64,000 nt of DNA, from the IMG/VR virus record IMGVR_UViG_2806310702_000001, one strand, 5' to 3'. This DNA is from an uncultured virus (IMG/VR IMGVR_UViG_2806310702_000001) (Duplodnaviria > Heunggongvirae > Uroviricota > Caudoviricetes). Under the pieces are notes generated by a model that was not told the origin of the DNA, made no database searches, and saw only the letters and a program-made list of their open reading frames with translations. Made by a program: the position numbers and the translations under genes. Position 1 is the first letter of the stretch. The number at the start of each line of letters is the position of its first letter. This document shows positions 1 to 64,000 of this stretch, in pieces.

Positions 1-2
1 TA

Positions 3-710
3 CATAAGGATGAAAATAATAATTATATAATCACAGATTGGAAAACATCGACTATATATCAAGGTAAAAAAATTGATAAAGAAAAGGGTCAATTAGTATT
101 ATATGCTGAAGGATTAATTCAAAAAGGAGTTTCTATAAATAAGATAAAAATTAGATGGGATTTCCTTAAATATTGTAAGCTTACATATACTTTAGCAGGA
201 ATTGATAAAGAAACAAAACAACACAAAACATCTACTAAAAATGTATTAAGAAACGAGTGGGTAAAATCTATAGAGAGTAATTTAAAGATGTGGTTGAAAA
301 AAATAAAGCAGTATGACGAATTACAAATAGAAGATATGGTTGCCACTGCAATTGAAAATAATAATTTAGATAATATGCCAGAAGATATACAACAAAAATA
401 TAAACGAGAGGACTGTTATGTATACATACCTTTGACAAAAGATTCTATAGACGAATTAAAAGAAGATATAATAGATACCATTAATGAAATTAAATTAAAT
501 AAAAAAGCTTATGATTGTACGGAAGATGATAGAATATGGTGGACAACTATAGATAAATCTAATGAATTTTATTTTGCTAATTTATGTGGATATAGTGCGA
601 AACAGCATAAACCATATAAAGAGTATTTAGATGACTTAAATTTGTTTGTTAAGGATAGAGAAAATAACGAAGAAGAAACGGATGATAGCTGGTTAAATGA
701 ATTAGATTAA
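3..710 (+). CDS. PD-(D/E)XK (RecB/AddB-like) nuclease, 5'-truncated by window edge
   Basis: Frame from base 3 is open and continuous with the 288..710 ORF; reads ITDWKTS...GQLVLYA, the DxK / QxxxY signature. Confidence 0.75.
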   Translation, partial: HKDENNNYIITDWKTSTIYQGKKIDKEKGQLVLYAEGLIQKGVSINKIKIRWDFLKYCKLTYTLAGIDKETKQHKTSTKNVLRNEWVKSIESNLKMWLKKIKQYDELQIEDMVATAIENNNLDNMPEDIQQKYKREDCYVYIPLTKDSIDELKEDIIDTINEIKLNKKAYDCTEDDRIWWTTIDKSNEFYFANLCGYSAKQHKPYKEYLDDLNLFVKDRENNEEETDDSWLNELD

Positions 711-739
711 ATATAAAAGATAAAATAGGGAGGGGTTAA

Positions 740-3700
740 ATGAGGTACAATAATTATCACAAACATACACATTATAGCAATTTAAGAACAATAGATGTAA
801 TAACAAAACCAATTGATTATATTAAAAGAGCAAAAGAATTAGGTCATAATACATATTTTACAACTGAACATGGATGGGGAGGAAATGTATTAGAAGCATA
901 TACTTTATGTAAGGAAAATAATTTAAAAATGATATTTGGAGTTGAAGCATATTATGTTGATAATAGATTAGAAAAAGATAGAAGTAATAATCATATAATT
1001 TTAATCGCATTAAATAGAGACGGATTTAAAGACATCAATAGGATTATATCAGAAGCAAATTTAAGTGGGTATTATTATAAGCCAAGAATAGATAAAGAAT
1101 TGATATTATCTCTTAATCCTAAAAATGTTATTGTAACAACAGCTTGTATAGCAGGAAGATTATTCAAAACTAAGGATTATGAAGAAAAATTTGTTATACC
1201 TTTATTAAATCATTTTAAAGATCATTTTTATTTAGAAGTTCAATCACACAAGCAACAATCAGAATATAACAAACAAATATTAGAGTTAAAATTCAAATAT
1301 AATTTATCTTTAATGCATGCTAATGATAGTCATTATATATATAGTAGAGACGCTAAATATCGAGATATGTTCTTAAAAGCCAAGGGCATAATCTACGAAG
1401 ATGAAGGAGGTTTTATATTAGATTATCCGAATTATGATGAAATAGTAAAGCGATATGAAAAGCAAGGAGTATTAAATAAAGAACAAATTCAAGAATCTTT
1501 AAATAATACTTTAATATTTGATAAATGCGAAGATTTAAAGTTTGATAAAGAAATTAAAATACCTAAAGTCCACAAAGATAAAGACAGCAATAAATTATTA
1601 AAAACAATTATATCAAATGAATGGAAAAAGGAACGTAATAATATATGTAGAGATAAATGGAATGAATATGAAAAGGCGATCAAAGAAGAAGTAGATATAG
1701 TGCAAAAAACCAATATGGAAGATTATTTTATATTAGATTATGAAATAGTAAAAAAAGCAGTTGATGAGTATAAAGCTGTTCTCACAAGAACTGGGCGTGG
1801 ATCAGCACCATCATTTTATATAAATAAGTTGTTGGGATTTACAAATATTGATAGAGTTTCGGCACCTATAACATTATATCCTACTAGATTTATGTCTACT
1901 ACGAGAATATTACAAACTCGAAGTTTGCCCGATATAGATTTGAATTGGGCTAATATTGAACCTGTAATAAAAGCTAGTAAAGATATTTTAGGGGAAGACG
2001 GAGTATATTTTATGATAGCATACAAACCATTACAAAATTCTTCTGCCTTTAGATTATGGTGTAAATCAAAGGGATTTAATATAAATGAATATAATGAAAT
2101 AGCTAAAAATTTAGATGATTATATAGAAGATGAAAAATGGGGAAAAATCATAGAAGAAAGCAAGATATTTAGAGGTGTAATTGAAAGCGTAGCTCCGTCT
2201 CCTTGTAGCTTTTTATTGCTAGATAAGCCTATATCAGAAGAAATTGGATTGATAAAAGTTGGGAATCAAATATGTTGTTGTTTAGATGGCTATAATTGCG
2301 ATCAATATAAATATTTAAAAAATGATTATTTAACTGTTAGCGTATGGAGTATTATTTCAAAAGTATATGAGATGATAAGAGAACCGATAGATACTATACA
2401 ACAATTAGAAAACAAAGTCGATGATAGGGTTTGGAATTTATATAAACTGGGTTTAACTGCTACTTTAAATCAAGCAGATAGCAATTATGCAACTCCTTTA
2501 ATAAAAAAGTATTCTCCGAAATCAATAGCAGAGATTAGTGCTTGGGTAGCTAGTATTAGACCTGGCTTTGCTAGTTTAATGAGTAATTTTCTCGAAAGAA
2601 AGCCTTATACAACTGGTGTGAAAGAATTAGATAATTTATTGCAAGATAGTTACCATTATATGATGTATCAAGAATCTATAATGAAATATCTAGTATGGTT
2701 AGGTATAGCAGAAGACGAAACATATGGAATTATAAAGAAGATAGCAAAAAAGAAATTTAAAGAAAAAGAATTAGAAGCTTTAAAAGAAAAACTATTAAAA
2801 GGTTGGATTAAAAATGTAGGGGAAAAAGAAGGTTTTGAAAATACATGGCAAGTAGTTAATGATGCTTCTAAATATTCTTTTAATGCATCACATTCTCTCT
2901 CTGTAGGCATAGATAGTTTGTATGGAGCTTATTTAAAAGCAAATTACCCTTTAGAATATTATACAGTTGTATTAAATATGTACGAAGGAGATACTGAAGA
3001 AACCAGCAAAATTGTTGATGAATTAAACTATTTTAATATCACGATATTATCGCCTAAATTTCGATATTCTAAATCAGAATATATGTGTGATAAAGAACAA
3101 AATTCTATATATAAAGGCTTGTCTTCAATTAAATATATATCTAAACAAGTTGCAGATGAGTTATTTGAATTAAGAAATGAAAAGTATAATAACTTTATAG
3201 AAGTTTTATCTGATTTAAATACCAAAACATCTATTAATTCAAGGCAATTAGATATATTAATTAAATTAAATTATTTTTCTGAATTTGGAAAATCTAAAAA
3301 GTTGTTAAAAATAACAGAGTTGGCTGATAATCTTTTAAATAAGAAACAAATAAAAAAAGAGAAGCTAAACGAATTAAGTTTGACCGAAGATATAGTACGT
3401 AAATACGCACAGAAAGAAACAGAGAAATTATTCAAAGATATTGATATAAATAGTTTAATAAAAGAAATTATGCAAGGAATTAAGAATCAAAGTATATCAA
3501 TTAAAGATCAGTTACAAGCAGAAATAGAGTATTTAGGATACCCAAAAACTATAATACCAAAATCAAGTGATAATTTCTTTTACGTTACAGAATTAAAAAT
3601 ATTTAAAAATAAAAGAAGTATTACATATTACCCTGTATTATACAGTGTGAAAAACGGAAACATTATTCAAAAGAAATTAAAAGATTTTAGACTATTTTCA

Positions 3701-3838
3701 GAAAATCCATTCAAAGAAGGGTGTATAATCCAAGTTGTTCAAGAAAGTAAAGAACCTAAAAGAAAAATGGTTGACGGACATTGGGTTAAATCAGACACAG
3801 AATTTAATGAAATTATAGAAGCTTGGGAGGTGTATTAA
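740..3838 (+). CDS. dnaE: DNA polymerase III alpha subunit (phage DnaE)
   Basis: PHP domain HKHTHYS/TEHG/NDSHY, GRGSA, PDIDL, YSFNASHS; strong SD. Confidence 0.95.
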   Translation: MRYNNYHKHTHYSNLRTIDVITKPIDYIKRAKELGHNTYFTTEHGWGGNVLEAYTLCKENNLKMIFGVEAYYVDNRLEKDRSNNHIILIALNRDGFKDINRIISEANLSGYYYKPRIDKELILSLNPKNVIVTTACIAGRLFKTKDYEEKFVIPLLNHFKDHFYLEVQSHKQQSEYNKQILELKFKYNLSLMHANDSHYIYSRDAKYRDMFLKAKGIIYEDEGGFILDYPNYDEIVKRYEKQGVLNKEQIQESLNNTLIFDKCEDLKFDKEIKIPKVHKDKDSNKLLKTIISNEWKKERNNICRDKWNEYEKAIKEEVDIVQKTNMEDYFILDYEIVKKAVDEYKAVLTRTGRGSAPSFYINKLLGFTNIDRVSAPITLYPTRFMSTTRILQTRSLPDIDLNWANIEPVIKASKDILGEDGVYFMIAYKPLQNSSAFRLWCKSKGFNINEYNEIAKNLDDYIEDEKWGKIIEESKIFRGVIESVAPSPCSFLLLDKPISEEIGLIKVGNQICCCLDGYNCDQYKYLKNDYLTVSVWSIISKVYEMIREPIDTIQQLENKVDDRVWNLYKLGLTATLNQADSNYATPLIKKYSPKSIAEISAWVASIRPGFASLMSNFLERKPYTTGVKELDNLLQDSYHYMMYQESIMKYLVWLGIAEDETYGIIKKIAKKKFKEKELEALKEKLLKGWIKNVGEKEGFENTWQVVNDASKYSFNASHSLSVGIDSLYGAYLKANYPLEYYTVVLNMYEGDTEETSKIVDELNYFNITILSPKFRYSKSEYMCDKEQNSIYKGLSSIKYISKQVADELFELRNEKYNNFIEVLSDLNTKTSINSRQLDILIKLNYFSEFGKSKKLLKITELADNLLNKKQIKKEKLNELSLTEDIVRKYAQKETEKLFKDIDINSLIKEIMQGIKNQSISIKDQLQAEIEYLGYPKTIIPKSSDNFFYVTELKIFKNKRSITYYPVLYSVKNGNIIQKKLKDFRLFSENPFKEGCIIQVVQESKEPKRKMVDGHWVKSDTEFNEIIEAWEVY

Positions 3839-6078
3839 TGGCTGATATTATTGAAAAGTTTAAAGGGAAAATAGAAAAGTGTTTATACTCAAAAGATGAT
3901 TATAAAATTTATAAAATTAAGATTAATAAAAATGAATATTCTAATATCAAACTTAATGACAATAATGAGTATATTATATCAGGAGACGTACATAATTTAG
4001 TTCCTAATGTTGAATACGAGATTATAGGTAAAGAAATACATAATAAATACGGGTTTCAATATAAAATTTTAAATGTTCGTAGAGATAAACCCGAGGACGT
4101 AGAAAGCTCACGTAAATTCTTAAAAGAAATTATAACAGAAAAACAAGCAGAAACTTTACTATCTGTATATCCAGATATAATTAATAAAGTAATACAAAAC
4201 GACTTGAATGATATAGATTTAAACTTAACGTCGGGCATTAAGGAAAAGACATTTAATAAAATTAAAAAATCTATAATTAATAATTTTTGTCTAATAGACT
4301 TAGTAGATAAATTTGATGGTAATATTTCTTTTTCTATAGTAAAGAAATTATATGATAAATATACATCTTCGGAAATGACACTCAAAAAAATGAGACAAGA
4401 TCCTTATTCTTGTCTCTGTTCTTTGGGAAGAGTAGGGTTCAAAACTGCCGATAAAATCCTTTTATCGTTGGAGAAACAGGCTAAAATAAAAAAACAAAAA
4501 GGAGAGTATGTTAAATTTAGCTTTGATTATGATTTAGCTACGTCAAAACAAAGAATGAAGGCTTGTATAACATATATACTTGAAGATAACGAACATAATG
4601 GAAATACAAGAATTGATATTAAAGAAGTAAGAAAACAATGCAATAAACTAACTCCTGAATGTATTAATTATTTTGTAGACGTCATAAAAGAAACTAAAGA
4701 AATACATACCGATAGAGCTAGTAAAACTTTATCTATCTATCAAACATATCAATCTGAAAAATATATAGCCGAAACCATATTGAGTATGCTTAAAAATAAA
4801 TTGGTTTGGAATATAAATACGGAATTATATAGAGAAGATGAAGGAATAAAACTAACAGACGAGCAAATGGGTGCGTTAGATTATTTATGTAAGTACAACG
4901 TTAGTATATTAACAGCTCCAGCGGGTAGTGGGAAGTCGCAGAGCGTTAAAATGATGGTAAATATGCTTGAAAACAATAATAAAAGTTATTTATTGATGAC
5001 TCCAACGGGCAAAGCAGGAGATGTATTAAGCGAATATACTCATCGAGATGCAGGAACTATACATAGACAATTAAAATATAATCCTAAAAATAAAAAGCCT
5101 TGGACTTACAATAAAGAAAATAAGTTAGACGTTGATGTGGTTTTTGTTGATGAATTTGGAATGGTAGATATTTATTTAATGACTCATTTATTAGATGCTA
5201 TTGATATCAACAAAACAAAATTAGTATTAGTTTTCGACAGCTATCAATTAAGTAGTGTTGGCTGTGGTAATGTAGCACATGACTTACTAATGAGCAAAGT
5301 CATTCCTACTACAATTTTAACCAAGATATTTAGATATGATGAAGGTGGATTAATGCAAATAGCCACTAAAATAAGAAATAGTGAGAAGTTCTTACCTTCT
5401 AATTTTAAAGGAATTAAGATTTTTGGTAGTGAGAAGGATTATATTTACATAGAAAGACCACAAACAAAAATGATAGATGAGATAATAAAAATATATTCTA
5501 AACTATTAAAAGATGGATATAGATTTGAAGATGTAATGGTTTTATCAGCATACAATAAAGGAGATTACGGAACGAAAGAGATTAATAAACAGATTCAAAA
5601 ATTAGTACAAAACAACACAGAAAATAAATATTTACAAAGAGGAGATATTAAGTTCTATAAGGGAGATAAAGTAATTCAAGTAACAAACAACTATCAAGCT
5701 ATAACAATTGAGGGAGATAAGGCAGAGGTATACAATGGTAACACAGGAGTTATAGCAGAAGTAAATTTTGATGAAGTGGTAGTACAATTTAAACATCATA
5801 ATATTATGTATACAAAAGATGATTTAGAACAATTAGAATTGGGATATTGCGTATCTACACATAAATCACAGGGAGATAACGCCAAGAATATTATATTAAT
5901 AACGCCACGATCACATACTTATATGCTAAATTCTAATTTGCTATATGTAGGAGTAACTCGTGGTAAGAAAAGAGTATATCATATAGGTAATATCGCTACT
6001 ATTAATATGATTATTAAGAAGAAAGAGAATTGGGAAAGAGATACCTTTCTTAAAGACCTATTAACAAAATTAAATTAA
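3838..6078 (+). CDS. recD2: RecD2/TraA-like SF1B helicase
   Basis: Walker A APAGSGKS, VDE, HKSQG, LYVGVTRGK, HhH GFKTAD; ATG at 3838 overlaps the dnaE stop and follows GGGAGG. Confidence 0.9.
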   Translation: MADIIEKFKGKIEKCLYSKDDYKIYKIKINKNEYSNIKLNDNNEYIISGDVHNLVPNVEYEIIGKEIHNKYGFQYKILNVRRDKPEDVESSRKFLKEIITEKQAETLLSVYPDIINKVIQNDLNDIDLNLTSGIKEKTFNKIKKSIINNFCLIDLVDKFDGNISFSIVKKLYDKYTSSEMTLKKMRQDPYSCLCSLGRVGFKTADKILLSLEKQAKIKKQKGEYVKFSFDYDLATSKQRMKACITYILEDNEHNGNTRIDIKEVRKQCNKLTPECINYFVDVIKETKEIHTDRASKTLSIYQTYQSEKYIAETILSMLKNKLVWNINTELYREDEGIKLTDEQMGALDYLCKYNVSILTAPAGSGKSQSVKMMVNMLENNNKSYLLMTPTGKAGDVLSEYTHRDAGTIHRQLKYNPKNKKPWTYNKENKLDVDVVFVDEFGMVDIYLMTHLLDAIDINKTKLVLVFDSYQLSSVGCGNVAHDLLMSKVIPTTILTKIFRYDEGGLMQIATKIRNSEKFLPSNFKGIKIFGSEKDYIYIERPQTKMIDEIIKIYSKLLKDGYRFEDVMVLSAYNKGDYGTKEINKQIQKLVQNNTENKYLQRGDIKFYKGDKVIQVTNNYQAITIEGDKAEVYNGNTGVIAEVNFDEVVVQFKHHNIMYTKDDLEQLELGYCVSTHKSQGDNAKNIILITPRSHTYMLNSNLLYVGVTRGKKRVYHIGNIATINMIIKKKENWERDTFLKDLLTKLN

Positions 6079-6096
6079 TATATTAAAAAATATATC

Positions 6097-6126
6097 TTGA
6101 CAATTAAATATAATATATATTATAAT
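6097..6126 (+). promoter_or_regulatory. sigma-A-type promoter
   Basis: TTGACA-18-TATAAT, followed by a hairpin and T tract at about 6127-6176. Confidence 0.65.
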
Positions 6127-6271
6127 AATACTTGTAAGGTAAATGAATACAAAACCTTATGAGTATTATTTTTTTATCACCAAATACACTTTGTAAAACA
6201 GTTAAGGATAGATCAATATTGCCTGTCAATGAAATATGTAAAAATTAAATTAAAATATTTTTAAAAATATC

Positions 6272-6300
6272 TTGACGGTAATGGTAAATGGTGATATACT
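6272..6300 (+). promoter_or_regulatory. sigma-A-type early promoter
   Basis: TTGACG-17-TATACT with extended TG. Confidence 0.75.
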
Positions 6301-6379
6301 AGTAAATGTAGTAAGGAGTTGGGAACAAAATAAAAACTTATTACAAAATTAAATTAAATACAGAAAGAAGGATTAAAAA

Positions 6380-6604
6380 ATGTATGATGAATATTTAGAT
6401 CAAATGGACAAAGAAACAAAGTCAGGAATGAGTGTAAAAGAATTAATAGAAATTTTAAGCCAAATGAGTCCTGAAGCAGAAATAGTTATATCTTCAAATG
6501 ACGTAGATGATTCATATAAGCCAGTAGAAAGAATTGAGTTGGAGGTGGGAAATAAGTTGGGTGAAGAAAATTTTGTAGGAATCATTTATAACGAAGAAAA
6601 TTAA
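6380..6604 (+). CDS. small acidic hypothetical phage protein
   Basis: ORF with SD, first gene after promoter; MSVKELIEILSQM..EAEIVI pattern common in phage small proteins. Confidence 0.7.
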   Translation: MYDEYLDQMDKETKSGMSVKELIEILSQMSPEAEIVISSNDVDDSYKPVERIELEVGNKLGEENFVGIIYNEEN

Positions 6605-6720
6605 ATAGCGATACTTTGTAGTAGAGGGTGAACTTTAAGTTAAACGATAAAACATAATTAAATTAAATTAAATAAACATATTATTTAAAAGGTTAGTTTT
6701 ATAGAGAGGAGACAGTATAA

Positions 6721-7008
6721 ATGACAAATATATTAGATTGTAAGTTAGAGGTTAAAGTGTTTAAATATGAGTCAGAAGATGAAATGCAAAACCATAGGCA
6801 AGAAATGAAAAAACAAGGATGGAAAATAAAAGATTCTAAAGCATGTCAATCGAAACTATTTGGTAAGTCTACAGTACAAGATTATAATGATGAAGCTAAT
6901 TGGGTTTATATAACAGAATATTATAGACAAAAACAAGTTGAAACAACACAAATAAGACAAAGCTATTATGAGACAAAAGTGTATTGGTTTAGCATGAATA
7001 CAAAATAA
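6721..7008 (+). CDS. hypothetical protein
   Basis: ORF with GAGAGGAG SD. Confidence 0.65.
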   Translation: MTNILDCKLEVKVFKYESEDEMQNHRQEMKKQGWKIKDSKACQSKLFGKSTVQDYNDEANWVYITEYYRQKQVETTQIRQSYYETKVYWFSMNTK

Positions 7009-7041
7009 GAAAGCAATTAAACGATAAAAAGAGGTTAAATA

Positions 7042-7357
7042 ATATATAAAATTCAAAATATAGAAGATATATATGAAAAAAGGAGATTGAAGAGTTTGTG
7101 TAATAACTAATATACCATCAGAGCCAAGATATTATACCGTACCAAGTCTAGAAGTAGGTTTATTACTAATTAATGTATTAACAGATGAAATGCTACTATG
7201 CAAATATTGTATAAGGAATGTACTTATGCTTAAAGAATATTTAGGGGGCACTACCGAAGGAAAAGTTTTAGGGTGGCGTGAGTAGTATGATAAAAATGGC
7301 AATACAATAGATGAATATGAATTAAAAAATGATTTCAAATTGGTAGTAAAAGGATAA
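7042..7357 (+). pseudogene. decayed hypothetical gene
   Basis: Coding-like frame after GAGG SD, broken by a frameshift/TGA near 7085 and an internal TAG near 7283. Confidence 0.35.
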
Positions 7358-7397
7358 AATAAAAGTAACAAACAATGGGAAATAAGGAGGAGTTCAA

Positions 7398-8028
7398 ATG
7401 GATATCAGCAATCTGTCGTACAAAGAGTTTTTATCGCTATCTGCAAAGGAGCAACAATCAATATTATCTGAATTAGAAAATTCAAACAATAAATATAACG
7501 AATTTAAGAACGCTAAAAATTTAGCAGAAATGAGAGAGATAAAAACAAATAGAATACAATATCTGAGGAATCTTATACAAGTGGTACTAGTTTCTTAGAC
7601 AACGAATTATCTGTTAAAGAAAATTATAATAAGATAAGAAGAGTGTATAGAGGATTATTTGTAAGCAACAATGGTATTAAGATTAATGCTGATGTAAATG
7701 GAGCATATCAAATAATGAGAAAAGTATTCTCGAATGTGAAAGCTGACGAGATAGAGGGGATAGGGTTATCTCCAATTAGAGTAAATATAGCTTAATACGA
7801 CTATGATATATTATTATTTTAATAATATTAATAATTATATAAGTTATATTGACTAATAAAAAATAATATTTATTAAAATTTATAATTAATTTTAATAAGA
7901 TTTATATTATTTATAACCTAGCTGGTAATATTATTGATGGTATTTGTACAGTTCTAAATAGTGATATATTAAAAAGTTATGTAGACAAATTGCATGATAT
8001 TGTTAAAATTATTAACAAATATAGATAA
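7398..8028 (+). pseudogene. hypothetical gene interrupted by a tnpB remnant (N part 7398-7564, putative C part 7918-8028)
   Basis: ORF with AAGGAGG SD runs into tnpB sequence; an orphan open frame LAGNIIDG...KYR* resumes after the IS end. Confidence 0.5.
7565..7917 (+). mobile_element. tnpB: IS200/IS605-type remnant: 3' end of tnpB (7565-7795) plus right-end region
   Basis: Translates EESYTSGTSFLDNE...RRVYRGLF...KINADVNGAYQIMRK...*, a TnpB C-terminus with RuvC III NAD; right boundary approximate. Confidence 0.85.
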
Positions 8029-8042
8029 GGAGGGGTTAACAT

Positions 8043-8216
8043 ATGACCAATGAAGATAAACTAATGGCACAAAATATTATTGAAACAGCAAAATTACTTA
8101 AATCACAAATTAGAGTATTATGTAAGCAACATAAATGTTGTGAAACATGTCCTTTTGAAAAAGTGTCGTGTAGTAATCATATATTATTATCAGAAGTAAA
8201 GTTAAATTTAAAATAG
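8043..8216 (+). CDS. small Cys-rich hypothetical protein (57 aa)
   Basis: [21 protein letters not shown] motif. Confidence 0.6.
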
Positions 8217-8229
8217 GGAGAGGATTTAT

Positions 8230-8625
8230 GTGAGTAATAAAAGAGAATTAGTTTATCCTGCAATATATAAACATTTTAAACATACAGAAGATGGAACGAT
8301 TAATAATTATATATATGTAACTATGGGAATTAGTAAACCATTAAAGAACTATGAAGAAGAATTAGATAAACTATTTAATATAACTCCAAGAAATATTTTA
8401 CTTGTACGATTAACAGAAAAAGATTCTATAATAGCACTATTTGAAAAAGATAGGCAATATTATCATGATATTAAAGATAGTACAGAAGATTTGGTCATAT
8501 ACAAATCACTTTATGATGACAGTGGGATATATGCTAGACCACTTGATATGTTCTTATCAGAAGTTGATAGAGAGAAATATCCTAATGTGGATCAGTAATA
8601 TAGATTTGAGTTAGTAGAATATTAA
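8230..8625 (+). pseudogene. DUF1653-family protein with premature TAA at 8596-8598
   Basis: [30 protein letters not shown]; conserved tail YRFE continues in frame after the stop. Confidence 0.75.
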
Positions 8626-8762
8626 AATTTAAGGAGATGAAACACAATGAATAACATTAAAGAACCGTCAGTAAGTGAACAATTTGATAATTAACAAAAT
8701 AAATTAAATTAAAAGTAATTAAAATTCATCTTTTATGGTGAATAAAAAAGAAGTGATGTTAT

Positions 8763-8845
8763 GAGAGAAATATAAAACACGGTCATGGTGGGTGCATGTC
8801 ACGATGGTGTATTACAGTACACCTACACGCCACCACTCCCTCTGA
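8763..8845 (-). ncRNA. candidate structured small RNA
   Basis: GC-rich nested stems directly downstream of TTGCAA-17-TATTAT promoter (8876-8848, - strand); no ORF. Confidence 0.55.
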
Positions 8846-8998
8846 ATATAATAACACTTATTGTAATATTTTGCAATAAGGTAAATAAATAGGGGGAAGG
8901 TTATGGGTAAGTTATCAGCAATTCTAAATATTTTAAAGATACTTAATGTTATATACAGCATATACACAATGATTAACAATAGATGGGAGGTAAAGCAT

Positions 8999-9184
8999 AT
9001 GAATAAGAAAGAAATACAGCAATGTTTTATAGTTTTAGGTATTGGTGTATTAGTATGCGGAATATGGCAAGGATTAGAATTAGCAATAGAAGGACAAATA
9101 ACACATAGGTCTGTAGATGATATTATAGGATTAACATTGGTAGCAAGTTTATATTTTAATTTTAAAAATTGGATTAATAAATAA
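8999..9184 (+). CDS. small two-TM membrane protein
   Basis: GGGAGG SD before ATG 8999; two hydrophobic segments; alternative in-frame start at 8903. Confidence 0.65.
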   Translation: MNKKEIQQCFIVLGIGVLVCGIWQGLELAIEGQITHRSVDDIIGLTLVASLYFNFKNWINK

Positions 9185-9219
9185 ATTAAAATTATATATT
9201 ATTAAAAGTAGGTGGTTTA

Positions 9220-9351
9220 ATGTGGTGTAAAAATAATAATTGCTGTCATTATGACAAAAAACACAATAAATGTACGAGAAAAGGAATGAAGGGAGATAAC
9301 AAAGATAAACAAGGTATTTGTTGGATGGAAAAATCAGAAGGAGAATATTAA
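9220..9351 (+). CDS. small Cys-rich protein (43 aa)
   Basis: AGGTGG SD; MWCKNNNCCHY...C...C. Confidence 0.55.
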   Translation: MWCKNNNCCHYDKKHNKCTRKGMKGDNKDKQGICWMEKSEGEY

Positions 9352-9363
9352 GGAGGAATAATT

Positions 9364-9897
9364 ATGTTAAAAATAGTTAAATGTCAATACTGCGGGAAAG
9401 AATTTATAGAAACAGAAGAAGACTATGGTGAATATATACGTGAGTGTGTATTACATGAGATTGAACACGTACATATTAAAAAATGCTTTGAGGAAAATTT
9501 AAAAAACGCATTGAGAATTTTGGATCGCAAATATAATACTGTATCTAACAATGAGAACTATAATATTGATGCAATATCGACAGGATATGATAACAATGAT
9601 ATTAATTATATTGCTTACAATTTTACATTGATTATCAATAAGGATATTTATAAAGACATAGAACTGTGGGGAGGACATAGAGAATTTAAGCATTGTCCTA
9701 CCATACAAGAAATTATTAATGAAATAGAAAAATACTATAAATCTAATATTAAAAAGACATATGAAGGCGTAGTGACATTTGAAGATTGGATGGGTGGAAA
9801 TGGTGCTAATGATTATGTTTTAGATGGACAATATACGAGAGACATTTTTAAAGAATTGCTTGGTAAGAAAATTAAAATTACTGTGGTAGATGATTAA
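9364..9897 (+). CDS. hypothetical protein with N-terminal C2H2-like zinc motif
   Basis: CQYC...HEIEH; SD. Confidence 0.7.
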   Translation: MLKIVKCQYCGKEFIETEEDYGEYIRECVLHEIEHVHIKKCFEENLKNALRILDRKYNTVSNNENYNIDAISTGYDNNDINYIAYNFTLIINKDIYKDIELWGGHREFKHCPTIQEIINEIEKYYKSNIKKTYEGVVTFEDWMGGNGANDYVLDGQYTRDIFKELLGKKIKITVVDD

Positions 9898-9912
9898 GGG
9901 AGGAATTAAAAA

Positions 9913-10212
9913 ATGAATAAACAAGAATTAAATAGGATAATGAATATAGATATTGATAATTTAGTTAAAACACAACATGATAGTTTAAAAAAATTCGTAT
10001 TAGATAAAATAGATGAAGTTAGGGAGCTGGTAGAAACGGAGCAATATGATTTATTGGAAGAAATCGCTTTCTTTAGTGGTCAAGGAGATGGCTATGGTAA
10101 TGCTAGTGAAAATTGGTGTATTAACTTTGCATATAAAGATAATGATGAAATGGATTTAATAGAAGTCACAGAATTGTTATCTAATTTAAAAAATAATATA
10201 AAAAGTAGATAG
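9913..10212 (+). CDS. hypothetical protein
   Basis: ORF with GGGAGG SD. Confidence 0.7.
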   Translation: MNKQELNRIMNIDIDNLVKTQHDSLKKFVLDKIDEVRELVETEQYDLLEEIAFFSGQGDGYGNASENWCINFAYKDNDEMDLIEVTELLSNLKNNIKSR

Positions 10213-10227
10213 AAAGGAGCAAAAACA

Positions 10228-10632
10228 ATGAAAATAGCTATTTTCCCAGAGTATGGAGGAATATATATACCATCATTCTTAGCAAAACAAATATTGAGTG
10301 ACTATTGGATTCATCAAAGAGTAGAGTTGGCAAATATTATAGAACAACTAGAGCCAACACACCATACAATTACACAAAAAGTATATGATGAATATGCTCA
10401 TAGTATTTGTAGCGAATTACAGTTTTATGATTATATTAAAGGGAATGATAAGCCTAATATTATTTATGTGAAAGATACAGAAAGTATACCTAGTTACGTA
10501 TATAAAATAGAAATAATAGACGTAGATACAAATAAAATATGGAAACTTGATACATATGATGGAGCTGAAGGTATTGAATACTATAACAAACCCAAAATAA
10601 GAGATAAAGAATTAAATTATGCTGAATGGTAG
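10228..10632 (+). CDS. hypothetical phage protein
   Basis: ORF with SD; YGG.. and W.L..YDGAEGIEY pattern. Confidence 0.7.
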   Translation: MKIAIFPEYGGIYIPSFLAKQILSDYWIHQRVELANIIEQLEPTHHTITQKVYDEYAHSICSELQFYDYIKGNDKPNIIYVKDTESIPSYVYKIEIIDVDTNKIWKLDTYDGAEGIEYYNKPKIRDKELNYAEW

Positions 10633-10681
10633 TGGTTTATAAAAGATATAATGAATTGATTTTATAAAATGGAGGTTAATA

Positions 10682-11083
10682 ATGAGAGAAATTAAATTTA
10701 GAGGTTATGCTTTAGAAGAATTAATTGATTCACAGTGGGTAAATGATGGTTTTGGAGTTTCAAAAGTAGAGTATTCGGATGGAACTTATTCAATATATTT
10801 AATTACATCACACGGAGAATATATAGTAGATGAAAAATCTGTAGGACAATACACAGGACTTAAAGACATAAATGGTAAAGAAATTTACGAGGGTGATATT
10901 GTTGAGGAGAGATATATAAATCCACTAACAAAAGATACTATAGTTAAGAAATTCTTAATAAAATATAGGAAAGATTGCTTTATTGCTGAATCAATTGGAC
11001 ATTCACCTTTTGGGGATACGTGGCTAAGTTTTATTAAAGAAGGTAAAGTCATAGGCAATATGTATCAAAATAAAATACGATAA
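10682..11083 (+). CDS. YopX family protein
   Basis: MREIKFRG, GQYTGLKDINGKEIYEGDIV, VIGNMYQN. Confidence 0.9.
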   Translation: MREIKFRGYALEELIDSQWVNDGFGVSKVEYSDGTYSIYLITSHGEYIVDEKSVGQYTGLKDINGKEIYEGDIVEERYINPLTKDTIVKKFLIKYRKDCFIAESIGHSPFGDTWLSFIKEGKVIGNMYQNKIR

Positions 11084-11139
11084 AACTCACATTTTAAAGT
11101 GTATACAATAATTAAAATAAATATGAATGGAGGTATTTT

Positions 11140-11361
11140 ATGTCCAATAATTTATGGGTACTTATAAGGAATATAGACTCCTTTCTCAATGCTTTACCTA
11201 AATTATGTAATTTATCATATAAAAAACATAACAAAATAAGATTACTACAATATCTATTGCCATCTATAATTTCAGTTCTCCGTAATAAATACCTATATCC
11301 AAGACACGCAAGAGAATGTGATTTTAGAGCTTATATTCAATATTTATTAAAGGAGATGTAA
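11140..11361 (+). CDS. hypothetical protein
   Basis: ORF with GGAGG SD. Confidence 0.55.
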   Translation: MSNNLWVLIRNIDSFLNALPKLCNLSYKKHNKIRLLQYLLPSIISVLRNKYLYPRHARECDFRAYIQYLLKEM

Positions 11362-11362
11362 T

Positions 11363-11527
11363 ATGATACTGCAAATAGCTTTGAGTTTAATTATATTTGG
11401 ATTTCTAGCAATTATAGTATCAACTATGATTTTATTTCTACTAGCATTATTAATTCCTATAGATATTGGAATAGGAAAGCCTAATGGTATATTTTATTTA
11501 AAAATTAAAAGTAAACATAATAAATAG
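11363..11527 (+). CDS. small membrane protein (54 aa)
   Basis: AAAGGAG SD; long hydrophobic N-terminus, basic C-terminus. Confidence 0.6.
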   Translation: MILQIALSLIIFGFLAIIVSTMILFLLALLIPIDIGIGKPNGIFYLKIKSKHNK

Positions 11528-11539
11528 GAGGAATTAAAA

Positions 11540-11788
11540 ATGGATAAAAAAGCAATAAATTTAATAGGACATAACTTTAACATCACTTATCAAAGATTCT
11601 CTGACCAATATGATTTAGTTAGTATTGGTAATAATCATTATAAACAAGGATCTAAGTTTATACATATCACAGGTATTATATTGAATTTTGTTCCTAATAA
11701 AGAGGTAGTTGTTGATAGCAACAAAGGATTTGTAATTATTCCATATGCATCTATAGTATATATGGAAGAAATAAAGGAGGAGCAATAG
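11540..11788 (+). CDS. hypothetical protein
   Basis: ORF with AGGAGG SD. Confidence 0.65.
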   Translation: MDKKAINLIGHNFNITYQRFSDQYDLVSIGNNHYKQGSKFIHITGIILNFVPNKEVVVDSNKGFVIIPYASIVYMEEIKEEQ

Positions 11789-12060
11789 TCTATGGACTAG
11801 AAGTTATTTTGTTTCAACATCAGGTAATATATCAAGTGAAACGGTAAAACAATATGTAGAAAATCAAAAAAAGAGGTATTAATAAAGGAGGTGAATACTA
11901 TGGCTAAATCAAAAACATCAAGCTATATATTAACTTTAAAATTAAAAACAGAAAAGTATCAAGAAGATATATTAAATAAAAGACTAGAAATCAGCAGAAA
12001 TATATAACTCTTGTTTAGGTGAAATATTAAAAAGATATAAATATACAAGAGAATTGAAAA
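11787..12060 (+). mobile_element. IS605-type internal remnant: 3' end of Y1 tnpA (11787-11882) and frameshifted 5' end of tnpB (from 11900)
   Basis: SLWTRSYFVSTSGNISSETVKQYVENQK* is the IS200 TnpA C-terminus; then MAKSKTSSYILTLKLKTEKYQEDILNKRLEISRNI/YNSCLGE. Confidence 0.85.
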
Positions 12061-12105
12061 CTCAATTAAACAAAAACTTAATAAATATATTAAAGGAGAT
12101 GTAAT

Positions 12106-12450
12106 ATGAAAATTACATGTAATGAATTAGCGGATATTATTTATAATGAAACTTGTAGGTCATCTTGTGAGTTATTCCACAGCATAGAAGATTTGATAGA
12201 ATACTTATATGAAAATAACAATAAATCTATAGAGATTCCAAATCCATACGTAGGTACAAAATTATATGGCTTTTGTAACGGATATTTCGGCAGAGATAGC
12301 TACGAAGATAAGGTGATAGAATATATAGGAGAAGACTATATAGTTGCTCGCGATAGTAGAGATGTGGTGCTTTTAGCCTACTTTAATAATAGGAATGAAA
12401 TTGAGTATTATATAAAAAAATGGAGTGATGAGGACAATGAATATGAATAA
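12106..12450 (+). CDS. hypothetical protein
   Basis: ORF with SD; GFCNGYFGRDSY motif. Confidence 0.7.
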   Translation: MKITCNELADIIYNETCRSSCELFHSIEDLIEYLYENNNKSIEIPNPYVGTKLYGFCNGYFGRDSYEDKVIEYIGEDYIVARDSRDVVLLAYFNNRNEIEYYIKKWSDEDNEYE

Positions 12451-12540
12451 AAGAAATAGCAAATGTACAAGCAATTATAGAATGGTATAAAGCTATATAG
12501 ATATGCTAATAATGAATTTAAATAGAGGGAGGATATATTT

Positions 12541-12765
12541 ATGAAAGTGTATGTTATTGAATACGATTTTACAAAAAATCTTTATTGTATTAGAGACAAT
12601 GAAATAGAGCATAGAATAGAAACATTTAATGAATTACAAATAGGAGATTTTATTGATCGTGTAAAAGTAATAAAAGGCAATGAAGGTATTTATAATAATA
12701 ATATAAAAGTCTATAGTGGAGAAATTGAAGAAGTTGATATTGATAAGGTATTAAATCCATTTTAA
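12541..12765 (+). CDS. hypothetical protein
   Basis: ORF with GGGAGG SD. Confidence 0.65.
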   Translation: MKVYVIEYDFTKNLYCIRDNEIEHRIETFNELQIGDFIDRVKVIKGNEGIYNNNIKVYSGEIEEVDIDKVLNPF

Positions 12766-12829
12766 CTTAGTATAAAATTGCAATTCTAAAAATGTAACAA
12801 AATTAAATTAAAAATATTTTAAAAAGTAG

Positions 12830-12858
12830 TTGACATTTTAAAATAAAAATGATAATAT
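12830..12858 (+). promoter_or_regulatory. sigma-A-type early promoter
   Basis: TTGACA-17-TAATAT with extended TG. Confidence 0.7.
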
Positions 12859-12944
12859 ATAAATGTACCAAAGATAACAAAGCAAAAATCACAAAGAGCA
12901 ACAAAAATAAATTAAACTAAACTAAAATAAAAGAGGGTGATGTT

Positions 12945-13244
12945 ATTCCATATGAAATAATTAGTTACATATATGAGGCCACGAAAGATTGGCAAGAAAC
13001 ATTTTCAATAATCAATGATTTTATAAGTCACATAGAATGTTATTATTCAAGTGATTTAATAAAACAATTCAAAGATCAACTAGAAGAAATATCTCAATAC
13101 AATAATATATGTCCAAACTGTGGAGGAGATATAATAACTAAAGAAGGAAAACAAAGTTATTTAGCTGAAGCGTGGGGTAAGGATATATATGAAACGGAAA
13201 CAATAAGAAAATGTAGTAACTGTGACTGGAAAGAAGATAATTAA
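12945..13244 (+). CDS. zinc-ribbon protein (99 aa) with probable ATT start; missing from ORF track
   Basis: 300-nt open frame after GAGGGTGA SD; CPNC...CSNC; fills the gap between promoter and next gene. Confidence 0.7.
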   Translation: MPYEIISYIYEATKDWQETFSIINDFISHIECYYSSDLIKQFKDQLEEISQYNNICPNCGGDIITKEGKQSYLAEAWGKDIYETETIRKCSNCDWKEDN

Positions 13245-13267
13245 CAAATGAAAGGAAGTAGTGGATA

Positions 13268-13690
13268 ATGAAAAAAGATTGGATAGTATTAAACTCTTTA
13301 AAAGAAGAATTATCAGAAATAAAAGCGTGTATAGAATTAGCAAAAGAAGATAACATTCAATTAAAAGAATATGAAATGAGAATCAAAGAGTTAGAAAATC
13401 AAATTGCACAAATGATAAATGAAATACATACAAATAAAACAAGTTTAACCAAAGAAGATCAGTTGAGATTAATAGATAAGAAACTAGCAGAATTACATAG
13501 AAAACATAGAATGTCAAATAGACAATGTAAGATTAATAGAAAGAAAAATACAAGTTATGGAGTGTGTACTAGAAAAAGAAGACAATTATTCAAGCAAATA
13601 AGCAATAAACAAGTCAGACTGGCTAAAGGATTATCAAAGAAAAGTAAGTTATATAAGAAAATATTTGATTTAGGATGGGAAATCAACTAA
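13268..13690 (+). CDS. basic coiled-coil hypothetical protein
   Basis: ORF with SD. Confidence 0.7.
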   Translation: MKKDWIVLNSLKEELSEIKACIELAKEDNIQLKEYEMRIKELENQIAQMINEIHTNKTSLTKEDQLRLIDKKLAELHRKHRMSNRQCKINRKKNTSYGVCTRKRRQLFKQISNKQVRLAKGLSKKSKLYKKIFDLGWEIN

Positions 13691-13732
13691 TAAATAGAAT
13701 TAAATTAAATATGAATATAAAGAGGTGGTTAT

Positions 13733-14479
13733 TTGCTAAAGCAAAAGTTACGCATAATTACTAATAGTAGAAAAACTAAGTTGCTATTATTGTTTATAAC
13801 TATTAGCGTATGTGTTGTAACTTCTGTACTTAGCATTGGCGAAAACGTGAATGTTGATACAGATGTTATAAATGTTACTAAAGATAAAAAGATTAAACCA
13901 ATAACAAACTTAGAAGGTGTAAGGTTAAACAATTTAGATAATCTTGCTAATGAGTGTTGTATTTATGAAATAGATAACAAACCAAATGAATTTGATATTA
14001 TGGTTAGCAACGCTCATAAGTATTTAAAAGAATTAGAAAAGGAAAAACAACAAGAGATAAAGAAGCAAAAACAATTAGAACAAAAATATAAAGACAAACA
14101 AAATCAAATAAGATTGAGTAGAGGTAGCAATAATCCATACCAAGGAAGGATATTTAATATAACAGCTAGTCATTATTCAGGTAGAGAGGAGGAAAATGGT
14201 AAGGGTAGGGCTTATAGAAATGCATTAGGCAAACCATTAACATATGAAACCATAGCAGTACCAAGAAATATTCCATTAGGGAGTTTAATCAAGTTAATAG
14301 ATAATGAAGGTAATAGTTATATAAAAATAGCACTTGATTATGGTAGTACAAAACATATTAGATGGATTGATAATAATACTATGAAAATAGATGTATGTAA
14401 GCCTTATGCAAGTAGAAAAGAAATAGACAACCTAGGCATTAAACATTATAGAGGTGAAATCGTAAGATGGGGATTTTAA
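13733..14479 (+). CDS. membrane-anchored 3D-domain-like cell wall protein
   Basis: N-terminal TM, LSRG linker, TASHY...TIAVP..IPLGS...ALDYG...KIDV. Confidence 0.7.
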   Translation: MLKQKLRIITNSRKTKLLLLFITISVCVVTSVLSIGENVNVDTDVINVTKDKKIKPITNLEGVRLNNLDNLANECCIYEIDNKPNEFDIMVSNAHKYLKELEKEKQQEIKKQKQLEQKYKDKQNQIRLSRGSNNPYQGRIFNITASHYSGREEENGKGRAYRNALGKPLTYETIAVPRNIPLGSLIKLIDNEGNSYIKIALDYGSTKHIRWIDNNTMKIDVCKPYASRKEIDNLGIKHYRGEIVRWGF

Positions 14480-14503
14480 AGTATTAATAAAGGGGTTGAT
14501 TGT

Positions 14504-14740
14504 TTGTTGGAAAATGTGAAGATTCAAGATAAGGAAAAGTTAAAAATTCACTGTAAAAGATTGAAACAATTTCAAAAGGAAATGAGGTATATAGATATGA
14601 AAAATATCGATGAATTACAAGAAGAATATGTTACATATTTAAAAAAGAATAGACCAAATGCAACTTTATCTGAAATGGATGCTATAAGTGAAGTATTCGA
14701 GTTTATGAGAAATAAGATTAAACAAGATAATAATAATTAA
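14504..14740 (+). CDS. hypothetical protein
   Basis: ORF in operon. Confidence 0.6.
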   Translation: MLENVKIQDKEKLKIHCKRLKQFQKEMRYIDMKNIDELQEEYVTYLKKNRPNATLSEMDAISEVFEFMRNKIKQDNNN

Positions 14741-14792
14741 CATTATTTAAAATACATTGTAAAATTAAATTTAAAATGGAAGGTGGAATTAC

Positions 14793-15008
14793 ATGATTAA
14801 AATAATAGGAAATGAAGGTTGTACAGCTTGTGAAATGGTAAAATATTTATTAAATAAGAAAGGGGTTGAGTATACATATGAATCATTAAGTAACTTAACA
14901 GAAGATGAAAGACAATCTCTTATAAATCAAGCCCAATCAAATAATATGACTGATTTACCATTGATATTTAAAGATGGTGTACAAATTGAAAAATCAGAGA
15001 TACTGTAA
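14793..15008 (+). CDS. nrdH: NrdH-like glutaredoxin
   Basis: CTAC active site, cis-Pro LP, next to RNR genes. Confidence 0.8.
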   Translation: MIKIIGNEGCTACEMVKYLLNKKGVEYTYESLSNLTEDERQSLINQAQSNNMTDLPLIFKDGVQIEKSEIL

Positions 15009-15022
15009 GGGTGTGAACATAT

Positions 15023-15553
15023 ATGACTAATAAAGATATATATGTAATTATACAAAGTAGCATCAATGGAGATGGATTGTATTATCCTGCTATATCAATT
15101 TATTTCAGTGGTTGTGATAAAGTACATAAATGTTTTAATTGTCATAATCCTGAAATGCAACAACTAAATTATGGATTTAAAACAAATACACATAGCTTAA
15201 TAAAAGATATAGAACAAATATTAGCATCATGGCTAAATATATATCCTACAGTAGCTATATGTTATGTTGGAGGTGAAGCCTTAGCAAAATGGAATAGAGT
15301 CGCTACATTAGAAATATCAAAGTATTTTAAAGAAGCTTATAAAGAACAGATAAAGAATATCTTTTATTCGTGGAGATACTTCGAGGATTTACAGGGGATA
15401 AAAAAATATATAAAATATATGGATTTAGGTGTGTTAGGAGAATTTAAACAGGAATTATTTCAAGAAAATCATATACCAGCGTCATCAAATCAATATATCT
15501 ATGATTTTAAAAATAACAAAAAAATAAAAGACATTATCAAGGAGGAATATTAA
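15023..15553 (+). CDS. nrdG: anaerobic RNR activase (radical SAM)
   Basis: FSGCDKVHKCFNCHNP, GGEAL, GEFK. Confidence 0.9.
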   Translation: MTNKDIYVIIQSSINGDGLYYPAISIYFSGCDKVHKCFNCHNPEMQQLNYGFKTNTHSLIKDIEQILASWLNIYPTVAICYVGGEALAKWNRVATLEISKYFKEAYKEQIKNIFYSWRYFEDLQGIKKYIKYMDLGVLGEFKQELFQENHIPASSNQYIYDFKNNKKIKDIIKEEY

Positions 15554-15554
15554 T

Positions 15555-18491
15555 ATGAATATCGAAATTACATTAAACAAAGGGTTTGAAACTAAATTAG
15601 AGGAATTAAGAGCAAAATACGGTGAAGATATGTTTGAAATAGAAGGATTAGGTAAGAAACAACTTAATACAACATTGTTCTTCGATAAGTTTATGAATAG
15701 CAATAATGTGGCAAACGCTTCTATTGATGATAATAGTAATGTATCAGACAAAAATATGACTATAATGCTTAGTGAAAGTAGAAAGCCACTAAATAAGTTA
15801 TTATCAAGAAATAAATTATACATAGAAATGAAAGAGAACTTCGGTAAACAAGTGGCAGATGAGTGGTTAGAGTTGCAAATAAACGGAGCGTTATATGAAC
15901 ATGATGCACATGATAGTTCCTTAAAACCTTATTGTTATGCGTATTCATTAAAGCCTGTTGTAGATAAAGGATTATATTTCATTAAAGACATGAAAGCCAA
16001 ACCTGCTGAACATTTAGATACATATGATAGTCATGTTTTAGAATTTATAGCTTATGCAACGAATTTGCAAAGTGGAGCAGTTGGCATACCTGACTATTTA
16101 ATATACGCCTTCTATTTTTGGAAAAAGGATATTGAAAATGGAGTTGTCACAAAAGAAAAAGCTAATAGATATAGAGAACAACATTGGCAAAAGATGTTAT
16201 TTAGTTTAAATCAACCTTATCTAAAAGGTGGAGAACAAAGTGCTTATACCAACTTCAGTATATTAGATAGAGAACATATATTAGGATTCTTTGGTATGGA
16301 GAGGTTCCCCGATAATACATTGATTATTGATTACATAGATGAAATAATTCAATATCAAAAAGACTTTTTAGACTATGAAAGAAAATTAAGATATGAAAAA
16401 TTCTTTACATACCCTGTTATATCAGCTTCATTACTATATAAAAATGATAAATTTGTAGACGAAGATATGGCGAGATTTATTAATAAACATAACATGACTT
16501 GGCAAGATGTAAATATATATAAGGCTTCAAGTATAGATGCGTTGGCTTCGTGTTGTTTTGATGGGCAACAAAAAACTCTTACAAAAAGTTCACATGGAGT
16601 TAATTACTTATCTTTTAAAGATTTGTATGATACAAAGTATAAGGATAAAGAAAGACGTAATTTTAAAATATTCCACAATGGTAATTGGGTAGAAGGTAAA
16701 CCTATAAGATTGTTACGTAACGATAAGAAAATGTATAAGATAACTACTGTAAATGATAAAGAAATTTTAGTTACGGAAGATCATATAAATGTTACAGACA
16801 AAGGTGATAAATATACAACGCAACTAACAGAAAATGATTATATAGCTTTTAATACTAGACCAACAAATGCAATACCTGAAAAAGATGAAAAATTAACTTA
16901 TGAACAAGGTGTTCTTATAGGGGCTTATTTAGGAGATGGTAACAAACAACGTAGTGAACATAAAATTCAATTAAGTATTAATGAGGAGAAATATAATATA
17001 TTAAAACCATTAATAGAAAAAGCTTTAAAACAATGGAATATTCAAGCACAATACAAATCATACACTCCACACAATAATTTTTATCCTACTGCAATTATAA
17101 GCGAAGATTTATTAAATACAGTAGAACATTGGGTTAAAGGAGATTATAGTTATAATAAACGACTTAATTTAGAAATACTACATCAATCAATAGAGTTTAG
17201 AAAAGGTATATTAGATGGCATTTACTTTACAGACGGAGGCAATTCTAATAGAATTTATACAACATCTGATTCATTAAAAGAAGATTTAGAGATATTAATT
17301 AATAGCTTAGGTATGGTTTCAATAATCAACACAACAGATAGAACTGATGAAAAAGTGATTATTAGGGGCGAAGAATTTAATAGAAACCAAAAAGGTCTAT
17401 ATAAAGTAATTAATAACACTATGTTCTTTAAAATAAAAACTATACAACAATATATATCTAATGATGAATATGTTTATTGTTTTGAAATGAAAAACATAGA
17501 AGAACCATATTTTACATTACCAAACGGTGTAATTACACATAATTGTCGTCTTACATCATCAAGCAAAGAAATTTCAGAAAATAAAGAAGTAGCTGAACTA
17601 AATGGCCATTTCAATTCAATAGGAGGATCGTCATTGTCAATCGGTAGTTGCAAGGTTAATACTATTAATATGGTTAGAATAGCATTAGAGTGTAATGGAG
17701 ATTTTAACAAATTTAAAGATATATTAAAACATAGAGTTGATATTTCACATAAATATTTAAAGGTACAAAGAGATGTAATTGCAAAAAATATTAAAAAGAA
17801 TTTACTTCCTTTATATTCACATGGTCTAATGGATATGAATAATCAATTTTCAACTATTGGGATAAACGGAATGTTTGAAGCTATAAAAATATTAGGCGGT
17901 ATAGAGACTACATCAACAGGTGTACATTACACTGATAGAGGGTTATCTATGGCAAAAGATATATTAGAAACAATAGGAGAAATGAATAAAGTCACAAGAA
18001 AACAATATGGATATAACGCTAATATAGAACAAATACCTGCCGAAAGTGCTAGTGTTAAACTTTGCAAGAAAGATAAGATATTATTTGGTGATAGAGTAAA
18101 TACATATATATACGGAAATCAATGGATCCCATTAAATGTTCAAGCCGACCTAACAGAAAGAGTTAGAGTTGCTTCAGTTTTAGATAAGGCTTGTGGTGGT
18201 GGAGTAATGCTACATATAAACCTAGGAGAAAGATTTAAAGATGAAGAACAAAGTTGGAGAATGATGAATTATTTAGCTAAACAAGGTGTTGTATACTTTA
18301 GTTTCATAATGAAAATAAATGTTTGTGAAAATGACCATAGTTTTTATGGGGATATGTGTCCTATATGTCATAAACCTGTATCAGATTCTTATATTAAGAT
18401 TGTTGGGTATTTAGTGAAACAAAGTTCTTATAAATCAGAGAGAGCCAAAGAAATGGATGAAAGAAAATTCTACAGTAATTATAATATATAA
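15555..18491 (+). CDS. nrdD: class III ribonucleotide reductase precursor containing an intein
   Basis: YCYAY, QSGAVG, SCCRL after splicing, C-terminal Zn site CENDH..CPIC and glycyl radical KIVGYL. Confidence 0.95.
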   Translation: MNIEITLNKGFETKLEELRAKYGEDMFEIEGLGKKQLNTTLFFDKFMNSNNVANASIDDNSNVSDKNMTIMLSESRKPLNKLLSRNKLYIEMKENFGKQVADEWLELQINGALYEHDAHDSSLKPYCYAYSLKPVVDKGLYFIKDMKAKPAEHLDTYDSHVLEFIAYATNLQSGAVGIPDYLIYAFYFWKKDIENGVVTKEKANRYREQHWQKMLFSLNQPYLKGGEQSAYTNFSILDREHILGFFGMERFPDNTLIIDYIDEIIQYQKDFLDYERKLRYEKFFTYPVISASLLYKNDKFVDEDMARFINKHNMTWQDVNIYKASSIDALASCCFDGQQKTLTKSSHGVNYLSFKDLYDTKYKDKERRNFKIFHNGNWVEGKPIRLLRNDKKMYKITTVNDKEILVTEDHINVTDKGDKYTTQLTENDYIAFNTRPTNAIPEKDEKLTYEQGVLIGAYLGDGNKQRSEHKIQLSINEEKYNILKPLIEKALKQWNIQAQYKSYTPHNNFYPTAIISEDLLNTVEHWVKGDYSYNKRLNLEILHQSIEFRKGILDGIYFTDGGNSNRIYTTSDSLKEDLEILINSLGMVSIINTTDRTDEKVIIRGEEFNRNQKGLYKVINNTMFFKIKTIQQYISNDEYVYCFEMKNIEEPYFTLPNGVITHNCRLTSSSKEISENKEVAELNGHFNSIGGSSLSIGSCKVNTINMVRIALECNGDFNKFKDILKHRVDISHKYLKVQRDVIAKNIKKNLLPLYSHGLMDMNNQFSTIGINGMFEAIKILGGIETTSTGVHYTDRGLSMAKDILETIGEMNKVTRKQYGYNANIEQIPAESASVKLCKKDKILFGDRVNTYIYGNQWIPLNVQADLTERVRVASVLDKACGGGVMLHINLGERFKDEEQSWRMMNYLAKQGVVYFSFIMKINVCENDHSFYGDMCPICHKPVSDSYIKIVGYLVKQSSYKSERAKEMDERKFYSNYNI
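16554..17543 (+). mobile_element. intein (330 aa) with LAGLIDADG endonuclease motifs
   Basis: Starts CFDG, block B VTEDH, LIGAYLGDG and ILDGIYFTDG, ends ITHN followed by +1 Cys. Confidence 0.93.
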
Positions 18492-18559
18492 AATTAAATT
18501 AAAAAACAATAGTGCAATCATATAAAATTGTGATTGTACTATTGAAAGGAGTGGTATTT

Positions 18560-18751
18560 ATGATAAAAATTATAGAAAATGAAGATAAAATCATCGTTAA
18601 AAAAATTAGAGAAGGATTAAAAAGAACAGGTGGTTACTGTCCATGTTCGTTAATACAAAATAAAGATACCAAATGTATGTGTAAAGAGTTTAGAGAACAA
18701 TCTAACGAAGGATTCTGTCACTGTAAGTTATATAAAAAAGTTTCAATCTAA
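18560..18751 (+). CDS. ferredoxin:thioredoxin reductase catalytic-subunit-like protein
   Basis: YCPC, CMC, CHCKLY triad; ATG 18560 after AAAGGAG. Confidence 0.8.
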   Translation: MIKIIENEDKIIVKKIREGLKRTGGYCPCSLIQNKDTKCMCKEFREQSNEGFCHCKLYKKVSI

Positions 18752-19011
18752 AATAGTTTATAGTATATTATTATTCTAAACAAAATATTAAAATTACAAA
18801 TTTGAAAGGTGGAAACTTATCAGAAAGACCTACAATAGATAGTAAAATGAAACTAAAATTCATAGAACAATTGGATATGTTGAGAAATGGAGAATATATA
18901 GAAGAATTAAAAATATCTCAATATCTAGGAGGTTATCCAATCAACGAACAGTAGACGTTCAAAAATCATTGCAACAAAATAAAGCAATACTGTATAATTG
19001 TTAATAGTGAG

Positions 19012-20352
19012 GTGGTATATATTAAGAAGCGAATCTTTACCGAAGAAGAAATGCAATATATTATACAATGTTTTTATGATAATATTGGATCAAGAGATGT
19101 CGCAAAAACGATGAATTGTTCAAAACCTTTGATACTCAACATATGGAAACAACATAATTTATATAAACAAAGAATACCACAAAACAAAATAGACTATATA
19201 TTAAGGAATACTCATAGACCATTTGTAGATGTTGCTAAAGATGCTAATTTAGCAAATGAAACTGTTAAAAAAATACTCATGGAAAATAATATTAAACTTA
19301 TATATAAAAAAACATGGTTAAAAGAGAGAAATAAAAATATCATAAAAGAATATCAACATAGCATTCCTATAACGCAAATTAGCAATAAATATAATATAAC
19401 TGATTCAATGGTGAGAAATATATTAAGAAGAACAGTTGGAGATAATTATACATGTAATCATAATCTATCACAAGAAGAAATTAATTATATCATAGAACAT
19501 TATTATGATAAGTCTTCACAGGAAATTAGCCAAATATTAAATATTCATAGAGGCACAATTACGAAGCTATGGCACGACAATGGTTTATTTGGTAAAGACC
19601 AAAGTAGACGGTATTATTGTGACTTTAATTATTTTAACAGAATTGATACGAGAAATAAGGCTTATGTTTTGGGATTTATATGTGCTGATGGGTGTGTATA
19701 TAAGAGAGATAGCCATCAAGGTTTATTACAAATAACAATTCATAAAAAGGATATAAAATTATTAAAAGATATTAATAATGAATTAAAAAGTAATTATCCG
19801 ATTAATACTTATAATGATTATATCTCTCTATCGATTACTAGCGACAAAATATTTAATTGTTTAAAAAGAATTGGTATTGAAGAAAACAAGACATGGAAAC
19901 TAAATTTAGATAAATTAAAAATACCTAATAAATATATTTTAGATTTCACAAGGGGGTATTTTGATGGAGATGGGTGTATTACGTATACAAGTAAAAGAGG
20001 ATTTATTCCATCATCGTTTAATGTGCAAATTGTAGGTAATAAACAGTTTATATTATCTTTACAGGAAAGAATAAGGTTATTGTATGATATTACAAGCAAA
20101 GCATATAAACAAACATCTAAAAAATACACACAGGAATTTTATGCATTAGATTTTATAAATACACAACAAAAATATGCATTTTTAAAATCAATATACAATG
20201 ATGTGAATTCTAGTATATTGTCACTCGATAGAAAACAAGAAAAGGCCAACAAACTTATTACCCTTATAGAAAGTAATAAAACTAATAGAAATTATAACAT
20301 AAAGGCAGTTGAGTACTTTTTATTTAATATCAAAGAAAAATTACAAATTTGA
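19012..20352 (+). CDS. free-standing LAGLIDADG homing endonuclease with N-terminal HTH repeats (start probably ATT 19021)
   Basis: KAYVLGFICADG and FTRGYFDGDG; own promoter TTGCAA..TATAAT at about 18969-18998. Confidence 0.85.
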   Translation: MVYIKKRIFTEEEMQYIIQCFYDNIGSRDVAKTMNCSKPLILNIWKQHNLYKQRIPQNKIDYILRNTHRPFVDVAKDANLANETVKKILMENNIKLIYKKTWLKERNKNIIKEYQHSIPITQISNKYNITDSMVRNILRRTVGDNYTCNHNLSQEEINYIIEHYYDKSSQEISQILNIHRGTITKLWHDNGLFGKDQSRRYYCDFNYFNRIDTRNKAYVLGFICADGCVYKRDSHQGLLQITIHKKDIKLLKDINNELKSNYPINTYNDYISLSITSDKIFNCLKRIGIEENKTWKLNLDKLKIPNKYILDFTRGYFDGDGCITYTSKRGFIPSSFNVQIVGNKQFILSLQERIRLLYDITSKAYKQTSKKYTQEFYALDFINTQQKYAFLKSIYNDVNSSILSLDRKQEKANKLITLIESNKTNRNYNIKAVEYFLFNIKEKLQI

Positions 20353-20369
20353 AAGGTGGAAATTGAATT

Positions 20370-21161
20370 ATGAAAAAGAAATTATTATTTTTAGAGGACA
20401 TCGATAACTTTAGAAAAGGAGATTTATATCAAATTATAAAACAAGATAATCAAGCAATAACAATATCTAAAACTGAAAATCGTATTATAAATGGTCAATT
20501 AGTTCGTGATGAATGTATTGATCTTATAAATAATGATATATTGCAAATATTACTAGATAATAAGTTAGCAACTATAGATGAAGTAGAATTTAATGAATTA
20601 TATTTTGCTAAAACTAAACCTAATGCAATTATACCAACTAAGCGTGAAGAAGATTGTGCTTATGATATTTATACTTGTGAGACTGAAACCATTGTAATAA
20701 AACCTTGTAGTTTGAGGATGATAGATACAGGAATTGCAATAGCTTGTAATAAAGTATATTTCCCTAAATTCTTTGATAAAGGTGGAATGGGAAGCAAAGG
20801 AATTATAGTAGGGGCTGGTGTTGGAGATTCAGGATATAGAGATAGCTATTTCATACCATTGATTAATACTAACAAGGATAAAACAGTAATAATAACTACT
20901 CAATCAGATGAAGATATAGAAGGTTGTACGCACTTCGATTTACAACAAAATAAGTTTATCACGCTTGATTTTAATAGGGATGTAGAAGCTTCTCACTATG
21001 TAAAAAAAGAAAATTGTATCATTAAACCTATATCCAAAGCAATTACTCAATTTGTAATGTTGCCTGTTCCTACTTTTAATATTAAAGAACTAAGTTGGGA
21101 CGAGCTAAAGAATATTAAATCTGAACGTGGACTAGGAAAACTAGGATCAAGTGGTAAATAA
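20370..21161 (+). CDS. dut: trimeric dUTPase with N-terminal extension
   Basis: AYDIY, GVGDSGYR, Q motif IV, SERGLGKLGSSG. Confidence 0.85.
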   Translation: MKKKLLFLEDIDNFRKGDLYQIIKQDNQAITISKTENRIINGQLVRDECIDLINNDILQILLDNKLATIDEVEFNELYFAKTKPNAIIPTKREEDCAYDIYTCETETIVIKPCSLRMIDTGIAIACNKVYFPKFFDKGGMGSKGIIVGAGVGDSGYRDSYFIPLINTNKDKTVIITTQSDEDIEGCTHFDLQQNKFITLDFNRDVEASHYVKKENCIIKPISKAITQFVMLPVPTFNIKELSWDELKNIKSERGLGKLGSSGK

Positions 21162-21187
21162 TAAAATTAAGGGGATGAATTTAAACT

Positions 21188-21367
21188 ATGACTAATACAA
21201 ATATAGAATTACCAAAAGATATGACTACTGAAGAATATGAGATATTAATGGAGGTTTGCAAGGGTATTCCTTGTAAATCTTCTAAAGATAGAGAAGGCAA
21301 AAAGATTATACATAATAAAATTAATCAAGTATACATAGATAATATTATAAATGAATGTTGGGATTAA
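21188..21367 (+). CDS. hypothetical protein (59 aa)
   Basis: ORF after AAGGGGA SD. Confidence 0.55.
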   Translation: MTNTNIELPKDMTTEEYEILMEVCKGIPCKSSKDREGKKIIHNKINQVYIDNIINECWD

Positions 21368-21420
21368 TAATAAAATTAAATTAAAGTATTAATAAAATTA
21401 AAAAAGAAAGAAGGAGTTAT

Positions 21421-22329
21421 ATGAATTTTGATAAAAAAGATTTAGTTAAAAGCCCATTAAATTATACAGGAGGAAAGTTCAAATTATTGCCTCAAATATT
21501 ACCGTTATTTCCTGATAATATTGATACATTTGTAGATTTATTCTGTGGTGGCTGTAATGTAGGAGTAAATGTTAAAGCCAATAAAATTATTTGTAGTGAC
21601 ACAGAATCTCATGTTATTAATTTAATGAATTATTTTAAAACTATAGACAGTGATGAGTTAATTAAAAATATAGAAAATGTAATAAATACATATGAATTAA
21701 GCAATACAAGTGCGTATGGATATGAGTATTATGGATGTGATAGTAACAAAGGGGTAGGAAATTATAATAAAACTAAATATGAGAAATTAAGAGATAATTT
21801 TAATAACAATACAAAAGACAATCTTTTATTCTTTGTAACTGTATTATTTGCTTTTAGCAATCAAATAAGATTTAACTCTAAGGGTAAATTTAATATGCCT
21901 GTAAATAAAAGAGATTTTAATAATAACGGACGAAAGAATACCGTTAATTTTGTAGATAGATTAGATAAGTTAAACATAGAGTTTATCAATAAAGATTTTA
22001 GGGATTTTAGTATTAAAAATCTTAAATCAGAAGATTTAGTTTATTGCGATCCTCCATATTTAATTACTACTGCTTCATATAATGAACAAGATGGTTGGAA
22101 TGAAGAGAAAGAAAAAGAATTATTGAATTTATTAGATGAATTACATAATCAAAATATTAAATTTGCATTATCCAATGTGTTAGAATCTAAAGGTAAATCA
22201 AATGATATACTAAAAGAATGGTCTAAAAAATATAATGTATATTATTTAAATAATACATATAAAAATTGTAATTATCATAAGAAGGATAAAAGTAATAATA
22301 CAATTGAAGTATTAATTACTAATTATTAA
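21421..22329 (+). CDS. Dam/D12-class N6-adenine DNA methyltransferase
   Basis: NYTGGK, DLFCGG, YCDPPY, EVLITNY. Confidence 0.92.
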   Translation: MNFDKKDLVKSPLNYTGGKFKLLPQILPLFPDNIDTFVDLFCGGCNVGVNVKANKIICSDTESHVINLMNYFKTIDSDELIKNIENVINTYELSNTSAYGYEYYGCDSNKGVGNYNKTKYEKLRDNFNNNTKDNLLFFVTVLFAFSNQIRFNSKGKFNMPVNKRDFNNNGRKNTVNFVDRLDKLNIEFINKDFRDFSIKNLKSEDLVYCDPPYLITTASYNEQDGWNEEKEKELLNLLDELHNQNIKFALSNVLESKGKSNDILKEWSKKYNVYYLNNTYKNCNYHKKDKSNNTIEVLITNY

Positions 22330-22415
22330 TAATAAAATTAAATTAAAATGAATACATATAAAAGTAATTAAAATTGAGATTTTATGGTAAATAAAATTAG
22401 ATTAAAAATATAAAA

Positions 22416-23543
22416 ATGAATAGGAAAGGGACGATTGCTATAGACAACATAACAAACTTAAAAAATAAAATATTTAATGAGGATTGTTTTGAAACTTTAA
22501 AAAGAATACCCGACAAATCAATTAATTTAATAATTTATGACGCACCCTATTTTTCTACTAAAAAAGAAGAAGTAGGAGATAAAAAATGGAAAAATGAAGA
22601 TGAATATATTAACTGGTGTATTAAATTAATAAAAGAAACTCAAAGAGTGTTAAAAGACAATGGATCATTTTATTGGTTTCATAATGACATAAATATTATG
22701 GTTGAGATATTATATAGAACAAAACATGAAACTAACTTTAAATTAAAAAATCAAATAACATGGGATAAGTTAGCAACGGGAAATCAAGATTTTTTAATGC
22801 CATTATATAAAAATAGTAAACTAAAAAGGAGATACGGAACAAGTTTAGCAGAATATATTTATTATTTTACTTTTGATGATAGTACTGGATTAGTTAGAGT
22901 TTATGATAGCTCAGAAAATTTTAAAGATATAAAAAATTATCTAAAACAAGAGCGTAAAAAGGTTAAAGAGAAAAAATATTCAGATAAAGATTTAAGAGCT
23001 ATGTGTGGTTTAAGTCTTAAAGGAGGAGGTTTATTGAGTCATTATTGGGGTAATAAGCAATGGGTGTTCCCTATAGAAAAACATTATAAAAAATTACAAT
23101 CTACAGGGTGTTTTCAAAGGTCTTATGATATATTAAAAGAGGAATATAAAGCTTTAAAGATACAATATGAAGATACAAGACAAAAATATGAGCTAGAAAG
23201 ATATAAATTTAATCAACCTTATTTGACAACACCTAAAAACTTAGAGGAGTCAAGAAATACAATAAGACCATATTCATCTGTTTGGCATTATAAGCGAGAT
23301 AATAATATTTATGAAACCCATCTAACTCCAAAACCGCTAGAAATGATTAAGCACATTATTAATGTGTCATCGAATAAAGGAGATACAGTATTAGATTGCT
23401 TTATGGGTTCAGGGACAACGGCTATAGCTTGTTTAGAAACAGGTAGAAATTACATAGGTTGTGAGGTTGACCAAGATTATTATACGGTTATAGAAAAGAG
23501 GATTAATACATATTTAGAAGAAAAGGATAAGAATATTTTTTAA
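22416..23543 (+). CDS. beta-class N4/N6 DNA methyltransferase
   Basis: DAPY motif IV, HLTPKP, DCFMGSGTT. Confidence 0.9.
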   Translation: MNRKGTIAIDNITNLKNKIFNEDCFETLKRIPDKSINLIIYDAPYFSTKKEEVGDKKWKNEDEYINWCIKLIKETQRVLKDNGSFYWFHNDINIMVEILYRTKHETNFKLKNQITWDKLATGNQDFLMPLYKNSKLKRRYGTSLAEYIYYFTFDDSTGLVRVYDSSENFKDIKNYLKQERKKVKEKKYSDKDLRAMCGLSLKGGGLLSHYWGNKQWVFPIEKHYKKLQSTGCFQRSYDILKEEYKALKIQYEDTRQKYELERYKFNQPYLTTPKNLEESRNTIRPYSSVWHYKRDNNIYETHLTPKPLEMIKHIINVSSNKGDTVLDCFMGSGTTAIACLETGRNYIGCEVDQDYYTVIEKRINTYLEEKDKNIF

Positions 23544-23622
23544 AATATAGAACATCACTATATGATAATCTATGTTAATTGTGTATAATAAAACCAAAGA
23601 ACACATTAGGAGAGATTGTCAT

Positions 23623-24939
23623 ATGAATCATAGAATATTAAGTTGTAGCACATTTATAGAGAATTATTACATATGCTTAAATAAACAAATAGTAGGTTTT
23701 TCAACTCACACAGGAGAGACAGGAGATATAATTTTTTTATCTGTAAAAACTAAAAAATCTACTATGTGTGGGGCTAGAGCTATTATACAACAAGAAACAG
23801 ATATAAAGCCTTGGGAAAACGGAGAAAAATATGTTCAATGCTTTAAAATTAGTAATATAGAATATTGTACACCATTTGATTTAAGCATTTTAAAACGCTT
23901 TAGTGAAAAAGGATGGGGTTTAAAGTTCATATTAGGATCGAACAAAATAAAAGAACAAGAGGCTATTGATTTACTAAACTCAACGTTTGAGAAAAATAAG
24001 CGTGATTCTATGTATATATTCAAAGAAGATGAGTTAAAGAAACCTAGAAAAAAGAAAGAAAATAATATATGTGACGTCGTTAAAGAGGAAATATCATCTA
24101 CAGTACAGGCAAAAGATAAGGATAATAAAATATCAAATCAAACAAATATTACACAAACTGAACAAAACACTCAATTAGATATAATGGGAACTTTCCAAAC
24201 TATCAATTTCATTAGTGAACAACATGAAGTACAAGGATTAGAAACTTTAGTTACTAAACATTTTTATAACTTATTTACTAAATATAACGTTGATAATTCT
24301 ATTCTTATATCTGATAATAGGAAATTTAGTACAGCTACTATTAAAGATGATAATGGGACAAACATTAATGGAATAAGTGGTATTCCAGATGCATTATTAA
24401 TTACATATAAAAAAGACGACTCTGTGCCTTTGCAAATTAGTCTGATTGAGTATGAATGTTATGGACAGCAAAAGACTTCTATAAGACAAAAATCAGACTA
24501 TTTAAACTGTCACATTATACCTCAATTAATGAGATTTGCTTCAACGTTTAGTATAGTTACCGATTATAAAATTCGTGAGAATACTATAAAATCATGGGTA
24601 AGTAAGATTAGTAATTATATCTATAATGATAATGAATTGACTAAGAGAACTTCAAAATGGATAAAAGAATTATATCCTGATATAAACGAAATGCAAATCG
24701 CACTAAGGTTTAATGAAATACTTAAAGAAGCATTTGAAAATAGTATAAAAATTGTACTAATTATTGATGAATTAACAAATGAACAAAAAGATACCATAAA
24801 AAATATTATAGGAGCTTTTAAACTTAATAACAACTCTAAAAATAATAGTATTGAATTTGCTTCATATGTTGTTAGATTAGAACAAAAGGTTAACATAGTA
24901 GATGATAATGCTCAATATGCTTTATCTTATCAAGAATAG
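23623..24939 (+). CDS. putative EVE/PUA-like + PD-(D/E)XK nuclease
   Basis: N-domain ENYYIC..VG..GDIIF..PW; linker; C-domain IPDALLI...LIEYE; own -10 TATAAT near 23584 and terminator. Confidence 0.55.
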   Translation: MNHRILSCSTFIENYYICLNKQIVGFSTHTGETGDIIFLSVKTKKSTMCGARAIIQQETDIKPWENGEKYVQCFKISNIEYCTPFDLSILKRFSEKGWGLKFILGSNKIKEQEAIDLLNSTFEKNKRDSMYIFKEDELKKPRKKKENNICDVVKEEISSTVQAKDKDNKISNQTNITQTEQNTQLDIMGTFQTINFISEQHEVQGLETLVTKHFYNLFTKYNVDNSILISDNRKFSTATIKDDNGTNINGISGIPDALLITYKKDDSVPLQISLIEYECYGQQKTSIRQKSDYLNCHIIPQLMRFASTFSIVTDYKIRENTIKSWVSKISNYIYNDNELTKRTSKWIKELYPDINEMQIALRFNEILKEAFENSIKIVLIIDELTNEQKDTIKNIIGAFKLNNNSKNNSIEFASYVVRLEQKVNIVDDNAQYALSYQE

Positions 24940-24958
24940 GCTTAATGCTTATTCTTGA
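24932..24958 (+). terminator. hairpin terminator
   Basis: AAGAATAGGC-TTAAT-GCTTATTCTT. Confidence 0.6.
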
Positions 24959-25052
24959 TATTTAATACAAAATTAAATTAAATATACATATAAAAATAAA
25001 TAAAATTCAGAATTTATGGTAAATGGAAAATCAAAAGGAGGAAGTGGTATTT

Positions 25053-25853
25053 ATGAATAGTCCTATAAAATGGGTTGGTGGAAAAAGAAATATGAGAAAA
25101 GAGTTGGTAGCTATTATGCCCGAACATTTTCAATACGTTGAAGTGTTTGCAGGAGCATTATGGGTTATGCTTGAAAAAGAGCCTTGTAAACTCGAAATCA
25201 TAAATGATATTAATGATGATTTAATAAATTTTTACAAGGTTATTCAAGATGAAACTAGATATAAAGAGTTAATCAATAGGCTTTATTTTATGCCAAAATC
25301 AAGAGAACTATTTGATGAATGTGATACAAAGATAAAAAATAAAGAATACAAAGACGAAATTGACCATGCCTTAATGTTTTATTATTTGCTTAAACTTGTG
25401 TTCGGAGGCAGATTTGATAGAGTTAAAAAGTCTTTCTGTGTTCCAAATGATGGTAGAAAAAATATAAACTACGAAAAATTTCCAGAAGAATTTCTTGAAC
25501 TACATGAAAGATTTAAAGATGTATATATAGAAAAACAAGATTATAAATATATATTAGATAAATACGACAGAGAAGATGGATTATTTTTCTTAGACCCTCC
25601 TTATCTTGATACAACGGAACATAACTATGGAGTTAGTTTTGGATTAGAAGAATATAAAATATTAAAGGATAAGTTAAGTAAATTAAAAGGAAAATGGATT
25701 TTAACTTGTAATGATAAACCAGAATTGAGAAAATTATTTAAAGAGTTTAATATTAAAGATAACGAAGTTCATTATAGCGTTAGTGGGAAGTCTAATGCTT
25801 GTAAGAAATACAAAGAATTAATAATTACAAATTATAAAATTAACAATATATAA
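25053..25853 (+). CDS. Dam/D12-class N6-adenine DNA methyltransferase
   Basis: KWVGGK, EVFAG, INDIN, FLDPPY, ELIITNY; ATG 25053 after AGGAGG. Confidence 0.92.
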   Translation: MNSPIKWVGGKRNMRKELVAIMPEHFQYVEVFAGALWVMLEKEPCKLEIINDINDDLINFYKVIQDETRYKELINRLYFMPKSRELFDECDTKIKNKEYKDEIDHALMFYYLLKLVFGGRFDRVKKSFCVPNDGRKNINYEKFPEEFLELHERFKDVYIEKQDYKYILDKYDREDGLFFLDPPYLDTTEHNYGVSFGLEEYKILKDKLSKLKGKWILTCNDKPELRKLFKEFNIKDNEVHYSVSGKSNACKKYKELIITNYKINNI

Positions 25854-25902
25854 TATACATATTAATGATAAATTACATAAAATGTTAATTCTATGGTGAA
25901 AA

Positions 25903-26010
25903 AGGGTTAACAGTAGCCGTCTCACAAACCAGTAACCCTGTTCCTAACGTGTAAAAGACGAGGAGACACCCAAGTAGGAAACTATTGTACGCTGTTAGGT
26001 GAGATATTGA
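25903..26010 (+). ncRNA. candidate pseudoknotted RNA (strand uncertain)
   Basis: GC-enriched intergenic segment with several pairings and a GAAA tetraloop hairpin. Confidence 0.45.
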
Positions 26011-26047
26011 AAAATTAAATTAACATATAATCTAAAGGAGGCTTCTT

Positions 26048-26266
26048 ATGCAACAACTACAAATATATATTAATAACAAGTGGACTAATATAGAATTAGA
26101 ACTTCTACGCACAGGTGATATATTTAGAATAAGAAGCGAAGATAATAAGCCTATTAAAGACGATAAGGGTTTATTAGTATGGGAATGTATTTGTGATGCA
26201 TTTTATAATAAAGAGTTGAAGAAATATTGCATTAATACTAAAAGAATTAACATAGAGGATATATAG
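26048..26266 (+). CDS. hypothetical protein
   Basis: AAAGGAGG SD. Confidence 0.7.
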   Translation: MQQLQIYINNKWTNIELELLRTGDIFRIRSEDNKPIKDDKGLLVWECICDAFYNKELKKYCINTKRINIEDI

Positions 26267-26282
26267 AAACATATATAAGTTT

Positions 26283-26312
26283 TAAGCTACCTATTATTAG
26301 GTAGCTTATTTC
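26283..26312 (+). terminator. intrinsic terminator
   Basis: TAAGCTACCTA-TTAT-TAGGTAGCTTA then T-rich tail. Confidence 0.75.
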
Positions 26313-26384
26313 TATTATAAATATAATTGTTAATGATAATATAAAAATCCAACAAAAATAAATTAAATTATTTTAAAAAAGTTA

Positions 26385-26413
26385 TTGACATTAGAAAAGT
26401 ATGGTGTTATTAT
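26385..26413 (+). promoter_or_regulatory. sigma-A-type early promoter
   Basis: TTGACA-17-TATTAT with extended TG. Confidence 0.75.
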
Positions 26414-26490
26414 ATATATGTACCAAGGAACAAGACAAGTTAATCTTAGTACATAACTAAATTAAATTAATATTAAAAGGAGGAATTAAT

Positions 26491-27036
26491 ATGGAACATG
26501 ATCAAGAATTAAATAGTAATTTAAGAAAGGTAAAGGAAAAGTTTATGTTAGACTTAGTAGACAAGCTAAATAGAATAAACAGAGACAGATTAGCATATGG
26601 AAGTTCAGTATTAAATGTGTGTTATATGACTTCTATAGTAGACAAACAAATATTACAATGTGAAGAGTTTTTAAAAGATATATCAAGAGGTTATTTTATC
26701 GAAGATTATGAAGAAGATCCTACTGGATATACTAATGGAAGTATTGAGATTCAATGCTTAAATGCAACAAAAACATATACTTTAGAATTTACAGAATCAT
26801 ACTGTGGTGATATGGCACAATGTTATCCTTCATTTAAATTATCTGAAAGACATGGTGTTGGCGAATATGAATGGGATTACTTTGAAGATGATTATGAAGA
26901 ATATGAGGTAAATTTCAATAAAAAATATTCAGCTATATATAAAGATATAGAGCAAAAGAAAAAAGAAAGACGTATACAAGATATAAAAATACAAATGGAG
27001 ATGTTAAGTCAAGAATTGACAGCATTAGAAAGTTAA
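26491..27036 (+). CDS. acidic hypothetical protein
   Basis: AGGAGG SD; first gene after promoter. Confidence 0.75.
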   Translation: MEHDQELNSNLRKVKEKFMLDLVDKLNRINRDRLAYGSSVLNVCYMTSIVDKQILQCEEFLKDISRGYFIEDYEEDPTGYTNGSIEIQCLNATKTYTLEFTESYCGDMAQCYPSFKLSERHGVGEYEWDYFEDDYEEYEVNFNKKYSAIYKDIEQKKKERRIQDIKIQMEMLSQELTALES

Positions 27037-27098
27037 TTACATATATAGAGAGAATGAAAATTAAATTAATAAAAATATAATAAGGTGGCGTTGCTAAT

Positions 27099-27674
27099 AT
27101 GAAGAAGAAAATAGAAGTAATTAATAACTATAATCATGTATGTACTTTTACATATAGTATTAATAGGGATAGAAAAATATTAAAATTAGATATTGAGGAT
27201 GGAAGCTTGCACTTGATTAAAGCTATTAGATATATGCTTTCTCAGACTAATATTATTGATATAGGAAATCAATATAAAAGAACCTGTCCATATAAAATGT
27301 ATAGAAAATGGATGTTTGGAGGAGATAATAGTAAATTAGGTGAGGGAGAGCATCATTTTATATTAAGCTATTTAGACATTAAAGAAAAGGAATTTAAAGA
27401 AAACGTCGTTTTAGTAACATATGATTCAGGTATGTACTTAAAAGGCAGTTATGAAATATTTATTCCTGATTTTTTAGAGCTATGTTGCTATAAACATAAA
27501 CTAGAAAAAGATGAGAATGAAAAATATATAAATACAAAAAATATTATTTTAAATGATAGGTACACAGAAGTAAAAGAACTTCCTACAACAGAAGAATTAA
27601 AAGAAAAAGGATATACAATACCTCAACAATATTATCCTTTACAACAAATCGCAAAAGAAAGCCAACTCCTTTAG
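27099..27674 (+). CDS. hypothetical protein
   Basis: ORF with SD. Confidence 0.7.
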   Translation: MKKKIEVINNYNHVCTFTYSINRDRKILKLDIEDGSLHLIKAIRYMLSQTNIIDIGNQYKRTCPYKMYRKWMFGGDNSKLGEGEHHFILSYLDIKEKEFKENVVLVTYDSGMYLKGSYEIFIPDFLELCCYKHKLEKDENEKYINTKNIILNDRYTEVKELPTTEELKEKGYTIPQQYYPLQQIAKESQLL

Positions 27675-27692
27675 GATTAGAAGTTATAATAA

Positions 27693-27838
27693 TTGATTTA
27701 TATAACAGAGGATTTACACGGAGACTTAGACATTCACAAATTAAATACTAAAAACCTACAAAAAAACAAAATATTAATATCACCAATGATGATTATTTAA
27801 TTATTTGTGGAGATTTTGGTTTAGTGCGAAAGAATTAA
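27693..27838 (+). pseudogene. calcineurin-like metallophosphoesterase N-terminal remnant
   Basis: IYIT(E)DLHGD... frameshift ...DDYLIICGDFG, then truncated. Confidence 0.7.
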
Positions 27839-27905
27839 ATAAAAATTAATTAAAATATAGTTAAGGAAATAAATTAATATACAACAACAATCAAGGAGGA
27901 AATCA

Positions 27906-29087
27906 ATGAATAAAATTAAACAATTTTCAACTCAACTATTATTAGCACTTACATTCGTACTAGTATGCTTCCCTGCATTATTAGTAGTAACTAGGGGAGT
28001 AGGATTTAACTTACCATTAATCTTATTTGTTAGTGGAATAGGAACTTTAATATTCCACTTATGCACCAAGAACAAACTACCAATGATACTATCAATAAGT
28101 GGCTTATATATGGGTGGTATCATAACAGTAACACAAAAGTATGATAAATCATTTGCACAAGGAGGTATGATAATTGCGGGAATTATATATTTAATATTTG
28201 CTTTATTATCTTATAAATTTAAAGATAAAATATTAAAGATTTTACCAAATTGGTTATTAAGTATTTCAATAGTTATTGTAGGATTTAACTTGATCCAAAT
28301 AGGAGTAGGATTAATTTCAAAAAATATTATAGTAGGTATTGTATCAGTACTAACAATATTTATATTTGACCTATTTGCAAGTAAAAAGTTATCAATGTTC
28401 AGTATGTTGTTTGGAATATTAGCTGGAACAATAACTTCAATAATATTAAATCATGGATTAGATTTAACACCATTACATCAACCATTACATATTGAGTTTA
28501 TGTCACCTAAATTTAATCTTGAATCAATCTTAATGTTATCTACTATATCAATAGCTTCAATATTTGAAATGTTATCAGATACAAAAAATAGTGGAAGTAT
28601 CATAGGAATGAACATTTTTGAGGAAGTAGGAATACACAGAGTAAGCTTAGGAAATGGATTATCTACTATATTTTCATCATTGATAGGTGGAACAAGCTTA
28701 ACAACATTTTCAGAAGCAAATAACTACATGGTAGTTTGTGAAGAATATAATCCTAATATACAAATTTTATCAAGTTTTATACTTATGATATTAGCTTTTA
28801 TACCAATGTTTTCAAAGTTAATATTATTAATACCATTAGAAGCTACATCAGGTTGTATAATGTATCTATTTTGTATAATTGTAATTGGTGGGATGAAACA
28901 AATATTCGAAAGTGAAGTTAACTTATCAACCGATAAAAGAGAATTTTGTATAATGACAATAATGTTAGCTTTCTCATTTATCCCATTTAAAATCTTTGGA
29001 TTAAGCATAAGCAATGTTGCAATAGCAATAGTAATAGGAATTATATTGAATTTATTCATACCTACCACTATTAATAAACAAGATTAA
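27906..29087 (+). CDS. NCS2 (UraA/xanthine-uracil family) nucleobase permease
   Basis: Polytopic membrane protein; SGIGTLIF, LP, GNGLSTIFSSLIGG..TTFSE resemble UraA. Confidence 0.85.
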   Translation: MNKIKQFSTQLLLALTFVLVCFPALLVVTRGVGFNLPLILFVSGIGTLIFHLCTKNKLPMILSISGLYMGGIITVTQKYDKSFAQGGMIIAGIIYLIFALLSYKFKDKILKILPNWLLSISIVIVGFNLIQIGVGLISKNIIVGIVSVLTIFIFDLFASKKLSMFSMLFGILAGTITSIILNHGLDLTPLHQPLHIEFMSPKFNLESILMLSTISIASIFEMLSDTKNSGSIIGMNIFEEVGIHRVSLGNGLSTIFSSLIGGTSLTTFSEANNYMVVCEEYNPNIQILSSFILMILAFIPMFSKLILLIPLEATSGCIMYLFCIIVIGGMKQIFESEVNLSTDKREFCIMTIMLAFSFIPFKIFGLSISNVAIAIVIGIILNLFIPTTINKQD

Positions 29088-29139
29088 GTTAAAAAAATAA
29101 AAATATAAAAATATTAAATCAAATGGAGGAATTAAAATA

Positions 29140-29682
29140 ATGAAAAAAATTAATGTTAAATCAACTACAACAAAACAAAAACAAGGGTATATAGCAGGAG
29201 GTTTATTTAATGAAGCTGATATATCACAAAGATTAAAGGAGGGCAAATTACTAAGAGAGAATACTAATATAGATTTTTACAATCCTATAGAAGCACCTTG
29301 TAATGATAAATCAAAATTACCAACGGATCAAGACATATTTAATATGGATGCTCAAAAGGTGTTACAATCTCATACAGTAATAGCTGACATATCAACTAGG
29401 GATGAAGGTGTTATGGCTGAATTAGGAATTGCTTGGACTTGTAATTTTATACATTACTTAGCTGAACAAGGATATACATTAGAAGATATTTTAAAATACA
29501 TACCTAAAAAGCAAACATACGCTAATTTACCTGATATAAGAAAAGGTACAGCCCATAATTATAAAGGAAATTATATTCCTGTAGGATTTAACCAATTTAT
29601 TATAGGAATGATTAGACAAATGGGTGATGTATACGATGGCTTTAATGATATATTAAAGGATTTAAAGAAGAATAATAAATAA
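29140..29682 (+). CDS. nucleoside 2-deoxyribosyltransferase family protein
   Basis: YIAGGLF, YNP, DEGVMAELG, NQF. Confidence 0.85.
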   Translation: MKKINVKSTTTKQKQGYIAGGLFNEADISQRLKEGKLLRENTNIDFYNPIEAPCNDKSKLPTDQDIFNMDAQKVLQSHTVIADISTRDEGVMAELGIAWTCNFIHYLAEQGYTLEDILKYIPKKQTYANLPDIRKGTAHNYKGNYIPVGFNQFIIGMIRQMGDVYDGFNDILKDLKKNNK

Positions 29683-29837
29683 TATAATATTAAATAATCA
29701 ATATGAATAAATAATATAGTCAACTTGCATATTGGCTCCTATTGAAAAGTATATTTTCGATAAATTGCTTATAATAGTAAAATACAGGAAGTTAATATGC
29801 AAGTTGATATAAATAAAATTGTAGGAGGAATATATTA

Positions 29838-30389
29838 ATGGAAAGATATTTTGTAGTACAAGAAGAAAGTGCATACGGAAAGGATTTAAATAAATATATA
29901 AAAATAGCTAAGTTGCAAAAACAATTTATTAATGAATTCTTTAATGAAAACAACATAGAAGCACATAAGTACGAAATATCAGGTAATGGCTCAGTTAATA
30001 AACCATTTAATAAAGATGATAAAAATGAAATTACATTGCGTATTATACAAACAGAGAACGACATGAATAATTTTAATAACATACTTTGTAAAGCCGATGA
30101 ACATGGATTATGTCAATTTAAGAAGAGGTCTAAATTATCTAAAGATTTTGCTCAACAATGCATAGATAATAAAATACCTATAAACTTACATTTACCTAGA
30201 GTATCAGATTATTTTGAGTCATTGTCTTATGGACTGTATGGTTGCGGTTACGAACAATTTAAATATAATAATAAGTTATATTTAAAAGTGGAAAGTAGAT
30301 ATTTAAAAGAAAATGATACGCCTAAAGGGTTTGTAGATATAAAAGCTAGTGAATTTTACTTAGCTAAAGAAGAACAGAAAAATAAATAG
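29838..30389 (+). CDS. hypothetical protein
   Basis: AGGAGG SD. Confidence 0.7.
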   Translation: MERYFVVQEESAYGKDLNKYIKIAKLQKQFINEFFNENNIEAHKYEISGNGSVNKPFNKDDKNEITLRIIQTENDMNNFNNILCKADEHGLCQFKKRSKLSKDFAQQCIDNKIPINLHLPRVSDYFESLSYGLYGCGYEQFKYNNKLYLKVESRYLKENDTPKGFVDIKASEFYLAKEEQKNK

Positions 30390-30401
30390 GAGGAATATAT
30401 T

Positions 30402-30998
30402 ATGGCACAATTATATTATAAATACGGAGTATTAAACTCAGCTAAATCAGCAAATTTAATAATGGCAGTACATAATTATGATAAAAAGAATAGAAAGGTT
30501 GTAGTATTAAAACCTAAGATAGACACTAGATCCAAACCTAATATTGTTGAAAGTAGAGTGGGAATTTCCCATGCATGTATTGACTTCGATAAGAATAAAA
30601 ATTTATTTGAATTAGTTAATGCGTTAAATTCTAAAGATACTATTGATGCAGTATTTGTTGAAGAAGTTCAATTTATCACTAAGGAACAGGCTAAACAGTT
30701 ACATAAAATAGTACATGAATTAAATATACCAACCTTAGGGTATGGACTAAAAAATACATATATAGATGGAGAATTGTTTGAAGGAAGTGAAGCTATGCTA
30801 TTCTATGCAGATAAAATAGAAGAAATTAAAGATATATGTGAATACTGTAATAAAAAGGCTACTCAAAATTTAAGAGTGGTAAATGGAGAGCCTATATATA
30901 AAGGAGAAACAATACAAATAGGTGATGTAAATAGTAATGTAGAGGAATACTATGTTCCCGTATGTGGTTATCACTATTACCATCCAGAGTTAAAGTAG
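30402..30998 (+). CDS. tdk: thymidine kinase
   Basis: YGVLNSAKS, DTR, SRVG, EEVQF, YGL, C-terminal Zn Cys. Confidence 0.92.
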   Translation: MAQLYYKYGVLNSAKSANLIMAVHNYDKKNRKVVVLKPKIDTRSKPNIVESRVGISHACIDFDKNKNLFELVNALNSKDTIDAVFVEEVQFITKEQAKQLHKIVHELNIPTLGYGLKNTYIDGELFEGSEAMLFYADKIEEIKDICEYCNKKATQNLRVVNGEPIYKGETIQIGDVNSNVEEYYVPVCGYHYYHPELK

Positions 30999-31063
30999 AT
31001 TGTAAGATAAAAATAAATTAAAGTATAATTATATATTATTAACAATTAAGGAGATGGGTATGT

Positions 31064-31306
31064 ATGCAAGAGAACATAGCATTTTGTCCTAAATGTAAGA
31101 GAAAAGTTCAATACATAATACGAAAAAATATAGTAGAGGAATATAAAGGTGTTGAAGTAAATGTAAAAGAAAATATTGGTGTTTGTAGTCAATGTAATGA
31201 GGACGTTTTTGTAACGGAATTAGAAACTGATAATCTTAAAAGATTATACCAAAAGTATGAAGAAATAACAGGTATTAAGATAAAATCCAAACTTGCAAAC
31301 CCTTGA
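31064..31306 (+). CDS. YgiT/MqsA-type zinc-finger protein
   Basis: CPKC...EEYKG...CSQCNE; no HTH. Confidence 0.7.
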   Translation: MQENIAFCPKCKRKVQYIIRKNIVEEYKGVEVNVKENIGVCSQCNEDVFVTELETDNLKRLYQKYEEITGIKIKSKLANP

Positions 31307-31323
31307 TATATAAGGGTTTGCAA
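31292..31323. terminator. hairpin
   Basis: TTGCAAACCCTTG-ATATA-TAAGGGTTTGCAA. Confidence 0.6.
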
Positions 31324-31400
31324 AACACCAAAACACAATAAAAGAATACTTTTATATAAAGTTAAATTAAGATAAATATAAAATTGAAAGGATTGATTAG

Positions 31401-33437
31401 ATGGCAGATTTAAAACGACTTAAAGGTTCTGAAAGAGTAAGGAAAAGAGTGTCTGTAATGATGGGATCAGATGATATTCGAGGTTGTCAGCATACACTAT
31501 TTGAAATAGTAAGTAATAGTATAGATAGACACCGTAAAGGATTTGGAGATTACATAAAAGTCATTAAACATAAAGATTTAAGTTATACAATAATTGACCA
31601 TGCAGATGGTTTGCCTATGGATTGGAATGAAAAAGAACATGCTTATAACTGGGATTTAGCTTTAAAAGTTTTATATGCGGGAGACAACTATGATGCAAAT
31701 TCTACTGCATTAGGAATAAATGGTCTAGGATTGTGTAGTTCTCAGTATGCTTCTGAATTTATGGAGGTTATATCTTATAAAGAAGATAAAAAATATACTG
31801 TTAAATGTAAAAAAGGTAGACCTATTGATAAGGAAACAGGAGAATTTATATGTGAAGATGATGATACTTTATTCACTAGAGAACAAGGTCAAAGAGTATT
31901 ATTAGTAGAATCGAATTCAGAAAATAAAACAGGTACATATATACATTATAAACCCGATTTAGAGGTATTCACGAATATAGATATATCAATAGATTGGATT
32001 AATGACAAATTAGATAAACAAGCTATGGTTAATAAAGGGTTAAAAATAGAAATTTATGATGAAAAGGAAGATAAGTTATATACTCATTTTTATGAAAGTG
32101 GGATAAAGGATTATATTAAGACTATTTCAAATGATAATAACTTTAGTGATGTTATTTATTTTACTGACAAAGGGAAAGGGAGGGATAAAGCAGATAAACC
32201 AGAATATGATTATAATTATGAAATTGCTTTAGTATTCAATAATGAAATTAATAGATTGGAATATTATCATAACAGTTCAGAATTATTACAAGGTGGCTCA
32301 ACTTCTGATGCTATTAGTTTGGCTTTTACATATGCAATAAATGAATATGCTAAAGATAATAATGTATTTAATAAGAATGAAAGTAAAATAAAATTTACTG
32401 ATATACAAGATAGTTTAATATGTGTAATTTCCAGTTTTTCAACTATGACAAGTTATGCTAACCAGACAAAATTAAGTATAGATAATAAATTTATAAAAGA
32501 CTTTACAAATCAATCATTAAAAGAAAGATTAAAATTATATTTCATAGAAAACAAACTCGAAGCTGATAGAATTGTTAATCAAATATTAATTAATAAGCGT
32601 GCCAATGACAAAGCTGAAAAGTCAAAAATTGAGATTAGGAATAAATTACAACAATCAAATAAAAAAGGATTATCATTAAAAATTGAAGGATTAAAAGATT
32701 GTGATATGAGAAATAGTCAATTAGAAGAAAGAATTTTACTTGTAGATGAAGGAGTTTCACCTAATAGTACAATAATAAAAAGTTTTGATGGTAGAATTAT
32801 GGGTGCTATGGGACTAAGAGGTCGATTTATTAACGCATTGAAATCATCTGTGACAGATGTTTTAAAGAATGTTCCTGCTCATACACTTATAACAGCATTA
32901 GGCTGTGGAATAGAAATACCATACGAAGAAAGAAAAATATTTAAAGATATACAAACATTTAATTTAGATAATCTAAGATATGGTTCTGTAGGTATTTTAT
33001 GTGATGCTGACGCTTTTGGTAAAGGTATTAATTTAGCATTAATCACTTTCTTTTATAAATTTATCCCTACTTTATTAAAACAAGGTAGAGTATTCCTTGT
33101 TAAATCTCCAAGATTCTGTATTACAACTAAAAAAGATACTTTTTATGCTTATGATGAAAATGAAAAAAATACTATTATTCAAGACTTGCAATCAAAAGGT
33201 ATCAAATATGATATAGGTATAAAAAAAGGATTGGGAGAATTTAATACAGACGAGTTTTGGACATATGTACTTTCACCTGAAGCTAGAGAGAAAACATTTA
33301 TACAATTAGATTACAATACAGTTGAAGAAGATATTATAAAGTATTACTTTGATGCTTTAATGGGTGAAGACATAGCTGAAAGAAAAAAATATATTAGAGA
33401 ACATATTACAAATGTTGATTTAAATGAATTAGATTAG
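31401..33437 (+). CDS. type IIA topoisomerase B subunit (GyrB/ParE-like)
   Basis: EIVSNSID, GINGLG, TOPRIM DEG/DAD, KGLGE. Confidence 0.92.
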   Translation: MADLKRLKGSERVRKRVSVMMGSDDIRGCQHTLFEIVSNSIDRHRKGFGDYIKVIKHKDLSYTIIDHADGLPMDWNEKEHAYNWDLALKVLYAGDNYDANSTALGINGLGLCSSQYASEFMEVISYKEDKKYTVKCKKGRPIDKETGEFICEDDDTLFTREQGQRVLLVESNSENKTGTYIHYKPDLEVFTNIDISIDWINDKLDKQAMVNKGLKIEIYDEKEDKLYTHFYESGIKDYIKTISNDNNFSDVIYFTDKGKGRDKADKPEYDYNYEIALVFNNEINRLEYYHNSSELLQGGSTSDAISLAFTYAINEYAKDNNVFNKNESKIKFTDIQDSLICVISSFSTMTSYANQTKLSIDNKFIKDFTNQSLKERLKLYFIENKLEADRIVNQILINKRANDKAEKSKIEIRNKLQQSNKKGLSLKIEGLKDCDMRNSQLEERILLVDEGVSPNSTIIKSFDGRIMGAMGLRGRFINALKSSVTDVLKNVPAHTLITALGCGIEIPYEERKIFKDIQTFNLDNLRYGSVGILCDADAFGKGINLALITFFYKFIPTLLKQGRVFLVKSPRFCITTKKDTFYAYDENEKNTIIQDLQSKGIKYDIGIKKGLGEFNTDEFWTYVLSPEAREKTFIQLDYNTVEEDIIKYYFDALMGEDIAERKKYIREHITNVDLNELD

Positions 33438-33451
33438 AAGGGAAGGATTAT

Positions 33452-35710
33452 ATGATAAAAAGAGATTTACCACTTGTTTTACAAGATGAATTCATAGGAT
33501 TTGCTAGTGAAGTTATAGTTAATAACTTGCCTTCTATTGATGGGTTGCTACCTGTTAATAGAAAAGTATTATGGGCATTACATAGAAACAAAGTAACACC
33601 AGATAAAAATTATATTAAATTATTGAGGGCTTCATCAATGAGTATGGTTTATTATATTTTTGGTGATATACCACTAACTACTGCAATGAAGAATATGGCT
33701 AATAATGGTGTTAAATACTTTTACTTAGATCCTAAAGGTAGTTTTGGCGATAAACAAAGTAAAACAGGAAAAGGTGCTTCACCTCGTTATATCGAATGTA
33801 GATTATCTAAATACTCAACGGATATTCTTAAAAGTATTGATAAAAATATAGTTCCGATGAAACGTAACTTTGATGATACTGAAGATGAACCAATTGTTTT
33901 ACCAAGTATGATACCTAACGTACTCATTAATACATCTCAAAGCATTGCAGTTGGTTTAGCAAGTAAAATCGCAGGTCACAACCTAATTGATACGTGTGAT
34001 AGTATTATAAACTACATACAAACTAAAGACATAGATAAGTCTATAGATATAATTAAATGCCCCGATTTACCTTTGGGTGGCAAAGTAATATATGATAAAA
34101 ATATATTTGATAAAATATATAAAACTGGACATGGAAGTTTTACTCTACTTGGCAAACATAAAATTAAAGAGTGTGATAAATACAATATATTTTCGATATA
34201 TGAAATACCATACGAAACTACAATAGAAGATATTGAAAACAAATTAAGAGAAAAATGTGATAAAGGGTTATTCAAAGAAATTATAGATATACATGACGCT
34301 AGTGATAGAAAGGGAATTCAATTAGATATATATTTAAAGAAAAATACAAACCTTAAACAATTTATATCTAAATTAAGAAAATATACACCCTATGAAAGTA
34401 AATTCCCATGTAATTTTACTATACTAGACTTAGATGGTAAGACACCTTTACTTATGTCCTTACAAGATATATTTGATAGATGGATACAGCATAGAGTTAA
34501 TTGTATTAAAAATGAAATGCTATATGACGTGAAAAAATATAGCGAAGAATTAAATAAACTAAATGGCTTAAAAATTATTAACAATGAGTTGGATAAAGCT
34601 ATTCAGATAATAAGATCTTCTAAAACAGAAAAAGTTGCAATTGAGGAGTTGATTAAATGCTTTAAATTAAACAAAGAACAGGCTGAATATATAGCGACTA
34701 TTCGATTGGTTAATATTAATCAAGATTGGATATTAAATAAATTACAAAATATTGATGAATTATCAAGTAATGTAAATAAATTAAACACTGATTATAATTC
34801 AGAACAAACAATAAAAGAAATTATTATTTCTCAACTTGAAGAAGTTAAAAAGAAATTCGGTAAACCTAGAAGGACAGAAATTATTTACGAAGATGAAATA
34901 GCTGACGTATCTCATGAAGATTTAGTAGAAGACTTCAATCCTACTTTAGTTCTTACAGAACAACAATACATAAAGAAAAATAGAGTATTTTCTCAATCGC
35001 AAAAATTAAAAGATGATGATAAGATATTACAATTTTATCAATGTAATAATAAAGATGATTTATTACTATTCACTAATAAGGGTAATGTGTTGATCCGTAA
35101 AGTATATGAATTAGATGAACATAAACCATCAACATATGGTGACTTCTTACCTAATTTATTGGGTGAATATCTTCAAGATGATGAAAAGATAATTTATATA
35201 TCAACCACTAAAGATTATAAAGGTTCGGTTATTGCAGTATTTGAAAATGGTAATGTAGCTAAAATAGATTTACAAGCATATAAATCTAAACAAAATAGAC
35301 AAATTCCAATGAGTGCCTATAATACAGATAGTAATTTAATATCAATAGCTGTTATAACAACTGATGTAGATGTTCTTCTAGTATCACAAGAAGGTAAAGC
35401 ATTAATTATAAACACATCTCAACTTAGACCAACTAAATCAAGAAACACTCAAGGTGTAGTAGGCATGAAAATTGATCCTGAAGATAATAAAGTTATAGGT
35501 TCTATTATAGGTGTAACAGTAGATGATAACTTTAATATTGAAACTGAAAAAGGTAAATCTAAATTCATTATGCTTAACGATATAGCTCCAAATGGTAAAG
35601 AATCTATGACTGAATATTTAAAAGGTAATAGAAATACTCAAGGTAATTTCATATATAATACAAGACAGAAAAATGATAAAGTAATTAAATTAACTCAACC
35701 AGAGAATTAA
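33452..35710 (+). CDS. type IIA topoisomerase A subunit (GyrA/ParC-like)
   Basis: DGLLPVNRK, PRYIECRL with catalytic Tyr, CPDLP, beta-pinwheel blades. Confidence 0.92.
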   Translation: MIKRDLPLVLQDEFIGFASEVIVNNLPSIDGLLPVNRKVLWALHRNKVTPDKNYIKLLRASSMSMVYYIFGDIPLTTAMKNMANNGVKYFYLDPKGSFGDKQSKTGKGASPRYIECRLSKYSTDILKSIDKNIVPMKRNFDDTEDEPIVLPSMIPNVLINTSQSIAVGLASKIAGHNLIDTCDSIINYIQTKDIDKSIDIIKCPDLPLGGKVIYDKNIFDKIYKTGHGSFTLLGKHKIKECDKYNIFSIYEIPYETTIEDIENKLREKCDKGLFKEIIDIHDASDRKGIQLDIYLKKNTNLKQFISKLRKYTPYESKFPCNFTILDLDGKTPLLMSLQDIFDRWIQHRVNCIKNEMLYDVKKYSEELNKLNGLKIINNELDKAIQIIRSSKTEKVAIEELIKCFKLNKEQAEYIATIRLVNINQDWILNKLQNIDELSSNVNKLNTDYNSEQTIKEIIISQLEEVKKKFGKPRRTEIIYEDEIADVSHEDLVEDFNPTLVLTEQQYIKKNRVFSQSQKLKDDDKILQFYQCNNKDDLLLFTNKGNVLIRKVYELDEHKPSTYGDFLPNLLGEYLQDDEKIIYISTTKDYKGSVIAVFENGNVAKIDLQAYKSKQNRQIPMSAYNTDSNLISIAVITTDVDVLLVSQEGKALIINTSQLRPTKSRNTQGVVGMKIDPEDNKVIGSIIGVTVDDNFNIETEKGKSKFIMLNDIAPNGKESMTEYLKGNRNTQGNFIYNTRQKNDKVIKLTQPEN

Positions 35711-35822
35711 TAAAATTACTAAAATTAAATTAAATTAAAAGAATAAATTAGTTTACAAAAAATAAAAAATCCCCTATACAATAAAAATAATTATATAGGG
35801 GATGAAAGGTGGTTTATAAGTA

Positions 35823-36491
35823 ATGGAAAACATAAATATACATAATAAAAACTTAGAAATAATATGTGACATGGATGATGTATTGGTTAATTTATCTGAA
35901 TTTGTAGTAAATCAATACAACAAAGATTTTAATGATAATATGAATTGGCGAGATAACAAATCTTATTGGTGGGGAGATTGTAAGAAAGCACCTAAATCAT
36001 ATTTTGAACAATTATTACTTAAAAAAGGTACTTTCATTAATCCTAAGCCAACAGAAAATGCAATTGAAACGTTAAATAAATTACATGAAGAAGGCTTTAA
36101 AATAATATTCTGTACTTACCCTCAATACGATTCTGATTATTGTATAAAAGAAAAGATACAGTGGTTACAACAATACTTTAAATGGTTTGATATAGACAAG
36201 CATTTAGTATTCACCTATAATAAAGAATTATTAGCCAAATCAAATAGAATATTGCTTGATGATAATTTAGATCATATATTTTCTTTTATAAATAATGGAG
36301 GAACAGGTTGCATATTTAATCAAGGTTGGAATGAAGTAATCAACAGAAGATTTATAGGATATAGAATCAAGAAATTTGAGGAGTTATATACCGTAGTACA
36401 TAACTTAGAAAATGAATTGTCAACTAAAAAATGTTATAAAACAAATATATTAAAAGAAATTAGTTTTCATAATAAGTATTATGTTAAATAA
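35823..36491 (+). CDS. 5'(3')-deoxyribonucleotidase (HAD, NT5C-like)
   Basis: DMDDVL, EKIQWL, LLDDN, WN. Confidence 0.85.
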   Translation: MENINIHNKNLEIICDMDDVLVNLSEFVVNQYNKDFNDNMNWRDNKSYWWGDCKKAPKSYFEQLLLKKGTFINPKPTENAIETLNKLHEEGFKIIFCTYPQYDSDYCIKEKIQWLQQYFKWFDIDKHLVFTYNKELLAKSNRILLDDNLDHIFSFINNGGTGCIFNQGWNEVINRRFIGYRIKKFEELYTVVHNLENELSTKKCYKTNILKEISFHNKYYVK

Positions 36492-36519
36492 ATTTTCAAT
36501 GTAAACTTTATACTTACAT

Positions 36520-37011
36520 ATGCGATTTAAAAAATTATATAAAAGGAGATGTTGCTTTATTAGTAATAATATCAAACAAAAACAATATATTTTAATTATA
36601 GATGATGCTTTATTGCAAGAATATGAGAAAGTTTATTTTAAAAAACATCCTAGAGCTAAGAATAAACCAATTAAAAGCCCAATCCATCCATCAATCAATG
36701 TGTGGGCAATTAATAGAATGGTAATGAGAAATATGAAAAATCAATGGAAGGAGTTTGGATTATGGCTAGTCAATAAATTAGGATATGCGAATTTACATAT
36801 AGAAAAGTTTCAAATTACAATGAAAAATTATTACTCTAATAGAAGACGTAGAGACAACGATAATCAAAGCCCAAAATTCCTATTAGACCCTTTAGTTGAA
36901 AGTGGAATGTTAGTAGATGATGATTATAAGCATTTGAATCCTTTAATTATAATGGGATTTTATGATAAAGAACATCCTAGAATGGAAATTATTATTGATG
37001 TTTTAGAATAA
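36520..37011 (+). CDS. rusA: RusA-like Holliday junction resolvase (start probably ATT 36559)
   Basis: PSIN, RRRDNDN..KFLLDPLV..G..DDD. Confidence 0.8.
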   Translation: MRFKKLYKRRCCFISNNIKQKQYILIIDDALLQEYEKVYFKKHPRAKNKPIKSPIHPSINVWAINRMVMRNMKNQWKEFGLWLVNKLGYANLHIEKFQITMKNYYSNRRRRDNDNQSPKFLLDPLVESGMLVDDDYKHLNPLIIMGFYDKEHPRMEIIIDVLE

Positions 37012-37037
37012 AGATAATAAAACTTAATGTATACATA

Positions 37038-37145
37038 TTGAAATATTTTACATATTGTATTATAATAAATATAGAGCCTTTTACACATAAGGACTCTTGC
37101 AAATTTATGTTCTTAGGACTAGGGAAATATTCTCTAGTCCTTTTT
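37038..37145 (+). ncRNA. small RNA unit A (promoter plus about 73-nt RNA)
   Basis: TTGAAA-17-TATAAT; 5' hairpin; terminator AGGACTAGGGA/TCTCTAGTCCT + T5. Confidence 0.6.
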
Positions 37146-37161
37146 AAATTAATTGCAATTA

Positions 37162-37285
37162 TTATATTTTTATTGTATTTAGGGTATAATAATAGTATCT
37201 TTCATGAGGATTATTAATCCTATACGACTTATTGTCGTATCAGAAGAGGGTAAGGAGTGGTGTCCTTATACCTCTTTAATTTTTT
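37162..37285 (+). ncRNA. small RNA unit B (promoter plus about 90-nt RNA)
   Basis: TATAAT 37185-37190; two short hairpins; terminator with GTGGTG loop + T tract. Confidence 0.6.
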
Positions 37286-37326
37286 AACTGATATATTTAT
37301 CACTGCATAATGTAAAAAATAGTGGC

Positions 37327-37505
37327 TATAATTAGCTACGTATAATATACTATTTATATATTTGTTTAATTCAATTGATTAAATATTTTAAATTTTTCAT
37401 ACGCAATATTATTTTTATGACTGTCTTTAATGACTGTTTTTTTGCGTAAATTTCATACAACAAATAAAGAAGATAGGGCGTGGTGTCTTTATCTTCTTTA
37501 TTTAA
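37327..37505 (+). ncRNA. small RNA unit C
   Basis: TATAAT boxes at 37327 and 37341; TACGCAA/TTGCGTA stem around a duplicated ATGACTGT; terminator with GTGGT loop. Confidence 0.45.
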
Positions 37506-37544
37506 TATTAAGCAAAATATTTTATTCGTATTTTTATTATAATG

Positions 37545-37718
37545 TTATCATATTCTAAAAATGTGATATAATAATAAATGTAATATCATTAAGTATCAGA
37601 AGATATTTTCTCCTGATACTTACGGAGGTCTCACCGTTTTATTGATATTAGTTATTTAATTTTATGTAACATGGAAAAGAAGAGTAGGTATTATTGCTTA
37701 CTATTTTTTTCCTATGTA
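37545..37718 (+). ncRNA. small RNA unit D (three-way junction)
   Basis: TGn-TATAAT 37564-37572; TAATATCA/TGATATTA encloses two hairpins; terminal hairpin 37670-37716. Confidence 0.55.
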
Positions 37719-37785
37719 CTTATTTATTAAATCCAAACATGATAAAATTCCTGTTTTATTATTAATTTAGTTATCTTTCTTATAA

Positions 37786-38154
37786 TCATTTAGCAAAGAA
37801 ATATTGTGCTATCATAACTCCTATACCAATAATCGTTCCTAATACTCCCCAAAATTCCTTTCTATCTGTAAGTTTAATATTATTATCAGTTTGGATTGTA
37901 GATTTAAATGTGGAAGTCAAAGCGTCCGTTACCTTATTCATCATTAATTCATCAGATTTACGATTCTCTTTCTGGGTTTCATACATTAAATTCTTGAGTT
38001 CCAGTTGACCTTTTGAAATTTCATTTAACTGTAACTCCATTTTAATATTGGACTCCTCTAACTTCCTTATTCTAATTTCATGTTCTTTAATTGCACTTTT
38101 ATTATTTTCAATATCATCCTGTGTTCTTTGTTGCCATAATTCTTCGCTATTCAT
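37786..38154 (-). CDS. holin-like / XhlA-like protein
   Basis: HEIRIRKLEE coiled coil plus C-terminal TM; AAAGGAGG SD before ATG 38154. Confidence 0.6.
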   Translation of the reverse strand: MNSEELWQQRTQDDIENNKSAIKEHEIRIRKLEESNIKMELQLNEISKGQLELKNLMYETQKENRKSDELMMNKVTDALTSTFKSTIQTDNNIKLTDRKEFWGVLGTIIGIGVMIAQYFFAK

Positions 38155-38210
38155 AATAAAACCTCCTTTCTTTGTTACGATGTTTTTCAATTTGATTTTA
38201 TAATGTAGAG

Positions 38211-39164
38211 TTAAATAAGTTCATATTTATCTTTTTCATTAATCATTTTTTGAGTGTCTTCTTTAATATAGAACTTTTTAGTTACGTCCAAGCCTTCATG
38301 ATGAAGCAATGAAGATACTCTTTCTATTGGCATACCTGCGTTTTTTAATAGGGTAGCCCCTGAATGTCTCCAATCATGACAATGTAGAGTTGGCACACCT
38401 ATCATTTCACCGACTTTTTTAGTCCATTTACTTAAGGTTGATGTATTAACATTGGAGTATCCTTTATTATATTTTGATATAAATACATATTCACTCTCTA
38501 TATTATTTTCTTTTCTTATACTTTGTAATTGTAATAATAATTCTTTAACTTCTTTGTTAAAATATAAGTCAACGATTTTTCCTTCCTTTTCAAGAACATC
38601 ACCAATAATTCTATTTTCAAAATCAATTTGTTCCCATTTTATATTAGAAATTGCATTAACTCTTGCCATCGTAGATAAACTTAATAATACATACGTTTCG
38701 AGTTGTATGTCTCCATGATCTTTTAATTTTCTTTTTATTTGTTCGACTTGGTCTTTGGTTAAAAATGTTTGAGTTACAACATCAGTATCCTTTCTTGGTC
38801 TATCTATAAATTCCATGGGATTCTCTTTGATTATTCTTTTCTTTCTTAAAAATTTATAAAAAGCTGATATTGACGCCATTCTTCTTTTCATACGTCTACT
38901 ATTGTTACCTTGTTGTTTACAGAAGTATAGAAATTCCATAATATCATCTTCATTTAATTCAGTAATACATTGATTGAATTGTTTGTCTAATATATAAGTA
39001 AACCAATTATATAAATCCATTTCATAGTTATAAATAGTTTTTTCGCTTAATTCACGAATGGACATATCTATTTTATACTTATTTAAATATTTCATGGTAT
39101 CTTTGTTAAATTCCTTAATTTTTTCTTCATTATAAAAATTAATTTTTTTACTTCTTTCTGCCAT
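38211..39164 (-). CDS. tyrosine recombinase (XerC/D-like)
   Basis: MARV (R), EKEGK (K), HDWRH, LHH, C-terminal Y; SAM-like N-domain. Confidence 0.9.
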   Translation of the reverse strand: MAERSKKINFYNEEKIKEFNKDTMKYLNKYKIDMSIRELSEKTIYNYEMDLYNWFTYILDKQFNQCITELNEDDIMEFLYFCKQQGNNSRRMKRRMASISAFYKFLRKKRIIKENPMEFIDRPRKDTDVVTQTFLTKDQVEQIKRKLKDHGDIQLETYVLLSLSTMARVNAISNIKWEQIDFENRIIGDVLEKEGKIVDLYFNKEVKELLLQLQSIRKENNIESEYVFISKYNKGYSNVNTSTLSKWTKKVGEMIGVPTLHCHDWRHSGATLLKNAGMPIERVSSLLHHEGLDVTKKFYIKEDTQKMINEKDKYELI

Positions 39165-39211
39165 TGTTTAATCACTCCTAAATATTTTTATATTTAAATC
39201 ATTTGTTTTAA

Positions 39212-39415
39212 TTAAATCTTATTATCGTTCTTAAATCTTGGATTATTTCTTTTCCATTTTTGTAAATCTTGATCCAATGCAAAATCCCATATAAACACCC
39301 AAAATGCTTTTAAGTTTCTTGGATATAATCCTTTAAATAGATATTCATAGCCTTTTTCTTTTAACCAATCTTTTTGATTCTTGCTAAAACATCTATATAC
39401 TATTTTTTCATTCAT
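39212..39415 (-). CDS. small basic phage protein
   Basis: AAGGAAGGTGA SD; YRCFS..KDWL..G..Y....FWVF pattern. Confidence 0.7.
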   Translation of the reverse strand: MNEKIVYRCFSKNQKDWLKEKGYEYLFKGLYPRNLKAFWVFIWDFALDQDLQKWKRNNPRFKNDNKI

Positions 39416-39672
39416 TTTAATCACCTTCCTTTTAGGTTAAAAAAATAGCCCTAACCCACTAGTATCAATGGTTTAGGACTTGTCCACTTTACAAGACATA
39501 ACCACCGTTATGTCTTGTATGTAATTTTATTTATGCTTGATATTTCAAAAATCGATTTATATGATTTTACAATTTTCAAAATAAATTCAACTTGGTAAAT
39601 ATACATTTAAATGATATTTAAAATTTAATTTATAATATAATTGATACTATAATTTTTATAATAATACTGAAT

Positions 39673-39836
39673 TTGACAATAAATTGTATGTGGTATATAA
39701 TTGAAGATATTATATATGGTTTATATTATATAATATACATTTATACATTCTCTGATTTTGTTTATATTCTTTAAAATTTTATACGAATTTATCATTAAAA
39801 CAAATACCTCTAGTATTAATTTACTAGAGGTATTAT
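39673..39836 (+). ncRNA. candidate ORF-less transcript (about 130 nt) from a consensus promoter
   Basis: TTGACA-17-TATAAT at 39673-39701; ends at hairpin 39803-39836. Confidence 0.5.
39803..39836. terminator. bidirectional terminator
   Basis: AATACCTCTAGTA-TTAATT-TACTAGAGGTATT. Confidence 0.75.
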
Positions 39837-39846
39837 TCGTAGATGC

Positions 39847-40179
39847 TTACATTATTAATATTAAGCAATTAATAATGAATTCTAATAAGCCAAACATTAC
39901 GACTTCCCATTTTTTTAAATATTTAGGTTTTCTAATAAGAAAAAATATCATAATCATAATTGATATAAAAGCAGTCAATACCCATACAATATCATATTCG
40001 CTATAATCTGAATAATAACCACCACACAATAAGCCATACCCAAAGAATCCTGATAAGCATATAAATACGGCTTCTAATTTATCTATAAAATACACTTTCT
40101 TGCACATGAAAAATATAGTTCCAATTAAAAATAATGTTGATATACCTAGAAAAAAATAACCTAAATCCAATAAACACAT
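39847..40179 (-). CDS. small multi-TM membrane protein
   Basis: Four hydrophobic segments; AAAGGA SD. Confidence 0.65.
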   Translation of the reverse strand: MCLLDLGYFFLGISTLFLIGTIFFMCKKVYFIDKLEAVFICLSGFFGYGLLCGGYYSDYSEYDIVWVLTAFISIMIMIFFLIRKPKYLKKWEVVMFGLLEFIINCLILIM

Positions 40180-40197
40180 TCCTTTCGTTTTTAATCT

Positions 40198-41565
40198 TTA
40201 GTTGCATTTACTACAAGGTCGTCTTCCACCACAATTATTAGTTGTACCAGTCATTATATTTTTACTCCTACTTAAAGTTGGGCAACTTGTGCTAGAGTGG
40301 TAGCATTTTCCTTTAGAAGTATAATAAACCTTTCCTTGTTTAGAAACGTTAGTATTGTTAACTACCGAACCGTTATCATGAGATTTATTTGATTGTTTAT
40401 TAACAACATTATTTTGTTGAGGAATTGGTTTTGGTATAGGTGTGACTCCTCCTGTTACTGTACTTATACCTGTAGCTTTATTGTTATTTGAACCATTGTC
40501 TCTAAAGTTATAACTTCCTTCATTGCAATTAAAAGTTATATTTTTCCCATCGCTTATTGCAACTACAGTTCCAGATTCATCTGTTCTATAAACTTTAATT
40601 CCTTTAGCTTTTAACCTATCCATTGTAGATTTGTTAGGATGTTTGTATTTATTATCTTTGCCACAACTAATTACCGAATATTTAGGACTAACTTTATCTA
40701 AAAACGCTTGACAAGTAGATGTTTTACTACCATGATGTCCAATTTTAAGTACATCAGCATGTAAATCTAAATTAGCATTCACCATCTCCATTTCACTTAT
40801 AGATTCAGCATCACCTGTAAATATAAATGAAGTATTACCAAAACGTAATTTTTGAACTATTGAATAATTGTTTACACTTTCATAATCATGATTTTTAGGT
40901 GCTAGTATTGTAAATGTAGCTTTACCTAAATTATAATTTGTACCAATTGTAGGCTGAGTTATCTTTAAGCCTTTCTTTTGAGCTGATATTAATACATCTT
41001 TAAAAGTTTCTGTAGTAGTATTTTTTTTAGGCATTAATAAAGTTCCTACATCAAAATTATCGATTACTTTATCCATGCCACCGATATGATCTTCATGTGG
41101 ATGTGTACCTATGATATAGTCTAACTTTTTAACTCCTTGTTTTTGTAAATAATCTATTACTAATTTATCATCTTCATTATTCCCTGCATCAATTAGCATA
41201 AAATGTTTGTCTTGTTGTACAAGAATAGAATCGGCCTGACCTACATCAATATAATGTACTTTTAATTGTCCTAATTCAGTATTTGAATTGGTTGGTTTCT
41301 TTTCTTCGACTTTTTTATCTACTTTTTTCTTAACTTCTTGTTGATTTTGTGTAGCCACAGTTTTAGTTTTATTACTTTGCAATTGTGAGTCTGGTGTAAG
41401 AGTGCAACTAATTCCTAGTGCTACAAATGCACCAACAGCTCCTAGTATTTTTTTCTTCATATTTTTTCTACCTCGCAATGCACATATGATTACTCTAGCA
41501 ATCATAACAAATAGTGCAATAGTTAATATTCCATCTAATATTAACACTAAATCATCTCCTATCAT
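40198..41565 (-). CDS. membrane-anchored ComEC/Rec2-like MBL-fold nuclease with C-terminal Zn domain
   Basis: DVGQAD, THPHEDHIGG, FTGD, GHHGS, HP, RTD; C-terminal YH...C...CSKC. Confidence 0.9.
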   Translation of the reverse strand: MIGDDLVLILDGILTIALFVMIARVIICALRGRKNMKKKILGAVGAFVALGISCTLTPDSQLQSNKTKTVATQNQQEVKKKVDKKVEEKKPTNSNTELGQLKVHYIDVGQADSILVQQDKHFMLIDAGNNEDDKLVIDYLQKQGVKKLDYIIGTHPHEDHIGGMDKVIDNFDVGTLLMPKKNTTTETFKDVLISAQKKGLKITQPTIGTNYNLGKATFTILAPKNHDYESVNNYSIVQKLRFGNTSFIFTGDAESISEMEMVNANLDLHADVLKIGHHGSKTSTCQAFLDKVSPKYSVISCGKDNKYKHPNKSTMDRLKAKGIKVYRTDESGTVVAISDGKNITFNCNEGSYNFRDNGSNNNKATGISTVTGGVTPIPKPIPQQNNVVNKQSNKSHDNGSVVNNTNVSKQGKVYYTSKGKCYHSSTSCPTLSRSKNIMTGTTNNCGGRRPCSKCN

Positions 41566-41661
41566 TTAAGTATAAAATATCTATGGATATTATAGCATAT
41601 TTTACATAATAAGATATGATTTAGTGTAAAAGTATTATATTATTAAATAAGCGACTTATAG

Positions 41662-42390
41662 TTATATCATTTCTACATATTTCGAACTAATATATCCTCC
41701 ATGGTCTCCATAGTAAATAGATAACCAATCACCATAATCTTTAAATATATGGACTTTTTCACCTTTTATTAATTTACCAATCTTAATACTATTAGTACTA
41801 GCACCATCTCTTACATTTAATGCACTAGCTGTTACTATACCGTAAATTTCATTGTTTACTACTTCTGTTTCTTTGTTTGCAATGGTTTTAATTTTATTTT
41901 GTTCAACTGTTTCATTATTACATACTAGCTCATCATATTGTGCTAGATTGTATTTATTTATTAAATCTAAAATTTTAGGTATGTAATTAGGATCGCTTGT
42001 ATATCCACCTTTTACAATTGCATTTATTTGTACTTTATAATCTTTAGCATCAAAGACTCCTGCATCTATATACCATTCTTTGTTTAAAAATTTTGCGTGG
42101 CCTTCTATGCTTTCTGACCAATTTTTATAAACTCTAAAAGGTTGTTTTATTGTAATTATACCGTTTTTAGTCCATTCTTTTGTTTGCATATGGATGACTT
42201 GTCCATTCCAATCTCTTAACGCTTTAATTCCAAAAAGATTATTATACTTCTTAGCTAAGTTACTTGTACCCCACCCACTTTCCAATATTGCTTGTGCTAT
42301 TGTAACAGAAGCGAATATTTGATACTTTTCTTGAGTTTTTATAGCACTAGATTTAATTTTGTTAATAAAATTATCAGTTTTTTTGTTCAA
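41662..42390 (-). CDS. endolysin: GH73 glucosaminidase + SH3b
   Basis: AQAILESGWG, NNLFGIK, YTSDPNY; LNVR...GYIS. Confidence 0.92.
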   Translation of the reverse strand: MNKKTDNFINKIKSSAIKTQEKYQIFASVTIAQAILESGWGTSNLAKKYNNLFGIKALRDWNGQVIHMQTKEWTKNGIITIKQPFRVYKNWSESIEGHAKFLNKEWYIDAGVFDAKDYKVQINAIVKGGYTSDPNYIPKILDLINKYNLAQYDELVCNNETVEQNKIKTIANKETEVVNNEIYGIVTASALNVRDGASTNSIKIGKLIKGEKVHIFKDYGDWLSIYYGDHGGYISSKYVEMI

Positions 42391-42408
42391 ATTAGATTAC
42401 CTCCTGTA

Positions 42409-43602
42409 TTACCTTTCTTCCCATTTCGCTATTTGAAATTTACTACCTATATCTTTATTAATTTGTGGTATTAGTTCTTTATTAGTACACAGTATGTTTA
42501 AATCATTTGTCCCATGTTCTTTATACCATTTTTCTAATTCTTCATTATCTTTAGGTAGCTTTTGTAATTCATCTTTAAATTCATCTTTAGTTATATATTT
42601 ATTATCACATTGGTTTTGAGTATAATACAAATCATTATGATTATGTTCTTTAGCTTGTATATCACTTATACTTATACCACTATCTTGTATACCATCTTCA
42701 TTAAAAACTACTATATTATTTTTACTACCTTGTACTTTATCTAGTTTATTATTTAAATCTGTAACTTTAGCTACTCCTTGTAAATTTACTTTACTTTGAG
42801 GTAAAATACCTGTTGTTTCCTTATATAAGTCTAATGGTTTAGTTGAAAAATCTCTAACAGTAGCAGTAAAAGTACCACTATAAATCCATGCTTCACTATT
42901 ATACATATAAATTGTTGATGTATCCTCGTGATTTTCGTCTTTAATTACAATAATCATATCTTTTGCAACAGGCTTAGAATTAACCTTCTGAATATCTTTA
43001 TATGTATTAGCCGAACCTGTGAAATTTCCTATATTAGATAAGCTATCAATTTGTTTTTGTATATTGTCTTTAATACCTTGTAATTTATTAAGTTCATTTA
43101 CATCAACTTGTAATCCATCTAAAGTTTCGGCTTTATCTATTATTCCATTTTTATTACTATCATATTTATCAATATCCATTTTTTTATCAAGTAGTTCATT
43201 TATGTTAAAGGATAAATTATTCAATTTTTCTTTTTCATTTTTAGTCATAAATTTATTAATACTACCTTCAATAATACTATCAGTATTATTAGTAATCTTA
43301 TTAAAATAATTCTCAGCTAATTCACCATTTAATTTTTTACTATCATCAGCTAATTTAGATTTATTTGATATATCACTAGTTTTACTATGCTTAGATTGAT
43401 TTGAGTTAATCGATGTATCGGAAATCTTACTATGTTCTGATTCCTTAGATTTATTAGCAAAATCACATATATCAATTATTCCATTACCATCTTTATCATA
43501 GTCTTTGATTTTCATTACATTATCTAAATTAATTTCATTTTTGGGCAATTGTACTTTTATAGATTTTCCATTTGATAATTGAAAATTCAAATTTCCATCC
43601 AT
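42409..43602 (-). CDS. putative virion/tail fibre-associated protein
   Basis: Late cluster; YDKDGNGIID and YDSNKNGIID repeats; NIQKQID motif. Confidence 0.55.
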   Translation of the reverse strand: MDGNLNFQLSNGKSIKVQLPKNEINLDNVMKIKDYDKDGNGIIDICDFANKSKESEHSKISDTSINSNQSKHSKTSDISNKSKLADDSKKLNGELAENYFNKITNNTDSIIEGSINKFMTKNEKEKLNNLSFNINELLDKKMDIDKYDSNKNGIIDKAETLDGLQVDVNELNKLQGIKDNIQKQIDSLSNIGNFTGSANTYKDIQKVNSKPVAKDMIIVIKDENHEDTSTIYMYNSEAWIYSGTFTATVRDFSTKPLDLYKETTGILPQSKVNLQGVAKVTDLNNKLDKVQGSKNNIVVFNEDGIQDSGISISDIQAKEHNHNDLYYTQNQCDNKYITKDEFKDELQKLPKDNEELEKWYKEHGTNDLNILCTNKELIPQINKDIGSKFQIAKWEER

Positions 43603-43634
43603 TGTTTACCACCACCTTTTCCTTTGTAGTATAA

Positions 43635-43946
43635 TTAATCGACTTTTAATAATAATACACCACTAGTAGATTTTGTTGCTATTAATTCACTTATACTATT
43701 TTTAGGATACGTAAATACCCCTTCTATAGTGTCTTGTGGTTCAACTTCTTGTTCTTCGTAAGATTTTACTTTCACACTAGTATCATTATCAAATAATACA
43801 GTTATTTCTGTTAGAATTGGATTTCCTTCTTTTAGTAAATTAGAATATTTATCACCTAAAGTTGATTCTATAGCTTTAAAAACATCCTTATTCATTAGTA
43901 TATTTTCATTTGATTTTACCTTAAATTTTTTAATTAAAGTTTGCAT
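43635..43946 (-). CDS. hypothetical protein
   Basis: GAGGTGA SD. Confidence 0.7.
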   Translation of the reverse strand: MQTLIKKFKVKSNENILMNKDVFKAIESTLGDKYSNLLKEGNPILTEITVLFDNDTSVKVKSYEEQEVEPQDTIEGVFTYPKNSISELIATKSTSGVLLLKVD

Positions 43947-44120
43947 AAATTCACCTCTTTTAGTTTATATATTGAATAAAGCCAACATAAACTTAATATT
44001 GTATATGTTGGCTTTATTATTTAATCATATAGCATTTTATGCAATTTGCATTATTCTCTTGTAAACATTAAAGATTCATAGTCCACTGTTTCACTTAATA
44101 ATTAAAATCATTTTTTTGTT

Positions 44121-44231
44121 TTAATTATTAATATATTCAATATAATTATCCCAACCTTCACGTTCCTCATCATCCATATCTAATTCTTCATTTACAAATT
44201 TGTCTAAATCTTGTCTGCCTATATATCCCAT
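44121..44231 (-). CDS. very acidic 36-aa peptide
   Basis: AAAGGAGG SD; MGYIGRQDLDKFVNEELDMDDEEREGWDNYIEYINN. Confidence 0.6.
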   Translation of the reverse strand: MGYIGRQDLDKFVNEELDMDDEEREGWDNYIEYINN

Positions 44232-44311
44232 TTTCATTCCTCCTTTTGTATTGTAATAAATTTTATTAAAATAAAAGATATATAAAAACTATGCTATATA
44301 TCTCAATATTT

Positions 44312-44797
44312 TTAATATGCTTTCATTATTTTTTTAACTATTCTATTTCTTATTTGGTCTTTATCATAAACGTGTAAAATTTTAAAATCTCGTTGTATAT
44401 CTTCATCATTTATTATTTCCTCAATATTAAAAAATCTCTTCAATTCTGGATTTAGACGATTTGTACTCTGCGTTATTTCTACATAATATTTATCAATATT
44501 TTTGTACAAATAATTCTCAAATTCAACAAAATTATTGTTCTTAAACATTGAATTATTGTTTTCATGTAATAGAAAATTTATATGATAAATAGTCATTTCA
44601 TATCGAGGAGATTGCTCTCTTTTCCAAAAATCACGTATACCATATATACATTCAAATTCCAATTTATAATCGTTAAATTTAATAGGATTTTTGTATATAG
44701 AATAGTGTACAACATTTGTTAATTTGCTCCGTAATAAACCACAAAGATTCTCATTCTTAAGTGTAAAATGACCTGTTTTTATAATGTTCATCTGCAT
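44312..44797 (-). CDS. hypothetical moron-like protein
   Basis: ORF with SD, isolated by long intergenic regions in late cluster. Confidence 0.65.
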   Translation of the reverse strand: MQMNIIKTGHFTLKNENLCGLLRSKLTNVVHYSIYKNPIKFNDYKLEFECIYGIRDFWKREQSPRYEMTIYHINFLLHENNNSMFKNNNFVEFENYLYKNIDKYYVEITQSTNRLNPELKRFFNIEEIINDEDIQRDFKILHVYDKDQIRNRIVKKIMKAY

Positions 44798-45017
44798 ATC
44801 CCTTCTTTTATAATCTATTGTAAATATAGTGTGTCATTTAATCATAAAAAATATGCAAATAATTATTGACAATCATATAAGTTTCTTTGATAATCTATTT
44901 TGTTATTATGATTTAGGCTTTTTCCACGGTGATATGAACCTTATATGCATTGATATAAACTTGTTTTATAATGACTTAAAGCTATATACAGTTTCCTTTA
45001 GATTAACATAGACCTTT

Positions 45018-46157
45018 TTAATTTTCATAATATAATTTATGAGCGGTTATATTCATACTACTATTAATATCCAATCCAAAACTTACTTTGTCTATTAAAT
45101 ATTCTCCCTTTATTCCTATTTCTTCATTATCTATTCTAATCTTTTGATTTACGTCAACTGTATAATTAGGTACTATTGAAAATTCAATAACTTCTAATGT
45201 GCTACTGTGTCTAAATAATTCATATTCGGCACGTAATTTAGCTTGGTTATCATCTAATATTTTATCATTCTTATATGTAAATTTTCTTCGACCTATTTTA
45301 TCAATACTAAAAATACTTTTTATATCATTGTTTTCTATATGATATTTAATTTGTTTACCATCTTTAAGCATGGCTCCCCATATCATAATATCGTTTTTTA
45401 CATTCTCCCAATTAGGTTCATTATTATATTCTAAATTCATATTCATTTCATTAAAATTATGCATGACAATATCATTTTTATGATCTTTGATTCTTTGATA
45501 ATGAAATCTGCCATCTTCATCATAATAATACTCATACCACATATATAAATCTCTGATTTCCGTCAATATATCTGTAATGCTATTATCTTCAGATTTTTCT
45601 ATATCATATGGTGTCAATAAATCGCACCCTTTACTATCTTTTAAATCGTCGATTAATATTTTATTCTCTCCACCTAATTGTTGAACAGTATTTTGCACAG
45701 CTTCAAACATAGGAGTTTTAGCCAATATTTTGGTTATATATTGAAGATTACCACTCAGTTGACCATTCAACCAACATATCTTATCAAGTGCTTGTAAACT
45801 TAATGTTTTATCTTTATCATTGTACTTTAAACTTGGTTTCAATAGTATGTATATGCCTTTATTAAACCAAACTATTTTATTAGTTATATTATTTCTAACA
45901 CCTATAAAAATTTTAATTTTTTTATTTATCCATATTGGAGAATTGACATTAGGTATAAATTTATTTTCATCTAACACCATTTCAATATTTAAACTTCTTC
46001 TAATTATTTGAGTAGCATCAATATTTATACTTCCATTTAAACATTTACCCTCAATCTCATCAATAACATCTTCTTTCCAATTCAATATCTGCAATTTAAG
46101 ATATTTTTGTTGAATTTGTTGTCTACATACTTGATATTGTTGTTGAGTATACATCAT
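45018..46157 (-). CDS. baseplate hub / tail protein
   Basis: GSINID..IRRS, YYYDEDGRF; late cluster. Confidence 0.7.
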   Translation of the reverse strand: MMYTQQQYQVCRQQIQQKYLKLQILNWKEDVIDEIEGKCLNGSINIDATQIIRRSLNIEMVLDENKFIPNVNSPIWINKKIKIFIGVRNNITNKIVWFNKGIYILLKPSLKYNDKDKTLSLQALDKICWLNGQLSGNLQYITKILAKTPMFEAVQNTVQQLGGENKILIDDLKDSKGCDLLTPYDIEKSEDNSITDILTEIRDLYMWYEYYYDEDGRFHYQRIKDHKNDIVMHNFNEMNMNLEYNNEPNWENVKNDIMIWGAMLKDGKQIKYHIENNDIKSIFSIDKIGRRKFTYKNDKILDDNQAKLRAEYELFRHSSTLEVIEFSIVPNYTVDVNQKIRIDNEEIGIKGEYLIDKVSFGLDINSSMNITAHKLYYEN

Positions 46158-47056
46158 AGATAATCCTCCATATCAATAAAGCCATATTTCTTTAATAAGT
46201 CAGAATTATAAACATCTCCAATTTCACATACATCTAAAGTAATTTCATACAGTTGTTGAGATAAATCATTATTAGGTATAAGTTTGATGGGTATTGTATT
46301 TTTAGCAAACATATAATTACCTGACGAGTCTTTAAAAATAAATGGTTGTCCACTATTAAAGAACCTTTCTATTTTTTGTCTTAATTTTTTTTCGGCTCTT
46401 CTATCTATTTGTTCATCGTAATTACATTCAACAGTTGTATCTGCTACCAATAATGCTTTGAGTGTTGTTTTTTTATAATTAATATTCCCATTTTCAACGA
46501 CAATAGGATACCTGCTTCCTAATGGTTCATACAAATTAATTTTTTTAACGGTTTCAAAATCTCCTAGTTGCATATTATATTTTAATTGATATTGTGTATC
46601 TTTACCTACTATCCAAACACCATCAAAATCACAATCTATTTGTTTACTTCGTTCTTTACCTAATACTCTATTTGTCATAGGTTGAATAGCGTACTCATAA
46701 GTTTCTAGTGCTTCAACTAATCTATCTTTGTAATTATATTCTCTTATCTTTGGATCAAATTTAAAAATTTTAACATCCATCCATTGCATATTCTCTATAT
46801 TACGTTTCTTAAGTTTTAACTTTTCTATTCTTATTCCACCATTGTCTAAATTACCTGCATCTAAATTATTATGAAATTTACCTAGTAATACGGTATTATA
46901 ACTCCATTCTTCTTTAGTGTTAATATAATTTAAAATTTCTTCGTCCATTTTGATTTCATCCATAATACAGTCTTTAATTATAATTTGATTTAAATTTCCT
47001 GTGACGGTGTTAACTCCAAAGAAATTATGTGTAAAAGGTTGTAAATTTACAAACAT
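46154..47056 (-). CDS. putative tail/baseplate protein
   Basis: Late cluster, overlaps next gene; LGSRYP motif. Confidence 0.65.
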   Translation of the reverse strand: MFVNLQPFTHNFFGVNTVTGNLNQIIIKDCIMDEIKMDEEILNYINTKEEWSYNTVLLGKFHNNLDAGNLDNGGIRIEKLKLKKRNIENMQWMDVKIFKFDPKIREYNYKDRLVEALETYEYAIQPMTNRVLGKERSKQIDCDFDGVWIVGKDTQYQLKYNMQLGDFETVKKINLYEPLGSRYPIVVENGNINYKKTTLKALLVADTTVECNYDEQIDRRAEKKLRQKIERFFNSGQPFIFKDSSGNYMFAKNTIPIKLIPNNDLSQQLYEITLDVCEIGDVYNSDLLKKYGFIDMEDYL

Positions 47057-47202
47057 TAACTCTACTCACCTACCTTTTTATTAAAATTGCAAAATGAGGA
47101 TAGATTTATAGCTTGATATGTCTACGTTATCTCGTCCTCATTTTGCGATAAAAGTCTTGTTTTATTTAATTGTCTTTTTATTTACTTCGTAATATTTTTC
47201 TA

Positions 47203-47388
47203 TTATGCAGTATGCTCTGTTATTTCTTTTTTATCTTCTTTAAATCCTACATCTTCCAATACTTCTTTTACACATTCTTGTAAATTAAGTAAAGGTGGCA
47301 CTTGATCATACGTATAAGTTCCGTTTAAAATTAAGCTAACCCAAACTTTTACACATCCTGAATTCTTGTTAAATTTAAAACTTGTCAT
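47203..47388 (-). CDS. small tail-fibre-associated protein (XkdX/CD1375-like)
   Basis: LILNGTYTYDQVP..L...VKE; position after tail fibre genes. Confidence 0.6.
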   Translation of the reverse strand: MTSFKFNKNSGCVKVWVSLILNGTYTYDQVPPLLNLQECVKEVLEDVGFKEDKKEITEHTA

Positions 47389-47397
47389 ATTTATCAA

Positions 47398-47560
47398 CCG
47401 TTGCCAAAAATCTATAAATATCTATAAACCTTGTTTAATTCCCTGTTCCACCTGTTCCATTTTGCCGAGGCTACTTTGGTTTGTATAACAGTCCAAGGGC
47501 TTAAATTCCCATACAACGAATGGTACATATTAGCATTATCTTTTTAAGTGATACTATGCT
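47398..47560 (-). ncRNA. predicted TnpB omegaRNA scaffold (right end); 5' limit approximate
   Basis: Non-coding GC-enriched stretch between the tnpB stop and the right end, as established for TnpB elements. Confidence 0.65.
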
Positions 47561-48687
47561 AATTTATATCTTGAAAGATTTATACTTGCATTTAAATCTC
47601 TATCAATAACAAGTCCGCAATTACATTTATAAACTCTATCAGATAGTTTTAAATCTTTCTTAATAGCTCCACAACAACTACAAGTTTTACTTGATGGATA
47701 CCACTTATCTGCTTCAATAAATTCTATTCCATATAACTTACATTTATATTCCATTTTAACTTTAAAATCATATAAACATTGCTCTTGAATAGCTTTTGAT
47801 AAATGTTTATTTTTAAGCATACCTTTTATATTAAGTGTTTCCATAACAACTCTTGATGGTTTGGTTTTCACTATCTTATTCGTTGCTTGGTGAATATGAT
47901 TACTTCTTATACTCCTTAATCTTCTATGAAGTAATCTAATCTCTTTTTCAAGTTTTATAATATTGTTAGTCTTTTTGTATTGGCAACGGTTTTCACCTCC
48001 TTTTATTTTTTTATTCATATCATATTTGCGACTAACTTTTCTTTGTTTTCTTTTTAATACTTTTTTAAGTCTTTTAACTTCTTTACTTTTATTGATATTT
48101 TTAAAAGTCATTCCATTTGAGCATATGGCTAAATCCTTAATTCCCACATCTATTCCAATACTTTTATTAGTTAATTCTATTGTTGATTGCTCTTGTTCTA
48201 CTCCAACTGTTATGTACCAATACTTTCCGTCAAAACTTATTCTTGGATTAGTATATTTAACATTTATAGGTATTTGCTCTTTTGTTTTAATCCAGCCTAC
48301 TTTTTCAATATTAACTAATTTAGTTTTAACTTTAAGTTTAACATTATCATTGTAAAACGATGGCTTAGATTTTTTCCTGCTTTTAAAACGTGGTTTATCT
48401 GAAAGTCCTTTAAAGAAATTTTTATAAGCATTACAACAATCTTTTACTGCTTGTTTTGCTACATTGTTTGATACCTCACTTAGCCATTTATATTCATCTG
48501 TTTTCTTCATTAAAGTAATTTCTTTTCTTAAATCACTATCTTTAATAAACTTACCGCCATTTTTATAATTTTCTTGTTGCTTATTTAAAGTCCAATTATA
48601 TATAAACCTTGCAGTTCCAACTGATTGCCATAATTTTTGTTCTTGAATTTCTGTTGGATATAATCTAACTTTCTTTGAAAGTATCAT
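47554..48687 (-). CDS. tnpB: TnpB RNA-guided nuclease
   Basis: RuvC I GIDVG, RuvC II VMETL, Zn finger, RuvC III DRDLNA all intact. Confidence 0.95.
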   Translation of the reverse strand: MILSKKVRLYPTEIQEQKLWQSVGTARFIYNWTLNKQQENYKNGGKFIKDSDLRKEITLMKKTDEYKWLSEVSNNVAKQAVKDCCNAYKNFFKGLSDKPRFKSRKKSKPSFYNDNVKLKVKTKLVNIEKVGWIKTKEQIPINVKYTNPRISFDGKYWYITVGVEQEQSTIELTNKSIGIDVGIKDLAICSNGMTFKNINKSKEVKRLKKVLKRKQRKVSRKYDMNKKIKGGENRCQYKKTNNIIKLEKEIRLLHRRLRSIRSNHIHQATNKIVKTKPSRVVMETLNIKGMLKNKHLSKAIQEQCLYDFKVKMEYKCKLYGIEFIEADKWYPSSKTCSCCGAIKKDLKLSDRVYKCNCGLVIDRDLNASINLSRYKLA

Positions 48688-49291
48688 CTTCAATTAATTC
48701 CTTAATCATTTTCTTAGCCTTATTGGCTCTTTTACCTTGAAGTCTACAACTAAAAACTTTAACTATATGAATTAAATCTTCAACTAACTCTTGTTCTTCT
48801 GATTTTTCAGTATTATCTATAATTTCAATAGTTGTTCCATATTTATTACATAGATTTTCTATAAGTTCAAATCCAAATCTAATCAATCTATCTTTGTATA
48901 AAATTACTACCTTATCAACCTCTGAATTAGTTATCATGTCCATTAGTTGATTTAATCCCTTTTTATTGTAGTTAATTCCACTCCCTATATCTGTTATAAT
49001 CTCAAATTGATAACCTCTGGCCAACATATATGTTTTAACATTTTCAATTTGTCTTTCAAGGTCGTCTTTTTGTTTATGAGAACTAACTCTACAATATCCA
49101 ATAGTTTTTTTATTTAGTTGTACTTCTGATTTTAAGCCCAAAAAGTGATTAAGTTGTTCTTGTGAATAATATCTTGTTCCACCATTAGTTATGTGTGATG
49201 GTTTTAAAGTTTCATTTTTATCCCAGTTTCTAAGAGTTTGAACTGTTTTTCCTATTTTAGTTGCAAATTCTCCTATTGAGTAATATTTCAT
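48665..49291 (-). CDS. tnpA: IS607 serine transposase
   Basis: MerR-like HTH, YCRVSS, DIGSG, DRLIRFG. Confidence 0.95.
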   Translation of the reverse strand: MKYYSIGEFATKIGKTVQTLRNWDKNETLKPSHITNGGTRYYSQEQLNHFLGLKSEVQLNKKTIGYCRVSSHKQKDDLERQIENVKTYMLARGYQFEIITDIGSGINYNKKGLNQLMDMITNSEVDKVVILYKDRLIRFGFELIENLCNKYGTTIEIIDNTEKSEEQELVEDLIHIVKVFSCRLQGKRANKAKKMIKELIEDDTFKES

Positions 49292-49419
49292 ACTTATCAC
49301 CTCAATATTATTATACAACTAAATATATAAAATAACAATATATTTTTATACATATTTATAGATTTATTTTAACAGTTATCACCCTCTCTTTTATTTTATT
49401 TATAATATTTTTAAACATC

Positions 49420-49650
49420 TTATTTTTTAGCAACTGCAACTGTACTTGCTAATGCAGTTAGCTCTATAATACTTTGTTGACATTGTTTTAATTCTTGCTT
49501 TAGTTTTTCATTTTCCTTTTCTAATTCTAAAATTGGATTTTTAGGAAGTTCTGGAATGACCTCTTTAGGTTCATCCCCATGTAAAACTTTTACTACTGCT
49601 CCGCTATCATATTCTGTTATTAAGTAATTCCCTTCTATATATTGTTTCAT
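49420..49650 (-). CDS. small coiled-coil tail fibre chaperone-like protein
   Basis: LEKENEKLKQEL; follows tail fibre genes. Confidence 0.55.
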   Translation of the reverse strand: MKQYIEGNYLITEYDSGAVVKVLHGDEPKEVIPELPKNPILELEKENEKLKQELKQCQQSIIELTALASTVAVAKK

Positions 49651-50147
49651 TATTTTATCACCCCTTTACATTTTACAAGAATTTTTCCTTCACCTTTTGT
49701 TTTAATCTTAAAATCTGAAAAGAATAGAGGTTGTGGAAAAATAAAATTTTCAGGTTTTTCAATTTCCAAAGGTGTTGTTACACACTCATTTATTTCCCCA
49801 TCATTCTTATATCTTGTAAATCCATATAGATGTCCAGAATATATTCGTACTGCACCGCTACTGTCGTAATCCATATTAATTTCTGCTAAATTTTCATTAT
49901 CAATTTGAACATTCATTTCAAATTTGTCATCACTACCTCCTCCATTAAACTTAAATTCCAAAAAATAAATATATCCTTTTCCAACAATGTGTAGAACTTC
50001 CTCTAACGACTTTGTTAATTCAAAAGAAATTTCTTTTGAAAAATAATTTTTATATTCACTCCAATCTGTACCTCCGCTAAAATTGTCTAATTTTTTCTTA
50101 ACTTTATCTAAAGTTTTTTTATCAGCTATATAAATTTTTTCTGCCAT
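49650..50147 (-). CDS. putative tail fibre / receptor-binding protein
   Basis: IADKKTLDKV N-terminus; late cluster. Confidence 0.55.
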   Translation of the reverse strand: MAEKIYIADKKTLDKVKKKLDNFSGGTDWSEYKNYFSKEISFELTKSLEEVLHIVGKGYIYFLEFKFNGGGSDDKFEMNVQIDNENLAEINMDYDSSGAVRIYSGHLYGFTRYKNDGEINECVTTPLEIEKPENFIFPQPLFFSDFKIKTKGEGKILVKCKGVIK

Positions 50148-51541
50148 TATTTTTCAACCTCCTCAATATAAACAAGCCCATTTTCTACTCCCCATTTATA
50201 TTTTTTATTATTTTTAGTATCTTTAATTGTATTAGCTTCTTTCTTAAATTCTTCATATTGCGAATTAACTTCTTGTACTTTTTCATCTATTTTTTGGTTG
50301 TTTTCATTTAATGCAGTTTTAATATCTTCTTTTATAGAATGAATTTTTTCAGTATTTTCTTTTATAGAATTAAAGCTATCTTGAATATCTTTAGATAATT
50401 TATTTTTAGTAATTGTGCCATCTTGAATAGATTGTCCATCACCAAACACTAAATCATTAATTTGATTTCTAGTTACTCTAAATTCAAAGATAACAGGTTT
50501 ATCACCACTTCCGTCCCAATCTCCTTGTAGATTAACAATGGTTTGATTATCTTCATCTATTTTGTATTGTAGATGTTCTATTAAGACTGTAGTATCTTTG
50601 AAAACTTCTAAAGTATCTGTATCAGGATTAAAGGCTTTTATATCTCCACAACCTAAAAATTTTACCTTTTTAGCATTATTAACTACTTTTCTTATTCCTT
50701 TTAACTTTGTAGTTACTATAGCAACCTGTTTCCATTTAATCCAATATTCAGTATCTATAAGTTCATTTGGAGTATTACCTAAATTATCTTCTTGTGTAGA
50801 TACAAATATAGCACCATTATAAGCTACTGCGTGTGCAAATTTATAACTTATTTTAGAACTCCATGCACCTTTAAAAACGAAATTTAATCCATCTTGTCCT
50901 GTATCTCCTTTATCACCTTTAACAGTTAACTTTCTCCATGTAGTTCCATCATCAGAAGGGGATACTCCCTGTGTATCTTTTAAAGCTATATATATATTTA
51001 CACCTGTTCCGTCATCATAGTGAATGAAGTTATGCTTATTGTAATGTGTATCATTATTATAAATTCCTTTATCAACAAAACTATCTACTCTCATATTAAA
51101 ATTTTTCTCTTTATCATTAGCCATTTGAGTAAACTTTTTATCTTTATCACTAACAAGAGTAGTAAATTCATTGGTTTTTTCATCTACCATTTGAGTGAAT
51201 TTTTTATCTTTATCTTCAACTAATTCAGTAAATTCTTGTTCTTTTTCATTAACCATATCACTAATATCTTTTAATACATGATTTAAGAAGAAATCTTGAC
51301 AATTGGTAACTGCATCTGCTAACAAGTTCCAATCTACTGATTGTATCATTTTATCTCTTAATTTGTTGTTTAATAAATTGTTAAATTCTAACTTCTCTTG
51401 AGGAGTCATACTTGAACCTTTTTGACATAACTCTGTATATCTCGCTACATGAGCTTTATCTTCATTGCTTAGTTCTTGATATTCAGGTAATCTTTTTAAT
51501 TTATCTATACCGTCTGGAAAATTACTATATCTAAACGCCAT
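50147..51541 (-). CDS. tail fibre protein
   Basis: Short collagen-like KGDKGDTGQDG, aromatic carbohydrate-binding-like modules, coiled coils. Confidence 0.7.
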   Translation of the reverse strand: MAFRYSNFPDGIDKLKRLPEYQELSNEDKAHVARYTELCQKGSSMTPQEKLEFNNLLNNKLRDKMIQSVDWNLLADAVTNCQDFFLNHVLKDISDMVNEKEQEFTELVEDKDKKFTQMVDEKTNEFTTLVSDKDKKFTQMANDKEKNFNMRVDSFVDKGIYNNDTHYNKHNFIHYDDGTGVNIYIALKDTQGVSPSDDGTTWRKLTVKGDKGDTGQDGLNFVFKGAWSSKISYKFAHAVAYNGAIFVSTQEDNLGNTPNELIDTEYWIKWKQVAIVTTKLKGIRKVVNNAKKVKFLGCGDIKAFNPDTDTLEVFKDTTVLIEHLQYKIDEDNQTIVNLQGDWDGSGDKPVIFEFRVTRNQINDLVFGDGQSIQDGTITKNKLSKDIQDSFNSIKENTEKIHSIKEDIKTALNENNQKIDEKVQEVNSQYEEFKKEANTIKDTKNNKKYKWGVENGLVYIEEVEK

Positions 51542-51586
51542 TTTCTAATCATCTCCTTTATTATTTTAATTTATTTTTATATAACA

Positions 51587-52660
51587 TCAACACCCTAATT
51601 CCCATGTTGCTTTCTCAGCTTTAATATTCATAGATTCTCCTATCTTTTGTGCAAATATTACTATGGTATCTTTTTCCCAATCTATATTATTTAGTGGGGG
51701 AGTGAATATATGATATATTGACTTTCCTTGTTTTTTAAATATGTGAATTTTATTATCATACATTCTAAAATCAATCGTGCTTTCATATGCATCGGATAAT
51801 ATTACAAAAGGTTTATCATATTCTAAATTTCTAACATACATTTTCAACGACCAGTCTCCATGAACCTCAAATCCATCTTTATCATTTGCAATAATACTTC
51901 CTTTTTTTAAATTAATCCATTCATTTTCTTCATAACTTATTTCACCATCCAATCTTCTAAATAAAACTTGTATTACCTTAGACTCTATTTTAATTTGTGC
52001 ATTTTTATAATCATTGGTTAAATTTAATACATTTTTTATTCTTGGCTTAATATATATAGGAGTAAACAATACTAAGCCACTTGTAACCTCTATATTATGT
52101 TGGGTTAATACTTTTAACTCTATATAATATTTTTTTTCATTTTCTAATCCTGTAAATTCATATTGTAATTTATTATTAAATAAATTAGGACTCGTACCTA
52201 ATACGGTTCCTTCATAATCATATAATATAAATTTATAAGATTGTATCTCATCTCCATCAGTAACTATATTTCCTTGAAAATTATAAGTTTGATTTCGTAT
52301 TATCGTGTTTCCACCAGTGTCTTTTTCTAAGTTAATAATGCTTACTATAGGTTGTAACCAACAACTTGCAATACAATATTCAGACCATTCACTACTGTCA
52401 TTATCAACATTATAAGTTTTAATTTGTATCTTATATTCAGTTTTATTTTTTAATGTATTTTTAGGTATTAAATGCTCCAGTTGAAAACTTTCAATAGTGT
52501 TATCGTAAACAACTTTATTTGTTTGGATTTCAGCTATTTTTATTTGATTTTTAAAAATTTGATCTCCACCAAAAGCATTAAATTCAAATATATAATCTTT
52601 TGTTGCATCAAAAACTATTTCATTTTTTAACATTAAAGGTTTTGTAAGTATAACTATCAC
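51587..52660 (-). CDS. tail/baseplate protein with FN3-like repeats
   Basis: YKIQIKTY...SEWS; late cluster. Confidence 0.65.
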   Translation of the reverse strand: MIVILTKPLMLKNEIVFDATKDYIFEFNAFGGDQIFKNQIKIAEIQTNKVVYDNTIESFQLEHLIPKNTLKNKTEYKIQIKTYNVDNDSSEWSEYCIASCWLQPIVSIINLEKDTGGNTIIRNQTYNFQGNIVTDGDEIQSYKFILYDYEGTVLGTSPNLFNNKLQYEFTGLENEKKYYIELKVLTQHNIEVTSGLVLFTPIYIKPRIKNVLNLTNDYKNAQIKIESKVIQVLFRRLDGEISYEENEWINLKKGSIIANDKDGFEVHGDWSLKMYVRNLEYDKPFVILSDAYESTIDFRMYDNKIHIFKKQGKSIYHIFTPPLNNIDWEKDTIVIFAQKIGESMNIKAEKATWELGC

Positions 52661-52717
52661 CTACCTTTTAACATATTCTTTGTTATACAAAAAGGAGTGA
52701 CATTGGCCACTCCACAA

Positions 52718-53003
52718 TTAATAAACCTTATCTAATATTAATTTTTTACTAAAATCTTGATTCATTATTAAGATATAAACCACATCATTTGCTTTATATT
52801 CTATTCCATGCAATGATTTAATATCCGTTGTGCTATCATTAATTCTCACCTTATAGGTACCGTTATCATTCTTATTAATAACAGTACCTATTTCAGTATA
52901 ATTTAATCTGGTCTTTTTAATTAGTTCTTTAACAACAACAACTATACCATCTAAAATATTATTTATCTCTTTTGCGATATTACTCAAACTTTCCACCTCC
53001 CAG

Positions 53004-53014
<11 letters not shown>
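52718..53014 (-). CDS. small baseplate spike-like protein
   Basis: GTV...NGTYKVRI...DVVYIL; directly after tape measure. Confidence 0.6.
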
Positions 53015-60341
<7,327 letters not shown>

Positions 60342-60406
60342 GATTATCCTCCTTTCTGTTATAAATAAAAGGAAGGAGGATGTTCTAAATCCTTCTTCCT
60401 AATTGT

Positions 60407-60814
60407 TTAAGGCGTATCTGATATTATTTCGCAATTACATTTAAATTCATTGTCTATCAATTCTTTAGCACGTTCTAAATAATGTCTACCTTCGTAACTA
60501 TGATATTGATTTGTTCCTTTACCATCGTGATGTCCATGTTCAATTATGTAATTAACAAAATTTGGATTTTGTAGTGAACCATCAACTGCTGATGTATATA
60601 ATTGATTATCCGTATACACATATAATTCTCCATCTTTATTAATATGTACATTAACATTATTTAACATTTGATAAGTTCTTTCATATGTATTTGGTGTATA
60701 GTAATTATACACACATTCTCTTAGTGCCTGTTTAAATAACTCCCTAACTCTTTTTTTAACTTTTTCTAAATAATTGTTATATTCTTCTTGAATTTGTTCA
60801 TCTATAAAATCCAT
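60407..60814 (-). CDS. putative tail completion/neck protein
   Basis: YERTY...IEHG...R.YLE pattern; late cluster. Confidence 0.55.
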   Translation of the reverse strand: MDFIDEQIQEEYNNYLEKVKKRVRELFKQALRECVYNYYTPNTYERTYQMLNNVNVHINKDGELYVYTDNQLYTSAVDGSLQNPNFVNYIIEHGHHDGKGTNQYHSYEGRHYLERAKELIDNEFKCNCEIISDTP

Positions 60815-60815
60815 A

Positions 60816-61334
60816 TTATTTTTCCTTTTGAGTTTTTAATTTTGATATTTGATCAAATATCCTATCTTTCTCGTCAATGGTTTCAGCTTTACTAAATTCG
60901 TCGTATAATCTATTTAGCTTGTTTTCTCTACTTTCTACTACCACTTCTTTAGGTACTTGTTTTAGAAGCGTATTAGCTTTATCATTCACCTTATTAACTT
61001 GTTTTGTTAACTCTATCATTTTAGCAAACGAATCCATTAAGGTTTCATATATTAAATTAATAATTTCGTTAGGTTGTTCAATAATTTCTATAAATTTTTC
61101 ATAATCAACATCCATTTCTATTTCTAACAAATAAGGAAATAGTTTATATGCCAACTCTTGATCTGTTTCATCTCCTTTTAATTTTTGTATAACACATTCA
61201 TTAATTTGAGATATTAAATCCTGCGTAAACGGTTTTACTTTGATTTCACCATTAATTTTGCTTTCCACTAATTCTGCCTTACCATCAATAATTTTAATTT
61301 GTTTTTTAATTTCTAATTCACTAAATTTTATCAT
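60816..61334 (-). CDS. hypothetical protein (possible tail assembly chaperone)
   Basis: AAGGAGG SD; upstream of tape measure. Confidence 0.6.
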   Translation of the reverse strand: MIKFSELEIKKQIKIIDGKAELVESKINGEIKVKPFTQDLISQINECVIQKLKGDETDQELAYKLFPYLLEIEMDVDYEKFIEIIEQPNEIINLIYETLMDSFAKMIELTKQVNKVNDKANTLLKQVPKEVVVESRENKLNRLYDEFSKAETIDEKDRIFDQISKLKTQKEK

Positions 61335-61381
61335 TTTAAAATTCCTCCTTATTTAAACAATATAAAAAAGATAGATACTTT

Positions 61382-61918
61382 CTAAGCATCTACCTTTATT
61401 TCTTTATTTATATTCATTTTTGTTTTATTATCATATTTTGTTTTAAACTCATGTAACCTTTTCATGGCATTAATTGTGATTCCATTATGAAACGACTTCA
61501 ATATTGCCGTCTGATGCTTATTATCATCATCTAAGAACTCTAATACAATGAATTTTTCCACCGTTTTCTTTTTCTTTTTTGCTCCCAATGCAAATATTCC
61601 TAACATTAAAACTCTTGTTAATGTTATATGTTCGCTTATTTCTTCTGTGGTTTTTAAATTATAATCTAGTAATCTATCATATGATAATTTTATATTATAT
61701 GGTTCGGAAGTTAACGCAACATAATCTGGTTCTATAGTCAATCCCATGCTAATATTACTATCAAATATTTTCAAAGTACCATCTATATACTCACTTCTTA
61801 ATATATATTCTTTATGTTTACCATCTTCTTTCTCTTTTCTCTCCTTTTCTATTCTTATCAAATTACCTATTAAAGAAACAACAAACATTCCAATTAAAAT
61901 ATATAAACACCACTCCAT
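61382..61918 (-). CDS. membrane-anchored moron protein
   Basis: N-terminal TM; TRVLMLGIFALGAKKKK. Confidence 0.7.
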   Translation of the reverse strand: MEWCLYILIGMFVVSLIGNLIRIEKERKEKEDGKHKEYILRSEYIDGTLKIFDSNISMGLTIEPDYVALTSEPYNIKLSYDRLLDYNLKTTEEISEHITLTRVLMLGIFALGAKKKKKTVEKFIVLEFLDDDNKHQTAILKSFHNGITINAMKRLHEFKTKYDNKTKMNINKEIKVDA

Positions 61919-62007
61919 ATTTTCATCTCCAATCAGTTATAAATAAAAGTTACCTTTTTAATATTATTATATAGCAATACAACAAAAAATACCACTATTG
62001 AGTGGTA

Positions 62008-63555
62008 TTAATTTGCAAAAGAAGTTATACTACTTAATTCTTTTTTATCCCATTCCATATATGGTCTAATGAGATTCTTATTCAAAATTAAATTGTTGTT
62101 ATCTAAATGATAGTTAAACGAATGATAATTAATGATTCTACCTTTATTGTTAATATAATGTTTAATTAATTGTTTACATAATGCTAAATTATTGTTAATA
62201 TCACTCTCCCATAAATATAAAATTTCTATACCATGATTATTTACAATATAATTGTGTTTAGTTTTGTCATTAGCTATTCTTTTTCTCTGCATTTTATATT
62301 TAATATTGTTATAATACCTATTATCACAATGCCAATACGTTCCCATTACTTCTATCAGCAAATTATGTTTTAATAAATAATTATCTAGCGCATAATATCC
62401 TATAGGATATTCATTAATATAATTTTCACTTAGTTCTTCTAAAATGTTATTAATTTTTATTTGAATTGAACTATTGGTTTTATAAGCTCCTTTTTGTAAG
62501 TTATTAATTGCATTCTTCTTTAACATAGTTTTCCATTTATCAGTTTTAACAGTGATATTTTTAAAAAACTTTTGACTACAATTAACTGAACAAAAATGAT
62601 GTTTTCGCATTCGAGATTCGAACGCCGATTTTGTTTTTATTATGACTTTTTTACACCAATCACATGTACATTGAATATTATCCTTTTGCAAATAGTTATT
62701 TTTACACTTTCTATTACAGAAGTAATCGTTATAATTTAAATATTCATCTTTTCTAACTAATATATCTTTATTACAATATGTACATTTCACTTGTACATGT
62801 AGATTATATAATTTTAAATTATTTTTCGATGCAAAATTTAATATTTCCTCGATAGATTTATTCGGTATAAATTTTTGCATTTCGTTAATCGTATTTACTT
62901 TGTTATTTAAACTCAGATCAAAAATTGTTCTTAAATCTTGTATTGTCCAATCATCATATATCGTAATATTATTTTTTAACCTAGCAATCCTATCGCACAC
63001 TTTGCATTTATTATTATATCCATCTGATTTATATTTATCTAATCCAAATTCATTTAATGGTTTAATATGGTGACATTTATTACATTTTTTCATATTATTT
63101 GTTTTTTGATTATGTATTTGTGCTTGCTTGAAAGATTTCTGGCATTTTTTACTGCAAAACTGTTTATTATTTATAATGTCACACACCCACACCGACATTA
63201 TTTTACTACAATTTTTGCATTTGATTTCTACTTTAATGTTATTCATTTTGATTTTATTTATATATATCATTTTAATAATATCATCTAATGGTTTTTGTAA
63301 TATTGTAGTTAAATCGTTGATTTGCATTATTTTTTTATTAATTAAATTATCTATTAATGTATTTAAATCATATATGTTCCATTTTGGTAGCAATGTATAT
63401 TTTTTATGATAGTCATACCAACTACATACTTTACACTTTGTATTATATTTCTGACTTTTATTTTTATCCATACCTATTTTATTAAATTCACATACTGGCT
63501 TCTCTTTGCCACAACATTTACATATCTTCGTCTGTATTTCTTTTATATCTCCCAT
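62008..63555 (-). CDS. zinc-finger-repeat protein with C-terminal Vsr/DUF559-like endonuclease (homing-endonuclease-like)
   Basis: Repeated CxxC...FCSxxC; C-terminal EY..G.YALD...IEVMGTYWH...D..K...LWE. Confidence 0.8.
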   Translation of the reverse strand: MGDIKEIQTKICKCCGKEKPVCEFNKIGMDKNKSQKYNTKCKVCSWYDYHKKYTLLPKWNIYDLNTLIDNLINKKIMQINDLTTILQKPLDDIIKMIYINKIKMNNIKVEIKCKNCSKIMSVWVCDIINNKQFCSKKCQKSFKQAQIHNQKTNNMKKCNKCHHIKPLNEFGLDKYKSDGYNNKCKVCDRIARLKNNITIYDDWTIQDLRTIFDLSLNNKVNTINEMQKFIPNKSIEEILNFASKNNLKLYNLHVQVKCTYCNKDILVRKDEYLNYNDYFCNRKCKNNYLQKDNIQCTCDWCKKVIIKTKSAFESRMRKHHFCSVNCSQKFFKNITVKTDKWKTMLKKNAINNLQKGAYKTNSSIQIKINNILEELSENYINEYPIGYYALDNYLLKHNLLIEVMGTYWHCDNRYYNNIKYKMQRKRIANDKTKHNYIVNNHGIEILYLWESDINNNLALCKQLIKHYINNKGRIINYHSFNYHLDNNNLILNKNLIRPYMEWDKKELSSITSFAN

Positions 63556-63574
63556 TATTAATTCCTCCTGTAGA

Positions 63575-63709
63575 ATCTATATTTTCCTGATTTTTTACAA
63601 AATAAAAAGAGGAAACGAAGTTCAGGAATACTTCGCTTTTATTAAGGCTCATGACTTCCTTAACTATCCTCTATATCTATATTATAGAGTCTCCACTCTT
63701 TAATATCAA
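63575..63709 (-). promoter_or_regulatory. promoter plus structured 5' leader of the endonuclease gene
   Basis: TTGATA-17-TATAAT (63709-63681); three-way junction 63672-63608. Confidence 0.7.
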
Positions 63710-63737
63710 ACTTAATGTTACCTTTCTGAATATTCCT

Positions 63738-63935
63738 TTAAGCACTCTCAAAATGAGGTATAGTTAATCCTAAATCTATTAATTTATTTAATATCTCAAC
63801 TCTTTTCTCATACCATTCTTCACTTAATACCTTAGCCAATTTCTTATTATTAACTAGCCAATAATCTTCTATGTCATCTATAAACTGCAAATACTTATTG
63901 TATCCAACTTTGATTACATATTTATATTCTTCCAT
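63738..63935 (-). CDS. hypothetical protein
   Basis: AGGGGG SD. Confidence 0.6.
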   Translation of the reverse strand: MEEYKYVIKVGYNKYLQFIDDIEDYWLVNNKKLAKVLSEEWYEKRVEILNKLIDLGLTIPHFESA

Positions 63936-64000
63936 TCTTAATCCCCCTAATCAAGCACATTCTTAATATTTTAAGATTCTAAACTAACTCCCACTTACCG

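Follow-up and report, generated by a model that had tools for sequence, protein, structure and literature searches.

Short palindromes of the form ATAAAA-N6-TTTTAT recur at gene borders in the window, a 64,000-nucleotide stretch of a botulinum-type Clostridium plasmid-phage related to phage c-st, and they raise the question of whether a recombinase moves gene cassettes at these sites, as the earlier note had proposed. We compared the window with c-st, D-1873 p1, BKT2873 p1 and contigs from public runs, and used p2BKT015925, another group III host plasmid, as a control. All twelve palindromes that had been listed were found in place: three exact, six with one mismatch and three with two. In the list below, the linker is a second short element, and class B is a smaller set in which the palindrome lies between the linker and the ribosome site.

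6685..6702: TTAAAA-ggttag-TTTTAT, one mismatch; preceded at 13 nt by a linker copy and immediately 5' of the ribosome site of ORF 6721; the spacer recurs in BKT2873 p1 at 78333 with a different left flank
8719..8736: TTAAAA-ttcatc-TTTTAT, one mismatch, followed by GGTGAAT, class B; orthologue at c-st 57513 with both flanks conserved
10648..10665: ATAATG-aattga-TTTTAT, weak, two mismatches; 5' end of the yopX cassette
11080..11097: ATAAAA-ctcaca-TTTTAA, one mismatch; contains the yopX stop codon (ORF 10682-11083), as had been noted; also present at c-st 59366 and BKT2873 79247, the left flank and the right flank each differing among all three
12772..12789: ATAAAA-ttgcaa-TTCTAA, weak, two mismatches; 10 nt 5' of a linker and early promoter
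22368..22385: TTAAAA-ttgaga-TTTTAT, one mismatch; its right edge is where homology stops, both with c-st and with contigs from four runs
25000..25017: ATAAAA-ttcaga-ATTTAT, one mismatch, class B; perfect copy in BKT2873 at 85869, and a block end against BKT2873 7 nt upstream
25877..25894: ATAAAA-tgttaa-TTCTAT, one mismatch; matches c-st 67767 and BKT2873 88223, every flank differing
31338..31355: ATAAAA-gaatac-TTTTAT, exact; 21 nt after a G+C-containing hairpin; c-st homology stops one base past it
37742..37759: ATAAAA-ttcctg-TTTTAT, exact; placed where the plus and minus gene blocks meet; its left edge marks the start of homology to c-st and D-1873 p1
47148..47165: ATAAAA-gtcttg-TTTTAT, exact; intergenic in the late (minus-strand) block; the 18-mer is also in D-1873 p1 at 107577
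61943..61960: ATAAAA-gttacc-TTTTTA, weak, two mismatches; intergenic

Six more one-mismatch matches were found at 7856, 15350, 33129, 39132, 49332 and 56460, four of them mostly in coding DNA. Of the 15 matches with at most one mismatch, 11 were mostly intergenic.

Under one reading, the palindromes arise by chance where intergenic DNA is rich in A and T, or are intrinsic terminators of low strength. Both ATAAAA and TTTTAT occur often at 26% G+C, and shuffling of the whole window gave weak support for enrichment, with margins that were slight for both exact copies (3 against 0.47 expected; 5 of 100 shuffles reached 3) and copies with at most one mismatch (15 against 9.2; 6 of 100 reached 15). 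When the shuffles were restricted to intergenic DNA (7,397 nt, 23% G+C), however, the excess was clear, with 3 exact copies against 0.06 expected and 10 copies with at most one mismatch against 1.37, neither count being reached in 300 shuffles. The enrichment was confined to the six-base spacing. At N6 the window had 15 matches, compared with 3-13 at spacers 0-15, and c-st (1-97 kb) had 32 (9 exact) compared with 6-19 (0-3 exact); the same scan with everted or direct arms gave no N6 peak. The total of perfect 6-N6-6 inverted repeats in c-st was not raised at N6, and ATAAAA was the commonest arm among them, with 9 copies against 4 for the runner-up. Mirrored control motifs were rarer than the palindrome in three relatives (exact copies, 14 versus 2 in D-1873 p1 and 19 versus 5 in BKT2873 p1; with at most one mismatch, 45 versus 27 in c-st), and p2BKT015925 showed no excess (12 versus 18 for the control, 0 exact).

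Folding pointed the same way. The palindrome forms no stable hairpin: stem energies ranged from -0.1 to about -3 kcal/mol, RNA folds of 8 of 9 palindromes were not clearly better than shuffles, and arm changes between orthologous palindromes were uncompensated. A terminator scan of positions 6000-25999 returned one site, away from any palindrome. These results largely refute chance, which the earlier note had raised as a caveat, and weak termination alike, and we regard this reading as very improbable. The palindrome is specific in sequence and spacing and lacks a stable hairpin; we infer that it may bind a putative phage-encoded dimeric DNA-binding protein or, alternatively, may act as a phased A-tract/T-tract structural signal located where transcription units end.

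The palindromes are accompanied by an oriented linker, AAATTAAATTAAA, for which 31 matches with at most one mismatch were found in the window against 7.2 expected (none of 100 shuffles reached 31). All except two of these were on the plus strand within the plus-strand gene block, where 19 of 24 linker loci were intergenic. In c-st, 55 of 55 forward matches lay below 91 kb and 21 of 21 reverse matches above 93 kb; p2BKT015925 had no exact copy. The linker stands 8-48 nt upstream of many start codons and, in four promoters, about 17 nt 5' of the -35 box. The following copies and promoter cassettes bear on the argument.

6067..6126, plus strand: linker (6067-6079), then promoter-like TTGACA-18-TATAAT, 12 of 12 consensus positions
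6242..6358, plus strand: linker (6242-6254), promoter-like TTGACG-17-TATACT (6272-6300), leader, second linker (6346-6358), ribosome site; similar cassettes in c-st at 43717-43862 and elsewhere
12800..12921, plus strand: linker (12800-12812), promoter-like TTGACA-17-TAATAT (12830-12858), leader, second linker (12904-12921); homology to c-st begins at 12796 and to BKT2873 at 12903
13697..13709, plus strand: linker copy 23 nt 5' of a start codon, with a BKT2873 block end inside
24970..24982, plus strand: linker copy that separates the 455-aa ORF from palindrome 25000
26355..26471, plus strand: linker (26355-26367), promoter-like TTGACA-17-TATTAT (ending at 26413), leader, second linker (26459-26471); at 26351-26354 homology returns for c-st, D-1873 p1 and BKT2873 alike, corresponding to the right border of their toxin locus
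31010..31022, plus strand: linker copy, one mismatch, with a BKT2873 block end 6 nt downstream

Four promoter cassettes were counted in the window and, by eye, 14 in c-st (1-97 kb). A scan of 2.9 million viral contigs found five such loci in a 185,683-bp record and, among the matches listed, one other contig with two.

These punctuation elements occupy the gaps between early genes in a usual order: a stop codon, sometimes a G+C-containing hairpin, the palindrome and, 5-12 nt past it, the oriented linker (A/T)ACAAAATTAAATTAAA. Some gaps continue with an early promoter of the sigma-A type, whose leader of about 60 nt leads to a second linker, and a ribosome site closes the layout.

This arrangement could be purely regulatory, with no part in recombination: palindrome and linker would be operators of a phage repressor or activator, for instance the YopR/MrpR-like protein, or UP-like promoter or leader elements. 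The earlier note had itself allowed that the palindromes may be dimeric-regulator sites. The linker follows the direction of transcription in both genome arms and has the positions given above relative to start codons and -35 boxes. In SPbeta, seven upstream regions reported as MrpR-bound in PMC10516654 share an oriented AT-rich 15-mer. In c-st, the YopR-like protein CST030 has about 30% identity to large Bacillus phage homologues, and of its exact palindromes a single one is intragenic, within the 5' part of CST030. Distances from palindrome centre to -35 box, worked out by hand from sequence listings, clustered near 37, 48 and 58 nt for 7 of the 8 cases, steps of roughly a helical turn. Against this, about 76 linker matches in c-st are many for a repressor operator (PMC10516654 gives ten peaks for SPbeta), and the palindromes do not cover the core promoter, being about 75-95 nt 5' of the start sites. 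Certain families of the palindrome, such as 'tgttaa', are decaying without compensation, which argues against strong selection on them.

Comparison with the relatives revealed gene content that differs between short elements.

6659..8713, plus strand: 2,041-bp segment with five small ORFs and, on either side, a 14-nt direct repeat, TAAATTAAATTAAA (6659 and 8700); a single copy and no insert in c-st and D-1873 p1
10632..11079, plus strand: yopX cassette; missing from c-st, D-1873 p1 and one contig of run X3 (joint 10631->11080), with 17 other letters in place
21363..22347, plus strand: 962-bp unit with a Dam-type methylase and, on either side, a 23-nt direct repeat, ATTAATAATAAAATTAAATTAAA (21363 and 22325); a single copy and no insert in c-st
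22386..25873, plus strand: variable slot with an N6/N4 methylase, a 455-aa ORF and a Dam-type methylase; 1,180 other letters in contigs from four runs, and CST080 alone between matching palindromes in c-st

The palindromes that delimit this slot are 'ttgaga/ttcaga' and 'tgttaa'. Its content differs between the window, c-st, BKT2873 and the set of four runs, giving four versions, and the run contigs join 22385 to 25874, both palindrome edges. Relatives switched to unrelated sequence exactly at the palindromes at 11080, 22385, 25874, 31356 and 37743. Among the 5 palindrome cores that are identical in c-st, 4 had a flank switch beside them, whereas intergenic 16-mers used as controls had one in 96 of 1,254 cases (Fisher p = 0.0002); the same test against BKT2873 was not significant (2 of 3 versus 29%, p = 0.21). 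The 'ctcaca' and 'tgttaa' palindromes are identity islands amid three different left and three different right flanks.

The ends of homology blocks clustered at the linker. Seven of 36 unique ends were no more than 6 bp from a linker, a zone that covers 1.6% of positions (p about 1e-6), as were 7 of 24 intergenic or edge ends versus 8.4% (p = 0.003), with the caveat that alignments tend to extend through shared short elements, so that apparent ends may fall at the far edge. In this coarse test, intergenic ends at palindromes were not significant (2 of 24, p = 0.29). When c-st was compared with D-1873 p1 and BKT2873 p1, 1 of 24 ends lay within 6 bp of a linker and none within 6 bp of a palindrome (one at 7 bp). 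In the window itself, most ends (27 of 36) fell away from both elements, at ribosome sites, at start or stop codons or inside genes. Selection that retains recombinants with whole gene-plus-signal units would account for such ends at ribosome sites and codon borders. Selection alone, however, predicts ends across the whole spacer, not within a few bases of the elements, and the two indels with linker repeats at both ends and one copy in the relative bear the signature of exchange within repeats. We consider a purely regulatory role rather unlikely.

The remaining reading is that the palindromes are core sites of an integron-like or pdif-like system, at which an XerC/D-like or other phage recombinase cuts, rejoins and moves cassettes. 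A candidate gene is real and intact.

38211..39164, minus strand: XerC/D-like tyrosine recombinase, orthologue of CST104 of c-st, with candidate catalytic residues visible by eye

The 6-N6-6 architecture with its strict spacer length, the switches exactly at palindrome edges, the slot with four contents and the 18-bp islands between unrelated DNA all favour such a system, and general recombination would be poorly served by a match of six bases alone. The sites are nevertheless unlike tyrosine-recombinase cores. Conservation ends with the 6-bp arms, whereas the arms of Xer, Cre and FLP are about 11-13 bp, and exact copies carry 16 distinct spacers, whereas tyrosine recombinases require matching spacers between partner sites. 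Switches map to the outer edges of palindromes or to the linker, none to the spacer. The comparison suggested in the earlier note was thus positive in part. The two cleanest indels join within linker direct repeats, not palindromes; one insertion relative to BKT2873 has a linker as its left joint and a palindrome as its right; and many cassettes lack a palindrome on one side. Nothing ties the recombinase to the sites, and a single Xer-like gene at the early/late junction of a plasmid-prophage would usually be read as serving dimer resolution. What stands of the original proposal is that the palindromes are non-random and lie at gene borders and swap points; a dedicated recombinase as their driver is doubtful, and less probable than regulation alone.

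We favour, at roughly an even chance, modular gene shuffling at shared punctuation joints through short shared sequence, in the manner of the PeSLs of T4-like phages, rather than proven recombinase cassettes. The positions of the joints are observed directly; the pathway would probably be recombination through short shared sequence instead of a dedicated site-specific recombinase. PeSL cassettes, whose properties and deletion model are described in PMC2839356 (sections 13 and 16), are the closest analogue of the palindrome/linker punctuation, with the difference that the stem-loop part in the window does not make a stable terminator. Arms of six bases offer very little sequence for homologous exchange, and the exact coincidence of switches with palindrome edges is thus poorly explained by homology alone.

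In this reading the palindrome belongs to a set of three short punctuation elements that are peculiar to Clostridium plasmid-phages of the c-st family. Because these modules recur at many borders between genes, they would act as joints for the loss, gain and replacement of cassettes. The neurotoxin cluster of c-st and BKT2873 p1, which starts right of the palindrome matching 25877, occupies one such slot, and in the window this slot holds DNA methylases and a small ORF.

The window has a G+C content of about 26%, and its genes run in plus direction up to about 37.2 kb and in minus direction from there on. Pfam matches in the plus block are to genes of replication and nucleotide metabolism: a DnaE-type polymerase, a RecD-like helicase, yopX, NrdG, an intein-bearing NrdD, dUTPase, three DNA methylases, uracil permease, thymidine kinase, two topoisomerase II subunits and 5'-nucleotidase. 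The minus block contains an XerC/D-like recombinase, a lysin, a tape-measure protein of 2,445 aa and an IS607-like element with a RAGATH-18 RNA, the latter being the sole Rfam match at gathering thresholds (47439-47499, 60 bits; gathering score 44.9). A tRNA search of the window found none. The window has blocks in common with Clostridium phage c-st (NC_007581; 185,683 bp) at 85-100% identity, and was compared as well with the related plasmid-prophages D-1873 p1 and BKT2873 p1 of group III C. botulinum strains and with contigs of four public sequencing runs. Phages of the c-st family carry the botulinum neurotoxin genes of types C and D, and their genomes are mosaic.

Further segments of the window
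47439-49318, minus strand: IS607-like unit of a MerR-domain serine recombinase, a TnpB-like protein and the RAGATH-18 RNA
16552-17543: NrdD intein (Pfam Intein_splicing), missing in BKT2873 p1 and in a contig of run X2 (joint 16552 to 17543)
18816-21154: replaces the 156-aa dUTPase gene of c-st, precisely from ribosome site to stop codon, by a 50-aa ORF, a 446-aa ORF (sigma-70 region 4 and LAGLIDADG) and a longer dUTPase of 263 aa
11786-12059: 274 bp with 98% identity to three places in c-st (4077, 16514 and 159837), all at IS605-type transposase genes annotated ISCbt1; probably an IS remnant

Palindromes of the form ATAAAA-N6-TTTTAT had been proposed in the earlier note as sites of a cassette system, with the caveat that in such AT-rich DNA some hits could be due to chance. 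All 12 were found at their positions, three exact, six with one mismatch and three with two. Whole-window shuffles gave marginal support: 3 exact palindromes against 0.47 expected (at least 3 in 5 of 100 shuffles), and 15 with up to one mismatch against 9.2 (at least 15 in 6 of 100). When intergenic stretches were shuffled one by one, however, 10 palindromes stood against 1.37 expected and 3 exact ones against 0.06, and neither count was matched in any of 300 shuffles. The spacing was equally specific. A spacer of six gave 15 matches in the window and 32 (9 exact) in c-st 1-97 kb, versus 3-13 and 6-19 (0-3 exact), respectively, for other lengths, and everted or direct orders of the two words showed no peak at N6. 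ATAAAA was the arm most often seen in perfect 6-N6-6 inverted repeats of c-st; the overall total of N6 repeats was not elevated. Counted against the mirrored pattern, c-st has 45 palindromes versus 27 with up to one mismatch (13 exact), and exact copies number 14 versus 2 in D-1873 p1 and 19 versus 5 in BKT2873 p1. As the specificity control we used p2BKT015925, another plasmid from a group III strain, standing in for the host chromosome; it showed no excess (12 versus 18, zero exact). Therefore, the palindrome is an element specific in sequence and spacing and restricted to the c-st phage family, rather than a mere by-product of AT-rich DNA.

We then examined the physical nature of the palindrome. 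Its spacers are variable and slightly G+C-enriched; the 42 spacer families, 16 of them with exact arms, all differ in their spacers, and a position matrix built on these 16 contained zero information beyond the 6-bp arms (flank maximum 0.57 bits). The stems, made of A and T only, fold as RNA with -0.1 to about -3 kcal/mol, and 8 of 9 folded sites did not clearly beat shuffled sequence, the exception (8705-8750) pairing differently. Arm changes across orthologous sites are uncompensated, as in the palindrome with spacer 'tgttaa', whose right arm reads TTCTAT, TATTAT and TTTTAA in three genomes. An RNA hairpin was rejected as too weak on the grounds of folding and uncompensated arm changes, and an intrinsic terminator for lack of a G+C-rich stem with a U run; the one terminator-like site found in a scan of 6000-25999 lies away from the palindromes. 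Taken together, the weak folds, the uncompensated arms and the bare 6-bp arms with unlike spacers argue against a hairpin or terminator and against sites of the Xer, Cre or FLP type. CodY, LexA, Spo0A and dif-like matches were also rejected after comparison with consensus sequences. The size of the palindrome would fit a dimeric DNA-binding protein, with two tracts about one helical turn apart, and the palindrome may bind a phage protein or shape the DNA where a transcription unit ends.

The palindrome of c-st and BKT2873 p1 often lies directly past the preceding stop codon and 5-12 nt upstream of a second, oriented word, AAATTAAATTAAA, hereafter the linker, and a G+C-containing hairpin is sometimes found between stop codon and palindrome. 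Several palindromes are preceded by a longer repeat of about 60 nt, in which a hairpin, CCTTGATATAYAAGG, is followed by about 16-21 nt ending in AAAACACR and then by the palindrome.

Copies of the repeat of about 60 nt
window 31300-31355
c-st near 43650
c-st near 36580
BKT2873 p1 near 79210
BKT2873 p1 near 104750
BKT2873 p1 near 63030

At a smaller group of sites, called class B, the order is linker, palindrome and then TTTTATGGTRAA. Since TTTTATGGTRAA was found only at four window sites and one c-st orthologue, class B is probably one paralogous intergenic repeat. Inspection by eye for sigma-A, sigma-H, sigma-E/K or leaderless promoters revealed no consistent -35/-10 arrangement. A conserved ATGGTRAA starts a mini-ORF, 5-14 codons long and lacking a preceding ribosome site, which could be a leader peptide or chance; in two cases its stop meets or overlaps the beginning of the following gene.

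Class B sites and their mini-ORFs
window 8719: mini-ORF 8733-8762
window 22368: mini-ORF 22382-22411
window 25000: mini-ORF 25016-25060
window 25877: mini-ORF 25891-25908
c-st 57513: orthologous site

Two G+C-rich stretches accompany these sites. Between palindrome 8719 and the following ribosome site, 243 bp with a G+C-rich core (8749-8991) are replaced by 7 other letters in c-st, D-1873 p1 and contigs from all four runs, and a permissive Rfam scan of 8700-9000 returned nothing credible (best E = 0.37, IS605-orfB RNA model). The second stretch, 25895-26010, directly past palindrome 25877, has no c-st counterpart at that place, and Rfam gave nothing for it at E up to 1 in a scan of 25850-26360.

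The linker, which was discovered by reading the palindrome flanks and often has ACA or TAA directly ahead, gave a stronger signal than the palindrome. With up to one mismatch it occurs 31 times in the window against 7.2 expected, a number reached in none of 100 shuffles. Twenty-nine copies are on the plus strand inside the plus-strand gene block and two on the minus strand inside the minus block. Of the 24 plus-strand loci, 19 lie between genes, as a rule 8-48 nt ahead of a start codon. In c-st, all 55 copies below 91 kb are forward and all 21 above 93 kb are reverse. The orientation of the linker therefore matches that of transcription in both arms. No exact copy is present in the control plasmid p2BKT015925. 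Four near-consensus sigma-A-type promoters are predicted in the window with a linker about 17 nt upstream, and a second linker copy lies about 100 nt further on, directly ahead of the ribosome site.

Predicted promoters downstream of a linker (near-consensus sigma-A matches)
6097-6126
6272-6300
12830-12858
about 26385-26413

Three of these four linker-plus-promoter units were among the top consensus matches within 6000-25999, and 14 such units were counted by eye from a listing of c-st 1-97 kb. When 2.9 million viral contigs were scanned for linker-N14-20-TTGACA, the c-st record (185,683 bp) had five loci and, among the matches listed, just one other contig had two. In a genome collection, the matches listed for linker and TTGACA were scattered single ones, uninformative on host chromosomes. 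The linker may work in transcription or in the leader, possibly as an UP-like element or a leader signal.

Whether gene gain and loss borders coincide with these elements was determined by aligning window positions 1-40 kb with c-st, D-1873 p1 and BKT2873 p1 (blastn) and merging collinear block ends; the events in c-st and D-1873 p1 are not mutually independent. Seven of 36 unique ends lay within 6 bp of a linker, compared with 1.6% of positions (p about 1e-6), and the excess persisted for intergenic or gene-edge ends alone (7 of 24 versus 8.4% expected, p = 0.003). For the palindrome this coarse test gave 2 of 36 ends (31356 and 37743), which was not significant for intergenic ends (p = 0.29); alignments run on through shared short elements and may shift apparent ends to the far edge. 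Five 16-nt palindrome cores are common exactly and uniquely with c-st, and unrelated sequence directly adjoins four of them, as against 96 of 1,254 control intergenic 16-mers (Fisher p = 0.0002). The same comparison with BKT2873, 2 of 3 cores versus 29%, was not significant. Between c-st and D-1873 p1 (8 ends) or BKT2873 p1 (16 ends), one end fell within 6 bp of a linker and none within 6 bp of a palindrome, one being at 7 bp.

Contigs from the four runs supply independent cases. All four join 22385, where palindrome 22368 ends, to 25874, three bases short of palindrome 25877, with 1,180 other letters between, and run X3 has a joint from 10631 to 11080, by which yopX is lost as far as the left edge of palindrome 11080. 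Run joints with about 21 letters on one side (e.g. 8728 to 25896, 12823 to 26007) join paralogous repeats and were left out. The palindromes with spacers 'ctcaca' and 'tgttaa' are islands of identity: across the window, c-st and BKT2873, each has three unlike left and three unlike right flanks. Flank switches coincide with the outer arm edges; since the arms are identical at all sites, an exchange within a palindrome is not locatable. The cleanest indel events involve the linker, not the palindrome.

Indels flanked by linker repeats
window 6659-8713: insert of 2,041 bp with five small ORFs and 14-nt direct repeats at 6659 and 8700; c-st and D-1873 p1 have a single repeat copy and no insert
window 21363-22347: unit of 962 bp with a Dam-type methylase and 23-nt direct repeats at 21363 and 22325; c-st has one copy

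The segment with the second Dam-type gene, compared with BKT2873, has its left joint at a linker and its right joint at the 'tgttaa' palindrome. The majority of block ends lie elsewhere, at ribosome sites, at start or stop codons or within genes, including an intein border. Thus, of the expectation that breakpoints among relatives fall at the palindromes, the part that stood is the set of switches at palindrome edges, whereas the two cleanest indels fall in the linker and most block ends at neither element. A significant share of mosaic joints is located at linker or palindrome elements.

The direct-repeat indels bear on the view that palindromes and linker are purely regulatory signals with no role in recombination, which leaves them unexplained. 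A good precedent for it is phage SPbeta, whose YopR/MrpR repressor, a protein of tyrosine-recombinase fold, is described by Kohm et al. (2023, PMC10516654) as binding about ten early promoters through a repeated element of 15 bp. In our own comparison, seven of these SPbeta upstream regions (yonP, yonT, yonX, yopK/aimR, yopM, yopV and yorE) have AAAAAATATGTATAT in common, with 14-15 of 15 positions matching in each; it is presumably the SPBRE of the MrpR paper. Both systems have short AT-rich repeats upstream of early operons in a large SPbeta-related temperate phage, and the c-st family likewise encodes a YopR-like protein of tyrosine-recombinase fold, from a gene outside the window. The c-st gene for it, CST030, contains the sole in-gene exact palindrome of c-st 1-97 kb, at 26140-26157, about 117 nt into the gene. 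In sequence, however, AAAAAATATGTATAT as we derived it is unlike the c-st-family motif, and dozens of copies here contrast with the ten bound sites of SPbeta. Overall, we consider a purely regulatory role unlikely.

The flank switches also bear on the proposal of the earlier note, in which a tyrosine recombinase shuffles accessory genes at the palindromes by an integron-like or pdif-like mechanism. Their coincidence with palindrome edges is better explained by a dedicated site-specific system than by 6-bp homology. The stand-alone recombinase reported at 38211-39164 is indeed encoded in the window as an Xer-like ORF, which appears intact: its translation, read by eye, contains ARV...HDWRH...LLHH...KKFY, and it aligns with structures of the Xer type. 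The inverted arms and their 6-base spacer, with enrichment at N6 alone, likewise agree with the architecture described. Core sites of tyrosine recombinases (dif/pdif with XerC/D, loxP with Cre) have arms of about 11-13 bp in a site of 28-34 bp, and integron attC sites span 57-141 bp with paired R and L boxes, beside an intI gene and attI. The c-st-family palindrome resembles core sites in its inverted arms, its 6-base spacer and an Xer-like recombinase gene in the same genome, but its arms are short (6 bp in a site of 18 bp) and its spacers are unlike between sites. Joints at the outer edge recall attC, but there is no integron integrase, attI or array, and clean indels join in another element. 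The recombinase gene is 12-31 kb off most of the 18-bp sites, which form no common-promoter array. With no conserved 11-13-bp arms, no common spacer and no attC/attI array, the designation as integron-like or pdif-like core sites was not upheld. Joint types are moreover mixed, and indels are flanked by the linker. A dedicated site-specific cassette system thus appears quite improbable. Slightly less probable still, in our estimate, is its specific form in which ATAAAA-N6-TTTTAT would be the minimal site of an integron-like exchange that tolerates unlike spacers and cuts at the outer edge, driven by an Xer-like or YopR-like protein of tyrosine-recombinase fold, and would have placed accessory loci including the c-st neurotoxin cluster. 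Separately, a perfect 13-6-13 inverted repeat occupies 39803-39834, directly downstream of the stop codon that ends ORF 39847-40179, with the recombinase operon further downstream. It has the look of a terminator, and its dimensions are also those of a recombinase core site.

Four unlike contents were seen between the 'ttgaga/ttcaga' and 'tgttaa' palindromes.

Content of the slot between the 'ttgaga/ttcaga' and 'tgttaa' palindromes
window: 3.5 kb, three genes
c-st: one small gene
BKT2873: two genes
four runs: 1,180 letters

In c-st, 67,935-79,540 is occupied by botR, the HA genes, NTNH and the neurotoxin gene of type C1. BKT2873 p1 likewise has botR, HA, NTNH and neurotoxin genes at this place. 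The window showed no toxin genes; its corresponding segment, 21,402-26,353 (c-st 67,365-79,782), holds three DNA methylases, a 455-aa ORF and a 72-aa ORF, the 455-aa ORF being also present in BKT2873 p1. In both c-st and BKT2873 the neurotoxin locus begins directly right of the 'tgttaa' palindrome and stops ahead of the linker-plus-promoter unit equivalent to window 26355; the c-st cluster is bounded by palindrome 67767 and the linker-plus-promoter unit 79783.

The linker and the palindrome are both restricted to this phage family, and their order with respect to stop codon, promoter-like site and ribosome site is fixed. The reading we prefer, at about even chances, is that they constitute punctuation for modular gene shuffling similar to the PeSL of T4-like phages. 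PeSL (promoter-early stem-loop) cassettes combine a stem-loop with an early promoter of the sigma-70 type and its AT-rich upstream part (Arbiol et al. 2010, PMC2839356; Comeau et al. 2014, PMC4122927); this work reports indels with two flanking copies versus one in a relative, as well as mini-circles, and puts forward an exchange model for T4-like phages (PMC2839356). Both systems have repeated composite intergenic modules in which a sigma-70-type early promoter (predicted here) with AT-rich sequence upstream is accompanied by a palindromic element, both cluster ahead of small accessory genes in a variable early region, and in both, close relatives differ by indels with two flanking copies in one phage and one in the other. 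In contrast to T4-like phages, the c-st family comprises temperate plasmid-prophages of a Gram-positive anaerobe. Its AT-only 6-N6-6 palindrome is too weak to terminate, whereas PeSL stem-loops are stable and often G/C-rich, and its clearest joints are borne by a separate, oriented linker of 13-16 nt that is often promoter-less. In the PeSL-like reading, because the modules recur at many gene borders, exchange between non-allelic copies would delete, insert or replace whole genes along with their signals. The Susskind and Botstein model for mosaic lambdoid phages reportedly likewise holds that short conserved sequences at gene borders (linker or boundary sequences) are preferred crossover points; unlike there, the elements here are explicit, abundant and statistically linked to some joints.

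A term search of text from two group III plasmidome papers (PMC3098183, PMC4177856) returned no mention of either element, and a literature search tied neither string to c-st-family phages, though the original c-st genome paper may already describe them. Explicit short elements are now pinpointed at the borders of variable slots in c-st-family phages. If the PeSL-like reading is true, the elements would be useful as annotation markers for cassette borders and early promoters in this family, and punctuation-based shuffling would reach from the lytic T4-like phages of Gram-negative bacteria to a temperate plasmid-phage of a Gram-positive host.

Follow-up and report, generated by a model that had tools for sequence, protein, structure and literature searches.

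Results

Gene content around the gap

Positions 37012-37785 of the window, by which we mean the whole 64-kb stretch of DNA analyzed here, form a 774-bp gap without an ORF that extends from the stop codon of one gene to the stop codon of the next. The source element of the window is a large Clostridium plasmid-prophage related to c-st (185,683 bp), which was the nearest record among those compared and has 23% of the window's sampled words in common with it. When the region was searched by blastn against 50,697 phage records, c-st and phage D-1873 were the sole matches, at the right edge from 37743. The host of c-st and D-1873 is Clostridium botulinum of types C and D; both phages are toxin-converting.

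To the left of the gap lies a + strand block of DNA-metabolism genes that includes two topoisomerase II/gyrase-like subunits and a 5' deoxynucleotidase, and that is closed by a rusA-like gene (36520..37011, +; 163 aa). The product of this gene matches RusA-like PHROG families (best E 4.6e-12) and has no Pfam match at E 0.01. At the DNA level, the gene is 83% identical to the allele carried by five related IMG/VR records (L005-L009) and is unalignable to c-st from base 36581 onward. To the right, a − strand block encodes a 134-aa protein (37786-38190, −), a XerC/D-type recombinase, metallo-beta-lactamase-fold proteins and a glucosaminidase-SH3 endolysin; its first part (37743..38190, −) is conserved at 92-93% DNA identity (blastn) in c-st and D-1873. 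Inspection of the translation reveals a hydrophobic C-terminal stretch in the 134-aa protein, which is described here as membrane-anchored. The initial annotation had called this gene a holin, a name for which we find no support: Pfam gives no match, the PHROG to which it belongs (15236) is of unknown function, and its neighbors in the atlas are hypothetical phage proteins. With a + strand block on the left and a − strand block on the right, the gap is a true convergence point, and the naming of the two blocks as early and late, also taken from that annotation, is plausible.

The absence of genes from the gap is borne out, as the ORFs that can be read in it are 20-59 aa long and none has a Shine-Dalgarno-like sequence (judged by eye). 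Relative to c-st, 36581-37742 is a replaced module, with identity returning sharply to 93% at 37743, so that the gap lies between two mosaic breakpoints, 36580 and 37743.

Predicted terminators and RNA structure

The gap had been described as a tandem array of four small-RNA transcription units, A to D, on the + strand. The sequence features named in that description are all in place, and every hairpin it named is predicted by folding. In each of units A, B, C and D the + strand fold is more stable than the − strand fold, by 3.6-7 kcal/mol, and the stems contain G-U pairs (inspection of the folds). Because the unit segments had been chosen by eye, we added two unbiased scans, one for hairpins followed by a T tail and one for fold z-scores in sliding windows.

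The hairpin-plus-T-tail scan of the + strand listed 54 sites at dG <= -8 in the 64 kb and 13 at dG <= -13; the A, B, C and D terminators make up 4 of these 13. Taking a stable hairpin with a T-rich tail as the definition of an intrinsic terminator, we thus count four predicted + strand terminators in the gap, at dG -13.6 to -20.1 and with a spacing of 110-230 bp, while a strict terminator scan retains the unit A terminator alone. For the fold scan, windows of 80 nt were slid across each of the 19 intergenic regions that exceed 150 bp. The + strand of the gap is the most structured of these regions (mean z -2.24; 12/35 windows below -3), compared with a mean z of -0.54 and 6% of 450 windows below -3 in the remaining 18. 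Structure is concentrated in the predicted transcribed parts, with body z-scores of -3.9 in B, -3.0 in C and -3.95 in D, against only -0.9 to -2.0 in the promoter spacers. As first noticed, the gap is unusually structured and carries four + strand hairpins resembling intrinsic terminators.

No known RNA class was recognized. ARAGORN reports no tRNA or tmRNA in the whole window (0 genes). A search of 37012-37785 with Rfam 15, which had been proposed as a check, returned no family at the gathering thresholds, and at E up to 10 it gave three noise matches of 13.6-15.2 bits (two plant microRNA models and one other). The gap has no tandem repeat array, the nearest thing being a 13-nt unit repeated 2.2 times (37413-37441); its direct-repeat families have two copies each at 73-81% identity, and iteron-like repeats are absent. 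In the absence of a tandem direct-repeat array, the gap does not have the form of a type III (ToxI-like) toxin-antitoxin locus or of a phage mimic of one. Nor does it have that of a type I locus, since a toxin ORF of that type, small, hydrophobic and with its own ribosome-binding site, occurs neither within the gap nor next to it. No CRISPR-like repeat-spacer array was reported in the 64-kb window. For a riboswitch or attenuator, both an Rfam match and a + strand ORF after any of the four terminators are missing.

Two strong promoters

The G+C content of the DNA here is 21-26%, and TATAAT boxes are thus common. Over 3 kb, promoter-like boxes are not enriched overall (23 found versus 24.5 expected in shuffles); since such matches occur at the level of shuffled sequence, we narrowed the analysis to the strongest sites. 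Promoters were scored by hexamer matches, a TG extension counting as one point, and a score of 11 or more was taken as strong. The 64 kb contain 13 strong sites: nine fall in intergenic DNA, which makes up 14% of the sequence, and four in coding DNA, which makes up 86%. This amounts to a 14-fold intergenic enrichment per kb, from which we conclude that the majority of sites scoring at least 11 are probably real. Two of the nine strong intergenic sites are the promoters of units A and D, both on the + strand; with 0.087 strong promoters expected in the gap, finding two or more has a probability of P = 0.003 (2000 dinucleotide shuffles).

Promoter A (37038..37066, +) reads TTGAAA-17-TATAAT, with 11/12 matches, and promoter D (37545..37572, +) reads TTATCA-16-TGnTATAAT, with a score of 11 that includes the TG bonus. 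Judged as housekeeping-sigma promoters by a spacing of 16-18 nt and a score above chance, A and D qualify and B and C do not: the latter two have a consensus -10 with a -35 of only 3/6, and their best score of 9 is ordinary in this DNA. A box near-identical to promoter D precedes a ribosome-binding site and an ORF in a Clostridiaceae genome (L036), which fits with promoter D being of a working type. Against the A and D promoters, however, it must be said that the four sites scoring at least 11 within coding sequence include one only 850 bp upstream (36193).

Unit A and its counterparts in c-st-like phages

Unit A (37073..37146, +) has a predicted RNA of ~75 nt, consisting of a 5' hairpin (37073-37097) and a terminator (37115-37141) followed by a T run. 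It folds at -24.0 kcal/mol (z -4.6), and its terminator reaches -16.0 in the hairpin-plus-T-tail scan; the 5' hairpin alone is not significant (z -1.7).

We define an A-type unit by three elements: a strong promoter right after rusA, a terminator hairpin whose core is CTAG, and, between the two, a weakly structured RNA segment of 40-48 nt. Such a unit is present in c-st, D-1873, the five IMG/VR relatives L005-L009 and the window. The interval between rusA and the gene for the 134-aa protein is about 190 bp and holds one unit in c-st and D-1873, and is about 280 bp and holds one unit and a 69-aa ORF in L005-L009, versus 774 bp in the window. The promoter reads TTTACA-17-TGnTATTAT in c-st and D-1873 and TTGATA-17-TGnTATTAT in L005-L009; in all of these it scores 11 and sits 40-48 nt upstream of the terminator hairpin. 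According to an alignment read by eye, the -35 hexamers of the three lineages occupy sequence that is unalignable between lineages, falling in the last rusA codons in L005 and in ~45 extra bases in the window. A -35 of 5/6 or better is found at only 39 of the 2345 -10-like sites in the window (1.7%). Differing -35 sequences at a constant 17-nt spacing in three lineages are what a maintained promoter would look like, and constitute our best evidence for one.

The A-type units of c-st and L005 are 74% identical (shuffled 54 +/- 2), though the rusA genes next to them are unalignable. Unit A of the window is 64% identical to that of L005 (shuffled maximum 61.6%) and 62% to that of c-st (59.4%), and by this weak but above-chance similarity it is a diverged homologue of the A-type unit.

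Other comparisons speak against unit A as a small-RNA gene. The 5' transcribed part of A-type units shows 62-74% identity, whereas the flanking gene shows 83-94%. Covariation across related phages had been suggested as a check, and in an alignment of six A-type units none of ten pairs is compensatory (0/10). As for the structural conservation that the initial annotation expected, the promoter and the terminator are conserved in A-type units but the body between them is not. The more distant relative L010 has a protein gene downstream of rusA whose promoter lies directly behind rusA and precedes a leader hairpin, so that the conserved A-type promoter could be the leftover of a similar gene-driving promoter.

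Unit D, a gene relic and the origin of the additional DNA

Unit D (37581..37719, +; predicted RNA of ~135 nt) comprises a three-way junction (37581-37650), an AU-rich linker and a terminator (37666-37719; dG -20.1) with a T run at 37704-37710. It folds at -42.4 kcal/mol (z -6.4), and the junction alone has a z-score of -3.95.

On the opposite strand, 37701..37766 (−) preserves a relic, recognized by translated similarity to the C-terminus of an ORF in L005, of the last 21 codons and the stop of a 69-aa ORF. This − strand ORF is intact in L005-L009, where its stop is inside the terminator; in the window the stop of the relic falls inside the D terminator, and c-st carries a relic like the window's. 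The presence of the relic indicates that decay leaves debris in the gap.

The right flank of the D terminator (about 37712-37770) aligns with the right flank of the single terminator in c-st and L005. From this alignment and from the position of the relic, the D terminator appears to occupy the place of the ancestral terminator. The ancestral promoter, 5' part and CTAG-core hairpin are retained by unit A. We infer a split or a duplication of the ancestral unit, along with the insertion of ~515 bp (about 37150-37665) that hold units B and C as well as the promoter and junction of D.

Units B and C

Unit B (37185..37286, +) has a weak -35 ahead of its -10 box (37185-37190), then two neighboring hairpins (37207-37221 and 37222-37240) and a terminator (37243-37277; dG -16.4) with a T tail; it folds at -29.9 kcal/mol (z -4.4). 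In unit C (37327..37508, +), two -10 boxes (37327-37332 and 37341-37346) with a weak -35 are followed by a stem (37400-37448) that encloses two ATGACTGT copies, and by a terminator (37462-37503; dG -13.6); the z-score is -4.6. In tblastn, neither the 27-aa frame that crosses B nor the 42-aa frame that crosses C has a relative (best E 4-5).

These two units had been thought to share a loop on different stems. The terminators are instead paralogues, with 81% identity over 26 nt that include the GTGGTG loop (direct-repeat family D3). By inspection, their pairing is kept through a double change from G-C in B to A-U in C, and both contain G-U pairs that are possible on the + strand alone. This points to local duplication with selection for + strand hairpins, and says nothing of separate transcription. 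A third match to the shared motif, at 61901-61916 (−) with two mismatches, lies at the start codon of a 178-aa gene; with 0.10 matches expected by chance and no extension, we regard it as coincidence.

Natural variants, relatives and targets

We found 21 public sequencing runs for the region, and none of those listed as containing it is recorded as RNA; 19 runs contain the region, which suggests that further genomes of this lineage exist. We compared contigs from four of the runs (X9, X10, X13 and X14), which are short and derive from low-depth DNA. Pieces without any difference from the window occur in each of X10, X13 and X14; X9 has short, poorly matching fragments only. Three single-base differences fall within the gap across the run contigs. 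The X13 contig has two substitutions in hairpin 2 of unit B, one turning a pair into a wobble and the other breaking a pair, and they weaken the fold from -29.9 to -24.4 kcal/mol; at a contig depth of 3.7, this is weak evidence against constraint on the hairpin. The run contigs contain no joint that skips a unit, and the sole joint observed (37900-38018) is outside the gap.

The ~515 bp between the A and D terminators had no relative in any collection searched. The gap gave no match among 72,556 plasmids, matched the whole c-st genome in its flanks only, and matched two IMG/VR records in AT-rich pieces of at most 62 nt (E 2.4e-4 or worse). A pattern scan of IMG/VR, exact or degenerate, returned 0 matches for the B/C terminator and 0 for the D junction. 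Among 17 genomes of one genus (13 scored), a single 38-nt match covered the D promoter region only. A shallow scan of 401 Clostridiaceae genomes (382 scored, two candidates per genome) produced matches of 30-103 nt in 16 genomes, which fall without exception in promoter zones or AT-rich spacers and never extend across a hairpin body. For either flanking protein, JGI metagenomes yielded 0 relatives, and species-representative genomes yielded two distant matches whose gene context is not the one seen here.

We also built a covariance model from the one available sequence of the D junction. It gave no match in c-st or in two further phage records; its matches in the window were the junction itself, the junction's own reverse strand and two weak ones (E 0.4-0.55). 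One match among 148 scored genomes (E 4.5e-4 per genome) is attributed to chance: it is a single hairpin on the other strand from its flanking genes, and reads as a terminator on the strand of those genes.

As to targets, we compared the gap with the remainder of the window by short-word blastn; only AT-rich matches of at most 19 nt came out, and no unit had a target among them. The best complementarity elsewhere in the window consists of three 16-nt AT-rich matches (E 0.01), which we read as low-complexity chance. A literature search on small RNAs of group III phages gave none among the matches listed, and phage-borne small RNAs, like the term 'c-st', are absent among the passages listed from a review of the regulation of neurotoxin synthesis (PMC9229411).

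Discussion

With four terminator hairpins, two of them behind strong promoters, the gap probably makes one or two small RNAs. In each of units A and D, a strong promoter is followed, ~75 nt (A) or ~135 nt (D) downstream, by a hairpin with a T tail, with no credible ORF in between. From the sequence as we have it, we consider the chances about even that the gap is a mosaic module junction holding a conserved candidate small-RNA gene (A), a lineage-specific candidate (D) and stacked terminators. The initial annotation had gone further and counted four self-contained transcription units. A and D do have the full anatomy of autonomous small-RNA genes, but the promoters of B and C are at chance level, and these two would more likely be leftover or auxiliary terminators than independent genes.

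On the strength of the anatomy, its statistics and the conservation of A-type units, we infer how the locus might be transcribed, where its RNAs might end and what they might do. The host housekeeping RNA polymerase would transcribe A and D into short discrete RNAs ending at their own intrinsic terminators, as in the expression of phage 'morons'. The four stacked + strand terminators would jointly prevent read-through from the DNA-metabolism block into the block on the other strand. Adjacent to the convergent gene for the 134-aa protein, the D terminator may also end the − strand mRNA, since its A-rich 5' flank and T run could terminate convergent transcription too. If so, the D RNA (in c-st, the A-type RNA) and that mRNA would be complementary at the mRNA's 3' end. 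The D RNA and the A-type RNA could then be cis-antisense or base-pairing regulators; a trans-acting role is equally open.

Several other explanations have to be weighed. A less probable but still quite possible one is that the gap is a stack of terminators, which end the + strand operon repeatedly, amid recombination debris with relics of lost genes; the promoter-like boxes would then be dead or due to chance, and any RNA made there would lack a function in its own right. Such a stack would fit a density of promoter-like boxes no higher than in shuffles, units B and C with -10 boxes only, a natural variant that weakens hairpin 2 of B, and B, C and the D body being unique to the window's lineage; the proven relic of the 69-aa ORF and the location of the gap exactly between the breakpoints with c-st at 36580 and 37743 favor it as well. 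It is harder to reconcile with two score-11 sites on the right strand ahead of terminators (P = 0.003), with a strong promoter spaced at 17 nt in three lineages by different -35 sequences, or with B and D bodies (z about -3.9) that exceed what a terminator needs. The structured segments, D above all, might alternatively be orphaned cis-regulatory leaders or 3' ends of deleted donor-phage genes, with D as a leader of the riboswitch or attenuator type. A layout of promoter, structured junction, linker and terminator is typical of transcription-attenuating leaders, and unit D is laid out in just this order, with its three-way junction as the structured part; gene loss at the junction is documented by the relic, and in L010 the promoter after rusA drives a gene by way of a leader hairpin. 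We nevertheless think this explanation improbable: D matches no Rfam family, no + strand ORF lies downstream, and the B and C frames hold no protein-level remnant (tblastn best E 4-5).

We find it equally hard to credit the original proposal of four independent small-RNA genes forming an exchangeable arsenal against host defenses or mRNAs, made up of antitoxin or CRISPR-repeat mimics or protein sponges. In its favor, there are four terminator-capped structured segments on one strand, the content of the locus varies between related phages, and the duplicate terminators of B and C attest to local duplication. However, the B and C promoters are not above chance, there is no Rfam family even at E up to 10, no repeat array like that of a type III antitoxin beyond the 13-nt unit x2.2, and no CRISPR-like array reported in the window; with no Rfam match, tandem repeat array or convincing complementarity, the roles as antitoxin mimic, CRISPR-repeat mimic or sponge are not supported. 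The content of the locus does differ among related phages, but turnover unit by unit is not supported: B, C and the D body occur in no other record, and no unit was found alone or in another context in any collection searched, which leaves the gain or loss of single units without support. A bolder variant of the small-RNA interpretation, which strikes us as rather unlikely, is that plasmid-prophages of the c-st type keep a noncoding slot after rusA, with the A-type RNA as a conserved regulator, and that the slot has grown here by capturing RNA genes (D, perhaps B and C), as a noncoding counterpart of a moron cassette. The A-type RNA of such a slot might target, for example, the operon of the convergent membrane protein and recombinase, or host genes in the lysogen.

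Returning to the module junction with candidate genes A and D, we believe that it matters for the following reasons. If A and D are transcribed, the plasmid-prophages of the c-st group would have in them, to our knowledge, their first candidate regulatory RNAs. That three lineages keep a promoter with differing -35 sequences provides a concrete, testable prediction. If A and D are untranscribed, the locus would show how terminators and relics of genes accumulate through recombination where modules meet, and come to resemble RNA genes.

Comparison with known systems

As candidates, A and D belong to a known kind, phage-borne small-RNA genes beside stacked terminators; the non-trivial point is that, judging from the related phages compared, a promoter-to-terminator unit is kept after rusA across c-st-type phages. 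The OOP RNA of phage lambda, ~77 nt long, has its own promoter and intrinsic terminator, lies at a convergent point and is complementary to the 3' end of a neighboring mRNA. Units A and D resemble it in size class and placement. They have no sequence or structure similarity to it, however, the neighboring genes differ, and up to four terminators are stacked here; the overlap with mRNA is known for OOP, whereas the overlap with the − strand mRNA would follow here from the position of the D terminator.

Among small RNAs akin to noncoding 'morons' are the Spr RNAs of S. aureus islands. The Pas small RNAs of E. coli prophages are likewise reported as prophage-encoded noncoding 'morons' (bioRxiv 10.64898/2026.05.13.724894). 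A and D are like the Pas and Spr RNAs in that each is an autonomous, ORF-less promoter-terminator unit between phage modules, variable among related elements; the former are predictions from sequence, the latter were detected experimentally and have known targets. Another comparison is with the antitoxin RNAs of type I toxin-antitoxin pairs, which are reported on Clostridioides difficile prophages (PMC7699646). What they have in common with the gap is a mobile element from a clostridium on which a small RNA, here a candidate, converges with a membrane-protein gene. Unlike in those pairs, neither the gap nor its flanks offer a small hydrophobic ORF for a toxin that is preceded by a ribosome-binding site; at 134 aa, the product of the convergent gene far exceeds type I toxins in size.

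Two further systems share the tandem arrangement. Listeria LhrC1-4 form a tandem array of small-RNA genes that are paralogous copies of one RNA; their promoter-to-terminator units stand head to tail in one intergenic region, as do the units here, but the unit bodies in the gap show no relation to each other, and paralogy is confined to the terminators of B and C. Stacked, or tandem, intrinsic terminators are known at operon ends. The gap likewise presents several hairpin and U-tract signals on one strand, but they are spaced 110-230 bp apart and accompanied by extra structured segments and two strong promoters, which termination does not need.

Other promoters and structured RNAs in the window

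A further orphan unit running from promoter to terminator, or alternatively an antisense RNA, could lie at 39597-39846. The strong-promoter scan places a perfect consensus promoter (TTGACA-17-TATAAT) on the + strand at 39673-39701, among genes that are carried on the - strand. Just upstream, a 12-nt AT-rich tandem repeat occupies 39597-39655 in 4.9 copies, and about 100 nt downstream of the promoter is a hairpin (39805-39832) with a terminator score in either orientation (-15.6 on + and -16.7 on -).

The only curated RNA family recovered by the search of the whole window is RAGATH-18, as a full-length motif on the - strand at 47439-47499, with E 2.2e-9 and 60 bits where the gathering score is 44.9. 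The motif sits inside a 497-bp intergenic region (47057-47553) within the - strand block.

The gap under study, 37012-37785, is exceeded in length by the interval 7372-8229, which spans 858 bp without an ORF of at least 70 aa. In this longer interval there is one promoter site with a score of 11 (matches to the -35 and -10 boxes, plus one point for a TG extension), at 7982 on the + strand, and the intergenic fold scan found no unusual structure there (mean z-score about -0.5 to -0.65).

A near-copy of the terminator motif shared by units B and C, with 2 mismatches in 16 positions, encodes the first residues of a 178-aa protein (61382-61918, - strand). The chance expectation for such matches is 0.10, and we judged the link between the motif and the start of this gene to be a coincidence.

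Mosaic boundaries and remnants of a 69-aa ORF

In all five IMG/VR relatives (L005-L009), the interval from the terminator to the 134-aa gene holds a 69-aa ORF (- strand; 3538-3747 in L005), whose stop codon falls within the terminator hairpin; the ORF has no PHROG match. All that remains of it in the window (37701-37766) and in c-st (locus L001, about 3962-4020) are its C-terminal codons.

Compared with the Clostridium botulinum phages c-st and D-1873, the window has sharp mosaic breakpoints at 36580 and 37743, between which 1.16 kb aligns to neither; beyond 37743, identity of 92-93% to both is restored. At the start of rusA, the first 61 nt are 90% identical to c-st and the first 52 nt 96% identical to D-1873. 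The window's rusA allele is of the type found in L005-L009 (83% identity), and its product is 163 aa long versus 215 aa in c-st.
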